From positions 160,001 to 224,000 of the forward strand of contig JBFOMH010000017.1 of assembly GCA_040830765.1 (NCBI GenBank): a stretch of 64,000 nt of DNA, given 5' to 3'. The notes beneath the pieces were generated by a model, which ran no database searches, was not told the DNA's origin, and worked only from the letters and a program-made list of their open reading frames with translations. Both the position numbers and the translations under genes were made by a program. Of this stretch, positions 1-64,000 are shown piece by piece; position 1 is the stretch's first letter; every line of letters starts with the position of its first letter. The stretch comes from Puniceicoccaceae bacterium (GTDB lineage Bacteria; Verrucomicrobiota; Verrucomicrobiia; Opitutales; Oceanipulchritudinaceae).

Positions 1-351
1 CGTCATTACGAAAAACGGGTCGGTGATTCCCTTTCCGCCGCCGCCATTGCCGAGCGTGCCCGGGAAGGCGACCAGCAGGCCAAGGCGGCCTTTTCCACAG
101 CGGCGACGCACCTTGGCGATGTCTTGGCTGACGCCATTATGCTCCTCAATATCCCGTGTGTCTTCCTTGGCGGTGGGGTGGCCCAGGCCTTCGACCTGAT
201 GGAGAAGCCTCTGCAGGATGCCTTGGAGAGAAATCTGTATCCAGAAGCCAATACACTTCCACGAATCCAGGTCACCCGCCTTGGTTATGAAGCAGCCCTC
301 CTGGGAGCGGCTGCCGTGGCCCATCCTGATGCCCGGGAATCCATTTTATGA
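1..351 (+). CDS. ROK family sugar kinase/regulator, C-terminal part (5' truncated by window)
   Basis: Frame 1 is open from base 1 (RHYEKRVGDSLSAAAIAERAREGDQQAKAAF...). It has ROK C-terminal motifs VFLGGGVAQA and LGYEAALLGAA. The stop overlaps the next ATG (ATGA). Confidence 0.8.
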   Translation, partial: RHYEKRVGDSLSAAAIAERAREGDQQAKAAFSTAATHLGDVLADAIMLLNIPCVFLGGGVAQAFDLMEKPLQDALERNLYPEANTLPRIQVTRLGYEAALLGAAAVAHPDARESIL

Positions 352-911
352 AATCCTTCCTTACAGACTATCTTGCTGGCCTTAATGCTGCCGCGGAGGC
401 CATTCCCACCCATGTCCTTGAAGACATAACCGGTATCCTGAAAGCTGCCCACCAGGCCAAGGCCCGCATATTTGTCATTGGTAATGGCGGTAGCGCAGCC
501 ACCGCCAGCCACTTTGCCTGCGACTTGGGCAAGAATGCTGTCGAGCCGGGTAAGCCACGCTTCAAGATTATCGCCCTGACGGACTCAACCCCGGCCATTA
601 CCGCCTACGGCAACGATAATGGCTATGCTTCCGTCTTCCGGGAACAGCTGGTCAACCTGATGGAGCCGGGGGATGTGGTCTTCGCCATCTCGGCCAGCGG
701 CAATTCACCCAATGTTATCGAGGCCATCGACTATGCGCGCGAGAATGGGGCCACCGTCATTGGCTTGGCTGGATTTGATGGCGGGCAGCTGGCCCGGAAA
801 GCGCATCATGCCATCACCATACCGGCTGCGACCTATGAGCAGATTGAGGACCTACAGATGGTCCTGACCCATGTCATCGTATCCTGGTTCAAGGCCAACC
901 CGCCGGCCTGA
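348..911 (+). CDS. SIS-domain sugar-phosphate isomerase (GmhA/DiaA-like)
   Basis: Motifs GNGGSAATASHFACDL, ITAYGNDNGY..VF..Q, AISASGNSPNVI and EQIEDLQ. Confidence 0.85.
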   Translation: MKSFLTDYLAGLNAAAEAIPTHVLEDITGILKAAHQAKARIFVIGNGGSAATASHFACDLGKNAVEPGKPRFKIIALTDSTPAITAYGNDNGYASVFREQLVNLMEPGDVVFAISASGNSPNVIEAIDYARENGATVIGLAGFDGGQLARKAHHAITIPAATYEQIEDLQMVLTHVIVSWFKANPPA

Positions 912-945
912 GCTGTATTGAATGAATTGAACCACCATTCCTGCC

Positions 946-2382
946 ATGTCCCAACGCCCGAACATTCTCTTTCTCATGTCCGACCAGCACAGCCCGCACG
1001 TCCTCGGTTGTGCCGGCAATCCTGTCATCCATACGCCGTCGCTGGACCGGCTCGCCGCGGAGGGAATGTTCTTTGAACAGACCTACTGCCAGAATCCGCT
1101 CTGTGCGCCCAGTCGGGCCTCCGTCCTAACCGGGCGCTATTCCAAGGACATTGGCATCTACGACAACATGCACGTGCTGGAGTCCAATTCCCTGACCTTC
1201 CCGCGGGTATTGAGCAAGGCAGGTTACCGGACCTGCCTCATCGGGAAGTCCCATCTCAACGGGGAGCAGTTCCAGGGTTACCAGGAACGTCCCTATGGGG
1301 ATCTATACGGACAAGCCCACCAACCGGACCCGCGCCGCTTGCCGGAGTTCGGTATCAACGGGTTGGGGGATGTCGTCGGCAACCACGGGGCATCGGAAAT
1401 TCCCGATCCCCTGACCCAGACGGAAATCTGCGTCGCCGAGGCCTGCAAGTGGATGCAGCTGCACACCGCCCAGCATTCGGAGCAGCCATTTTTGCTTTCT
1501 GTTCATTTCGACAAGCCACACTTTCCCATTCGCCCGCCGAAGCGCTTCCAGGAGAAGTACGAGGGCAAGGTATCACTGCCCGAGACACCCGACGGCTACA
1601 TCGATGGGGCTGTCCCCTTCATCCGCGAGGCCATTGCCAATAACGAGACGGGCCACCACTACGGGAAGGACTTCGACCTCCAACTGGGGGCACTGGAGTC
1701 ATACTACGGTTGCGTGGAATGGGTGGATGATGCCGTCGGCCGGATTGTCGAGGTCCTCGACTACCTCGGCCTGAAGGAGAATACCCTTGTCATCTACACC
1801 TCCGACCACGGGGAAATGGGGGGTGAGAAGGGGACCTGGCAAAAGACCCTCTTTTTCGACGCCTCCGCCCGTGTCCCCTTCATCATGCGGTGGCCCGAAA
1901 GGATTAAGCCGGGAAGTCGCTCCGGGGAGATTGCCGGCCTGATCGACTGCTTCCCGACCATTTGCGAAGCAGCCGGTATTGATATTCCCGATACATGTGG
2001 AGGCGTCAGCCTGTTTCCGGCGATGGATGGCGGGGAACTGGATCGTGAAGGCATATTCAGCGAGAGCGCCGTTCTGCGAAAGACCGAGGTGGCCGGCTGC
2101 ATGTACCGGACTGGACCGTGGAAGTATTGTTGGTATCTCGATGAAAGTGAGGAACTCTACAACCTCGAGGAGGACCCGGAAGAGTGGGCCAACCGGGCGG
2201 CTGATCCCGAATGTCAAGATGTCGTGGAAAAGCTGCGACAAAAGGCCATCGCCTTCTGGGAGCCGGACAACTACCTCGAACGCCTTCGCCGGACGCCCAT
2301 CATGTCCGGCGAGAAGCACTTCTACGAGTTTTCCAACCAGTTTGTCACCGGCACCGGAGCCATTATCGACGGCCGGCCCTGA
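946..2382 (+). CDS. Formylglycine-dependent sulfatase (S1), no signal peptide, choline-sulfatase-like
   Basis: RPNILFLMSDQH, LCAPSRASVLTG (CxPxR), GKSH, KPHFP, YTSDHGEM, WQK, ELYNL..DP.E. Confidence 0.9.
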   Translation: MSQRPNILFLMSDQHSPHVLGCAGNPVIHTPSLDRLAAEGMFFEQTYCQNPLCAPSRASVLTGRYSKDIGIYDNMHVLESNSLTFPRVLSKAGYRTCLIGKSHLNGEQFQGYQERPYGDLYGQAHQPDPRRLPEFGINGLGDVVGNHGASEIPDPLTQTEICVAEACKWMQLHTAQHSEQPFLLSVHFDKPHFPIRPPKRFQEKYEGKVSLPETPDGYIDGAVPFIREAIANNETGHHYGKDFDLQLGALESYYGCVEWVDDAVGRIVEVLDYLGLKENTLVIYTSDHGEMGGEKGTWQKTLFFDASARVPFIMRWPERIKPGSRSGEIAGLIDCFPTICEAAGIDIPDTCGGVSLFPAMDGGELDREGIFSESAVLRKTEVAGCMYRTGPWKYCWYLDESEELYNLEEDPEEWANRAADPECQDVVEKLRQKAIAFWEPDNYLERLRRTPIMSGEKHFYEFSNQFVTGTGAIIDGRP

Positions 2383-2397
2383 GCGATTTGCACGCTT

Positions 2398-4287
2398 CTA
2401 CAGCTTGCCGACCCCGGCCCCTGCTGTGACAATCGCGGGCACATCCTCGACCGGGTCCAGCGTGTACTGGTAATCCCCGTCAAACTCGATGTCGATCGTC
2501 GAGGTGGTCGGCTTGTTGTTGTCAACATTGACAAAGATGTTGTTGTTCACCTCGTAGCCGCCTGCTGGATTTGAGCTGTCAAACCAGTAGCCGATGGCCC
2601 CGTCAACATTGTTGAAGTAGTTGTTTTCAATGAGCATCTTGGCATTGGTGCGTACATTAATGGCGGAACTGATGTTCTCGAAGTAATTGTTGTAGACATG
2701 CGCGTAACCGCCACGGTAAAGCGGGTGACGCGAACCTCCGTCATGAAACCAGTTGTGGTGGAAGATCACCTTCCGGTCGGGAAGGGCATCAAGTCCATCA
2801 TTACTTCCGACAAGGATAGTCTTGTGGGTGTCATAGATCTCGTTCCATGAGACAATGACGTACATGGCATCGTTCTTGATGCTCAGTAACTCGTCGAACT
2901 TGTCCTTGTCCGGGTTGATATTGAAGGGCTCGTTGTAGAGCGTGCAGTGGTCAATTTTGACGTAGCGACCGTTGTTGACCTGGATGGCATCCCGGGCCAG
3001 CACGTAGCGGACGGTCAGGTTCTGGATGATGACGTTTTCGCCCTGGACGGCCAGGCCGACACCATCCAAAAGGCCATTTGTACCGACTCCAATGATGGAA
3101 ATGTCCCGCATACCTGAGCTGATACTGGCTTCGCGGCCGTTTTGACCAGCGGCAACCCAGTCGTCGTAGGATATGGTTCCGTCAACATAAATAATGGAAG
3201 GTTCCCCGGCAGTGCGTACCGCGGCCAAAGCGGTTACAAATTCCTCTGCATTGGTGACCGTGTGTGTATTTTCTGCTGTTGCACCCTCCCCACCGGTTAT
3301 GAGGGCCTCCATGGTGTCGAATCCCCGCACCTTTGAATCCATGTAGAGGTAGATGTCCTTGATGGTTACTTCACCCTGCCATGGCAATGTGATTTCAATA
3401 TAAGCGTCATCCTCCTGGTTGGTCAGGTAGGGTTCAAGCAGCATGTCCTGCTCCAGCACCCCGGAGGGCAGTCGAGTGTAGGCCGCTACATCGGTATCGC
3501 CGCGCTTCACGCGGACGTAGAAGCCGTTCGTGGTCGACGTCAAGTCGACATCGGCGTGCACGACTACACCACCATATCCACTGATATTCCGGAGGGCGTT
3601 GAAGTCCATATAGCCGGTGCCCTTGTACTGCCCGAAACGGATGTAGCGGTTGGCTGACCCACCCGGAAAGGTCAGGGTGTTTTTAAAGGTGATCCCGTCG
3701 GGTCCATGGGTCATCTGGATGTTATTGTCCACATCCATGAATTGGGCAATATAGTCGGTTCCAAGGTGCAGCGCGCTGGCATACTTTTCCCCAATTGATT
3801 CAGCTTCATGATTGGCGGCAAATTCGGCACTCAGGACAATGGCCTCCGGTGCCAAGGGGAGGGCACTGCCGGTGTTGGCCAGATAGACCCAGCCGCTGCC
3901 GGCGGCAATCTGGCTCTCGGTTACGTAGACAAATCCCTCTGAGGTGGAAAACCAGTACCAGCCGATCTCCGGAGTGGCTACCGGTATCAGGTTGAAGGCT
4001 GCCAGGTCTACCGCATACGCCCAGCCGCCTTGGTTCTTTACCTGGGAGGCTGGCATGTAGAGGTATTGGCCGACCATGGGCGTGTAGACCCAGTCGTTTC
4101 GTCCGTCGCTTCCACACCAAATCCAGCCCAGAAATCCTGTTTCCGTATAAACCCAACCGGAATCCGCCATGATGGGCCCATCCCAGCGAACGTCCTGTGC
4201 CTCCAGGGATGGTGAGGTCACTCCGGTAACGAGCAGCGCCAGTGCGAATGAAATTTTTATGAAATTGGTGTAATTGGGGGTGTGCAT
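2398..4287 (-). CDS. Secreted polysaccharide lyase family 1 (pectate lyase-like) with N-terminal Trp-rich modules
   Basis: Signal peptide ...SPSLEA|Q. C-terminal PL1 motifs NVIIQNL, VKIDHC, VIVSWN, HKTILVG, FHHNWF..GSRHPLYR, HVYNNYF, ENNYF and GAGVGKL. Confidence 0.85.
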   Translation of the reverse strand: MHTPNYTNFIKISFALALLVTGVTSPSLEAQDVRWDGPIMADSGWVYTETGFLGWIWCGSDGRNDWVYTPMVGQYLYMPASQVKNQGGWAYAVDLAAFNLIPVATPEIGWYWFSTSEGFVYVTESQIAAGSGWVYLANTGSALPLAPEAIVLSAEFAANHEAESIGEKYASALHLGTDYIAQFMDVDNNIQMTHGPDGITFKNTLTFPGGSANRYIRFGQYKGTGYMDFNALRNISGYGGVVVHADVDLTSTTNGFYVRVKRGDTDVAAYTRLPSGVLEQDMLLEPYLTNQEDDAYIEITLPWQGEVTIKDIYLYMDSKVRGFDTMEALITGGEGATAENTHTVTNAEEFVTALAAVRTAGEPSIIYVDGTISYDDWVAAGQNGREASISSGMRDISIIGVGTNGLLDGVGLAVQGENVIIQNLTVRYVLARDAIQVNNGRYVKIDHCTLYNEPFNINPDKDKFDELLSIKNDAMYVIVSWNEIYDTHKTILVGSNDGLDALPDRKVIFHHNWFHDGGSRHPLYRGGYAHVYNNYFENISSAINVRTNAKMLIENNYFNNVDGAIGYWFDSSNPAGGYEVNNNIFVNVDNNKPTTSTIDIEFDGDYQYTLDPVEDVPAIVTAGAGVGKL

Positions 4288-4786
4288 CCTTTGAATTCCT
4301 TGATTGTGGGAGACAGCAAATTATTCGAATTTGTTCCAACACTTGCGCGACCTTCGAGCAAATTCATTTTCATGAAAGAAGGTGAAATAAGCTGACGAGG
4401 TTTTCTGCCCAGGTTTGCCGACTGAGGGAAAGGGATAGGAGCTTTGTTCTCCCTGGCCTATTTCTGGTCCTTCCGGGTGGCAGGCGGGACTGCATTGAAA
4501 TATTCACTGGGCCCCTGCGGCGCGCTTATATGAGGAAACGTGTGCGATGATTTCACTACAGGTAGCCGGATTTACTGACTCTTGGATTCCATTGGAGCTC
4601 TTTAAAGCGGATCGATAACCTTCGAGATGAGAAAATATAAGGGCTGAGGCTCTAAAAAGCAGGTTGACTCCGGGGCTGTAATATTTATGCAAGTACTTAC
4701 GTGGAAGTAATTTCACTATTCCTTGAATCCGACCGCTTACGCTCGGCGTTAGCGGTGCTATCACGTTGCAAAAATTGGAGTCTTCA

Positions 4787-6691
4787 ATGAGAAAGAACCT
4801 GTCCCGCACACCTCGTAAACATAAACTCCCAATTTGGGCCGGCTTCCTCGCCTTGGCGATTCCGGCCTTTTTTGTTGCCCCGATAAATCTGTCGGCTGCT
4901 GATATGGCCGACCGAAGCCAGTCTTCGATGGTGGGTGAGACCTACCGCGTCGATGGTATTCTCTTTGTCTTCCAGAGGGAGCATCCTGAGAACCCCTCAG
5001 CGGGTAAACTCGCCGGCGTCCCAATCGAGCTGAGCAAGTCAGCCTCCGGTTATGCCGCTCCCCGAGGCGATGACTCAGATGTCCAAACCAGCGTGGCAAA
5101 TATTGGTGACTCAGCCGGGAGTCGACTCACCGGGGGTGCCATCCAGCATATCGCGACCTCGGTATTGACCTACTTGAACGAGTCGGGCTTGGCAGGTGTC
5201 TGGGTCGGGGCCCACCCGGGGGACATTGATCCGCAAACAGGTGAAGACCTTCGTCCGGGGAAGTCCGGAAACCTGCGCCTTCTGGTGCAAACGGCAGTCA
5301 TCGGCAAGGTGCGGACGCTTGCCCGGGGTGAGCGGGTGCCAACAGGCGACTCCGTGAACAATCCCGCTTACGATTGGATGCTGGAAGGTTCACCGGTCAA
5401 GCCGGGTGCCTCGTGGGCCGACTCCGCCCTTCTCAACAGGGATAAAATTGGCGACTACGCCCGCTGGCTCAGTCGCCATCCTGGCCGCCGGGTAGACATT
5501 GCAGTCTCTCCCATCCAAGACGAACCGGGAGCGGTGGCCCTCGATTATATTGTCCAGGAACAGAAGCCAGTTTCCGTATGGGCCCAGGCAACCAATACCG
5601 GGACTGAGCAAACCGCCGACTGGCGGGGCTCCTTCGGGCTGCAGAACAACCAGTTCACCGGCAACGACGACCAGATCGAGTTGTTCTATTCCTCAGCCGG
5701 GATGGACAGTACCCAGAATTTAAGCGCGCGTTATGAAGCGCCCCTGATGAATAACCGGAATGTTCGTGTGCGCATCAATGGTGGCTGGAACAAGTATACT
5801 GCCTCCGATGTTGGATTTGGTGAACTGGATTTCAAGGGCAAGGGATATAACATCGGACTCAGCGGCGTGCACAATATCCGCCAGCGTGGTTCCCTTTTTG
5901 TCGACCTCGTCTATGGTCTGTCGCTTGAGAACACCACCGTCGATAACCAGGTTGTCGGGCGCGAGGGTGAAGGTGAGTTCCTTTTCCCGATGATTGGGCT
6001 GGAATGGGAAAGGTACACCCGCTTTGGCAACACCATTGGCGGTGTCAGCCTGCGCCACAATGTCCTCGATATTGAGCAGGACGACCTTGATGCCCTTGGC
6101 CGCACCCTGGCCGAGGATAAGTTCACCATCCTCTCCTGGTACTTCTCCCATAACTTCTATGTGGACCGGATCCTCGACAAGGAGGCCACCAGCCTGGCTC
6201 ATGAGATTGCCATTTCCCTTGGCGGTCAAACCTCCTTCGGTTCACGGACGCCCCCGAACTACCAGAAAACGATCGGTGGTATGTACACGGTCCGCGGTTA
6301 TCCCGAGTCGGTCATAGCCGGCGACAATGTGGCCCACGGATCGATCGAGTACAAAATGCACATCCCGCAGTTAATGGGGGTTTCCCAGGACCCCGGTACC
6401 GGCCCCATATTCGGTGGGCCCTTCCGCTACCTCCCGCAGTATCCCTACGGGGTGACGGACTGGGACCTGGCCCTCAAGGGCTTTATCGATGTCGGTTATG
6501 CCGGAGCGGCTGACAAGCTCGACTTTGAATTTGACGAGACACTCGTCGGTGGCGGGATTGGCTTTGAGCTTCGCTACCGCCGCAATTTCTTTGTCTCCGT
6601 CGACTGGGGTGTCGCCATGAAGGACACCAAGTATCCGGCAGTAACCGACGGAAGTTCCCGGGTCAGCATTTCCGCGACCGTCATGTATTGA
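4787..6691 (+). CDS. TpsB outer-membrane transporter (ShlB/FhaC/HecB family)
   Basis: ATG at 4787 after GGAG, signal peptide, POTRA-like region, TNTGTEQT, FTGNDDQ, the Omp85/TpsB loop-6 motif IGGMYTVRGYPE, and a C-terminal beta-strand ending in Tyr. It lies directly upstream of a TPS-domain protein. Confidence 0.88.
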   Translation: MRKNLSRTPRKHKLPIWAGFLALAIPAFFVAPINLSAADMADRSQSSMVGETYRVDGILFVFQREHPENPSAGKLAGVPIELSKSASGYAAPRGDDSDVQTSVANIGDSAGSRLTGGAIQHIATSVLTYLNESGLAGVWVGAHPGDIDPQTGEDLRPGKSGNLRLLVQTAVIGKVRTLARGERVPTGDSVNNPAYDWMLEGSPVKPGASWADSALLNRDKIGDYARWLSRHPGRRVDIAVSPIQDEPGAVALDYIVQEQKPVSVWAQATNTGTEQTADWRGSFGLQNNQFTGNDDQIELFYSSAGMDSTQNLSARYEAPLMNNRNVRVRINGGWNKYTASDVGFGELDFKGKGYNIGLSGVHNIRQRGSLFVDLVYGLSLENTTVDNQVVGREGEGEFLFPMIGLEWERYTRFGNTIGGVSLRHNVLDIEQDDLDALGRTLAEDKFTILSWYFSHNFYVDRILDKEATSLAHEIAISLGGQTSFGSRTPPNYQKTIGGMYTVRGYPESVIAGDNVAHGSIEYKMHIPQLMGVSQDPGTGPIFGGPFRYLPQYPYGVTDWDLALKGFIDVGYAGAADKLDFEFDETLVGGGIGFELRYRRNFFVSVDWGVAMKDTKYPAVTDGSSRVSISATVMY

Positions 6692-6771
6692 TTTATTGGC
6701 TACAGGAATCCTGTACTGTCCAAATGCAAACACTTTAAATTCATCCATCCCCACAAATAGGCGTATAAGTC

Positions 6772-9700
6772 ATGATACGAAATAAAAAGCACCTCATCCG
6801 CCCCATGCAATTCAGCAGCCTCTTCGAAGGCATCCTCCAGCGGTCCTGGCGAAGAAAGGGCCGTCAACTGACGAGCTTCATGGTTCCCATTTTTGTTGCC
6901 AGCGTTCAGGGGATAGCCGGTCCCGAGGGAGAACAAGTGGCCGCAGGGGACGTCCGCTTCAACCGGCCCGACACCGCCAGCACCCACATTTATCAGGACA
7001 GCATGCAGGCCATCGTCAACTGGCGCAGCTTCAACGTCCAGCTGGACGAGTCGGTCCAGTTCTTCCAACCCAACGAGATGGCCAGCATCCTCAACCGGGT
7101 GATGCAGAACGATCCTTCGCAGATTGCCGGAAGCCTGACCGCCAATGGGCGGGTGTTCATCGCCAATCCGGCCGGGGTGATCTTCGGGGCCAACGCGGTG
7201 ATAGACGTCGGCCAACTGGTGGCCGCTGCGGGGAACATTTCCGATGCCGACTTCCTCGGTGGAAATTACCGGTTTTCCGGGTTGCAGGGTGCAGTCGAGA
7301 ACTACGGCACCATCAACGCCAACACGGTGGCCCTGATTGGGCGGACCGTGGGTAACTATGGCCAGATCCTGGCACCCGCGGGAACCGTCATCATGGCGGC
7401 AGGGGATGAATTGTATCTGGTGGAAGACCAGGGATTCGGCCACTTGCGGGTGCAGGTTGCATCTGTGGACTTGGCGGATGACACGGAAGGTTCCAGTGGC
7501 GCGTATGGTGCAGGGGACGCCTATGCCCTGGCGGCGGGGAACTACGGTCTTATCGAAGCGGGTGATGTGTCCGTTGAGGCGGAACGGGTTATGCTTTCCT
7601 ACGGGTCCACAATTGATGCCGGTGGAGAAAGTGGAGGCAATATCTCGATTGACGCGGAAGCCATTCTGCATGAAGGCACACTTTCGGCTACTGGCAGTAG
7701 CGGCGCAGGCGGTACTGTTAATCTGGACGCTGGATTGGACTACACGGCCATTGGATCGGCAGTGGTTGACGTATCCGGTACCACCGGTGGGGACATAACC
7801 CTCACCACGTCGGGGAAAATCATTAGCTCAGGAACATACCTGGCACAAGGTACCGATGGGGCAGGGGGCCAGATTGATGTTGGCGGTCCTGGGTCGATTG
7901 GCCTTCTCAGTGCCACACTGGATGCATCCGGCACTGCCGGCGGAGGTGTGGTTCGTCTCGGTGGTCCTCTTCAGGGTGGACGTGACGGCAACGGCGATTT
8001 GCCGGTGGCAAGTTCAACAATCGTTTCACCGGGCAGCGAATTGCGGGCAGACGCCACGGGAGCCTCTGGCGACGGTGGTGAAGTCATCATCTGGAGTGAA
8101 GAGGCAACCGAGTTCTATGGTATTGCCAGCGCACGGCCGGGACTTGAGTCCGGGGCTGGCGGTTTTATCGAGCTTTCCTCTGCAGGTCAATTTGTCTTCA
8201 CCCAGGGTGAAAATCTGCAAACCGGTCGTGGCGATCGGTTGGGTGAGGTTTTGCTGGATCCCAAGAGTATCATCATCACGGACGCCAACGGGCTGGACTT
8301 GATCCGGACAATTACCGGCAACTCCCAGATTCTCCGTGAAGGAACCCTGGAGCTGGACAATGGAGACGAATTCGGGGAAGACGTGGCTTTCAATCAGGCG
8401 GGCAACCTCTTCATCGTGGGCGCTCCTGGAGATAGTGCCGATGGCATAAATCCAAACGGGGATGGGGTTGTCTACCTGTTCGGTATCGAGACGGATAACC
8501 TCGGGTTCGCCCCGATTCTCGAGAAAAGACTCGGGGACGGGACGACGCTGTCAGGCGGAGGCACCCTGGATATTTCCACGGCAGGCCGTTTCGGAAGTGC
8601 TGTTGCGGTGAATGAGACCGGGAACCTGCTCGCCGTCGGTGCCGAGGGGGACGACGGTGATGGTGCGGGAAATGCAACCGGGGCCGTCTACATGCTGTCC
8701 ATTGATGTGAACAATCCGAATGCAGATCCAGTCCTCGAAACCGTCCTTGATGACAATGATGTCACACTGGCCGCCGGAGACAAGTTCGGCAGCGCGGTGG
8801 CCTTCAACCAGGATGCCGATATCATGGGTGTCGGTGCTGAGGGTGACACAGGAGGGGCTGGATCGGTTTTCCTTTTCGACATCAGTACGTTCAACGCTCC
8901 AGTGATCGGACTTGGCGGAAACCCCGTGACCAGTTCGACCGGCGGCGCCGTTGCCTCCGGCGCAGCAACTTTCGGCAGTTCCGTATCCTTCAACGGGTCC
9001 GGTAATGTCATGGCCATCGGTGCAGAGGAATCCACCTTCAGTGGTGGCTCCAATCGCGGCGGTGTTTATATCTTCACCCTGGATCCCGACAATCTCAACG
9101 TCACCCCGACCTATCAGCAGAGATTCCAATACAGTGATTTTGGCGAGCCGGCGCTCGGTTCCTCAAACAACAACCTGCGTTTCGGCAGTGCGGTCGCTTT
9201 TAACTCTGACAACACCATTCTCGCGGTGGGTGCGCGCGGACAACCGGGTTCCGGCGGTGCGACCAACCAGGAGCCCCGGGTCTTCCTGCTCAGTCTGAGT
9301 GACGTTTCAACCCTGCCCACTTTCGGGCAGAGAATTGATTTCAATACAGTACCGCTCGGTGGTGGGCCACCCCTTGCCCTCGACTCGGAGGGGCAATTCG
9401 GTGCGGGTATCAGTCTCAGCGGTGACGGAACCGCTTTGTTGGTGGGTGCTCCGACGCAGGATGGCGGCGGCACCGACTTGGGTGAAGTCTTCCTTTTTGA
9501 AATCGATCCGAACAACCTGAGCCAGGCGCCTGACCTCGCCCAATTGCTCACGGACACCTCTCCAATCCGCATCTACGACCAGCTTGCGCTGGGCGGGGGC
9601 GACAGCTTTGGTAACTCTGTTGCTTTGAGCTCCGCAGGTGACGTTCTTGTTGTTGGCGCGCCCGGCAATGACACTGGCGGTGCCGACGCCGGCGCGGCCT

Positions 9701-12700
9701 ATGTATTCTCTGTCAATCCGGCCGACCTCGCCCAGCAGATCACACTGGTCAAGCTGGTTGCCGACAGTACAGTAACCGGCCTCTCTTTGGCGGACGGGGA
9801 TAATTTTGGCAGCGGTGTAGCTGTCAATGGGCTCGGCGACATCATCGCCTTTGGTGCATCCGGGACGAATGTGGGCGGCGCGGATCGAGGCGCGGCCTAC
9901 ATCATCGAGTTTGACACGACCAACCTCTTCGCGGATCCGGTTCTGCAACTGACGCTGAATAACAGCAATGTCACAGGCTTGGCGAACAACGACCTCTTCG
10001 GGCAGTCGTTGGCTCTCGACAACCCAGGCGGTGTCCTGGTGGTCGGCCAACCGGGTGATTCCAGCGGCACTGGCGCCGTTGATGTCTTCAGCCTGAACAC
10101 GACGACTTTCGCGTTCACCCAGGAAAATACGATAGACGGCACTACTCCCGGCCTGACCCTTGCCGCCGGGGATGCATTCGGGACGGGAGTCGCCCTGAAT
10201 GCCGACGCCTCGATTCTGGCGGTTGGTTCCCCCGGAGCTGAAGGGGGTGGAACTAACGAGGGAGCAGTGTCCATTCTTTCTCTCGGGGCCCTGGCTGCGG
10301 ATCCCACCCTTGAGCAGACCATCGATTCCACCACCACTTCGGTGGTCCTTGATGATGACGATGCCTTCGGGACCTCGGTCGCCTTGTCCGGCGGTGGTGA
10401 AATCCTCGCCGTCGGCGCACCTTTCGCGGACGGACCAGCAAACGGTAATCCGGACAGCGGTGAAGTCTTCCTCATGCGCCTGAATTCTTCCAATCTTTCT
10501 ATCCCGGCGGCAGAAATTGCCAAACTGGAACGGGATACTGTTTTGGCCGACGGATCGAATTTCACTGCAGTGGATACAAATGACCAGCTCGGTTCTGGTG
10601 TGGCCCTCAATGACGGGGCAAGCATTTTTGTCGGCGGAGCCGGCAACTCGGACATCAGTGGTCCGGCTACCGGGGCAGCTCACCTCTTCACTCTGGAATT
10701 GGGTCGTGATCCGACCCAAGCCCTTTTTGGCGTAGAGCCGGATGCCGAGTGGATTGTCAGTCCGGCAGACATCGTCTCCGTACTGGCCGGCAATAACCTT
10801 ACCATGCAGGCCAACACCGATATCACGGTGGAATCCCTTGTCGATGCCTCCCTCAATCCCAGCGCAGGCAATCTCACTTTCCAGGCCGGTCGTTCCATTT
10901 TGCTTAACGAAAGCATCCTCCTGAATGGTTCTTTCACCGCTACCGCCAATGATCCGGGTGCCCTCGCAGCCCATCGGGATGCGGGCGATGCCACTATTAC
11001 CATGGCTGACGGCACCAGTATCGACACCAGTGCCGCCAATGGAAGCATCACTTTGGCTTATGGCGTTGGGACCAACGGCAATGACGCGACCGGTGCCATG
11101 ACGCTCGAAACCCTCAACGCCGGTACCGGCGCCATCGACATCGATACCGTGGCCAATCAGGGTGGGGCAGTTTCCTACGAAGACATCCTGCTTAACGGTC
11201 CCGTGACCGGCGGGCTGGTTTCCGCGCAAGGTAATGCCATCATCAGTAATGTGGATGGAACCATCACCGCCAGCGACGATATTCTCCTCGAGACCGCCTC
11301 GACCGGACGTGCCGGCGGAGATATCGATCTCGAAGCAGCCGTTTCCCAGACCGGAGCCGGTACATTGACGATGCGTCCGGTGGATTCGGCTACCCCGATT
11401 CGCGTCGGAGGAACAACAGCCGGTCAGATGGGTGTGGACGTCCCCACTCTCGACCAGGTGCAGGAAGGCTTTTCAACCATCATTGTCGGTTCCTCTGGCC
11501 AGACAGGTGACATTAATGTCGCCGGGGGTCCGACGACCAACTGGAAGGACGACCTTCTCTTCGAGACCGACAGCGGCGACATTAACGTGCTTGCCGATGT
11601 CAACACGACGGGTTCCACCGATCCCGCCGACATTACCTATCGCAGTGCTACCGGTGTAACTACCATGGCCGGTAACCAACTGACGGACGGCGGCAATGTC
11701 ACCGTCGAAACGCCATTGCTGGTCGATGGTACTATCCTCATCGATACGGAAGCCGGTGATGATCTTGTCGCCGGGAACGTGACGCTCAACGGTTCAACCA
11801 TTGGTAGCCGCACCGATGCCGCCGTTGACGCAGCCAACGGTAATACGGATACCCTGACCATTGATGCGCGCGGTCTCATCGACGGGAATGTGGATATCGA
11901 GGGCCATGTTGGGAGTAATACAATCACAGGCGCGGGCGGTGTGATTGGATCCCTGATCGTCGAGGGTGCCGCCACGGTCGACCTTTCCGATGTGACCACC
12001 GCCACAGGCGGTATCCTTGTCGGTAATAGTAAAGCCACTACAGGACCAATCAATCTTCACGCCAGCACCTTGGATACCAGTGGCGCGGGGGCCGGTGTCG
12101 CCACCGGCAACATTGTCCTCAATGCAGATGCCTCCCAGGACATCGAGCTCCTCGATGGCGATGTGCAGCTGAACACCAATGACCTTGGCTACAATGGCGG
12201 AACCAACGTTAATGCCGACGGTGCTATCACGATTGCCGGCAACCAGATTGACGGCCAGACTTTCACCAACGGACTGTCTCTCGATAATGGCAGCAACTCC
12301 CTCGACCAGAGCACGGATATGCCGGTCCTGACCGAGCTGACACACTTCGTTGCCCTCAGTGATGCCAACGTAACGGTTCTCAATCCGAACAATGACGTGG
12401 CCACAGTGGCTGGTCGGACAACAACAGGCAGCTTCGCCTACCGTGATGCCAATGACCTGACTGTCGGTACAGCCGCCGGCGTGAGCGGTATCACAGCTGG
12501 GGCGGATGCCATGGCCGAAACCGTTGCTGGGACTCTAACTGTTGACCAGTCCGTGTCCGGCGGGGCAGACGTCCTTCTTTCCGCTGGCGGTGTGGCCAGC
12601 AATCTTGACCTGAATGCTTCCGTCGACTCCGGCGACGGTACCTCCCTGCTGGCCGGCAACTCGGTCTTGCAGAGTGCCAATGTCACGGCCGGTGGCAGTA

Positions 12701-15700
12701 TCGACGTGGAAGCAACAAACGGAGCCATCACCATGGATCCCGGCTCCAGCTCCACAGCGACCGATGCCAACATCCGTTACGCCGCTAATGGTGACGTGAC
12801 AGTTGGAAGCCTCGCTGCAGGTGCGGGCGATGTCAGTATTTCGTCCACCACTGGTAACATCGTCGATGCCCAGGTGACCGACGCCGTCATTGCCGATCCT
12901 GAAGGTTTTGCCATTAATCTTGGCCGCACGGTCAATGTATCCGGTGCCGGGTTGCGCATGAGCGCCGCCGGTGATGCCGGTGCCGCAGGAACACCTTTCG
13001 ACACCAGTGTCGGTACGGTTGCTGCCGATGTTAGCGGCAGTACTTACATTTACGAGAGCGATGCTGTTACCGTTGGTACAGTCGGCCCGGTTGCTGTTGA
13101 ACGCGTCGTTATCGACGCCGCCAATACAACCGCCAGCGATGCCGCTCTGGCCGGCATCAATGCGGGTGGAAATGCCAAGCTGGAAACCATCAACGGCACC
13201 ATTGCTGTCAATGACCCGGTTTCCGCAGGGACCGATGTCCAGATTGCGGCAAATGGCGCCGGGAGTGATCTTCTTCTCAATAACTCCGTTGCTGCAGGGC
13301 AGAATGTTACCCTGCTGGCCCGGAGTGCCATCATTCAGGATGCCAATGTCAATGCCGGCGGGACGATTGATGCTGAGGCATTTGACAGTGTCATAACGAT
13401 GAGTGCGGGAGCGACATCGACCGCAGCCGGGAATATCCGCTATGCTGGTGATGGAAATGTCACTACAGGTATTCTGGATGCAGGGGCCTCCTCGGTCAGC
13501 GTTGTCTCTGAGAATGGAAGCATTCTCGACGCACAGAACGACACTGTCGGTGTGGATGGAGAAGGATTTGCCACGCAGACAAATGATCCGCGGACAGCCA
13601 ATCTCATCGCCGCCAACGTACGGCTCCAGGCAGCCGGTGATATCGGCAGCGCAGGGAATCCGGTCGACTCGACGGCAGGCGTTGTCGCCGCAAGCAGCGG
13701 AGGCAGTACTTACCTTTATGAAAGCGACGCCCTCACTGTCGGAACGGTGGCCGCTGTCTCGGTTAACCGGGTCGAGCTGGCCTCCACAACCTCAACGGTG
13801 ACGGATATAGCCGCTTCAGGCATCACCGGAGGCACCAACGCCAAGGTGGAAACTGTCAGCGGCTCGATGACGGTTGATGATACCGTAACAGCAACAGCAG
13901 GCGACGCGCTTCTGGCAGCCAATGGGGCAGCCAGCGACATGGATGTAAATGCCGATGTCGCTTCTGGTGGCAATACAACCATTTTGGCCCGCAACAGCGT
14001 CCTTCAGGGAGCCAACATCAATGCCGGTGGAACCATCGACGTGGAAGCCTTTGACGGGGTTCTGACAATGGAAGCGGGTTCATCTTCAACGGCCACGGAT
14101 AATGACACCCGCTACGCCGGTCACCAGGATGTGACCATTCAGGTCCTCAACGCCGGTACGGCTGACATCAGCGTGGTTTCGTCCGATGGCTCCATCGTTG
14201 ACGGGCAGGCTGACACAGTTGGTGTCGATGCGGATGGATTTGCGACAAACGCTGGCCGCACGGTCAACTTTGAATCATCCGGACTGCGCCTCGCGGCAAG
14301 TGGTGATATCGGAGCGGCGGGCAACCCGTTGGATTCCACGGTTACCACCGTAGCCGCCAATGCGGGTGGCAGTGCCTATGTTTACGAGACGGATGCCCTC
14401 ACCGTCGGCGCGGTGGAAACGACCGTCAACCGGGTTGGTCTTGATTCAAGCCTGACCGGTGTGACCGATGCTTCGCTCTCTGGTGTAACAGGTGGTGCGA
14501 ATGCAAAGGTCGAGACGATTGATGGAACTTTGACAGTTGATACCCTTGTCACAGCCACCAGTGAAGACGTTCTTCTGGCAGCTAACGGAACCGGTGGGGA
14601 TGATGATTTGGTAATCAATGCCGACGTCAGCGCCGGGGACAGCGTCAGCCTGCTGGCCCGCGACAATGTTGCCCAGAACGCCAATGTGACCTCCGACGCC
14701 GACGGTGCGGAAGACACAGACGGTACTATCGACGTGGAAGCATTCAGTGGTTCCATTGTTATGGCGCCCGACGCAGTTTCCACAACCGACGACGACAACA
14801 TCCGCTACACGGCCGAAGTTGATGCCGGACTGGGCATTCTGGATGCCGGAACAGCTGATGTCAGTGTCATTGCCCGGACAGGACGCATTTATGATGCCCA
14901 GGGTGATACAGTCGGAGTCGACAGCGAAGGCTTTGCCACGCAGACGGGTGATCCGCGCGTGGTTAATATCCTTGCCTCCGGTATGCGGGTTTCCGCTGCC
15001 GAGGATCTCAATGATGATGGTGCAACGGTCGATCCGCTGGACACTTCCCTTGATGTCCTTGCCGGGACTGTCGGAGAGAGCATCTACATTTACGAAACAG
15101 ACGCCCTGACCATCGGTACAGTTGATGCCGTCGCAGTCGAGCGGGTTGCCCTTGAGTCCACTACGTCCACAGTCACAGACGCTGGTTCTGTTTCCGGTCT
15201 CCTGGCTGGTACAAATGCCAAGGTCGAGACAATCGATGGCACCCTGACGGTGGACCAGTTTGTCGAAGCAACCACCGCGGACGTACTCCTTGCCGCCAAT
15301 GGATCCGGCAGTGATCTCGATATCAATGACACGGTTACATCCGGTCGCCACACGACCCTGCTGGCCCGTAACGAAATTCTCCAAAGCGCCAACGTGACCG
15401 CCACCGGCACTATCGATGCTGAAGCCTTTGACGGCTCTATCCGGATGGACCCGAATGTGGTTTCCGACGCTGATGATGACAACATCCGCTACACCGCGGA
15501 AGTCGATGTCGAGCTCGGTATCCTCGATGCCGGCACAGCCGATGTCAGTGTTGTTGCGACCACCGGCTCCATCCGCGATGTCCAGGACGATCTTGTCGAC
15601 CGCGATGGCGATGGCTTTGCCACCAACGCGGCGCGCACGGTCAACATCATTGCCAATGACCTTCGGCTCGACGCGCAGGGCAGCATCGGTGAGGCCGATG

Positions 15701-18700
15701 ACCCAATCGATACGGCTGTCGACCAAATGGCCGCAGCAGCTGCTACCGGCAGCACTTATGTCTACGAGTCCGACGCAGTGACGATTGGCACGGTGGCACC
15801 GGTTACGGTCAACCGGGTTGCCCTGCAGTCCACAATCGCCGATGTAACGGACGCCGCTGACCTCGTTGGCTCCACAGCATTGGTCAATGCCAAGACCGAG
15901 ACCATCGCCGGCACCCTGACGGTTGACAACCCGGTTCTCGCCATCACCGGCGATGCCCAACTGGCAGCCAACGGCGCCGGTAGCGATCTCGACATCAACG
16001 ACACGGTCACTTCCGGACAACACACAACCTTGTTGGCCCGCAATGACCTTCTCCAGAGTGGCAACGTGACCACCGGTGGGACAATTGATGCCGAAGCCTT
16101 TGACGGCTCCATCCTCATGGACCCGAATGTTGTTTCTGATGCCAACGACGCCAACATCCGCTACACCGCAGCGGTTGACGTCGAGCTCGGTATCCTTGAT
16201 GCCGGAACGGGCGACGTCAGTGTCATTGCTGACACCGGCTCCATCCGCGATGTCCAGGACGACCTCGTCGACCGGGATGGCGAAGGCTTTGCCACCAACA
16301 CGACGCGTACCGTCAACATCATTGGCAACGACCTGCGCCTCGACGCACAGGGCAGCATAGGTGAAGCCGATGATCCGATCGACACCTCCGTTGACCAGAT
16401 GGCCGCAGTTGCCGAACAAGGCAGCACCTATGTCTATGAAACGGATGCGTTGACCATCGGTACCGTTGCACCGGTCACGGTGAACCGCGTCGCCTTGGAA
16501 TCCACCATCGTTGATGTCACGGACGCCGCCGATCTGGTTGGCTCGACCGCCGAGGTCCATGCCAAGACCGAAACTATTAGTGGGACACTGACAGTCGATG
16601 ATCCGGTCCTTGCCAGCACTGCCGATGCCCAACTGGCCGCCAACGGCGCCGGCAGTGACCTCGACATCAACGACACGGTCACGTCCGGTCGCCACACGAC
16701 TCTGCTGGCCCGCAACGACATTCTCCAGAGCGCTAATGTCACAGCCGGCGGAACCATCGATGCCGAAGCCTTCACTGGCTCCATCCTGATGGATCCGAAT
16801 GTTGTTTCCGACGCCGATGACGACAACATCCGTTACACGGCAGCTGTCGATGTTGAGCTAGGCATTCTCGATGCCGGCCTCGCCGACGTCAGTGTCATTG
16901 CTGACACCGGTTCCATCCGCGACGTCCAGGACGACCTCGTCGATCGCGATGGGGATGGCTTTGCGACCAATTCCGCCCGCACGGTGAACATTATCGGTAA
17001 CGACCTCCGCCTCGACGCGCAGGGCAGTATCGGTGAAGCCGACGATCCTATCGACACCTCCGTCGACCAGATGGCTGCGGTTGCCGCATCGGGTAGTACT
17101 TATGTCTACGAGTCTGACGCAGTGACCATCGGTACGGTCGCACCGGTAACGGTGAACCGGGTAGCGCTTGAGTCCACCATCGTCGATGTGACGGATGCTG
17201 CTGACCTCGTTGGCTCCACAGCATTGGTCAATGCCAAGACCGAGACCATCAACGGTACCCTTACCGTCGATGATCCGGTCCTTGCGACCACTGGAGACGT
17301 CCAACTCGCCGCCAACGGTACCGGCAGCGATCTCGATATTAACGACACGGTCACTTCCGGACAGCACACAACCCTCCTGGCCCGCAACTCGGTACTCCAG
17401 AGTGCAAACGTGACCGCCGGTGGCACCATCGATGCCGAAGCATTCGACAATTCAATCCTCATGGACCCGAATGTCGTTTCTGATGCCAACGACGCCAACA
17501 TCCGCTACACAGCGGCCATTGACGTTGAACTCGGTATCCTTGATGCCGGCACGGGCGATATCAGTGTGATTGCTGATACCGGCTCCATCCGCGACGTCCA
17601 GGATGACCTCGTTGACCGCGATGGCGATGGCTTTGCCACCAATACCGCCCGTACGGTCAATATTATCGGTAATGACCTGCGCCTCGACGCGCAGGGTAGC
17701 ATCGGTGAGGTTGATGATCCGATTGACACCTCCGTTGACCAGATGGCCGCTGTTGCCGCAACCGGCAGCACTTATGTCTATGAGACAGATGCGCTGACCA
17801 TCGGTACGGTCGCACCGGTCACGGTGAACCGCGTCGCGCTCGAGTCGACCATCGCTGATGTAACGGATGGCGCCGATCTCGTTGGCTCGACCGCCGAGGT
17901 CAACGCCAAGACCGAAACCATCAATGGAACCCTCACGGTCGATGATCCGGTCCTTGCCATCACGGGCGACGCCCAGTTGGCCGCGAACGGCACAGGCAAC
18001 GATCTGGATATCAATGCCACCGTCACTTCCGGTCGCCACACGACCCTGCTGGGCCGTGATGATATCCTCCAAAGCGCGAACGTAACGGCTGGTGGGACCA
18101 TTGATGCTGAAGCCTTTGACGGCTCCATCCTCATGGACCCGAACGTTGTCTCTGATGCCGACGACGACAACATCCGCTACACCGCGCAGGTTGACGTCGA
18201 GCTCGGGATCCTTGATGCCGGCACGGGTAACGTTGCCGTGACAGCAACAACCGGCTCCATCCGCGATGTCCAGGACGACCTTGTTGACCGTGACGCCGAC
18301 GGCTTTGCCACCAATACTTCCCGCACCGTTAACATCCTTGGTACGGACCTCCGCATGGACGCAGAAGGCAGCATTGGTGAAGCGGACGATCCGATCGATA
18401 CCTCCGTCGACACGCTGGCCGCGGTTGCTGCGACCGGTAGCACTTATGTTTATGAAACGGACGCTTTGACAGTCGGTACCGTCGCACCGGTGACGGTGAA
18501 CCGCGTCGCGTTGGAATCCACCATCGTCGATGTGACGGATGCCGCCGATCTCGTTGGCTCGACCGCTGAGGTCAATGCCAAGACCGAGACCATCGCCGGC
18601 ATGCTTACGGTTGACGATCCGGTCCTTGCCACCACTGGCGACGCCCAGTTGGCCGCCAATGGTGCAGGCAGTGATTTGGATATTAACGCCACCGTCACTT

Positions 18701-21700
18701 CCGGTCGCCACACCACCTTGCTCGGCCGGAACGATATCCTGCAAAGTGCCAATGTGACCGCAACCGGGACAATTGACGCAGAAGCCTTTGACGGTTCCAT
18801 CCTCATGGACCCGAACGTTGTTTCTGACGCCGATGACGACAACATCCGCTACACCGCGGAGGTCGACGTCGAGCTCGGCATCCTTGATGCCGGCACCGCC
18901 GACATCAGTGTCATTGCTGACACCGGTTCCATCCGTGACGTCCAGGATGACCTTGTTGACCGCGATGGCGATGGCTTTGCCACCAACACCACCCGCACGG
19001 TTAACATCATTGCTAACGACCTGCGCATGGACGCAGAAGGCAGCATTGGTGAAGCGGACGATCCGATCGACACCTCCGTCGACCAGATGGCCGCGGTGGC
19101 CGCAACCGGTAGCACTTATGTCTATGAGACAGATGCGCTGACCATTGGTACGGTCGCACCGGTCACGGTGAACCGCGTCGCGCTCGAGTCGACCATCGCT
19201 GATGTGACCGATGGTGCTGATCTCGTTGGCTCGACTGCTGCAATCAATGCCAAGACCGAGACCATCGCCGGCACACTTACGGTTGACGATCCGGTCCTTG
19301 CCACCACCGGCGATGCCCAGTTGGCCGCTAATGGTGCAGGCAGCGATCTCGATATCAACGCCACCGTCACCTCCGGTCGCCATACGACCCTGCTGGCCCG
19401 TAATTCGGTCCTCCAGAGCGCCAATGTCAGCGCCGGCGGTACCATCGATGCCGAAGCGTTCGACAATTCCATCCTCATGGACCCGAACGTCGTTTCGGAC
19501 GCTGATGACGACAACATCCGCTACACCGCGCAAGTCGACGTCGAGCTCGGTATCCTTGATGCCGGCACGGGTAATGTTGCCGTGACGGCGACCACCGGCT
19601 CCATCCGTGATGTCCAGGACGACCTCGTCGACCGCGACGGGGAAGGCTTTGCCACCAACACCACCCGTACGGTGAACATTATCGGTAACGACCTGCGCCT
19701 CGACGCCGAGGGCAGTATCGGTGAAGCCGACGATCCGATTGATACAACGGTCAATACCATGGCCGCAGTTGCCGCAACCGGCAGCACCTATGTCTATGAA
19801 TCGGATGCCTTGACCATCGGTACGGTCGCACCGGTCACGGTGAACCGCGTCGCGCTCGAATCCACCATCGTTGATGTCACGGATGCCGCGGACCTCGTTG
19901 GCTCGACCGCCGAGGTCAATGCCAAGACCGAGACGATCGCTGGCACCCTCACAGTTGATGATCCGGTCCTTGCCACCACGGGCGACGCCCAACTGGCCGC
20001 CAATGGTGCAGGTAGTGATTTGGACATCAATGCCACCGTCACCTCCGGTCGCCATACCACGATGTTGGCCCGCAACGACATCCTCCAGAGCGCCAACGTA
20101 ACGGCCGGCGGAACGATTGATGCCGAAGCATTCGACGGTTCCATCCTGATGGACCCGTTCGTTGTCTCGGATGCCGATGATGACAACATTCGCTATACCG
20201 CGGAAGTCGATGTCGAGCTCGGTATCCTTGATGCCGGTACCGCCGACGTCAGTGTGATTGCTGACACCGGCTCCATCCGCGACGTCCAGGACGACCTCGT
20301 CGACCGCGATGGTGAAGGTTTCGCCACCAATACCGCCCGCACGGTTAACATCATTGCTAACGACCTCCGCATGGATGCAGAGGGCAGCATTGGTGAAGTG
20401 GACGATCCGATCGACACATCCGTTGATAACATGGCTGCGGTTGCCGCAACTGGAAGCACCTATGTTTATGAATCGGATGCCCTGACCATCGGTACCGTTG
20501 CACCGGTCACGGTGAACCGCGTCGCTCTCGAGTCCACCATTGCTGATGTGACCGATGCCGCAGACCTGGTAGGCTCCACTGCTCAGGTCAATGCCAAGAC
20601 GGAAACCATTAATGGCACCTTGACCGTCGATAATGCGGTCCTTGCCACCACCGGTGATGTCCAATTGGCCGCCAACGGCACCGGCAGCGACCTCGATGTC
20701 AATGCCAATGTTACTTCAGGTCAACACACCACGATGCTGGCCCGGAACGATATCCTCCAGAGCGGCGATGTCACCGCCGGCGGAACGATTGATGCCGAAG
20801 CCTTCGACGGCTCCATCCTCATGGATCCGGATACGGTTTCTGACGCCGATGACGACAACATCCGCTACACCGCGCAAGTTGACGTCGAACTCGGTATTCT
20901 TGATGCCGGCACCGCCAACGTCAGTGTGCTTGCTGACACCGGTTCCATCCGCGATGTCCAGGACGACCTTGTCGACCGCGACGGGGAAGGCTTTGCCACC
21001 AACACCACCCGTACGGTGAACATTATCGGTAACGACCTGCGCCTCGACGCGCAGGGCAGTATCGGTGAGGCTGATGACCCAATCGACACGACTGTCAATA
21101 CGGTCGCTGCGGTTGCCGAGACGGGTAGCATCTACCTTTATGAAACGGATGCGCTGACCATTGGTACGGTTGGTTCCGTGACCGTCAATCGGGTTGCCCT
21201 CGAGTCCACGGTTGCCGATGTCATCGACACTGAGGACCTCTCCGGCCTGACCGGTGAAGTCAATGCCAAGGCTGAGACCATCAACGGTACATTGACCGTC
21301 GATGACCCGGTACTCGCCAACACCAACGATGCCCAGCTGGCTGCCAATGGCACCGGCAGCGATTTGGATATCAACGCCACGGTCACCTCCGGTCGCCACA
21401 CGACCCTGCTGGGCCGTGACGATATCCTCCAGAGCGCCAATGTCACCGCTGGCGGGACCATCGACGGGGAAGCCTTTGACGGCTCCATCCTCATGGATCC
21501 GTTTGTCGTCTCGGATGCCGATGACGACAACATCCGCTACACCGCGCAAGTTGACGTCGAGCTGGGTATCCTTGATGCCGGAACAGCCGATGTCAGCGTG
21601 ATTGCCGACACCGGTTCCATCCGCGACGTCCAGGACGACCTCGTTGACCGCGATGGCGAAGGCTTCGCTACCAACACCACCCGTACGGTGAACATTATTG

Positions 21701-24700
21701 GAAACGACCTTCGCATGGATGCGCAGGGCAGTATCGGTGAAGCTGATGATCCGATTGACACCTCCGTCGATACCCTGGCCGCCGTCGCCGAGACGGGAAG
21801 CACCTATGTCTATGAAACGGATGCCCTGACCATTGGAACGGTTGCTCCGGTCACCGTCAATCGAGTGGCCCTTGAGTCCACTATCGCTGATGTGACGGAC
21901 GCCGCCGACCTGGTTGGTTCCACTGCCGAGGTTCACGCCAAGACCGAAACCATCGCCGGGACCCTTACGGTTGATGATCCGGTCCTTGCCAACACCGGCG
22001 ACGCCCAACTGGAAGACAAGGGCACCGGCAGTGAACTCGACATTAATGCCACGGTCACATCAGGTCAGCACACCACAATGCTGGCTCGCAACGATATCCT
22101 CCAGAGTGGCAATGTCACAGCCGGCGGAACGATTGATGCCGAAGCCTTCACCGGCTCCATCCTCATGGACCCGGATGCAGTTTCTGATGCCGACGATGAC
22201 AACATCCGCTACACCGCGGAAGTCGATGTCGAGCTGGGAATCCTTGATTCCGGAACCGCTAACATCAGCGTGCTTGCTGACACCGGCGACATCCGCGACG
22301 TCCAGGATGACCTTGTCGATCGCGACGCTGACGGCTTTGCCACTAACACGGCCCGGACCGTCAACCTCATTGGTGACAACCTGCGCCTCGACGCGCAGGG
22401 CAGCATCGGTGAAGTCGATGATCCGATTGACACGACCGTCAACACAGTTGGTGCGGTTGCTGAAACCGGTAGTATCTATCTCTACGAGTCCGACGAACTG
22501 GTCGTTGGTACGGTCGGTTCGGTTACCGTCAATCGTGTGGCCCTTGAGTCCACGGTTGCTGATATTGTCGACACGGCTGACCTCTCCGGCTTGACCGGTG
22601 AAGTCAATGCCAAGGCGGAAACCATTGATGGTACCCTTACCGTCGATGATCCGGTTCTCGCCAACACGGGCGATGCCCAATTGGCCGCCAACAGCACGGA
22701 TAGCGACCTTGATATCAACGCCACGGTCACCTCCGGTCGCCACACGACCCTCTTGGCCCGCCGCGATATCCTCCAGAGTGCCAATGTCACTGCTGGTGGA
22801 ACCATTGATGGGGAAGCCTTTGACGGCTCCATCCTGATGGATCCGGACGTTATCTCCGACGCTGATGACGACAACATTCGCTACACCGCACAGGTCGATG
22901 TCGAGCTCGGCATCCTTGATGCCGGAACTGGCAATGTCGCCGTCACGGCCACCACCGGTGATATCCGCGACGTCCAGGATGACCTTGTCGACCGCGATGC
23001 GGACGGCTTTGCCACCAACACGGCCCGGACGGTCAACATCATCGGTACCGACCTGCGCATGAGCGCAGAGGGCAGTATTGGTGAAGCGGATGATCCGATT
23101 GATACATCCGTCGACACGCTGGCCGCTGTTGCCAATACTGGCAGTTCCTACGTTTATGAAACGGATGCTTTGGTCATCGGGACCGTCGCCCCGGTCACGG
23201 TGAACCGTGTCGCCCTCGAGTCCAGCCTTGCTGACGTTACGGATGCGGCCGACCTCGTTGGCTCGACTGCCGAGGTCAATGCCAAGGCGGAAACGATCAA
23301 CGGTACCCTGACCATCGATGATCCGGTACTCGCCAATACGGGTGATGCCCAGCTAGCCGCCAATGGCGCTGGCAGTGACCTCGATATCAATGCCACGGTC
23401 ACCTCTGGTCGCCACACGACATTACTCGCCCGCAACGACATCCTGCAGAGCGGGAACGTGACGGCCGGCGGAACTATTGACGCTGAAGCCTTTAATGGCT
23501 CCATCCTCATGGATCCGGATACGGTTTCCGATGCTGACGACGACAACATCCGCTACACCGCGGAAATGGACATCGAGCTCGGTATCCTTGATGCTGGCAC
23601 CGGCAATGTCGCCATCACAGCTACGGCCGGTTCCATCATCGACGTTCAGGATGACCTCGTCGACGTGGACGGGGATGGCTTTGCCACCAACACCAGTCGC
23701 ACCGTCAATATCACCGGCACCGACCTGCGTTTGAATGCCGCTGAGGAAATTGGCGAAACCGACGATCCGATCGATACAATGGTCGACATGGTGGCTGCTA
23801 ATGCAGGTGGAGCTGTGTATCTGTATGAAAGCGATACATTGGCCATCGGCACCGTCGCCCCCGTGACGGTGAATCGCGTTGCGTTGGAATCCACCATTGC
23901 TGACGTCACCGATCCCGCCGACCTCGTCGGCGTGACCGCCACGAGCTACGCCAAGGTGGAAACCATTGATGGTTCCATGACGGTTGATGACGCTGTCACC
24001 GCCACCAGCGGTGATGTCCTGCTCGCCGCCAATGGGACTGGCGGGGATGATGACCTCGTCGTCAACGCTGCCGTTACCTCCGGTGACTATATGAGCTTAC
24101 TGGCCCGCGACAGCGTCCTCCAGAACGCCAACATCACTTCCGATACGGATGGTACTGAAGACGACATCGGCACCATCGATGTGGAAGCCTTCAGCGGCTC
24201 CATCATCATGGATGGCGATGCGGTCTCCCTCACGGACAATGACAACATCCGCTACACCGCGGAAGTCGATGCCGGTCTCGGCATCCTCAACGCCGGTGAT
24301 GCTTATGTAAGTGTCATTGCCCGGACGGGCCGTATCTACGACGCCCAGGGTGACACCGTTGGTGTGGACAGCGAAGGCTTCGCCACCCAGACCGGTGATC
24401 CGCGCGTCGTCAACATCATTGCCAATGGTATGCGGGTCTCCGCCGCTCTCGATCTCAACGACGATGGCGGAACGGTTGATCCGCTCGATACGTCCCTCAA
24501 CACCATCGCTGGTGTAGTTGGACAGAGCATCTACATTTACGAAACGGATGACCTGACCATCGGTACCGTCCCGGCCGTTCCGGTCGAGCGTGTCGCCCTC
24601 GAGTCGACCACCGCCACGGTAACGGATGCCGCTCCGGTCTCCGGACTGGATGCCGGCACCAACGCCAAGGTAGAGACCATCGATGGCTCCCTCACCGTGG

Positions 24701-27700
24701 ATGACTTCGTCAACGCCACGGATAATGATGTTCTCCTCGCCGCCAATGGCGCAGGGAGCAATCTTGATATCAACGATACGGTGACCTCTGGTCGTCACAC
24801 GACCCTGCTGGCCCGCAACGATATCCTCCAAAGCGCCGACGTAACAGCCGGCGGCACCATTGATGCCCAGGCCTACACTGGTTCCATTCTTATGGATCCG
24901 GATGTGGTTTCCGATGCCGACGATGACAACATCCGCTACACCGCGGCAGTCGATGTCGAACTCGGAGTCCTCGATGCCGGTACTGGCGATGTCAGCGTCA
25001 TCGCTGACACGGGATCCATCCGCGATGTCCAGGATGACCTGGTCGATGTTGATGGGGACGGTTTTGCCACAAGCTCGACTCGCACTGTCAATATTCTTGG
25101 CACCAATCTGCGACTCGACGCAGAGGGCAGCATCGGAGAGGTGGACGATCCGGTTGATACGTCAGTTACTCAAGTGGCTGCCGTAGCAGAAACCGGCAGC
25201 ACCTATCTCTACGAGACCGATGCCTTGACCCTCGGGACCGTTGCTCCGGTTACGGTGAATCGGGTTGCCTTGGAGTCGACCATTGCTGATGTCACGGATG
25301 CGGCCGACCTCTCGGGCTCAACTGCCGAGGTCAATGCCAAGACAGAGACCATCAATGGCTCCATTACGGTTGATGATCCGGTCCTCGCCAACACCGGCGA
25401 TGCCCAGTTGGCCGCCAACGGCACAGGAAGTGACTTGGACATCAATGCAACGATTACCTCCGGCCAGCACACCACACTCCTGGCCCGGAACGGTATCATG
25501 CAGAGTGCCGACGTAACTGCTGGCGGAACCATTGATGTGGAAGCCTTCGACGGTTCCATCATCATGGAAGGGGATGCTACCTCAGATGCCGATGACAACA
25601 ACATCCGCTACACCGCGGAGGGTGACCTTGCCCTTGGCATTCTCGATGCAGGTACGGGTGACGTCAGCCTGATTGCCACCACTGGTCGTATCTACGACGC
25701 CCAGGGTGACACCGTTGGCGTCGATGCGGATGGCTTTGCCACCCAGACTGGTGACCCGCGCGTGGTCAATGTCATTGCCTCAGGACTGCGGATTGATGCC
25801 GCCCTGGATGTCAATGATGACCCGTCCGCCGGCACGGTCGATCCGATCGACCTGTCCGTCGATACCCTCGCGGGTGTCGTTGGGGAGAGCATCTATGTTT
25901 ATGAAACCGACGACCTGACCATCGGGACAATCGATCCGGTATCCGTCAATCGCGTCGCCCTCGAGTCGACCACCGCCGTGGTCACCGACGACACGCCGCG
26001 TGTCGGCCTCGTCGCCGGGACTAACGCCAAGGTGGAAACCATCGACGGTTCCATCAATGTCGACAACATCGTCGAAGGCACCTCAGCCGATGTCCTCCTC
26101 GCCGCCAATGGCGCAGGCAGTGACCTCAACATCAACGACACCGTCACCTCGGGTGGAAACACAACCCTCCTGGCCCGCGATTCCATCGCCCAGGATGCCA
26201 ACGTGACTGCCGGCGGCACCATTGATGCCCAGGCCTTCACCGGTTCCATCCTCATGGCCGCGGACGTCGTTTCCGATGCCGATGATGACAACATCCGCTA
26301 CAATGCGGAAGTTGATGTCGAGCTGGGTATCCTTGATGCCGGTACCGGCAACATCGCCGTCGTCGCCAACACCGGTGACATCGTCGATGTCCAGGATGAC
26401 ACCGTCGGCGTGGATGCAGATGGCTTCGCCACCAATACCGGTCGCACGGTCAACCTTATCGGTACAGACCTGCGCCTGAGTGCCGATGGCGACATCGGTG
26501 AGGCCGGTGATCCGATTGACACTTCAGTCGATACAATCGCCGCTACCGCTGCAGGTGGCAGTGCTTATGTCTATGAGACCGACGCCCTGACCATTGGGAC
26601 GGTTGCACCGGTCACGGTGAACCGCGTTGCCCTGGAATCCACCACTCGGGACGAAACCGATGCCGATAGCGCCACAGGTGTCCTGGGTATCATGAATTCC
26701 AAGGTGGAGACCATTGACGGCAGCCTCACGGTCGACGGACCGGTTGGCCCGACCTTCGACGATGTCCTGTTGGCCGCCAACGGTTCCGGCAGTGACCTCG
26801 TCATCAACGATGTTGTCAGCTCCGGTGCCGATACGACCTTGCTGGCCCGCAATTCGATCAGCCAGAACGCTGACGTGACCGCGGGTGGAACAATTGATGC
26901 CGAGGCCTTCGAGGGTGACATCACCATGGCCGCCGATGCCATGTCCACGACCACAGATGGCAATGTCCGTCTAGTGGCAAGTGGGGATGTTACTGTCGGC
27001 GTTGTTGATGCCGGTACGGCTGACATCAGCGTGACCGCCGGTGGCAATATCCTCGACGCCCAGGCCGACACAGTCGGTGTGGATGGGGATGGATTCGCCA
27101 CTAACAGCGACCGCACGGTCAACCTCGTTGCCTCCGACCTGCGGCTGGATGCCGCTGGCGGAATCGGTGAGGCTGGTAACCCGGTCGACACTTCTGTCGA
27201 TACGTTGGCCGCAAGCGCTGCTTCTGGCAACGCCTACGTCTACGAATCCGACGCCGTGACGATCGGTACCGTTGCTCCGGTAATGGCAAACCGCGTCGCC
27301 CTTGAGTCGACTTCAGCCGAGGTGACCGACGCCGCTGAGCTCGCTGGCGTAACCGCCGAGCTCAACGCCAAGGTCGAGACCATCGACGGAACGTTGACCG
27401 TTGACCAGGCCGTGACCGCCACTGTCGGGGATGCCCTTGTGGCAGCCAACGGCTCCGGTGACCTTGACCTTAACGCGGACCTTTCCGCCGGTGGAAACGC
27501 CACCCTGCTGGCCTCGCAAGGCCTCATGCAGGATGCTGACGTGACGGCCGGTGGCACCATTGATGCCGAAGCCTTCGCTGGCTCCATCTCGATGGGCGCC
27601 GATGTGGTATCAGATGCCGATGACGACAACATCCGCTACACCGCGGCGACAGACGTCGAACTGGGTACACTTGATGCCGGTGCAGGCAACATTGCCGTGA

Positions 27701-30700
27701 CTGCCGGTGGTAGCATCCACGATGCGCATGTTGATACAGTCGATGTTGATGCCGATGGGTTTGCAACCAACAGCGGACGCACGGTGAATCTCGTTGGTTC
27801 CGGTGCCCGCCTGACCGCCGGCACGGACGTTGGCGAGGCCGGGGATCCGATTGACACCTCGATTGCTACACTGGCGGCTTCCGCTGGCAGTGGCAGTGCT
27901 TACGTCTACGAGACCGATGCTCTGACTATCGGGACCGTTGCTCCGGTGACCGTGAATCGGGTGGCCCTCGAGTCGACCACGGCCGATGTGACCGATGCGG
28001 ACAGCCTTTCCGGGGTGACCGCCGGTACGAACGCCAAGGTAGAGACCCTCGGCGGTTCCCTGACTGTGGACGATGCCGTGGAAGCAACCGGTGGCGATGT
28101 CCTGCTGGCCGCCAATGGCGGTGACTTGGTCATCAATGCCGCGGTCATGGCCGGACAGAACGCAACCTTGCTTGCCTCTCAGGGCATCATGCAGTCGGCC
28201 AGTGTCATGGCTGACGGCACGGTTGATGCCGAGGCCATTGCGGGTTCCATCACGATGGATGCCGCTGCCACGACCGAGACCACCAATGGCGACATCCGCT
28301 ACGCCGCGGGTGACGATATTGCCGTCGCGTCACTGGTTGCCGGGCCCAACTCGGCCTCCCTGGTCGCCGGTGGCGACATCACCGATGCCGGTACCGATGT
28401 CAATGTCCAGGCAGCCACGCTGCAACTGACAGCTGGCGGCTCCATTGGCGCGGATGACGCTTCGATCACGGTTGGTGCAGGCCCGGTTGCCGCACGTGCC
28501 GGTGGCGACGTCACCCTCGATGCGATTGGTGAACTGGTTGTCGGGGCGGCTGATGCCGTCACGGTTAACCGCGTCGCCCTTGAGTCGAGCACCAGCACAA
28601 TCGAGGATGCCGCTCTCATTGGCATCGAGGCCGGTGGGGATGTGAGTCTCAGCGCTGAGAATGCGATTCGCCTGGCCGTTGCCACGGACAGCCTCGATCC
28701 GGCATCCGATCCGGTACCGGGTGTGGACGGCAACGCCGCGACCATCGTCAGCGGCGGGGCCACGACCCTCGGCACGGCGGTTGTACTTGCTGAAGACTCC
28801 CGTATCGCTGGTGGAACCTCAGTGACTTTCACCTCCACGGTCGACAGTGTCGCTGGTTCCAATAATGACCTCGCGGTCCATTCACCGGATACAACCTACG
28901 CCGACAATGTCGGCAGCACCCAGGCGCTTGGTAACCTGTCAACGACAGATGCCGGCGACGGGATCATCCGCGTCGGTGGGGATGTCACAACGGTTGATGG
29001 CCAACTCTACGGTGAAGCTACCCAGTTGATTGCGGATAGCGTCGCCTTGACCGACTCCGGCAGTGGTATCCAACTTGATTCCACGCTCGACGGTGACGGT
29101 TCGGCTGCAGCTGACCTGACCTTGAATGCGACCGGTGACATTACCATCGCTGGCGATGTTGGTGCCACCAACCGCCTTGGCGATGTCGTTGTCGAAACAG
29201 TCAATGACCTGACCATCGATGGTTCGGCCAGTGTTGCCTCCTTCACCCAGAACGCCAGTTCGGCCTCGGGTGAGGATAGCGGCGATACAACCTTGACCGG
29301 TGCCCTCGATACCGATGGTGGTGCTGTTTCCATCAACACCACATCCGGCTCCATTGCCGTTAACGCCATTGATGCCGGGGCAGGGAATATCACCCTTGTA
29401 CCGGACAGTGGAACACGGTTGAGCAGCGGAGGCAGTTACAGCATCCCTGAAGGTACCATCACCTTGAGTGGTGACCTCACGGGTGGCTCCATCCAGCTTG
29501 GTCCGAATGACCGGGGAGTGAACGCCCTTGGCGTTTCCTCCATCATTGGAACCGATGCGGATGGCCAACTGGCCATTACCGCATCCGGCAGCCTGACCAT
29601 CGGCGAGGATGAAAAGTTTGCCGTCCTCGACGTTGATGGCGACGGCGTCAACCAGCTGACCCTGCGCACCTCCGGTGGAGCTATCCAGCATGGGGACCTG
29701 ACCATTGAGGGCGACTTGCTTGTCGATGGTGGTGGTACCGCGCCGCTGACGCTCGTCACCCGCGACGCCGGTGAACAGCAGTCTGACCTCGACACGAACG
29801 AGGATGGCGTGATTGACCAGCTCGACACCCAGATGGGTGACGGTATCGATGTCGTCGCTACGGGATCCATCACCTATACCGGAGTCGATTTCCTGACCGA
29901 GGTTGGTGAGACTCCGGGCGGTGATATTGGACAACCTCAATTCGCCTTGACTGATTCAACACAAATCAGTCAGGAAATCCTCGAGCGCTATGTCGTCCGT
30001 GAACTGGACCGCTTCCCGCAAATCCGGGGCGACGTCGTCAATCCGAATGCACTTGGCGGCTTGATTCTCGATGCCATCGCCAATGGTGAAATCGTCAATA
30101 ATGTCATTGATGCTATCAGGGGTGTTGGCCGCCCGAGCCTGGCAGAATCCCTCCCGGCTCCGGAGAAGTACCCGCGCCTGCTCGATGTTCACCTCACTCC
30201 GCTGGATGTTGATACCAGCAGCGAGGTAGCCATCGGGGACGCCCTTGGAATCCAGATTCGCGACCGCAACGCCGCTGAACTCGGTTCCGAGAATGTCGTC
30301 ATCTATGATGATGTGGCCAATGGACCAGCCATCTCCGTGGCCCGCCTCAACTCTGCGGCAGCCTCTGAAGCGGTTGACTCCACTCGCTCCATCCTGGGCA
30401 GCAGCGCCCGCCTCAAGGGACAACTGGCCGAAGCCCTCTCCGGCTATATGGCCCAGTCTGAATCCTTCGATGCGAGTGATTTCCGGGAATACGTCATGCA
30501 GTCACGGCAGCATGCCGAGGCCGAGCGCATCATGGATACGCTCTACCAGCTCTGGATGTCCATCGAGGTGCTCGGATTGACCGAGGACGATATCGAGAAA
30601 ATCAAGGAGTACATCTACTCCGAGATTGCTCCCGCCAACCTCACCACCACTCAACTGCACGATGCGGTCATGTCCGGTGATGAGCCCATGTTGGCGCTTG

Positions 30701-30711
30701 CAGGGAACTGA
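6772..30711 (+). CDS. Giant TpsA filamentous-haemagglutinin-like exoprotein/adhesin, 7,979 aa
   Basis: TPS domain ([10 protein letters not shown]...FFQP...ILNRV...[24 protein letters not shown]), beta-helix-like segments, 12 FG-GAP blades, ~24 x ~224-aa repeats and a helical C-terminus, in one uninterrupted ORF. Confidence 0.9.
8356..10700 (+). repeat. 12 FG-GAP (integrin-alpha-like beta-propeller) repeats within TpsA
   Basis: Twelve units of FG.sVal...g..lavGAp.d.....Gavylf, from [16 protein letters not shown] to [15 protein letters not shown]. Confidence 0.85.
12430..28650 (+). repeat. Intragenic tandem array of ~24 units of ~672 bp (224 aa)
   Basis: The NIRYTA anchor recurs at 15481, 16153, 16825 ... 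22873, 23545 with an exact 672-bp period (13 anchors). Other anchors are at ~12770, 13432, 14104, 14797, 24244, 24928, 25600, 26290, 26962, 27628 and 28291. Confidence 0.92.
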
Positions 30712-30732
30712 TTCGTTCTTCCTACTTGCCTT

Positions 30733-30776
30733 TCCGGGTCCGGTCCGCCGCTGACTGGCGGGCCGGAACCCCCGGA
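30733..30776. other. GC-rich hairpin between tpsA and arsC (no U-tract; possible mRNA 3' stabiliser or attenuator)
   Basis: TCCGGG TCCGGTCCGCC-loop-GGCGGGCCGGA ACC CCCGGA, immediately before the arsC RBS (GGAGG). Confidence 0.4.
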
Positions 30777-30791
30777 CTGGGAGGCAATTAT

Positions 30792-31226
30792 ATGGATAAG
30801 CGAAAGGTTCTCATTCTCTGCACCGGTAACTCCTGCCGCAGCCACATGGCGGAGGGCATCCTGCGGCACCTGACAGGCGACCTCTTTGAAGTCTTCAGCG
30901 CCGGATCCAAGCCGGCCGGATACGTCCATCCCATGGCCATCGAGGTCATCGGTGAGCTGGGCATCGATATTTCCGGCCACACTTCCAAGCACCTCGACCA
31001 GTTTCTTGATGTCGGGATCGAGGTTGTTGTCACTGTCTGTGACAACGCCAACGAGTCCTGCCCGGTCTTTCCGGGTCAACTCGCCCGCCACCACTGGCCC
31101 TTCGAGGACCCGCCCAAGGCGGCCCGGCCCGGGGAATCCGAAATCGATGCCTTCCGGCGCATCCGGGACGAGATTTACCGAACCCTGCAGGCGTACGTCG
31201 ACGGATATCGCGATGCCTCGCATTGA
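30792..31226 (+). CDS. arsC: Thioredoxin-type arsenate reductase (LMW-PTP fold)
   Basis: GGAGG RBS then ATG at 30792. P-loop CTGNSCRS, resolving Cys pair [23 protein letters not shown] and FRRIRDEI. Confidence 0.85.
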
Positions 31227-31388
31227 CGGCCCTTTTCCTGTTTTCCCTCCCTTGGCGGAACTTATTGGCTCCCGGCCTGTCCACTGCCTCTCATCCGAGT
31301 CCCCCCCCCTCATTCCCGGATTCGCCAGCATTGTGCAATTTAGTGCAATTTTGGTTGCCTTCGGGTCGGGGGCTACCATATTCGCCTG

Positions 31389-34300
31389 ATGCTCAAGATA
31401 TTTACCCCGTTGGCCGGTCTCCTGATTTGCGCCTTTCTTCCGTCCTTTCTGGCGGCGGCCATCGTACCGGTCGACAGCGGCAGCTACACCACGACCTTCC
31501 CCGGTACCGACATTGCCGGGCGGAACGGCTATCCCGGCGGAACGCCTCAACTGAGTGGTGCCGCGGTCGGGCGTCCGGTCCCGACTAACGACTGGTGGTC
31601 GGCCCTGCTGAACAACAACCATGCCAGTAATCTCTTCAATTATCCGCTGACCATGCGGACCCTGCCAACGGGTTTGGACATCGGCCTGATCGTGCCCGGT
31701 TCTGGACCCAACGGCAGCACCCAGCCGATCAGCGACATCAGTCCCGTCATTGTCGGGGTGAGTGGCCTTACGGCGACCCGGGCCACGGTGGACGACTATT
31801 CCGACTGGACGGTGACCATCGGCTGGGACTCTGGCGAACACTCCCTGCGGGCGACCACCGGCATCGGCATGCCCTTTATTCATTTCAAGAAGAGCGCCAG
31901 CCATACCGCCTCGGTCACGGTCAATGTGGGAACGGTCACCGTCGACGGGGAAATCCTCCTCATTACCAATTCCCAGGGCGGGGCCAATTTCGCGGTCTAT
32001 GCCCCGGCTAAATCCACTTGGGTGGCTTCCGGGAACACCTACACCTCGTCCCTCGACGGAAAGAACTACTGGTCAATGGCCATTCTGCCGGCCGGTACAC
32101 CTGCGACCCTCGCCGCCGCCTGGCAGGCGTATGCCTACGTTGAGCCGGTGGACACCCAGGTCAGCTGGTCCTATGACGAGGCTACTGCGGTCCTGCGGAC
32201 CGACTATACGACCACTGTCGCCATTCACGAAGGGGAGGGCACTACAGTGGTCCAAGGTCTGCTCCCGCACCAATGGGGGCATCTGGCCTCCGACGCCCCG
32301 GCCTTGTCCAGCCAGTCGCTTTCCTCCATCCGGGGTGAGTTGAAGCTCCTCGCTGCCAACACCTTCGCCACCGAACGCACCTTCAAGGGGATCCTGCCGA
32401 CCCTGCCGGCCCGGGCCGCGCAGAGTCCTGGCTTTGATCCCGCCCGACTGAATGAAAAAATCACCTCGATGGAAAATGACACGCTGGCCACGTGGACGGA
32501 CTCCTACAACGAGGGTCAGGTCATGAACCGCCTCATCCAGACGGCCCGCATTGCCCACGAGACAGGTAATTTCACGGCCCGGGACAAGTTTATCGCGACC
32601 GTCAAGGAACGCCTCGAGGACTGGCTCACCGCCGAGCCAGGCGAAGTTGCCTTCATATTCCATTATCAGCCCACCTGGACGGCCCTCCTCGGCTACCCGG
32701 CCGGCCATGGGCAGGACACCAACATCAACGACCACCACTTTCATTGGGGCTACTTCATTCACGCGGCTGCCTTCATGGAGCAATTTGAGCCCGGCTGGGC
32801 AGAACAGTGGGGCGGGATGATTGATCTTTTGGTCCGTGATGCCGCCAGTCCCAACCGGGACGATCCGATGTTTCCCTTCCTGCGCAACTTCAGTCCCTTC
32901 GCCGGACACTGCTGGGCCAACGGATTCGCCTCTTTCCCCTTCGGCAACGACCAGGAATCGAGTTCCGAGAGTATGCAGTTCAACTCCTCCCTCATCCACT
33001 GGGGGGCAATCACCGGTAACAAGGCTATTCGCGACCTCGGTATCTACCTCTACGTCACTGAGCAGACCGCCATTGAGGAATACTGGCTCGATATCAACGA
33101 CCGGACCTTCAAGGACGGCTATGGCTACTCCCTGGTGTCCCGTATCTGGGGGAACGGCTACGACAACCAGACCTTCTGGACCAGCGACATCGCTGCGGCC
33201 TATGGCATCGAACTCTATCCCATCCATGGTGGCTCGCTCTACCTCGGCCACGACATCGAATACGCGGAAAGCCTGTGGGCCGAAATGGCCGCCAACACGG
33301 GTGTGCTGAACCAGGTGGCCAATGATAACCTCTGGCATGACATCTACTGGCAGTTCCTCGCCTTCACCGACCCGGAGGCGGCGATTGCCCTTTATGATGG
33401 CAATCCCGACCGCAACCTGAAGTTTGGCGTTTCCGACGCCCAGACCTACTACTGGCTGCATGCCATGAACGGGCTTGGTCAGGTCGATGCCGGGGTCATT
33501 GCCGATGACCCCCTGGCGGTGGTCTTCAATCGCAATGGCGAGAAGACCTATGTCGCGCACAACTACAGCACCACTCCCAAGACCGTGTCCTTTTCCGACG
33601 GGACCCTGCTGGATGTCCCGGCGAACAGCCTGGCCACGAGCGAGGATCTGCCGCTCCGCGGAACCATCACAACGCCCTTTGCGGTCGCCCCGGCGGGCAA
33701 CAGTGTGCCCCTCGAACTGAGCCTAACCGGTGACACCTCCTCCCTCACCGCTGTCGAGTTTTTCGATGGACCGACCTCCATCGGCACCCTCACGGAAGCG
33801 CCCTTTGTCCTCCAGACGGGTGCTCTCGGGGTGGGGGTCCATACCTTCCGGGCACGACTCTACGCCGGCGAAAAGTTCACCGACTCCGGCCTGGCCTCCG
33901 TCCGGGTGGGGGATAGCTTCCCCTACACCGGGACACCGATTGCCATTCCCGGCAGCTTTGATGCCGGTGACTACGACTGGTTCGAGGGCGGTTCCGGACA
34001 GGACATCACCTACTTCGATTCCTCTATTGGTAACAACGGGGACTATCGTACCGGTGAATCGGTCGATACTGCATGGGATACCAATGAGGGTGCCGTGGTC
34101 GGTTGGATTGGCGATGGCGAATGGATAGACTACACTGTCCAGGTCGCCTCCAGCGGGCTTTACGAGGTCAGCTTCCGCTATGCCTCCGACAACGACGCCG
34201 GTGGCGGGCCGTTCTATTTTGAATTGGACGGGCGGCGGGCCAGTGGCGATATCACCGTCGCCTCTACTGGAGACTGGAGTACTTTCTCTACCAGGGTGGC

Positions 34301-35705
34301 CGGCAACATTGAGCTCCGCGAAGGGCGGCATGTCCTGCGGATTCACTTCAGCCGGGGCGAGTTCAACCTCGGGGAATTGACCTTTACCCGCACCGGCGAT
34401 TTGCCCTATGACCCGCCGGTAGCGGATGCCGGGATGGATTTCATAACGCCGCCCGGCAGCACCAGGGTCGATGGCTCTGGCAGTACTGCGCCATCCGGCG
34501 GTTCCCTTTCCTACGCATGGGAGCAACTCGCCGGCCCCTCTGTGGCAACCATTGTCGATCCGGATTCTGCGGATACGCACATTTCCGGTTTGAATATTTC
34601 CGGTCTCTATCGCTTCCGCCTGACCGTTGATGACGGTGCCCGCGACGATTTCGATGACGTTGAAATCTTTGTCGGCAGCCCCATCAACCGTCCGCCGACA
34701 GCCTCCATTCTCAGTCCGGCCAATGGCTCTGTGGGCGTTGCCGGCCAGCCGCTGGTGGTAACCGTTGCAGCTAACGACCCGGAGGGCGAAGTGGCTCTCG
34801 TCGAGCTGTTCAATGGCGATGTCCTTCTTGGGACCCTGAACGCGCCCCCCTACGCATTTGAATGGTATCCGCCTGTCGGGTCACACAGCCTGACGGCCCG
34901 GGTGACCGACGCTGAGAACCTCACGGCGAGTTCAACACCTGTCAGCTTTACCGCCAATCCTCCCTTGCCCTGTACCCGGACCTCCGCCAGCGGGGATTTC
35001 GAGTACGTCTTCTCGGACGACCTCAATAACCCAACCCTGACCTTTGTCCCGCTGCGGGCGGGTGTCGGGTCGAGCCTCATCCTCTTTTACTATGGAACTG
35101 GCGGCGGTCCCAAGCCGGGCTATTCCATTACCGCCAACACGCCCTTCAGGCTCAATGCGACCGAGGGCCAGACCATCGGGTTCTACTTCACCTACAACGT
35201 CCCGGAGGGCGGCGAGCGCAATACCCTTGGTGAAAACATGGCCTACACCATCGGGACCTGCGCCGAGTCCGTGGCCGTGGACCCGGATGTTGCCCTGCTG
35301 GACTGGCGTACCGCCCACTTTGATCCGGCTGACCTTGCCGATTCCGAACTGGAGGCAACCCTCTGGGGCGATGCCGCGGACCCGGAAGGGGACACCGTGG
35401 CCAACCTCATTGAGTTCTCCACTGGGAGTGACCCTGTAATGGAGTCCTCGCTACCGCTGCAGTGGCAGGTCAGTCCGGTCGACGGCAAGCTGCGGGTTCG
35501 CTTCCACCGGCGCGCCGAGCTTCCGGAGAGCTGGTTGCGGCTGCAATGGTCGGCCGACCTCGTGACCTGGAGCAGCGAAAACGTGCAGTTGACCGTGGTC
35601 AGTCTTCAGGACGGGTTCGAGCTCGTCGAGGCCAGTATCGGAAATCTCGATACCAACGGGGCACCAGTCCACGTCCGCCTCGTTGCCAGCCAGGGCGGAC
35701 TCTGA
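31389..35705 (+). CDS. Secreted GH81 endo-beta-1,3-glucanase with Ig-like, CBM6, PKD and Ig-like domains and a C-terminal tail domain
   Basis: Signal peptide, PTNDWWS, catalytic-region motifs NDHHFHWGYF and DQESSSES, CBM6 (VGWIGDGEWIDYTV..TGDWSTF..GRHVLRI..FNL), PKD (PPVADAG..YAWEQLAGP..YRFRLTV) and Ig-like NRPPTASI..GSHSLTARVTD. Confidence 0.9.
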   Translation: MLKIFTPLAGLLICAFLPSFLAAAIVPVDSGSYTTTFPGTDIAGRNGYPGGTPQLSGAAVGRPVPTNDWWSALLNNNHASNLFNYPLTMRTLPTGLDIGLIVPGSGPNGSTQPISDISPVIVGVSGLTATRATVDDYSDWTVTIGWDSGEHSLRATTGIGMPFIHFKKSASHTASVTVNVGTVTVDGEILLITNSQGGANFAVYAPAKSTWVASGNTYTSSLDGKNYWSMAILPAGTPATLAAAWQAYAYVEPVDTQVSWSYDEATAVLRTDYTTTVAIHEGEGTTVVQGLLPHQWGHLASDAPALSSQSLSSIRGELKLLAANTFATERTFKGILPTLPARAAQSPGFDPARLNEKITSMENDTLATWTDSYNEGQVMNRLIQTARIAHETGNFTARDKFIATVKERLEDWLTAEPGEVAFIFHYQPTWTALLGYPAGHGQDTNINDHHFHWGYFIHAAAFMEQFEPGWAEQWGGMIDLLVRDAASPNRDDPMFPFLRNFSPFAGHCWANGFASFPFGNDQESSSESMQFNSSLIHWGAITGNKAIRDLGIYLYVTEQTAIEEYWLDINDRTFKDGYGYSLVSRIWGNGYDNQTFWTSDIAAAYGIELYPIHGGSLYLGHDIEYAESLWAEMAANTGVLNQVANDNLWHDIYWQFLAFTDPEAAIALYDGNPDRNLKFGVSDAQTYYWLHAMNGLGQVDAGVIADDPLAVVFNRNGEKTYVAHNYSTTPKTVSFSDGTLLDVPANSLATSEDLPLRGTITTPFAVAPAGNSVPLELSLTGDTSSLTAVEFFDGPTSIGTLTEAPFVLQTGALGVGVHTFRARLYAGEKFTDSGLASVRVGDSFPYTGTPIAIPGSFDAGDYDWFEGGSGQDITYFDSSIGNNGDYRTGESVDTAWDTNEGAVVGWIGDGEWIDYTVQVASSGLYEVSFRYASDNDAGGGPFYFELDGRRASGDITVASTGDWSTFSTRVAGNIELREGRHVLRIHFSRGEFNLGELTFTRTGDLPYDPPVADAGMDFITPPGSTRVDGSGSTAPSGGSLSYAWEQLAGPSVATIVDPDSADTHISGLNISGLYRFRLTVDDGARDDFDDVEIFVGSPINRPPTASILSPANGSVGVAGQPLVVTVAANDPEGEVALVELFNGDVLLGTLNAPPYAFEWYPPVGSHSLTARVTDAENLTASSTPVSFTANPPLPCTRTSASGDFEYVFSDDLNNPTLTFVPLRAGVGSSLILFYYGTGGGPKPGYSITANTPFRLNATEGQTIGFYFTYNVPEGGERNTLGENMAYTIGTCAESVAVDPDVALLDWRTAHFDPADLADSELEATLWGDAADPEGDTVANLIEFSTGSDPVMESSLPLQWQVSPVDGKLRVRFHRRAELPESWLRLQWSADLVTWSSENVQLTVVSLQDGFELVEASIGNLDTNGAPVHVRLVASQGGL

Positions 35706-35721
35706 CCAAGCCCCGTAATCC

Positions 35722-36906
35722 CTACAAGAGAAAAGAGCCAGCCCCGCCGCAGAGCAGCACCAGCAGCCACGGTGGTGTCGGGGTGAAGCGAAGGAGTCCA
35801 AACGCAACCAGGGCAAAGGCGAGGCGGGTGGAGTCGGTCACCGAGCTGGTCCAGATGGGATCATGGAACGCTGCCACGAGCAGGCCCACTACCGCGGCGT
35901 TGGTTCCCATCAGGGCAGCACGGGCACTGGCGAACGTCCGCAGCCGTTCCCAGTAGGGCAGCGCCCCAAGGACCAGCAGCCAGGAGGGAACGTAAATCAT
36001 TACCAATGCCAGCAGAGCGCCGATGATTCCACCCGGGCCGATGGAAAGGGATCCGCCAAGGAAGGCCGAGAAGGTGAAGAGGGGCCCGGGAACGGCCTGC
36101 ACGGCCCCGTATCCGGCGAGAAAGGTGTCTTCGGTAACCCAGCCAGGGTTCACCGTGTAAGCATCCAGCAGTGGCAATACAACATGCCCTCCACCGAAGA
36201 CCAGTGAACCGGCCCGGTAAAAGGCATCGCTGACGGCCAGCCACGCCGCGGGGTGAAATTCCCTGAGAACCGGCAATCCCAGCAATAAGACCGCAAAGGC
36301 AGCGAGGTACAACCACGCCTTGCCAGTAGCTGTTTCATGGGGCGGGTTGTCCGATTGTTGAGCATCCTCCCGCAGGAGGACAAGACCGGCCAGTGCCCCG
36401 GCCCCTATGACCGCGACTTGCCAGAGGGGATGGTCCACCACAACCAGCCAGGCCGCCCCGGCAAGCGCCATCAGCGCCCGTTTCCGGTCCGGGCAAAGCT
36501 TGGTTGCCATATTCCAGATCGCATTGGCCACCACAGCCACAGCCGCCAGCTTGAGGCCGCTGATCCAGCCGGCATTGCCGATATCACCCAAGGCGGCCAG
36601 GCCAAGGGCGAAGCCTATCATCAAAACAGCCGAGGGAAGGGTGAATCCGGTCCAGGCAAGAAAGGCCCCGGCCAATCCGCCCCGCTTCAAGCCAATGGCA
36701 AAACCCACCTGGCTGCTGGCCGGGCCGGGCAGGAACTGGCACAGGGCGACGAGGTCCGCATATTCTGCCTCCTGCAGCCACTTGCGCCTCCGGACGAATT
36801 CCTCCTGGAAGAAGCCCAGGTGTGCCACCGGACCACCAAAGGCCGTGCAGCCCAGCTTAAGGAAGCTGAGAAAGATGGTGCCTCGCGATGACCGTTGCTC
36901 CGGCAT
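35722..36906 (-). CDS. chrA: Chromate efflux transporter (CHR family, long chain)
   Basis: FLKLGCTAFGGPVAHLG, LCQFLPGPASSQ, GSLVFGGGHVVLPLL and QAVPGPLFTF. Confidence 0.92.
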   Translation of the reverse strand: MPEQRSSRGTIFLSFLKLGCTAFGGPVAHLGFFQEEFVRRRKWLQEAEYADLVALCQFLPGPASSQVGFAIGLKRGGLAGAFLAWTGFTLPSAVLMIGFALGLAALGDIGNAGWISGLKLAAVAVVANAIWNMATKLCPDRKRALMALAGAAWLVVVDHPLWQVAVIGAGALAGLVLLREDAQQSDNPPHETATGKAWLYLAAFAVLLLGLPVLREFHPAAWLAVSDAFYRAGSLVFGGGHVVLPLLDAYTVNPGWVTEDTFLAGYGAVQAVPGPLFTFSAFLGGSLSIGPGGIIGALLALVMIYVPSWLLVLGALPYWERLRTFASARAALMGTNAAVVGLLVAAFHDPIWTSSVTDSTRLAFALVAFGLLRFTPTPPWLLVLLCGGAGSFLL

Positions 36907-36915
36907 GGACTGACT

Positions 36916-38346
36916 CTATTCCTTGGTCGTTTCCCGTCCGAGCCCGGTCACCGCCGCAGCGAACATGACGACGACCAGGAACCAGCCATGGAAGACAAAC
37001 ATCCACACATCGGTCGGATTGACCACGGGCAACTTGGGATAATTTTCCGTCAGGGTGGTCAGGGTGACATAGCCGATGAGCACCCCGCCTCCCCAGGGGA
37101 AGATGTAACCCAGCGCGGAGGTGATGGCATCAAGCAGGTTGGCCCGGCGGTAGGGATGGATTTTCAGCTTCTTGCCGATCTCACTGACCATGGGCGCCGC
37201 GGCAATTTCCGCGGCCGTGTTCACGGTGATAAAGACATTCAGGGTGGCCACGAAGCTGCAGATGACCAGCTCCGCCCGGCGGACCGAATCCTTGATGAAG
37301 CTGAAGGCGATTTCCTGGATTTTCCCGAAGGCCCCACCGACCATCATGATGTGACTGGCGGAGAGGATCAGCAGGGTCAGGACCGCCATGTCCACGTAAC
37401 CGCCAATGCCCTCGGTCAGGGCTCCATCCAAGGTTCCCGCGGCAGCATTGATATGAACAATGTCCTGCAGGGTTCCAAGGCCGGTCAGGAGGATGACCGC
37501 GACGGCGACCACCAGGCCCACTGTAATGGAGACAATGATGTGATGGTGCCGCATGGCCAGGAAGATGACCAATGCGAAGGGGACGAGGAGGACCAAGCCG
37601 GTCGGGGAAACGTTGTCGGCCAGCGACTGGTTGGCCAGTTTGATTTCCTCGGTTGCCCCGCCGAGAAAGACGAATAGCAGCAGGGCGGGAATGGCTGCTG
37701 TGATGGCATACTTGAAACGGGATCGGACAACACCCGGGATATCCGTCTCCTGGGTCGTGGCGGAGACGATGGTGGTGTCGGAGACCGGGGCGAGATTATC
37801 CCCGAAGGCGGCCCCCGAGAGGATGGCCCCGAACATGAAGACAGGCTCCGCCCCGAGGACGATGCCTGCCGGATACATCAGTGTACAGAAGGCGACAGTG
37901 GTCCCATAGCCGGTGCCGACGGCTGATGAAAAGAGGGCGGCGAGAAGAAAGGTGACCCCGACATAGAGTCCTCCCTGGACGTTGGATGCCATACCCAGCC
38001 AGACAAGCCCATCGACCAGTCCGCCGGCCCGTAATACCTGGGCAAACATGCCCGCCCACAGCCAGGCAACGATGGTCACGCTACCGATGCGGTTGGCCAT
38101 GCCGGTAAAGATGGCTTCGCAGTAGTCCCAGCGACTGCCCTTGACCAGGGCCATGGCCAGTCCGAGACCGATGATGATCCCCAGAGCTAATCCTCTCACG
38201 TCCGGCGCACCGCGCAGGCAGATGGTGATCGCCCAGATGATGAAGAAGACCATGGGGAGGGCAGATATCGCCACTCCTCCGCGAAATACGAGGGGTTTGT
38301 TTCCGTCCATGGTCGGGAGATTGGCAATTCTGTCCTTCGTTGGCAA
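36916..38346 (-). CDS. NhaC-family Na+/H+ antiporter or amino-acid/organic-acid transporter
   Basis: Multi-TM protein with SSAVGTGYGT, GAILSGAAFGDNLAPVSDTTIVSA and RRANLLDA. Start is TTG 38346 or ATG 38310. Confidence 0.8.
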   Translation of the reverse strand: MPTKDRIANLPTMDGNKPLVFRGGVAISALPMVFFIIWAITICLRGAPDVRGLALGIIIGLGLAMALVKGSRWDYCEAIFTGMANRIGSVTIVAWLWAGMFAQVLRAGGLVDGLVWLGMASNVQGGLYVGVTFLLAALFSSAVGTGYGTTVAFCTLMYPAGIVLGAEPVFMFGAILSGAAFGDNLAPVSDTTIVSATTQETDIPGVVRSRFKYAITAAIPALLLFVFLGGATEEIKLANQSLADNVSPTGLVLLVPFALVIFLAMRHHHIIVSITVGLVVAVAVILLTGLGTLQDIVHINAAAGTLDGALTEGIGGYVDMAVLTLLILSASHIMMVGGAFGKIQEIAFSFIKDSVRRAELVICSFVATLNVFITVNTAAEIAAAPMVSEIGKKLKIHPYRRANLLDAITSALGYIFPWGGGVLIGYVTLTTLTENYPKLPVVNPTDVWMFVFHGWFLVVVMFAAAVTGLGRETTKE

Positions 38347-38438
38347 TCCGTTCCCTCTGCCTAAGGGTTAAAGGACAGTCAGCTCGTTTCCGTCTGGCAC
38401 CTTTCCCGCCTTGTAGTCCATTTCGACCGACTCCGGTG

Positions 38439-38495
38439 TTGACATGCAAATTTCATATGCATAAAAATATATTTCATTATTTCATATGAAATAAT
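38439..38495 (+). promoter_or_regulatory. Probable TBDR promoter (-35 TTGACA) with a perfect 20-bp palindromic operator
   Basis: TTGACA at 38439-38444 (the -10 is weak, TAAAAA/AAAAAT). ATTATTTCATATGAAATAAT at 38476-38495 is a perfect palindrome, with an imperfect second copy near 38448-38465. Confidence 0.6.
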
Positions 38496-38580
38496 ATACA
38501 ATTTCCCCCTTGCTTAGGCGCTTCACCCAAACCAAGGGAAACCCATCCGATATAACCCATAAATACCCTAAACCCATCCG

Positions 38581-41500
38581 ATGCCTAAGATTAGCGGCAT
38601 TCTCACCATTTTTACCGCAATCCTGCCTTTCGCCCTTCCCCTGGCAGCCCAGGTGCCTGAAACAGGCACTATTGAAGGTCGTGTTTTCAATGAAATAACG
38701 AGGCGTTATGTCGTCAAGGCAGAGATCATGGTCGAAGGTACCCCGATCCGGGCCTTCAGTAATGAGTTCGGCGAATTTTCCCTGCGCAATGTGCCGGTTG
38801 GCCAGCAGGCGGTTACGGCATCCTTCACCGGGTTGGTTTCAAAGACAGTCCGGGTACAGGTCCAATCCGGTGAACCGGCTACTGCGAATTTCCGCTTTGA
38901 TCAACGAGTTGGCAGTGCGGAGACCATCTTTGAACTGGAGGAATTTGTCGTCAATGCGGACAACTTCCAGAGCATGGAGGAACTGGCCATCCATCAGGAG
39001 CGGCATTCGGTCAACTTGAAGCACGTTGTCTCGACGGAGGCTTACGGCATTGTCAGCCAGGGAAACATCGGGGAATTCGTAAAGTACATGCCCGGGGTGA
39101 CCATTGGTTATGGAGGCAGCAATGTGGCAGGAGGAACGTATGCTTCCGGTGCCGATGCCAATACCATCCAGATACGTGGTTTCAGCGCGCGCGAAACAAC
39201 GATCACCATTGACGGGATGCCGATTGCCAATGCCGCTCCCGGCACCCTCGATCCGGCCGTCGGGCTGGACATGATGTCGATCAACAATGCCGCACGGGTC
39301 GAGGTCATCAAGGTCCCGTCGCCGGACCAGCCAAACGCGGGAGTTGGAGGCACCGTCAACCTGATCAGCATGTCCGCCTTCGAGTATCCGAAACCGACCC
39401 TGCGGTTTCGCGTCTACCTGAGCATGAACTCGGAACAACTGGACATCTTTTCCAAAACCCCGGGGCCGATGAACAAGCCGACCTACAAGGCCCTGCCGAG
39501 TTTTAACATGACCTACGCGCATCCCTTTTCCGATCGCTTGGGCATATCGGTGACGCTGGCCTCTGACAATCAGGCCAACGCCAACTACACCCTGAAATCG
39601 AGAGTGCGCCGTCGCCCGGAGGATGGCAGGCCAACCCGGCGAACGGAATCGTCCGGATTCAAGATGGGTGGTGAGGACTTCAGCTACTGGCTGGTCAACG
39701 ATCCGCACTTTGAATCGTGGCAGGCAACCTACGGTGAGGACTGGACTCAATGGACCGAGGAGCAGTTTCTCGAAATGTACAGCTCTTCCGGGGCCAGCAG
39801 TTCGTTGGTAGAGACGCGCATGCGGCAGGTCAAACGGCTGCCACGCTATGACCAGCAGGGCAATCTCGTCGGTGCCTGGGCCCCATCGGACAAGGAGGCT
39901 TTTGAAGAGGAGCTTCCGTTATACTATGACGAGGAAGGTAATCTCGTTGGCCGTGTATTCAACGATTGGGGACATCCCTACGTGAACCGTGTCCAGGTCA
40001 CTGATTCGCCGCGTATTGCGCACCGGAACTCGGCGGCCTTCAAGGTGGACTGGCGGCCCATCGACGGATTCCTCCTTTCGGCCAATTACCAGATCTCGAC
40101 TTTCAATGATGAGGATGCCAATCGCCGGGTGCACCAGATTTCCGGGACGCCGGCGGAATACGGACCAAACTACCTTCTGAGCAATGACGGCGGTGTTCGT
40201 CTCGATACGGACGCCTTCGAGCGGGAAGGCATTACCCACAGCGCTTACATCAAAGCCAGTTATATCAAGGGACCTTGGGACATCCGCGGAAATCTCGGTT
40301 TTTCAACATCCAACAGTGACCTCCTTTCGGAAGAAAACGGCCATTTTTCAGTGATTGAAGTGAACATGGGAGGAATCGATTTCACTGAGTTTCTCGATAT
40401 CGACAAGGATGGCGTTCCGGGCAGTATCAATTACTATCGCAACCTGACAGACGGGGACGGAAACGTAACCGGCCGGGAGTTGATCGACATTGGCAATCTC
40501 TCCAACTACAGAATTGCCAACTTCGATCCGGACAATCCCAATGCGGGTACCCTGAAGGTCCGGTCCGGAGGGATTCGTTCCGAAAGCACGGTCAAGAGTG
40601 CCAAGCTGGATGTTCGGAGAGACCTCGACTTTATCCCGCGAAGCCTGATGCACCTTGCCATCAAGGTAGGGTTCGATTGGGAAGAACGGGAGAATATCAA
40701 GTCGGGTCGTGGAGTGAACTACGAGTACGTCTACCTCGGTGAGGAGGGCAAAGTTCTTTCACTCGCTGACTTTCGTGACGAGAAGTACCTCGGGGTGCAA
40801 CCCGGCTTCGGGCTCGACCCGCTTGAGTGGCCGGATCCTTTTGCCCTCTACCGGTATGCCCAGGAGTACCCGGGAGCCTTCAGTGATACCGACGACACAG
40901 TCCCGACCGGTTCTGGAGAGATGTCGGTGGCCGGGCACAACTACCTGGAACAAGTCAACACCTCCAAGTCCCTCACGGAGACCAAGTATGCCTACTATGG
41001 GCAATTGGAAGCAGACTTTTTCAACAACCGCTTGTCCATCGTTGGCGGCTTTCGCATGGGCTATGCCGAACGAAAGGGCTATGACCGTGGACAGGATAAT
41101 TTCTGGAACTACCTCCATTTCGACTATGACGAAAACGGTGATGGCATCCGGGACGTCTTCAAGGATTACGGGGACATTGAGATCGATCCCACCTATAACA
41201 CCGATATCATCGGGGAGTTCGATGTAACGGGCCCGCTCATTCTCCTGAGCGCATTGCGCACCCAGCGCGTCAATTCCTTTGACCAGCTGACGCCGGAATC
41301 CCAGCAGCGAATCCTGACCTGGTATGGCTATTATGAACAGGCGGGAGCCGTCTATGCGGACGGAGCCCCATTTATCGCCTCGGAGTTCGATCCCATCAAG
41401 AAGGGCTCCCTGAGGGCCACTCAATTCCAGTACCTCAAGGACTTCCCCATCAACCAGAAAGCCCAGGGTAAGCCGCAACCCATCATCAGCGCGGCCTATG

Positions 41501-42498
41501 ACATTACCGACAACCTCGTGGCCCGGGTATCCTGGTCAACCACGTATTCAAATCCTCCCTACGAATCGAGTGAGGGCGCTGGGGGAACATTGCGACGGGT
41601 ACAATTTATCGAGAATCCCGATGGCAGCGGAAGTATGTTTGTCACCAATCCCGAGTTGGAAATCTCCAAGACGGTAGGTTGGGACGTCGGACTCAGTTAT
41701 TACACCGATAGTGGCGGCAAGTATTCCATCACACTTTATCATCGCGAGGAGGAAGGAAGGCCCATTGACGTCTCCTACTCGCAAAGCGGCTCACTCGATG
41801 CCTGGGACTTCGTCATGGATTCCCTTGGGTACGGCCCCGGCAGTTATTTCTACGACAACGACTGGTCCGTCCGCACGTCGATCAATGCTGACGGAACGTT
41901 CATTGACTACGGATATGAGCTTGAAGGGCGGCAGGATCTCAGGAGCCTCGGTAACTGGGGGAAGTATGTCTACGTCTATGGAACTTTCTTCCAGCAGTTC
42001 CAAAAGGCCGGAAGCGTTCCCGAGGACGAGGAAGGCGATTTCAATATCTCCCTCAGCAATGAAAAGCGCATCAATGCCGCGGGCGGGATCAATATTGCCT
42101 ACAAGCGGCTGGAATTCAGGGTGAATGCCACCTGGCGCAATGAGCGGACACAGGATGGCGATGATGCCCTGATTAATGCCATCTTCTGGGATGATGCCAC
42201 CGTCGGGAATCCGGGATGGTACACCCCGAGTCCTGATGATGACGAGGTGGACGCCTATGAGAAGCGGATGCGACTGGTCCGGCCGGCGAGCCTGCAGGTG
42301 GACCTCTCCGCCAAGTTCCGCCTGACCAAGCACCTGACCCTTGATTTCTCGGCACGGAATATCACCCAGGATTATCCGGAGCCAATCTACGTCCGTGAAG
42401 ACGGGACGAAACTGCCATTCCTGGGTCATCTCCATGACGGAACGGAAAAGTCCCTCTACGGCATCAATTTCACGCTGGGCATCAGCGGTGTTTATTGA
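38581..42498 (+). CDS. TonB-dependent receptor with N-terminal carboxypeptidase-regulatory-like domain
   Basis: Signal peptide, TGTIEGRV..NEFGEFSLRNVP, FELEEFVV, plug motifs NIGEFVKYMPGV, IQIRG, ITIDG and RVEVIK...GVGGTVNL, and a C-terminal FTLGISGVY. Confidence 0.9.
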   Translation: MPKISGILTIFTAILPFALPLAAQVPETGTIEGRVFNEITRRYVVKAEIMVEGTPIRAFSNEFGEFSLRNVPVGQQAVTASFTGLVSKTVRVQVQSGEPATANFRFDQRVGSAETIFELEEFVVNADNFQSMEELAIHQERHSVNLKHVVSTEAYGIVSQGNIGEFVKYMPGVTIGYGGSNVAGGTYASGADANTIQIRGFSARETTITIDGMPIANAAPGTLDPAVGLDMMSINNAARVEVIKVPSPDQPNAGVGGTVNLISMSAFEYPKPTLRFRVYLSMNSEQLDIFSKTPGPMNKPTYKALPSFNMTYAHPFSDRLGISVTLASDNQANANYTLKSRVRRRPEDGRPTRRTESSGFKMGGEDFSYWLVNDPHFESWQATYGEDWTQWTEEQFLEMYSSSGASSSLVETRMRQVKRLPRYDQQGNLVGAWAPSDKEAFEEELPLYYDEEGNLVGRVFNDWGHPYVNRVQVTDSPRIAHRNSAAFKVDWRPIDGFLLSANYQISTFNDEDANRRVHQISGTPAEYGPNYLLSNDGGVRLDTDAFEREGITHSAYIKASYIKGPWDIRGNLGFSTSNSDLLSEENGHFSVIEVNMGGIDFTEFLDIDKDGVPGSINYYRNLTDGDGNVTGRELIDIGNLSNYRIANFDPDNPNAGTLKVRSGGIRSESTVKSAKLDVRRDLDFIPRSLMHLAIKVGFDWEERENIKSGRGVNYEYVYLGEEGKVLSLADFRDEKYLGVQPGFGLDPLEWPDPFALYRYAQEYPGAFSDTDDTVPTGSGEMSVAGHNYLEQVNTSKSLTETKYAYYGQLEADFFNNRLSIVGGFRMGYAERKGYDRGQDNFWNYLHFDYDENGDGIRDVFKDYGDIEIDPTYNTDIIGEFDVTGPLILLSALRTQRVNSFDQLTPESQQRILTWYGYYEQAGAVYADGAPFIASEFDPIKKGSLRATQFQYLKDFPINQKAQGKPQPIISAAYDITDNLVARVSWSTTYSNPPYESSEGAGGTLRRVQFIENPDGSGSMFVTNPELEISKTVGWDVGLSYYTDSGGKYSITLYHREEEGRPIDVSYSQSGSLDAWDFVMDSLGYGPGSYFYDNDWSVRTSINADGTFIDYGYELEGRQDLRSLGNWGKYVYVYGTFFQQFQKAGSVPEDEEGDFNISLSNEKRINAAGGINIAYKRLEFRVNATWRNERTQDGDDALINAIFWDDATVGNPGWYTPSPDDDEVDAYEKRMRLVRPASLQVDLSAKFRLTKHLTLDFSARNITQDYPEPIYVREDGTKLPFLGHLHDGTEKSLYGINFTLGISGVY

Positions 42499-42541
42499 AT
42501 GTAACCAAAATTAACTACTCGAATGTAATAAAGGAAACCCA

Positions 42542-44818
42542 ATGAAGAACAAATCCACAATCGCCAATATCCTCAGGACAGTCGCTGTGCCCGTCCTGTT
42601 GATGCTTGCCACGGTGGCCTCTGTCGAGGCAGATACCCTGACCTATGAAGGCTTTGACATTACCCCGGGAGAGCTTGACAACACCATCGGGGAAACCAGC
42701 TGGGGCTGGGGAAAGATTATCGGCATTTACGACAAGACCTGGTGGGCATGGGACCAGGTTAATAATGATTTCTTCCACGCCATCAGCGATGGTGGTCTGG
42801 AGTATCCCGGCCTGCCTTCCAAGGGGAACGCTTTCGAGTTCACCCTCGAGACCCCGAATGCCGACTACAACAAGGTCTACCGGGAATTGAACAAGTTTTA
42901 TTCCTACGCCTCGACCGGGCAACTCTGGTTCAGTGCCATCGTCAAACCGAAGATTGACGGGGACCCGACCGGGTACGGTTGGTTTCAGGTCTGTCTTTCC
43001 AGCTTCCACAATGCGGTATACTTCGGCGTCTCCAATTCCGATGACCAGACGGTATGGTCCGGCGGTGGCGAACGCATGTACATCCGCACGGATGAGAATC
43101 CTGACGGAATCCAGGGTGCGAAATGGGCCTACAGCGAAGTCCCGATCGAGGATGGTGTGGAAGCCTTCCTGGTCATGCACCTCGATTTCGACAACAAACT
43201 GGCTCACTTCTACGTCAATCCTCCAGTGGATACTGAGGACCCCGGAGAGCCGGTGGCCGACTTTGTCATGCTAACGGACCTGTACGTCGATAAGGTGATG
43301 ATGTGGATCAACAACAATGGGCCCTCCATTGAAGGTCCCGGGGCGGACTACATCGGTACGCAGGTGGACGAAATCCGCCTGGGTGATACCTATGCCTCCG
43401 TGGCCGCTGGTGCCGACCTGACCGATCCCGGAGGAGGCGAAGTGGATGTTGACCCGCCCGTGATCACCGGACCTACCGGTGAACCGGGAGCGGCTACGTC
43501 CTCGGTTTCGATCCCGGAGAATGTCGTCAAGGCAGCCACCATGGAAGCTGATGAGACCGTTACCTGGTCCATTTCCGGTGGGGCGGATGCCGACTTCTTT
43601 ACCATTGGTTCCGGAACTGGTGGACTCAGCTTCAAGGTATTTGCCGACTTTGAAACCCCGCTCGATGCAGATGGCAACAACGAGTATGTCGTCACCGTCC
43701 AGGCGATGGATGAAGCCGGGAACACTTCCACCCAGGATGTCCTCGTCAGTGTCACCGACATTGTCGATGAAATTCCACCAGTTGTCACGGGCCTTTCCGG
43801 TGCTCCGGGGGATCCGGAGACATCCGCCAGCGTCAATGAGAACACAGTCCTCGTCGGGACTTATACTGCTGACAAGACCGTGACCTGGGATCTCTCGGGT
43901 GGCATGGACAGGTCATTTTTCCAGATCGGGGCGGAAACAGGCGAATTGAGCTTCCTGGCAGCGCCTGACTTCGAGGATCCGGTCGACGACGGAGCAGACA
44001 ACATCTATGAAGTCGAGGTCCGGGCCCGGGATGAATCGCTAAACGCCGGTATCCAGCTGGTCTTCGTTACGGTTCTGGACGTCAATGAAGACGGGGATTT
44101 GACTCCGCCTGTCATTACCGGTTTCTCGGGCAGTGCAGGGGATGCGGCATCCTCCGCCAGCATCGATGAGAATACTACGGATGTCGGATCCCTGACCGCT
44201 GACGAGGAGGTGACCTGGCTCATTTCCGGTGGCGCCGACAGTGCTGCCTTCGAGCTCGATATCAGCTCGGGTGCACTTGCATTCCTATCCGCCCCCGACT
44301 TTGAAGAACCCGGGGATGCGGACATGAACAATGATTATGTGGTCGAAGTCGAGGCCACCGATACCTCCGGAAATGCCTCAACCCATACCGTCACCGTGAC
44401 GGTCCTTGATGTTGAGGAAATCGTCACTTGGGGATTCTGGACACCAGACGACCTTGGCTGGATCGACACCAATGCCGATGGAGGGCTCTTCATGGGCTGG
44501 GTCAATGTCCACCAGCAGCCATGGGTCTGGGTCATCGCAATGAACAAGTACATCTACATGCCCGACGGTTTCATCTCGGATTCCGGTTCATGGAGCTACA
44601 CACCGGCCACACTGGACAATCCGGTTCCGGGCGAGTGGGGCTACTGGTCCAAGGCGGAACTGGATTGGGTCGACACCACCGATGGCTTCCTTGGCTGGGT
44701 CAATGTTTTCGACGATCCTTGGATTTTCAGCCAGTCCATGGGCAATTACCTGTATCTCTCACAGGACGCCCTGACCTCGTCGGGTGCCTGGCTCTATGTC
44801 CTGTTGAATAAGCCGTAA
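42542..44818 (+). CDS. Secreted protein: lectin-like N-domain, 3 cadherin-like repeats and 2 C-terminal Trp-rich modules
   Basis: Signal peptide ...SVEA|D. Cadherin-like units PPVITG..EN..VTW.ISGG.D..FF.I...G.LSF...DFE.P.D...N.Y.V.V.A.D start at ~43454, 43775 and 44105. Confidence 0.82.
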   Translation: MKNKSTIANILRTVAVPVLLMLATVASVEADTLTYEGFDITPGELDNTIGETSWGWGKIIGIYDKTWWAWDQVNNDFFHAISDGGLEYPGLPSKGNAFEFTLETPNADYNKVYRELNKFYSYASTGQLWFSAIVKPKIDGDPTGYGWFQVCLSSFHNAVYFGVSNSDDQTVWSGGGERMYIRTDENPDGIQGAKWAYSEVPIEDGVEAFLVMHLDFDNKLAHFYVNPPVDTEDPGEPVADFVMLTDLYVDKVMMWINNNGPSIEGPGADYIGTQVDEIRLGDTYASVAAGADLTDPGGGEVDVDPPVITGPTGEPGAATSSVSIPENVVKAATMEADETVTWSISGGADADFFTIGSGTGGLSFKVFADFETPLDADGNNEYVVTVQAMDEAGNTSTQDVLVSVTDIVDEIPPVVTGLSGAPGDPETSASVNENTVLVGTYTADKTVTWDLSGGMDRSFFQIGAETGELSFLAAPDFEDPVDDGADNIYEVEVRARDESLNAGIQLVFVTVLDVNEDGDLTPPVITGFSGSAGDAASSASIDENTTDVGSLTADEEVTWLISGGADSAAFELDISSGALAFLSAPDFEEPGDADMNNDYVVEVEATDTSGNASTHTVTVTVLDVEEIVTWGFWTPDDLGWIDTNADGGLFMGWVNVHQQPWVWVIAMNKYIYMPDGFISDSGSWSYTPATLDNPVPGEWGYWSKAELDWVDTTDGFLGWVNVFDDPWIFSQSMGNYLYLSQDALTSSGAWLYVLLNKP

Positions 44819-44853
44819 GCTTCATTGTTCGGCTTGCCCTATCGCTTGTCATC

Positions 44854-47177
<2,324 letters not shown>

Positions 47178-47199
47178 GCAATCGGATAGCCTGTCTTTT

Positions 47200-47946
47200 A
47201 TGAAACGGAATGTCGCGTCCCTGCGGCAGGGCCTGTTGGCGCTAGCCACAACCTGCCTCCTCCTCACTTTTCCCGGTTGCGAGACAACGTCGGAACCAGA
47301 GCCGGAACCGGTTGTCCCGATGTTTGTCGGGCAGTTTCTCAGTTATGAGGAAAGCGGGTTCATGGATGCCCGGACTGGATGGATCTATCCCCAGTCGTTA
47401 CCAGGGGGTCTCTACGCTACCCAGGCCTGGGAATTCGACCGCATGGTTGTTGGTATCGAGTATTCCCATACCGATGGCGTGCCGGAAATATCCAATGTCC
47501 CGCTGCCTGTTCCGGAATCCGCTGTCGAGGGTGGAACCGTCACCATCATGGCGTACCCGGCCGGCTTCCAGTACGGCGATCTGTCCGGAACCCCCGACCT
47601 TGGTCCGGTACCCTATTTCATGGGGCTTGGTCATGGCCATCTCAATTCAATGGACGAATTCTGGGCCTACCATGGTGTCCTTGAAAAGGCCGGTTACAAC
47701 CTCTGGAAGCTGGTCAAGTTAGCGGATGCTGACGCCCCGGGCCGCATCTTTCATTCCTTTCTCGTCTTGCAAAAACTTTCTGAAGAGAAAAGTGAGGGAT
47801 TTGTCGTTACGGTCGGACTGGTCGACGATGTCTACGTCCTCATCGTCAATCGCCGCTATGTTCGCACCAAGGAGGATGTCGACACGTTCGGCGACTGGGC
47901 CTACGATGTCCTGAAGGACATGGGGTTGGTGGCGATAAGCAGTTGA
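47200..47946 (+). CDS. Hypothetical lipoprotein
   Basis: ATG at 47200 gives MKRNVASLRQGLLALATTCLLLTFPG|C (lipobox-like), followed by a PEPEP linker. Confidence 0.6.
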   Translation: MKRNVASLRQGLLALATTCLLLTFPGCETTSEPEPEPVVPMFVGQFLSYEESGFMDARTGWIYPQSLPGGLYATQAWEFDRMVVGIEYSHTDGVPEISNVPLPVPESAVEGGTVTIMAYPAGFQYGDLSGTPDLGPVPYFMGLGHGHLNSMDEFWAYHGVLEKAGYNLWKLVKLADADAPGRIFHSFLVLQKLSEEKSEGFVVTVGLVDDVYVLIVNRRYVRTKEDVDTFGDWAYDVLKDMGLVAISS

Positions 47947-47949
47947 GTC

Positions 47950-48540
47950 CTACGCCTCCTCGTAAACATATTGCAGGGTCTGGCTCCAGTCCTTGCCGAT
48001 TTCCCAGTGTTCGTGGATAAGGCTGCCCCCGCTGCCATATTGGTAGGTGATGGTACCAACAGGTTGACCATCCCTTTCGATGGTTCCCCTGGTGCGCTTG
48101 CCCTGGGACTCGAAGGCGAAGCTGATGATGCCGATCAGCCAACCCTTGTAGCCCTCACAAATCATGCGGGCAGCGTTGCCGTTTTCATCGTATTCGTAGC
48201 GGGTGTTACCTTCAGCGCCACTGGAATCGTTGAAGCTCTCATGACTCAATTGGCCATCCGGATTGTAGTGAAAAAGTTCCTCGGAGGTCTGGCCATCGTT
48301 GTACTCGCGCCACTTGCGGACCATGCGGCCCTCGTCGTCAAACTCGTGATGATTTTTTGAGGAGAGATTGCCGGATATCTGTTGGTAGAAGGCCATCGTA
48401 TTGCGGCCCTTCTTGTCGTAGATAAAGCGTGTCGCGGCGAGCTCACCATTGGAATTGGCATAATTTAGACAATAAACCCGTTCCACACCATCATAATAAG
48501 TGTGGTAGTAGGGAACAAGGAGGATAGCCGTTTTGCCCAT
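47950..48540 (-). CDS. Small stand-alone YD/Rhs-like repeat protein
   Basis: Recurrent F/Y.YD..G units (FIYDKKGR, HEFDDEGR, FHYNPDGQ, YEYDENGN, YQYGSGG). ATG at 48540. Confidence 0.6.
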   Translation of the reverse strand: MGKTAILLVPYYHTYYDGVERVYCLNYANSNGELAATRFIYDKKGRNTMAFYQQISGNLSSKNHHEFDDEGRMVRKWREYNDGQTSEELFHYNPDGQLSHESFNDSSGAEGNTRYEYDENGNAARMICEGYKGWLIGIISFAFESQGKRTRGTIERDGQPVGTITYQYGSGGSLIHEHWEIGKDWSQTLQYVYEEA

Positions 48541-48611
48541 GGTAGGTGGAGGGCAATCGTGGTGATGGCCGTGCCGGACAGCAACCCTAAATAGTTCGCA
48601 CACGCCCGGCC

Positions 48612-50198
48612 TCAAAGACCCCTGGCCGCGTAAATCCATGGCCAGGTGCTTGAGCCGGTCCAGAACCAGATTCCGGAAGTGTGCCGGGACCAGTAACCTT
48701 GACCGCTTTCGTAAAGGTACATCCAGCCGAGGTCCTCATGGTGGATCCATGGGTATTCGAGACCGTTGAGTGTCCCCCACCAGTTTGAAACGGTGGAACC
48801 ATCCGCTTCCATGGGAGCTGCCTGGAGGGGCTCCGGTAATTGCGGCGAGCGAACATCCATGACCAGGACCAGGTGATCCGAAATGAAGGTGTCCCCGGCC
48901 TCCAAATTCAGTTGCTCGAGAGCAGATGAAGGGAGGACGTCGGTATCGAGGATGAATGCCTTGTCACGGAAGAGGGTGGCGGGATCAAAAAGAATGAAGT
49001 CCAGGCGGCTGGAGCCCCAGAAGGAACCGAGGCTACCCCAGGTGTATTGGTCATACTCATACAAATGGCGGGGACTGGCCATCTCCAGGGGAACCAGGGA
49101 GGTCGTCAGGTCGATCAGTTCGGGGGCACGCCCACCGGAGTTCAAGTCACCACCAATGATCAGTGACTGGGGGAATGACGTGGTATCCTGAAGCCGGGTC
49201 CCCAGCAATTGAATCAGGTTGGCGGCCTCGTTGACCCGGCCAGACTCGTTCTCGCAACAAGGGAAGTGGTTGTTGGCGATCAGCAGGTCCGCCCCGATGG
49301 CTTCGCCGGTCAGGTGGCGGCTGACGATATTGCCATTGGAAGGCCAACTGTTCTCTATGGGAAAACGGCTCAGGGTGATGCAGTCATGCATGCGGGCGAT
49401 TTCCCACTGCTGGTCCGAGGCGGTTTGCAGGTTGTCCTGAAAATAACGTAGCAGAAGAGCCGTGGAGACATCGTAGAATTCCTGGAAGAGGACAATGTCC
49501 GGGTTCAGGGCCTCGAGGATGCGCAGGAAGGCAGCTTGGTTGTCCGACTTGAATGGGGCGTCGCGTAACACATTCCAGCTGACGATGCGGATGGCGCGGG
49601 GATCCTTGAAGGGATCAATCGGCATCGGCTGGACAGACAACGGCCCTTCAAGTGTGTAGGAAAACGCGGAACCTGAATCCGGGACACGATCCCGGCTGTT
49701 CTCCTCCTTGAGGATAATGTGAACAGGGTCCCGCGTCTGGGCAGCTGGAAGCGCTTCCAGACTGATGGCAATTTCATGAATGGTGGCGGATGCGTCAGGG
49801 GCAATGCGCTCGACCAGATTGCCCCGGCCGATGTCTCCCCGAGAGGTCAGCGTGCTGGTCCCCCGGTTACGGTCGAAGTCCCAGATGAAATCCATCCCGC
49901 GGCCACTGTCGGGAAATCCCGTCGCTGGATTGTCATCGGCGTCAATCAACAGGGTCAGGTCGGCGGTTCGCAGGTTAACCGGTGCGGAAAACTCCACCAG
50001 CAGGTAAAGGTTGTAGGCGTCATTGGTGGCGCTGACCCTGACAAAATCGGGTCCGGCGAGCAGGGTGTCGCTCGTGGCATCAGTCAAGGTGCTGGCATCG
50101 ATAGGCCAGTCGTCCTCAAGGCCATCGACGAGGGTCCCGTTTAACTCGCCCACTGCGAAAAGAACCAATGGAAGGATCAGCTGGTGCAGATTACCCAT
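48612..50198 (-). CDS. Endonuclease/exonuclease/phosphatase (EEP) family protein, probably exported, with a Trp-rich C-terminal module
   Basis: IRIVSWNV, PDIVLFQE, NHFPCC, IIGGDLN, SRLDFILF and SDHLVL. Short hydrophobic N-terminus; alternative start at 50243. Confidence 0.82.
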   Translation of the reverse strand: MGNLHQLILPLVLFAVGELNGTLVDGLEDDWPIDASTLTDATSDTLLAGPDFVRVSATNDAYNLYLLVEFSAPVNLRTADLTLLIDADDNPATGFPDSGRGMDFIWDFDRNRGTSTLTSRGDIGRGNLVERIAPDASATIHEIAISLEALPAAQTRDPVHIILKEENSRDRVPDSGSAFSYTLEGPLSVQPMPIDPFKDPRAIRIVSWNVLRDAPFKSDNQAAFLRILEALNPDIVLFQEFYDVSTALLLRYFQDNLQTASDQQWEIARMHDCITLSRFPIENSWPSNGNIVSRHLTGEAIGADLLIANNHFPCCENESGRVNEAANLIQLLGTRLQDTTSFPQSLIIGGDLNSGGRAPELIDLTTSLVPLEMASPRHLYEYDQYTWGSLGSFWGSSRLDFILFDPATLFRDKAFILDTDVLPSSALEQLNLEAGDTFISDHLVLVMDVRSPQLPEPLQAAPMEADGSTVSNWWGTLNGLEYPWIHHEDLGWMYLYESGQGYWSRHTSGIWFWTGSSTWPWIYAARGL

Positions 50199-50255
50199 GA
50201 CAGGTCCAGCTGGACTTTTCGTTTTGTTGGCAAACAGCCTCACCGCAACCTTACC

Positions 50256-51215
50256 TCAGGGCCAGATTTTGAGGGACTGGAGGAAGAAGGATTCCATGGC
50301 GGCATCATCCCTCATGTTTAGGGCCAGCAGCCCTGTGGTGGATTCCAATGCGGCCACGGCCCTGGCCAGGAGGCCGGCCGGGAAGGGGACGTGATGGCTC
50401 AGCTCAATCGCCGCCAGACGGGTGTTTTCCTCGACCTCGATCAGCAACTTGTCTCGGATGCCTTTCTTCAGTCCTACTTTGAGGGCTTCAATCTCCTCGT
50501 CGGTAATTGTGTCCGGAAGGGTTTCCTCCTGAAGTTTCCAGGCTGTTTCCGACTCCGCCTCCACTTGCTGGACGAAGCGGGTCACCAATCCGTAGGCTTG
50601 CAGGATGGCGCGGTCAGGATGACCGCGGGCTTCCTGAGGTTCCCGGTGCAGCCACTGGATCCAGTGACGGTAATCTTCCAGCCAGGTTGTCCATTCGGGG
50701 GAGTCGCCCGTGCGAAGAGTGGAGGGAATCTTGAACTGGAAACAACGGGAGCGAATGGTCTCCATCAATTCATAGGGACGCGTGCTCAGGAGGAGGATAA
50801 TGGTCTGCGGTGGCGGTTCCTCGAGGGTCTTGAGGAAGGCATTGGCTGCGGCGGGATTCATCCGATCGGCCTCGTAGACCACGGCGACCTTGTAACCGCC
50901 CTGGTTAGAGGTCTGGTTGAGTTCGCGAATAAGCAGCCGCATGGTATTGGGCAGCTCCTTGTTGCGCTCACCGACCTTGATGAAGCGGGCCTTGCCGGCC
51001 GGGCGAAGGGTGAAGAAGTCCGGGTGGTGGGCCGGATCGGGAGTGTTGTCGAGCAAAGCCCCGGCGATCGCATGGGCAACTTTCTCCAGGGAAGCGAGGT
51101 CCTCCCCTTTGAGGAGGATGGCATGGGCGAGGCGGCCTTTCTCGAGGTTGGCTTCCAGCGTCTGGACCGGACGCAACGAGCGCAGGCTGGCGGGCAATGA
51201 ACTCAGGCCGGGCAT
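50256..51215 (-). CDS. holB: DNA polymerase III delta' subunit
   Basis: RLAHAILLKG, HPDF, EADRMNPAAANAFLKTLEEPP and TIRSRC. It lies downstream of tmk. Confidence 0.88.
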   Translation of the reverse strand: MPGLSSLPASLRSLRPVQTLEANLEKGRLAHAILLKGEDLASLEKVAHAIAGALLDNTPDPAHHPDFFTLRPAGKARFIKVGERNKELPNTMRLLIRELNQTSNQGGYKVAVVYEADRMNPAAANAFLKTLEEPPPQTIILLLSTRPYELMETIRSRCFQFKIPSTLRTGDSPEWTTWLEDYRHWIQWLHREPQEARGHPDRAILQAYGLVTRFVQQVEAESETAWKLQEETLPDTITDEEIEALKVGLKKGIRDKLLIEVEENTRLAAIELSHHVPFPAGLLARAVAALESTTGLLALNMRDDAAMESFFLQSLKIWP

Positions 51216-51216
51216 G

Positions 51217-51864
51217 CTAGATGACGCGCTGGCGGAGTTCCTTCCAGATCTTGTTTTCCAACTCGACGCGCGGCAGCTCACCATCAACGACGATAAAGCG
51301 TTCCGGCATCGCCTTGGCCAGCATGAGATAGCCGTTGCGAACCTTCTGGTAGAACTCGATGTTCTCTTCCTCCATCCGGTCAGGCAGGTCATTGGCCCGG
51401 TGCTTGATGCGGGCCAGTCCGACTTCCGCGTCGAGGTCGATGACCACGGTGACGTCGGGAGTCATGTCACCAACGGCAAAGGTGTTGATGAAATGGACCG
51501 GCTCCGACTGGATGTTGCGGGCCACTCCCTGGTAGACGGTAGTGGAATCCATGAAGCGGTCGCAGAGGACAATTTTCCCCTCCTCGACGGCTGGCAGAAT
51601 GACTTCGCGGACGAGCTGGGCACGGCTGGCGGCGAAGAGCAGGAGCTCCGTTTCCGGAATCATGTTATCGCTCTCCGAGGCATGCATGAGAATGTGCCGG
51701 ATTTCCTCACCAATCGGCGTGCCGCCCGGTTCTCGGGTCACTACCACCTCGTAGCCGGCATCCTCGAAGCGATCCGCGATGCGGCTGATCTGGGTGGACT
51801 TGCCGCTTCCCTCCGAGCCCTCGAAGGTAATCAGGAATCCGCGTGTGTCATCGTTCTCAGTCAT
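51217..51864 (-). CDS. tmk: Thymidylate kinase
   Basis: FLITFEGSEGSGKSTQ, TREPGGT, ELLLFAASRAQ and LCDRF.DST.VYQG. Confidence 0.95.
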   Translation of the reverse strand: MTENDDTRGFLITFEGSEGSGKSTQISRIADRFEDAGYEVVVTREPGGTPIGEEIRHILMHASESDNMIPETELLLFAASRAQLVREVILPAVEEGKIVLCDRFMDSTTVYQGVARNIQSEPVHFINTFAVGDMTPDVTVVIDLDAEVGLARIKHRANDLPDRMEEENIEFYQKVRNGYLMLAKAMPERFIVVDGELPRVELENKIWKELRQRVI

Positions 51865-51872
51865 GGTCACAA

Positions 51873-53000
51873 TTAATCAGATAAAGCGCCTGAGGTCCAG
51901 CTTTCGATGAAGCGTGCGGTTTCGCTCAGGGAGGGGCTGCGGCCGGTCCGGACATACTGGCCGCTGGTGGCGACGGCCACCGCGAGGCAGCTCTCCGGAG
52001 AGAGTCCGAGGACCTCCGCGGCCGAGAAACCGGCATTGAAATGGTCCCCCGCTCCGGTGGAGATTTTCGGGTTCTTGCAGAAGGGTCCCTCGACCCACCA
52101 ACTGCCATCCTTGGTGGCACAGGCCGCGCCCTCACGTGGATGGATAACGACACAGGAAAGGTTGAGGGCATTGCGGATCCGGGTGGCTTCCGCCTTCAAG
52201 GCGTCCCCGTCACTGCCGGGTGTTTCCAGGCCGAGAACCTCAGAGACCTGCCGTGCCTCGGACCTGTTCAAGCCAAGGGTGACAAAGCCATGCGACCGAA
52301 ATCGCGAGATGACCGAAAGGACTTCCTTCAAGTCACTTTTGGAACGCTTGGCCGGATCGGTCAGGTCAAAGTAGAAGTAGCGTCCGGATTCCTTGGGGCC
52401 GAGGTTGGGGAAGACCCGCACCAGGAGGTCCTCAAAGAGGGCGGTCATGTTTGGAATCATGGTCCAGTTGACCATTGAGATGAGGTCCGCACTGTCGACG
52501 ACGTCAAGAAACGCGCCTTCACCCATGGTATCGAGGATGCGCTGGTAGGTCACATCGTCCAGGCCCTTCATGGACCCGAACATGATCTTGCCGTCATCAA
52601 ACTCCACCGCATGGGTGATGCCCGGATCGGCAATACTGGAGGCATGGTTTTTCTCGGCGAATTCCTGGAAGACCTCGTGAACCGGCAGTCCTAGCGCTCC
52701 GATATAGGAGACCTTGAGGCCTTCCGAAGCCAGCGCATTGGCCATGATAGGACCGTTGCCACCAAGCTTCTGGTAATCCTCGTAAAGTTCAATGTTGGCC
52801 GAGTGACCGGCGGCATCAAGAATCCGTTGGCCGAAGGCTTCAATGGTTGGAATGGGCTCGAAATCCTTGCCCTGGCCGTAACGGTTGCCTACCGGGCGGA
52901 TGATCTTGTCCACGAAGCCGTCAAATCCGACGAGGGCTTCCTTGGTGCCGGCCGCCGCCATCTTCTCGGTCAGTTCCTGTAATACTTTTTCTACGTTCAT
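51873..53000 (-). CDS. PfkB/ribokinase-family carbohydrate kinase
   Basis: KLGGNGPIMANAL and the C-terminal signature STGAGDHFNAGF. Confidence 0.8.
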   Translation of the reverse strand: MNVEKVLQELTEKMAAAGTKEALVGFDGFVDKIIRPVGNRYGQGKDFEPIPTIEAFGQRILDAAGHSANIELYEDYQKLGGNGPIMANALASEGLKVSYIGALGLPVHEVFQEFAEKNHASSIADPGITHAVEFDDGKIMFGSMKGLDDVTYQRILDTMGEGAFLDVVDSADLISMVNWTMIPNMTALFEDLLVRVFPNLGPKESGRYFYFDLTDPAKRSKSDLKEVLSVISRFRSHGFVTLGLNRSEARQVSEVLGLETPGSDGDALKAEATRIRNALNLSCVVIHPREGAACATKDGSWWVEGPFCKNPKISTGAGDHFNAGFSAAEVLGLSPESCLAVAVATSGQYVRTGRSPSLSETARFIESWTSGALSD

Positions 53001-53128
53001 GATTAGCTAAGGGAAATGGGATTTGAATACCAAAGGTTTTCCGTGGCGATAGGCTTGTCGAGAAAAATGCAGGTTGCCCGGACTTTTCCATTGCCGCGCA
53101 GGGGAGTGGGGCAATTATTCAGGAACGC

Positions 53129-53812
53129 ATGTTTAGTATGGATTTGGTAACGGCTTCCCTCGATCTTCCCTCGCTTGCCTTGTTGCAGGCATTTTCCCAA
53201 TCCAACCTGGCCGGCAAGGCAATCGTCTGCCTGCTTCTTATTTTCAGTCTGCTTGCCTGGACGGTGATGGTCGGCAAGTACCTTGAACTGGCCAAGTTCC
53301 GGGACCAGAACCGCTCCTTCCAGCGGCGACTCGATGCCACGGACCGGATCCTCCAGATTGATCCCCAGTTGCCGGGCGCGATGGGCCCCTACGCCCACCT
53401 CGGCCGGGAAGCGCTCACCACTTATCATGGCAGTGCTCGAAGCAATCATGCTATCGGGCATGTCGAAAACGCCATTCAGCGGGCTGTCTCGTGGTCCCTG
53501 CTGCGTTACGAAAGCCGTATGACCCTGCTTGGTTCGATTGTTTCAGGCGCTCCTTTTCTTGGTCTCCTGGGAACGGTCTGGGGCGTCATGGATGCCTTTG
53601 GCTCCATATCGGGATCGGAGGGGGCCAGTATTGCCACCCTCGCTCCGGGCGTCTCCGGTGCACTCCTGACGACCGTCGCCGGCCTCCTGGTGGCCATCCC
53701 TTCCGTTTTCGGGTACAATTACCTCCTTACCCAGGTCAAGCTGCAGATCACCGACCTGGAGAACTTCGCCAGCACCTTGGCGGACCGCGTTGAACTGGAA
53801 GCCAACGACTGA
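53129..53812 (+). CDS. MotA/TolQ/ExbB proton channel protein
   Basis: SGAPFLGLLGTVWGVM..F, LAPGVSGALLTTVAGL.VAIP and YNYL. Confidence 0.92.
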   Translation: MFSMDLVTASLDLPSLALLQAFSQSNLAGKAIVCLLLIFSLLAWTVMVGKYLELAKFRDQNRSFQRRLDATDRILQIDPQLPGAMGPYAHLGREALTTYHGSARSNHAIGHVENAIQRAVSWSLLRYESRMTLLGSIVSGAPFLGLLGTVWGVMDAFGSISGSEGASIATLAPGVSGALLTTVAGLLVAIPSVFGYNYLLTQVKLQITDLENFASTLADRVELEAND

Positions 53813-53817
53813 TTTCC

Positions 53818-54231
53818 ATGGCCCGTTCCTTCCATCGCAGCAAGCCGCTGTCGGCGATGTCCGAGCTCAACGTCACTCCGTTGATCGACCTCGCCTTTGC
53901 CTTGCTGATAATCTTCATGATCACCGCCCCGTTGCTGCAGCAGACCATTGATATTCAGGTCCCCACGGAATCCGCCCGCCCCCAGCCACAGGACCGGGAA
54001 GAGCCCCTGATGCTCTCCATTGATCCCAGCGGGCAGTTTTTCTGGGGAACGGATGCCGTCAGTGACAACGAGATGAAGTCCCGCCTGGCCCTTATGGCGG
54101 ATACCGACGAACCGCCGGTGGTCCAAATCCGGGCTGATTCGCAATTGCCTTACCAGCGGGTGGTCGACCTGCTGGACCTCGTCAAGGGGGCCGGGTTAAG
54201 CAAGATCAGCCTCGAAACCAAGGCCCGATAG
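53818..54231 (+). CDS. ExbD/TolR biopolymer transport protein
   Basis: SELNVTPLIDLAFALLIIFMITAP and IRAD..LPYQRVV.LLD. Confidence 0.92.
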   Translation: MARSFHRSKPLSAMSELNVTPLIDLAFALLIIFMITAPLLQQTIDIQVPTESARPQPQDREEPLMLSIDPSGQFFWGTDAVSDNEMKSRLALMADTDEPPVVQIRADSQLPYQRVVDLLDLVKGAGLSKISLETKAR

Positions 54232-54240
54232 GGAAAGGCC

Positions 54241-54990
54241 ATGGCCATGGAGCGCCAGACCCGGCAGTCGGTTACTATTTCCGTCCTCATTCATGGCGGT
54301 TTTGTTGCCCTTGCGCTGCTTTTCCTCTTGCTCGAGCGCTGGCTGGAGGAGCCGGAGCCAATCGTCTTTGAACTGGTCGCCGGGGCGCCTGCCCCAGTCA
54401 CCCAGGAGCGCCCGGCCGAGCCGATTGAAGAATCACCACTTGAACCGCTCGAAGTGCCGGATACGGAGCCCATCAAGCCCCTGCCGGATGTGCCCGAGTT
54501 GCCGGAACCGGAGCCTGATCCGCCGCCTGAGCCGGAACCCGAACCGGTAAAGACCATTTCCGCCGAGGAATTCTTCCGCAACCGCGACCGGCCGGACCGC
54601 GTCCAGCGGGTCCAGCAGCCCCGGACTCGACCGGTCACCGCCCCGGAAATCGAGACCAACGTCCGGGACCGCCTGTCCCAGCTCCCGGAAATCCAGATCC
54701 AGGGAGCGGAAATCGGCCAGTTTGAGAGCAATGATGCCCTCCTGCGCTACCTCGCCGCCCTCCGGCAGCAGATTCAGGCAGCCTTTGAGCCGACCGGTTC
54801 CAACCTCCAGGCGGAGGCCTATTTCACGGTCACCGCCCAAGGCCGCATCACCAATGCGCGGATCCATAAGTCATCCGGCGATGCCGCCTTCGACCGTTCT
54901 GCCATCCGCACCCTCCAGGTCGCCCGCACCCCCGGTCCGCCGCCGGGCGGCAGGGACTATACCTTCTCCCTCGTCTTCCGGAGCGAGTAG
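54241..54990 (+). CDS. TonB/TolA-like energy transducer
   Basis: N-terminal TM with S..IH, a Pro/Glu-rich linker and a C-terminal SSGD.AFD.SA domain. Confidence 0.85.
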   Translation: MAMERQTRQSVTISVLIHGGFVALALLFLLLERWLEEPEPIVFELVAGAPAPVTQERPAEPIEESPLEPLEVPDTEPIKPLPDVPELPEPEPDPPPEPEPEPVKTISAEEFFRNRDRPDRVQRVQQPRTRPVTAPEIETNVRDRLSQLPEIQIQGAEIGQFESNDALLRYLAALRQQIQAAFEPTGSNLQAEAYFTVTAQGRITNARIHKSSGDAAFDRSAIRTLQVARTPGPPPGGRDYTFSLVFRSE

Positions 54991-55001
54991 GCCGCTTCCC
55001 T

Positions 55002-55057
55002 TGGAATGCGGCGGCTTGACGCCGCCTTGCAAAGCGGCGACATGTCGCCGCACTCCA
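55002..55057. repeat. REP-like inverted doublet (REPIN-type)
   Basis: TGGAATGCGGCGGCTTGACGCCGCCTT and, inverted, TGGAGTGCGGCGACATGTCGCCGCTTT. Each is a GGAG/GGAA-headed GCGGCG..CGCCGC palindrome. Confidence 0.65.
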
Positions 55058-55124
55058 CGGAGGTTCGTTAAAAAATAAGTTGACGCCACTCATTCGCCCT
55101 CTTTGCTTTTCCTTTCCTTTTGAT

Positions 55125-55200
55125 GGGGCCGTAGCTCAGTTGGAAGAGCGCCACAATGGCATTGTGGAGGTCGACGGTTCGATCCCGTTCGGCTCCACCA
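55125..55200 (+). tRNA. tRNA-Ala (GGC)
   Basis: 76-nt cloverleaf GGGGCCG...CGGCTCC-ACCA with a G3:U70 pair, anticodon arm CCACA-ATGGCAT-TGTGG, T-loop GTTCGAT and an encoded CCA. Confidence 0.96.
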
Positions 55201-55411
55201 TCTGAGTCACCCGACTTTTTGGTAAGGTCGCCTGTTGCGTCGGCAACGTTCTGAGCAGTAAATAACAGTATCCCAGCATCGTTGCCACTTTTTGCGCCAG
55301 GCGAAGGGCCGGAGGCAGACAGGGCAGACTTTCTCGGGTAGGCAGGCCTTGCGGTGGGTCATTTTCAAAAGCAGAGGCCCCGGAATTGTTTCCCGGGGAT
55401 TGATGAAACAG

Positions 55412-57298
55412 TCAATTTCCCTGCATCGAGTGGACGGCAGCCTTTGGATGAATGACCTTCATCTCGTTCTCTCCATGAACCGTGATGGTGGTTTCTATCA
55501 GGGAACGTACCTCAGCCACACTGAGTGCGGGATCAATGGCCCAGAGCTTGGCGGCGAGGTTGGTGACATAGGGAGCGGCGAGGGAGGTCCCGGAAATCAT
55601 GGTTGGCTTGCCGCCCGGCATTTTTGTCTGAACTTCGAAGCCATTGGCATAAAGGTTGATCGACTTCCCGAAGCTGGTAAAGGATGCCGGTTCGAGCGCG
55701 GAATCAACGGCACCCACTGTGAGGACATTGGGCAGTTGGATGCCAGCTGGCATGCTGCGCACGAAATCGACGCTTTCGTCCTCATTGCCGGCGCCAGCCA
55801 CAAAGAGAATTTCCGGGGCGGATTCAAAAGCGCTGACCAAGGCGGCCAGCATGGTGTCGTAGATGGCGATGGCCCGATCCCGCCGAAGCTGCTCATCCGG
55901 TTCCACTGAGGCCAGGGATCCTTCAATCATCGGGGTGGTGACCCGCCAGCTCATGTTGACGACCCGGGCGTTGGCTTCCTTCAGGTAGTCCACGGTGCGC
56001 TGGATGTATTTGGAGAAGCTCTCGGCGTAGGCTTCATCAAACGGGTCAGGCACCGGCTTGACGTCAAAAGTGAAGCGGACATAAAGCAGGCGGGCTGCCG
56101 GATTGTCCTCAACCGAGGTGTAGGCGGTCATCGTACCATGGGAGTAGAGGCCCAAGCGGCCCAGCATCATGACATAGTCCTGGACGTCCTCCGGGGCGAG
56201 GGCGGCAATAGTCCCGCGGAGCTTGCGCGCTGCCTCACTGTCGATGTTGGCTTGTTGATCCATGGCCCCAACAATAAGATCAAGCAGATCATCAATCCGG
56301 GCCAGATCTTCTTCCGGCATCGGTTGCAGGGCGCCGGTTGAAGGCTCATTGTCGATCCCGAAGGCGATGCCGTGGATATCATCAACAAATCCATTTCCAT
56401 CGTCGTCCTGCCCGTTGGCGGTCTCGTTTTCGTTAACCCATAATCTGCCTGGGAACACAGATGGGTCCATACCGCTGTCCCAATTGCCGACCACAACCGG
56501 GGTCAGGTTTTCTGCTTCTGAAAGGTCGACCAGCCGTTCTGACCAGCGATCCGGCTTCTCAATGGTGTTTGCCTCGAGGTAGGCCATTAATGGCTCCAGG
56601 ATGGCCTGCTTTTGCTCAACCAGCTGCACGGTCCGCATGACGCCAAGGATGGTCGCCGCAAAGTCGCGGCTCACTTCCATTCCCTGTGCCTCCGCATTGG
56701 GATCCATACCGCCCATGGCATGCCCGAGGACCAGATGAGGTGTCATCATCTCAAACTGTCCCTTAAGGAACTGCAGATTGTCCTGCACCAGTTCATAATC
56801 AAGCAGCTCCAGGCGCTGGGCCAACTGCTTTGAAAATTCCTCAGCAAAACCTTCCGAATCGGCCCCTCCAGCCGCCAGGGATGCTGCTGCGTAGCTATCC
56901 GAGATGATATTGGAAACGGCCTTCTGGGCGGGCTTTGTATGGAGCGGTTTCACCTTGGCCCCCAATTCGAGGACGGCATTCCACTCGCCGCGAACGAAGG
57001 CTACGGCGTAGAGGTTGTCGTAAAAGCCCTTGAGGGCGGTTTCGTCCCCGATTTCATATTGCTCCAGAATCTCCCGGGCATCCTTTTCGACATCTGTCAA
57101 AAGAGCCTCAAGGGGAGCGCCGCCATCGTTGACTATGGCGCTGGGCATTGCCTGCAGGGAAATGAGCTTACGGGGGAGGTCGTTTACGGATTCAATCTTC
57201 ATTTTCTCTGCTTTCGCTGTGGTTGTCGTCACGGCCATGATGGCTGCCACGGCAACCAAACAGGCTGCCGGCAAGTTTCGTGTGCGTTGTCTGGTCAC
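55412..57298 (-). CDS. Secreted S8 (subtilisin-like) serine peptidase with a helical N-terminal region
   Basis: GTG at 57298 after AAGGA and a signal peptide ...AKA|E. Triad [16 protein letters not shown]; oxyanion [14 protein letters not shown] loop. Confidence 0.87.
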
Positions 57299-57466
57299 TG
57301 GTTTTCCTTTCGGTGCATTGGCAGTTCTTTCAGCCTGGTAACTTGGGAGAGAACGTTCGTCCGTCAATTGAGGCCACACAAAAATAATTCCTTCCCTTTG
57401 CGGCCAAGGTCACAGGGGTGAAATTAATCCGTTTACCTGCAGGCGGCCTGAGCGTCAGCCAACGAC

Positions 57467-58531
57467 CTATTGGCCCAATATCTGGCCGGAGTGTGGCATC
57501 TTGAGGGTTTTCCCGAGGACCAGGGTTCCATGGACATGCAAATCGGTCTGGGGATGTGATGGACCGAACTGCCCGCGGTTCAGCATGGCGACGATGAGAT
57601 CGATTCCCTGTCGGCCGATTGTCTTGCCGTCTTCATGGATGCCGCAGCGATCGGGGTCATTGGAAAACAGGGAAGTCCAGGCCAGGGATAGGTCTTCCGG
57701 GACGCGAATACCTGCCTCCTTGAGGACGGATTCATAGTCGTCGTTTTGGTGCAGCACGAGGGCATCAAAGCGGTATTCCCTGACCCATTCCAGGAACTTT
57801 GGCTTGGTCTCCTCGTTGAGGTCTTCCTGAAAAAGTGGGGCCGGAAGGTGATCGGGAAGGTATTCCTGATGAGCTCCCAGGAAACCTGCCGCGAATCCGA
57901 AATTAACCCGTTGGTTGATCCAGCGTGGGCAGGCAAGTCCAATTCGCTTGAAGCCTGACCGGACAAGAAATTTGAAAAGCGTAATCGTGTTACCAACCTG
58001 ATCCGGGGTTACGGAAGGCAGATTTGTCGCCCGCAGACTGTGCCCGAGACGCACAGCGGAGAACTTCTCCCAGTCGAATTCAAGGGTTTGTACCCCCGCG
58101 TCCAACGGCGGGATGAGCACGCCCTTGATACCCCGGGCGATGAGAATACTGGTCGCCCGCTTGTCTGTCATGCGAGGGTTCTGAAGCCAGAAGTTCTCCA
58201 GCTTGTACCCCAGCTCCTCAACGCGCTCCTTTGCCCCGCAGTAACATTCCCAACCGATGCCTCTCTGTCCCTGGGTCGGTTCCGGAGTTGGATGGGTGTT
58301 TATCCAGGCAATGGTCGCGGAACGCCGGTCAATCTTCTTGCTGCAGCGGTAGGCATTCAAGGCCGCCAGTATCGGATCCGGTTTGTATCCCAGCTCCTTT
58401 GCCGCCTCACTTACCCGCTTCTTTGTCTTTTCACTGATCCGGGGCGAGTTCCTCAACGCTTCCGCCACCGTCGTGTAATGCATCCCGATGTGTTTCGCGA
58501 TGTCACGGGTCGTTATCCGTTTCATGTTCAT
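57467..58531 (-). CDS. LacI-family transcriptional regulator
   Basis: ITTRDIAKHIGMHYTTVAEALRNSPRISEKTKKRV...ELGYKPDP HTH plus a sugar-binding domain. AGGAAGG RBS before ATG 58531. Confidence 0.9.
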   Translation of the reverse strand: MNMKRITTRDIAKHIGMHYTTVAEALRNSPRISEKTKKRVSEAAKELGYKPDPILAALNAYRCSKKIDRRSATIAWINTHPTPEPTQGQRGIGWECYCGAKERVEELGYKLENFWLQNPRMTDKRATSILIARGIKGVLIPPLDAGVQTLEFDWEKFSAVRLGHSLRATNLPSVTPDQVGNTITLFKFLVRSGFKRIGLACPRWINQRVNFGFAAGFLGAHQEYLPDHLPAPLFQEDLNEETKPKFLEWVREYRFDALVLHQNDDYESVLKEAGIRVPEDLSLAWTSLFSNDPDRCGIHEDGKTIGRQGIDLIVAMLNRGQFGPSHPQTDLHVHGTLVLGKTLKMPHSGQILGQ

Positions 58532-58859
58532 TTTCCTTCCTGTATAAAAATGGCTTTCAGCCGCCCCGTCAACGCATCTCCTACAGAAAGGAAATTCATC
58601 GGTAGCTTGGCTTTGGAAGAGGAAGGAAGGCGGGAAGGGCTTGCTTGTCAGATCCAGCGACCGTGGTGACATTTTTGGAGCCCGCAATCATACAGTAAGG
58701 ACGGCAACAACCTTCAAATCCCGGGGCTGTCAGCAGATAGTTTCTGACAGAGAGGTGCCCCGATCCACTACTCCTGCGAGGAAAGGCTCCTGACGGGTGA
58801 TGCCTGGGCCATGGACCGGGGAATATCTCCTCAACCCTGAACAGAACGAACCCAAGACA

Positions 58860-61445
58860 ATGAAGGAAATGAGACAAATCCCAAGATTCCCCAAGACCAC
58901 CTTGATGGCCACTTTGGCGACCGTGGCGTTTTTCAGTGGGCCGGTACAGGCCGACTGGCAATTGATAACCGATTTTTCCACCGAAGCACGTGAAGATGTG
59001 TACGCATGGAAGCGCTTCGGATATGGCACCCTGTACTTTGACGGCCTTGATGTTACGGATGCGACCAACCGCGCCCTCTACATGGACGGCGAAGAGCCGG
59101 ACGAAAACCGCGGCAATACCATCCATGTTGCGATGCCACTGCCCGAAGGCGGTGTAGCCGAAGGTGCCGATGCCACCCTGAAGTTTGATTTTTTCACCTA
59201 TGGTGCAGCGTCGCAGTTCCTGATTGGCCTGAGCGATGTGGCCATCACCGTTGATGATAACCTTACGCTGGATAACGGCCGGTTGCTGACCCCGAATGCC
59301 TTTGGCGATTACGAGACCACATCACGCATGCGCACCACATTTGATGCCCGCGAAGGAAACCTCTATGTCGTCTCGGAAGAAACCATCCCGGTCGGCGAAT
59401 GGATGACCTGTTACCAGTACATCGACAACGCGACGGATACCTATGAAATCTACATCAAGACGCAGGCGGACTCCGAACCGCGTCAGCTCATTGCTGAAGG
59501 CATATTCAGCTTCGCTTTCCGCAACGGTACAACGGATGCCCTGGAGACCCTGTTCCTGGCCGCGACCCGCGGAACGGGAGATGCCTATACGGACGTTTTC
59601 GTCGTGGACAACATTTACATCGACCTGGCTGGCCGGAATGCCGAGCTCCCGGAACCGGTAACTGAGCCCAAGACGGAGGCCCTCGGTTATCCTCTTCAGG
59701 ATGGCTACATTGATACCGCTGACTGGCTGGGCTGGCTTTATGCTGAAGAAGATCCGTTCTTCTGGAACATCACCTGGAACAACTGGTGCTACGTTGACGA
59801 GGCTGGATTTGACCAGAAAGCTGGCGGCTGGGTCTATTTCTACTACGGCGATACACCGTGGGAAGACTGGATCATTGGCCAGGACGGCAATGTCGACACC
59901 GGCAATTTCATGCAGTGGATCTACATCGCCGACGGCACAGATTACGTCTACAGCTATACGCTGGCCCGCTGGATCTACATGCCGCAGCCAAGCGCCGGGA
60001 ACCCGGGCGCATGGGCCTATGTTGCCCCGTTAAGTATTATCCCCGCCGCTAACTATACAATTACCGGGACAACGATTGCCCCGCTGATTGACGGCATTGC
60101 CAGCGAAGGCGAATGGGCCGATGCAACGGTCATCAGCCTGACCTACGACGCGCTTGTGACAAATGGTATCGGGACCAGCAAGATTGACCGCGATGCGGGC
60201 TCACCGCAGCCGGACGCTGTTCGCGCGGAAGGCACGGCCTACATGACGGCCACCGCCTACGGCATCTACCTTGGATTTGATATCACCGATGGGGACATTA
60301 CGCCGAATCCCGGATTTGGAGCGAGTGGCAACACCTATGATGGAGTCCAGATTGGCATCGATGTGAATCCCGAGCCGGTCGACCGGACCTCAACGGTCCT
60401 GCTGGACATCAATCCGGTATCGGAAGTCGAAGGCAACCCGACCAATGTCTATGCCCGCTGGGCCATTGCCGGTTATGATCCTGCATGGGGTGTCCAGGCC
60501 TCCTCGACCCTGACCGAAACGGGTTATTTCGTGGAAACGGTCATCCCGTGGTCCTTCGTGACCTCCTTCGGGGTAGAAAACCCGCTCGATGCCGGTTCCC
60601 TTCTGAAGCTGACCCTGATTGTCGTGGACCGCGACGAAACTGGAGCCGTGCGTGAACTGCTCTGGGACAGTGGCGAAGGAACGATTTCCATCGGAAATGC
60701 CGCCACGTGGCCGGATGCAGTCATTGGTGAGGACCTTGGCCAGGTGCCGGGCAGTTACTCGATTCCGAAGGTTGTAACGGCACCAACTGTCGACGGGACC
60801 ATTGGTGAAGGTGAGTGGCTTTATGCCACACATACCGCCGCCACCTATGAGAACTGGATCGAAACCAACGGTGGAACCAGCCGGTTGGACCGTGACACCG
60901 CAATGTCCAATCCGGACGCAGAGCGATCCGAAGGGGACATCTACATGGCTGCCACTGATGAAGCGCTCTACTTCGGGGCTATCATCAACGATGCCACTCC
61001 CTATTGGAACACCGAGTTTGGCAACGCCAGTAACAACAATGACGGGGTGCAGCTTTGCATCGACTTGAATCCGAATTCCGTTGACCGCTCAACCGCAACC
61101 CTCTGGGACTTCACTCCGGTCACCTCTGTTGGTGGTGAACTGACCGGGCCAGCCAATATCTTTACCCGCTTTGCGCTGGCAGGATATGATGCAGCCTGGG
61201 GTGTTGAAGCTGCCGGCAGCTTGTTTGAAGGCGGCTACATCATCGAGGTGAAGATGCCCTGGCAGACGCTGCGGGACATCGGCTTCGACAATCCGCTCGA
61301 CGCGGGTTCCCTCTTCAGGATCGGTTTCATTGTCGTCGACATGGGTGAGGATGGCGTTGCCAATGACCTCATCATCGATTTCGGCTCCCGTGTCTGGCAA
61401 GTAGCCAATACGGAGCTGTGGAACAATGCAGTCCTGGATGACTGA
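58860..61445 (+). CDS. Secreted modular protein: lectin-like N-domain, 2 Trp-rich modules and 2 tandem CBM9-like domains
   Basis: Signal peptide ...PVQA|D. Duplicated AP.IDG...GEW...LY.G..I.D...DGVQ..ID..P...GY..E..IPW domains at ~60050-60730 and ~60750-61442. No catalytic domain recognised. Confidence 0.75.
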   Translation: MKEMRQIPRFPKTTLMATLATVAFFSGPVQADWQLITDFSTEAREDVYAWKRFGYGTLYFDGLDVTDATNRALYMDGEEPDENRGNTIHVAMPLPEGGVAEGADATLKFDFFTYGAASQFLIGLSDVAITVDDNLTLDNGRLLTPNAFGDYETTSRMRTTFDAREGNLYVVSEETIPVGEWMTCYQYIDNATDTYEIYIKTQADSEPRQLIAEGIFSFAFRNGTTDALETLFLAATRGTGDAYTDVFVVDNIYIDLAGRNAELPEPVTEPKTEALGYPLQDGYIDTADWLGWLYAEEDPFFWNITWNNWCYVDEAGFDQKAGGWVYFYYGDTPWEDWIIGQDGNVDTGNFMQWIYIADGTDYVYSYTLARWIYMPQPSAGNPGAWAYVAPLSIIPAANYTITGTTIAPLIDGIASEGEWADATVISLTYDALVTNGIGTSKIDRDAGSPQPDAVRAEGTAYMTATAYGIYLGFDITDGDITPNPGFGASGNTYDGVQIGIDVNPEPVDRTSTVLLDINPVSEVEGNPTNVYARWAIAGYDPAWGVQASSTLTETGYFVETVIPWSFVTSFGVENPLDAGSLLKLTLIVVDRDETGAVRELLWDSGEGTISIGNAATWPDAVIGEDLGQVPGSYSIPKVVTAPTVDGTIGEGEWLYATHTAATYENWIETNGGTSRLDRDTAMSNPDAERSEGDIYMAATDEALYFGAIINDATPYWNTEFGNASNNNDGVQLCIDLNPNSVDRSTATLWDFTPVTSVGGELTGPANIFTRFALAGYDAAWGVEAAGSLFEGGYIIEVKMPWQTLRDIGFDNPLDAGSLFRIGFIVVDMGEDGVANDLIIDFGSRVWQVANTELWNNAVLDD

Positions 61446-61466
61446 ACAACAGCTTTGTGAGTAATT

Positions 61467-61540
61467 CCCGTCCTAACTCAATTAGGACAGGGTAGGGTTA
61501 AGCCGCCACTTGGACTTGTTCTGGGTGGCGGCTATTTTTT
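61467..61540. terminator. Tandem hairpins/terminator between convergent genes
   Basis: GTCCTAA-ctcaa-TTAGGAC (61470-61488), then AGCCGCCAC...GTGGCGGCT-ATTTTTT (61501-61540). Confidence 0.75.
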
Positions 61541-61556
61541 CCGAAAAAGAGGAATC

Positions 61557-62876
61557 CTACCGGTCCCGCTGGAGAGGCTTTGCGGTTGAATCCAGCCAAG
61601 CCTGCAATTCGGCTTTCAGCTTGGAAACCTTCTCCGGTTGCATAGATGAAAGATCCTTACGGTCGGAAAGGTCTTCCCTGAGGTCGTAGAGTTCCGTCCG
61701 GTCGGTCCAGGCGATTATCTTGTCCCAGCCCTTGATGAGGACCCGGGAGTCAAGATTACTGTCGAGGTCGTTGAGACGGGAAAGGTCGATATCATGGGCA
61801 TAGTCCTCGACGATGACCCTGTCTCGCTTGGCGAGCCCATTCACATCCCGCAAGTCGAGGCCGGCCATTTCGCAGGGAATCTCAATGCCGGCGGCCTTGA
61901 GGATGGTCGGGGCAATGTCGATGTTGCTGACCAGGGTTACAGAGTCCCGCTGAGGGGTGACCTTCCCGGGATACTTAATCATGATGGGGGTGCGGATACC
62001 GTCCTCATAGGGCTCCCGCTTCGACCGAATGGAGCGCTCGGCCTGCTCCGGGTTGGAGACCCAGCCATTGTCGCAGGTGTAGATAATCATCGTTTCATCG
62101 GTGATCCCCTTTTTATCGAGATAATCCAGCACTTCTCCACAGACTTCATCGAACCACTCGATATTGGCCCAGTAGCGGGCGGTGGACTCATTCGGGGCGA
62201 CCTTCAAGTATTTTTCGACAAGCTCTGCCCGGGCATTGTGCGGGGTATGGGGAAGGAAAACCCCATACCAGACGAAGAACGGTTTTTGTTCTTCGAGGGC
62301 CTTGTCGACAAAGTCGTAATAGGGCTCATGGGTTGTCCGGCCAATTTCCAGACCGACATCACCATGGCGTCCGCCCTCAAGGGTCCTGCCGTGGGTCATG
62401 GCATCCGTGAATCCATGGTCGATTGGATTTTCTTCCCACCACTTGCCGGTTTGCAGGGTGAGGTAGCCATTGTCCTTCAGGAGGCGGACAAAGGAAGGTA
62501 ACTTGTGCATGGGCGCGGTCATTTTCGTCCGCCATTTGTCGAACAGCTCCTTGTTGTTGCGGTGGTGGACCTTGCCCGGTAGAACCGGGTCATTGCCGCG
62601 GATTAAGTGCTGATGCGGATGCATTCCGGTAACCAGGCTGGCCAGGGATGGCCGGCAAAGGGGTGCCGAAACGTAGCCGCGCTCGAAGAGCAGCGATTGA
62701 CTGGCTAGCTTGTCAAGGCGCGGGGTCGCCACTTGCTCGTGTCCCATGAAGCCATAGTCATTCCAAGTCTGATCATCACTGATGATCAAAACGACGTTGG
62801 GCGGCTTTGCGGAAACGAGGGATGCTGCGATAAGGAGACACGCAAGGAGAAGGAATGAATATACTTTCATTTTCAT
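61557..62876 (-). CDS. Exported sulfatase (S1) with variant CRPSL motif
   Basis: Signal peptide ...VSA|K, PNVVLIISDDQ, LCRPSLASLVTG, TGKWWE, LPHTP, CDNGW and SKREPYEDGIRTP. Confidence 0.88.
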   Translation of the reverse strand: MKMKVYSFLLLACLLIAASLVSAKPPNVVLIISDDQTWNDYGFMGHEQVATPRLDKLASQSLLFERGYVSAPLCRPSLASLVTGMHPHQHLIRGNDPVLPGKVHHRNNKELFDKWRTKMTAPMHKLPSFVRLLKDNGYLTLQTGKWWEENPIDHGFTDAMTHGRTLEGGRHGDVGLEIGRTTHEPYYDFVDKALEEQKPFFVWYGVFLPHTPHNARAELVEKYLKVAPNESTARYWANIEWFDEVCGEVLDYLDKKGITDETMIIYTCDNGWVSNPEQAERSIRSKREPYEDGIRTPIMIKYPGKVTPQRDSVTLVSNIDIAPTILKAAGIEIPCEMAGLDLRDVNGLAKRDRVIVEDYAHDIDLSRLNDLDSNLDSRVLIKGWDKIIAWTDRTELYDLREDLSDRKDLSSMQPEKVSKLKAELQAWLDSTAKPLQRDR

Positions 62877-62905
62877 GGCTAAGGTGGGGAAACGTGCCGA
62901 CGGCA

Positions 62906-64000
62906 CTAGGCTTCTTTTGACTTGTTGCCGCTCTTGCGCAGGAGGACACCAATTCCCAGGACGCAGCCGCCACAGAACAGGAAGGCAAGCCGGCCGAACA
63001 TCGGGTTTGGGATCATGGAGAGCAGGAGAATAAAGCTGCCGAATCCCATGGCGACGCCCCCCATGAGGTGGGCCTGCTTGTAGTCCGTGGTCGTGCCCTC
63101 GATTTCGTCCTCCGTGATCGGTCGGCGCATCCGGTCGTTGAAGGATTCAATTTCCTTCCGGCGCTGTTCCGGGAGGCGGTTCCACCACAACGAGCTGAGG
63201 AGAAACCAGCTGCCACAAATGACAATGTTAACAAACACACTGATACCGGCCAGGTAATAGTTGACCTCCGCCCCTTCAATCGGGCGCCCGATGACCCCCT
63301 CGGCAAATTCAACATTAAAGAATGTGTTGATAATGAGAGAATTGCAAAATCCGATCACGGTCGTGGTCCATGCCGCCCATGGGGCCGGCTTGCGGAAGAT
63401 CATGACCAGCATCAGGGGAATGGTCATCGGGAACATGACCATGGAACCGAACCATTGCACCAGTTCGAATATCCCGACCGTCTTCAGACGGGTAATGTTG
63501 AGCGCGGCAATGATGATCAGGGCTCCCAGAAAGCAAGTCGTCAGCCGGCTGACAATGACCAGCTCCTTCTCGCTGGCCTTCGGTCGCAGGACCGGCAGAT
63601 AGAAGTTCCTGACAAAGATGCCCGCGTTACGGTTTAACCCGGTATCCATGCAGGAGACGGTGGCTCCCAGCATGGCGCAGATCATCAGCCCCATCATGCC
63701 CATCGGGAGCAGTTTCATCGCGACCGCGACATAGGCGGCCTCCTCCGGCTTGTTCAGCTGGGGAAACATGCCGGCCAGGTCGGGGAACATGATCGCTGCC
63801 GCCAGGGGTGGCGTAAACCAGACCAGGGGACCGAGATAGGAGAGAATGGCCGCCAGGGCCGCCGCCTTGCGCGCGTGCTCGGAGTTCTTGACGGCGAGGT
63901 AGCGTCCGGACTCGATGAGATTGTTACAGTTGATGAACTGCCGGACAATGTTGGAAATCAGCCAGAAGAGGAGCAGGCCGTTGGCAAAGGGGGCGGACAG
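62906..64000 (-). CDS. Sodium:solute symporter family transporter (5' truncated by window)
   Basis: The frame is open from 64000 (…RYLAVKNSEHARKAA…WFTPP…EAAYVA…LLPMGMMGL…ATVSCMDTGLN); multi-TM. Confidence 0.85.
   Translation of the reverse strand: MSAPFANGLLLFWLISNIVRQFINCNNLIESGRYLAVKNSEHARKAAALAAILSYLGPLVWFTPPLAAAIMFPDLAGMFPQLNKPEEAAYVAVAMKLLPMGMMGLMICAMLGATVSCMDTGLNRNAGIFVRNFYLPVLRPKASEKELVIVSRLTTCFLGALIIIAALNITRLKTVGIFELVQWFGSMVMFPMTIPLMLVMIFRKPAPWAAWTTTVIGFCNSLIINTFFNVEFAEGVIGRPIEGAEVNYYLAGISVFVNIVICGSWFLLSSLWWNRLPEQRRKEIESFNDRMRRPITEDEIEGTTTDYKQAHLMGGVAMGFGSFILLLSMIPNPMFGRLAFLFCGGCVLGIGVLLRKSGNKSKEA

Follow-up and report, generated by a model that had tools for sequence, protein, structure and literature searches.

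Module A is a discrete, conserved and mobile domain carried, in each genome, by about 55 exported proteins that are otherwise unrelated. With confidence slightly short of an even chance, we regard it as a candidate non-covalent cell-surface retention tail for Sec-exported proteins. It occupies the junction at which close paralogues carry PEP-CTERM, and thus probably represents a candidate new way of holding proteins on the cell surface. A surface-retention role is favoured by this PEP-CTERM swap and by adjacency to TonB-dependent receptor genes, and a binding module is favoured over a signal by conserved N-terminal and internal copies, tandems, unspecialised copies and the lack of an upstream cleavage motif.

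Module A family and its copies in the window

A converged profile search of this genome detected 62 domains of module A, 54 residues in length, in 55 ORFs. In the alignment, the near-invariant positions of the 54-position profile are the Thr of V-D-T, the Gly of L-G-W, the Tyr of W-x-Y and the final Trp of G-x-W-x-Y. Module A is rich in aromatic residues (W/Y/F, 22.5% vs. 8.9% in the proteome; W alone, 10.2% vs. 1.6%) and acidic, with a mean net charge of -4.9.

The window, i.e., the whole stretch of 64,000 nucleotides analysed, includes three carriers. For these, a leave-out profile was made from the remaining 62 aligned segments of the genome, with the PL1, cadherin and CBM9 proteins excluded (Z = 40,584 ORFs). 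The five full copies in the window match this profile with E-values of 1e-14 to 6.5e-8, and the reversed ORF set gave 0 matches at E <= 10 with either module A profile (including the 5-seed profile). The first-pass annotation had assigned copies to the PL1, cadherin and CBM9 proteins, and every one is present where it was placed, the full ones being matched by the leave-out profile. The carriers, their copies and a neighbouring receptor gene are as follows.

2398..4287, minus strand: PL1 pectate lyase gene, 629 aa, with N-terminal module A (PF00544 at aa 396-558, E 1.5e-31)
4012..4185, minus strand: module A full copy, PL1 protein aa 35-92 (hmmsearch E 4.3e-16; leave-out E 6.5e-8)
3880..3981, minus strand: borderline module A half copy (profile positions 27-54), PL1 protein aa 102-136, aligned at 109-136 (full profile E 3.6e-8; leave-out 0.018)
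38581..42498, plus strand: TonB-dependent receptor gene, 1305 aa (Plug, CarboxypepD_reg and TonB_dep_Rec_b-barrel domains)
42542..44818, plus strand: cadherin-repeat surface protein, 758 aa, with two C-terminal module A copies (PF00028, 3 stretches)
44429..44602, plus strand: module A copy 1, cadherin protein aa 630-687 (E 1e-18; leave-out E 9e-13)
44636..44800, plus strand: module A copy 2, cadherin protein aa 699-753 (E 4.2e-19; leave-out E 9.9e-14)
58797..61445, plus strand: CBM9-containing protein, 882 aa, with two internal module A copies (PF06452, 2 stretches)
59682..59840, plus strand: module A copy 1, CBM9 protein aa 296-348 (E 6.4e-18; leave-out E 1.5e-12)
59859..60023, plus strand: module A copy 2, CBM9 protein aa 355-409 (E 7.9e-20; leave-out E 4.5e-14)

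In the PL1 protein, the full copy begins a few residues past a signal-peptide-like segment, and a PL1 paralogue (C27:41795-43912) has the same layout with N-terminal module A. The cadherin protein ends 5 residues past copy 2, and the tandem is also present in its orthologue P0030, which is 61% identical from end to end. Likewise, the internal tandem of the CBM9 protein is kept in the orthologues P0025 (81% identity) and P0018 (46%).

The results of AlphaFold modelling suggest that module A is an autonomous, compact all-beta domain devoid of a hydrophobic helix (pLDDT 90.1 for a single copy, cadherin copy 1; pLDDT 93.6 and pTM 0.85 for the cadherin tandem). Pfam, NCBIfam, PDB sequence and PDB fold searches gave no match to module A. 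The best PDB sequence match, 7pl5, is non-significant (E 0.014), and Foldseek/VIA searches of PDB reached best Z scores of 2.8 and 3.7 for the single and tandem models, respectively, in a size range where small domains score low. Judged by sequence comparison, module A is a domain unnamed in the databases searched, in agreement with the first-pass annotation, which had recognised no named family.

Passengers and distribution

Passengers of module A include many CAZymes (GH16 x3, GH88 x2, GH10, GH95, PL1, chondroitinase B and heparinase II/III), a sulfatase, FGE-like proteins x2, BNR_4, CAP x2, RCC1, BspA-type LRR x2, GDSL, GSDH and others. One further passenger is a multihaem cytochrome with an MtrC/MtrF-like domain, and 26 of the 51 scanned carriers have no Pfam family at all.

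Module A is present in 22 of the 24 genomes of one family, and was found in 0/16 other families of the order and 0/295 other genomes of the phylum sample; the host lineage is probably one family of marine-type Verrucomicrobiota. These data bear out the proposal of a discrete, mobile and lineage-restricted domain on unrelated exported passengers, and the profile search suggested for it gave many matches in the genome (55 ORFs) and none in Pfam.

Position, tandem copies and export signals

Module A lies 1-5 aa before the C-terminus in 51 of the 55 carriers of this genome. A global search of a library of 1.84 billion returned 1028 cluster representatives at E <= 1e-3, and in 139 of the best 150 of these the module is at the extreme C-terminus. 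Module A is therefore mainly a C-terminal tail, and the earlier view of it as position-independent does not hold; the three named proteins of the window include two of the few non-C-terminal exceptions. By contrast, tandem pairing, noted in the same annotation, is common: two full copies, a median of 15 aa apart, are present in 85 of the 150 top-scoring global representatives. Mean identity among tandem copies is 33% whether copies of one position or of different positions are compared, and 46% for copies in a single protein. There is no positional specialisation between the two copies. A conserved motif upstream of module A, as a potential cleavage site, was looked for and none was found.

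Carriers had also been described as having export signals and lacking PEP-CTERM and lipobox. A crude and lax signal-peptide rule fires on 46/54 carriers vs. 1226/2825 other genes, and several of the 8 misses have a signal-like N-terminus by eye. PEP-CTERM features are absent from the C-terminal tails of all 55 carriers, in keeping with the description. A lipobox-like motif (crude regex) fits 2/54 carriers.

Tail swaps and receptor neighbours

In three protein families, module A or PEP-CTERM occurs at an identical junction among close paralogues. The C12 pair (module A vs. PEP-CTERM) is 57% identical; the members of the C34 array, in the tail order PEP, PEP, A, A, share 59-78% identity as far as the junction; and a further case comes from a different genus (G015), where L163 has PEP-CTERM as its tail and L164 has module A. 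Paralogues exist for 36 of the 55 carriers, and for 17 of these a paralogue has another tail (PEP-CTERM, 4; module B, 6; aromatic-aromatic-Arg tail, 9). The aromatic-aromatic-Arg tail is a different sequence family; its 6-seed profile matched no module A carrier. The genome has 13 PF07589 matches, all in ORFs other than carriers, and three exosortases.

Module B is a second, longer tail with a profile of 81 positions and 31 carriers in the genome, and is probably related to module A. The first-pass annotation had seen a more distant variant of the repeat at the end of an EEP nuclease; this variant is real and corresponds to a partial copy of module B.

48615..50255, minus strand: EEP-family protein gene (PF03372 at aa 225-461)
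48618..48779, minus strand: partial module B (positions 1-54 of 81), C-terminus of the EEP-family protein (E 8.4e-14; genome search iE 7.7e-10)

Of the 10 TonB-dependent-receptor-like genes that a single similarity query retrieved, 4 lie directly beside a module A or B carrier (binomial P = 0.0017), and three of these four pairs are co-directional with gaps of < 50 nt. In the window, the receptor gene at 38581..42498 is directly upstream of the cadherin-type carrier, with a gap of 43 nt. This adjacency resembles receptor plus surface-binder pairs; the phylum is not known to have SusD-type lipoproteins. Carrier neighbourhoods include no recurrent gene indicating a partner or machinery.

Comparison with known systems

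Like the PEP-CTERM/exosortase sorting signal (PF07589), reportedly described by Haft in 2006, module A ends unrelated exported proteins and takes the same junction in close paralogues, and both coexist in this genome. PEP-CTERM consists of a short PEP motif followed by a membrane-spanning helix and then a basic cluster, whereas module A is predicted to be a folded beta domain lacking a hydrophobic helix and, unlike PEP-CTERM, is also seen as tandem copies and at internal and N-terminal positions.

Choline-binding (CW_binding_1) repeats keep proteins at the cell surface by non-covalent binding, and similarly have aromatic hairpin units, W-x-Y-type strands, variable numbers and mostly terminal positions; a retention role is what we propose for module A. 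The analogy drawn in the first-pass annotation finds only a non-significant sequence echo in 7pl5, which we take to be a LytB-type module. Pfam choline-binding/CW_binding families (PF01473 and relatives) matched 0/60 copies at E <= 10 and none of the full proteins at E <= 1. Choline-binding chains, with their beta-hairpin superhelical fold, are absent among the Foldseek/VIA matches of the single and tandem models, so that no fold match supports the analogy; small domains score low in this comparison, and module A may still have such a fold. As the host is diderm and has no teichoic acids, the ligand of module A must differ from that of choline-binding repeats.

Proteins secreted by the type IX system are recognised by their CTD. 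Like module A, this CTD is a folded beta domain that forms the very end of numerous secreted enzymes and adhesins in glycan-foraging bacteria, each genome encoding dozens of such proteins. The type IX CTD is strictly C-terminal and single-copy, unlike module A, which is N-terminal in two PL1 proteins, sometimes internal and often in tandem. No type IX CTD fold is among the structure-search matches listed for the module A models. Cellulosome dockerins (PF00404) are comparable in being small, acidic, mostly C-terminal and present on many glycan-degrading enzymes of one organism, but the module A consensus has no evident calcium-binding loop pattern.

Alternative roles of module A

The strong C-terminal bias counts against retention, as it fits a sorting or secretion signal, and the swapped tails are themselves sorting signals. 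Module A could be a C-terminal domain that dedicated outer-membrane machinery recognises before removal or covalent attachment, which would accord with its interchangeability with PEP-CTERM and the aromatic-aromatic-Arg tail in paralogues; also, about 55 carriers per genome is in the range usual for sorting signals. In the available part of a recent study, a T9SS-like CTD is described on a surface sulfatase of Akkermansia muciniphila (PMC13524802). We consider this role unlikely, given that N-terminal copies are conserved in the two PL1 paralogues and internal copies in the CBM9 orthologues (46-81% identity), that tandem and half copies occur often and with equal conservation, and that a conserved junction motif is absent. 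In addition, no machinery gene recurs in carrier neighbourhoods, and the TIGR04183 model gave 0 matches in the genome, although the control genomes were silent too.

The aromatic-rich, acidic composition, the attachment to many CAZymes and a sulfatase, and the tandem arrangement at N-terminal, internal and C-terminal positions would also suit an unclassified carbohydrate-binding module that targets the substrate (algal cell-wall or mucilage polysaccharide) instead of the own surface. This role is rather improbable, as the passengers include non-CAZymes (the multihaem cytochrome, CAP, RCC1, BspA-type LRR, GSDH and FGE-like proteins), the enzyme passengers have unrelated substrates (GH10, GH16, GH88, GH95 and PL1), and the PEP-CTERM swap extends to non-enzyme families. 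No CBM family of Pfam and no PDB fold matches the module; CBM_6, CBM9_1 and CBM96 matches in carriers lie elsewhere, none covering module A. In a dockerin-like arrangement, tails would pair mutually or with a scaffold and assemble multi-enzyme complexes on the envelope. The tandem is predicted to pack as one rigid unit (pTM as above), so that single copies might pair between molecules, and the acidic, mostly C-terminal placement on many enzymes is compatible with this. Even so, such pairing seems very improbable, in that carrier gene neighbourhoods include no cohesin-like partner or repeat scaffold and no Pfam dockerin match (PF00404) was obtained at E <= 10.

Proposed mechanism of surface retention

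For the retention tail that we favour, the passenger would be held, after export, on the outside of the cell envelope. The tail would bind a lineage-specific envelope component non-covalently, most likely a surface glycan (LPS or exopolysaccharide) via stacked Trp/Tyr side chains, and tandem and half copies would add avidity. An acidic domain such as module A is unlikely to be attracted electrostatically to anionic LPS or sulfated glycans. Glycan-degrading enzymes, lectin-like binders beside TonB-dependent receptors and the MtrC-like cytochrome might thereby be displayed on the surface with neither a lipid nor an exosortase anchor, and module B, as a longer relative, would have the same job. 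Retention there would require the carriers to cross the outer membrane, and they could instead sit in the periplasm.

Carriers of modules A and B number ~85, or about 3% of the genes in the crude set. More tentatively, the two modules may serve to attach proteins in a so far undescribed surface-display system specific to the family, in which a new fold binding a lineage-specific envelope glycan or outer-membrane receptor would coat the cell with these enzymes, lectins and a cytochrome, replace lipid/exosortase anchoring and supply glycan binders paired with TonB-dependent receptors.

Implications

In its available part, a 2026 Akkermansia study could only suggest that a comparable, type-IX-like system may exist (PMC13524802). 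Module A, being small and confidently modelled, is a testable handle on surface display of glycan-degrading enzymes in Verrucomicrobiota: each genome has about 55 candidate surface proteins that bear it, and there are natural pairs of paralogues distinguished only by having module A or PEP-CTERM as their tail. If module A binds the envelope, this would explain how marine polysaccharide degraders retain their enzymes, provide a ready-made display tag for these bacteria, and enable annotators to predict the localisation of many 'hypothetical' proteins, such as the carriers without a Pfam family.

Recurrence of a Trp/Tyr-rich module

Module A, a Trp/Tyr-rich domain of about 54 residues, was noticed in the first-pass annotation in three unrelated proteins of the window. 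These three carriers (ORFs bearing a copy of the module) were found as described, and Pfam gives the expected passenger domains:

2398-4287, minus strand: PL1 pectate lyase, 629 aa (PF00544)
42542-44818, plus strand: cadherin-repeat protein, 758 aa (PF00028)
58797-61445, plus strand: CBM9-containing protein, 882 aa (PF06452)

The genome to which the window belongs is G000 (3.99 Mb, 40 contigs), with the window at C17:160001-224000. When its ORFs in all six frames were searched with a profile from the five full copies of these proteins, dozens of additional copies were detected, and the iterated search converged on 55 ORFs with 62 domains (E < 1e-4); six half copies are also present in the alignment beyond these domains. 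Reversed ORFs of the same genome gave no match at E <= 10 with either profile, and a leave-out profile made without the three window proteins recovers their five full copies at E values of 9.9e-14 to 6.5e-8 and the PL1 half copy at E 0.018 only. These controls confirm recurrence far above chance; the expectation that a profile would find many matches in the genome is likewise borne out, with the full window copies aligning significantly. On contig C5, an orphan ORF of 70 aa (68295-68504, plus strand) comprises barely more than one copy, without passenger or signal; it has several carriers around it and is possibly what remains of a gene.

In the genomes sampled, module A is restricted to one family of the order, in line with the lineage specificity proposed in the first-pass annotation. 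Among 40 relatives, it is present in 22 of 24 genomes of the same family versus none of 16 genomes representing the other families of the order (one genome per family), and in a 300-genome sample of the phylum it is present in all five family members versus none of the other 295 genomes. The two family members without a match (G021 and G024) are 89% and 80% complete. The phylum is probably Verrucomicrobiota, judging from look-alike clusters in the ESM Atlas and from the isocitrate dehydrogenase of the window, whose best match is in Pelagicoccus sp. (73%). Five further genomes reached through this enzyme (Pelagicoccus sp., an Opitutaceae MAG, an Akkermansiaceae MAG, a Rubritalea MAG and an uncultured bacterium) gave no match to module A. 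In a global library, 1028 of 1.84 billion cluster representatives match at E <= 1e-3.

Structure and family assignment of module A

The alignment of 60 copies defines 54 match positions, which open with the motif W-[AG]-G-Y-P, continue with V-D-T-G, L-G-W, P-W-V-[YW]-S and W-[IL]-Y, and close with G-x-W-x-Y. Aromatic residues (Trp, Tyr and Phe) make up 22.5% of the module versus 8.9% of the crude proteome, Trp by itself 10.2% versus 1.6%, and the mean net charge is -4.9. AlphaFold2 predicts a single copy as a confident small beta domain of four short strands (pLDDT 90.1, pTM 0.76), and the tandem of the cadherin-repeat protein as one rigid unit (pLDDT 93.6, pTM 0.85). Among solved structures, nothing matches either model convincingly (best Foldseek E 4.1 and VIA-align Z 2.8 for the single copy; 0.9 and 3.7 for the tandem), and choline-binding, dockerin, SLH and T9SS CTD folds are absent among the structure matches listed for both.

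No named family had been recognised for the module at first reading, and this is borne out in Pfam (E <= 1) and NCBIfam, where no family covers the Trp/Tyr-rich stretches of the three window proteins; even at E <= 10, none of the 60 copies matches a choline-binding, dockerin, SLH or CBM family of Pfam. The best PDB sequence match of the profile is 7pl5 (E 0.014; none of its individual stretches reaches significance), which we take to be a choline-binding module; this sequence match is a lead rather than a relationship. A tblastn search of plasmids gave no match, a longer homologous-protein search gave 13 matches with 'opacity protein-like surface antigen' as the sole source name, and look-alikes in the ESM Atlas are unnamed Verrucomicrobiota clusters only (0.88-0.89), with no usable named cluster. 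The members listed for clusters of matching proteins likewise carry uninformative names. No account was found in the literature searched, subscription journals lying outside that search. Module A is without description in any database family, solved structure or paper searched.

Placement, tandems and passengers

The first-pass annotation regarded module A as independent of position, which does not hold: 51 of the 55 carriers in G000 terminate 1-5 residues past the last G-x-W-x-Y strand. The four exceptions are the window PL1 and its paralogue at C27:41795-43912, in which the module lies just after a signal-like segment, the window CBM9 protein with an internal tandem, and one ORF running off a contig end. 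Orthologues of the CBM9 protein, 81% and 46% identical to it, keep this internal tandem. Among the best 150 global-library representatives, the module lies within 12 residues of the C-terminus in 139, and tandem pairing, also noted earlier, is common, with two full copies in 85 (median spacer 15 aa). Copies 1 and 2 of tandems are unspecialised, being 33% identical across proteins whichever positions are compared and 46% identical within one protein. Upstream of the module lie short linkers with a high content of Gly, Thr, Pro and Glu, and no conserved motif was found in them.

A Pfam family was assigned in 25 of the 51 carriers scanned outside the window and in none of the other 26, and no family spans the module in any of the 51. 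The passenger families are GH16 (three), GH88 (two), GH10, GH95, PL1, chondroitinase B, heparinase II/III, sulfatase, FGE-like (two), BNR_4, CAP (two), RCC1, BspA-type LRR (two), GDSL, GSDH, DUF4465, CBM96, a multihaem cytochrome with an MtrC/MtrF-like domain and, weakly, DUF4185. Carrier N-termini resemble Sec signals, in agreement with the export-like signals reported at first reading: a crude and lax signal-peptide rule is positive for 46 of 54 carriers versus 1226 of 2825 other genes, and several of the carriers missed look signal-like by eye. The carriers had also been described as devoid of PEP-CTERM and lipobox; no carrier ends in PEP-CTERM, but a regular expression finds a lipobox-like motif in two of 54.

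Exchange with other C-terminal tails

In close paralogues, module A takes the place of PEP-CTERM at the same junction. A carrier on contig C12 and its neighbouring paralogue share 57% identity as far as the junction, beyond which the former continues with module A and the latter with a PEP motif followed by a helix and a basic cluster. At C34:15408-19491 (plus strand), four neighbouring paralogous small exported proteins end in PEP-CTERM, PEP-CTERM, module A and module A, respectively, with 59-78% identity among the members compared; this array is a natural swap experiment. Two paralogues of the N-terminal domain of the cadherin-repeat protein in another genus (G015) likewise differ in their tails, L163 ending in PEP-CTERM and L164 in module A; across the order, this domain occurs in the same family only, in one of three genomes besides G000. 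Overall, 36 carriers have paralogues, and 17 of these have one with a different tail, the alternatives being PEP-CTERM (4), a second aromatic tail termed module B (6) and an aromatic-aromatic-Arg tail (9).

Since 13 PEP-CTERM matches (PF07589) and three exosortases coexist with module A in G000, module A is an additional system and not a replacement. Genome G013 of the same family (94% complete) has 28 module A matches, two exosortase genes and no PF07589 match; as it still has exosortases, it does not separate module A from them, and it may have a divergent PEP-CTERM or few clients.

Module B is longer (81 profile positions) and was found via paralogues of carriers; it occurs in 31 ORFs of G000, at the C-terminus in 27 and near the N-terminus in four, and has no match in Pfam or NCBIfam. 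Profile-profile comparison by hhalign (probability 87%, E 3.9e-6, 35 columns) makes a relationship between modules A and B probable. Of the genomes in the phylum sample, module B is found in all five family members and in three of the 295 other genomes. Together, the two modules occur in 86 ORFs, 85 of them among about 2910 crude gene calls. A distant variant of module A had been thought to end the EEP-family protein of the window; a variant is present there, and it is a partial copy of module B:

48615-50255, minus strand: EEP-family protein (PF03372 at aa 225-461)
48618-48779, minus strand: partial module B (E 8.4e-14)

The third tail type, aromatic-aromatic-Arg-aliphatic at 1-7 residues before the stop, occurs in 31 ORFs of G000 by regular expression (e.g., C12:27135-27494, C13:114894-115253 and C5:257505-257864) and swaps with module A within paralogue sets. 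Its profile found six ORFs, which are its six seeds, and it has no match in Pfam or NCBIfam. Another Trp-rich C-terminal stretch, missed by both module profiles, is common to four ORFs (the frame of C33:20683-22077 and three relatives), one of which is the RCC1-type paralogue of a carrier of module A.

Gene neighbourhoods

Of the 10 TonB-dependent-receptor-like genes in G000, four directly adjoin a carrier of module A or B, versus a chance expectation of 0.058 per receptor gene (binomial P = 0.0017). Three of the pairs are co-directional with gaps of less than 50 nt, including that of the window; apart from the window pair, such pairs are on contigs C9, C13 and C26. The arrangement is reminiscent of receptors that are paired with a surface binder. 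The window pair and other genes of this region are as follows:

38581-42498, plus strand: TonB-dependent-receptor-like gene, followed by the cadherin-repeat carrier (42542-44818, plus strand)
53129-54987, plus strand: ExbB-ExbD-TonB gene cluster
4787-6688, plus strand: ShlB/FhaC-type transporter gene
6772-30708, plus strand: ORF of 7979 aa with an N-terminal TPS secretion domain and FG-GAP repeats

The last two have the appearance of a two-partner secretion system, the 7979-aa ORF being its giant exoprotein. Near carriers, only two families recur, sulfatases (10) and a family of 580 aa (6), and clustering of the neighbourhoods revealed no candidate machinery gene.

Possible role of module A

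We argue that the tail decides where a protein ends up, rather than the substrate acted on, because module A swaps with PEP-CTERM, its passengers are exported and very diverse, and receptor genes lie in its neighbourhoods. A substrate-targeting CBM is a rather improbable reading. A C-terminal secretion or sorting domain is unlikely but deserves more weight: taken as a cleaved signal, it is at odds with several features that favour a folded binding module, namely that copies at N-terminal and internal positions are conserved, that tandems are frequent and their copies unspecialised, that half copies occur and that the junction has no motif. That this binding would serve docking or self-association is very doubtful.

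The evidence for a role in destination, taken with that for a folded binding module, favours a module that holds proteins non-covalently at the cell surface, with an envelope glycan as the most likely partner, a reading which we tentatively prefer and which has somewhat less than an even chance of being correct. Modular tails for surface retention or sorting, the kind of element to which module A appears to belong, are already well known; in the mechanism proposed here, module A would retain its passenger non-covalently at the cell surface of these bacteria.
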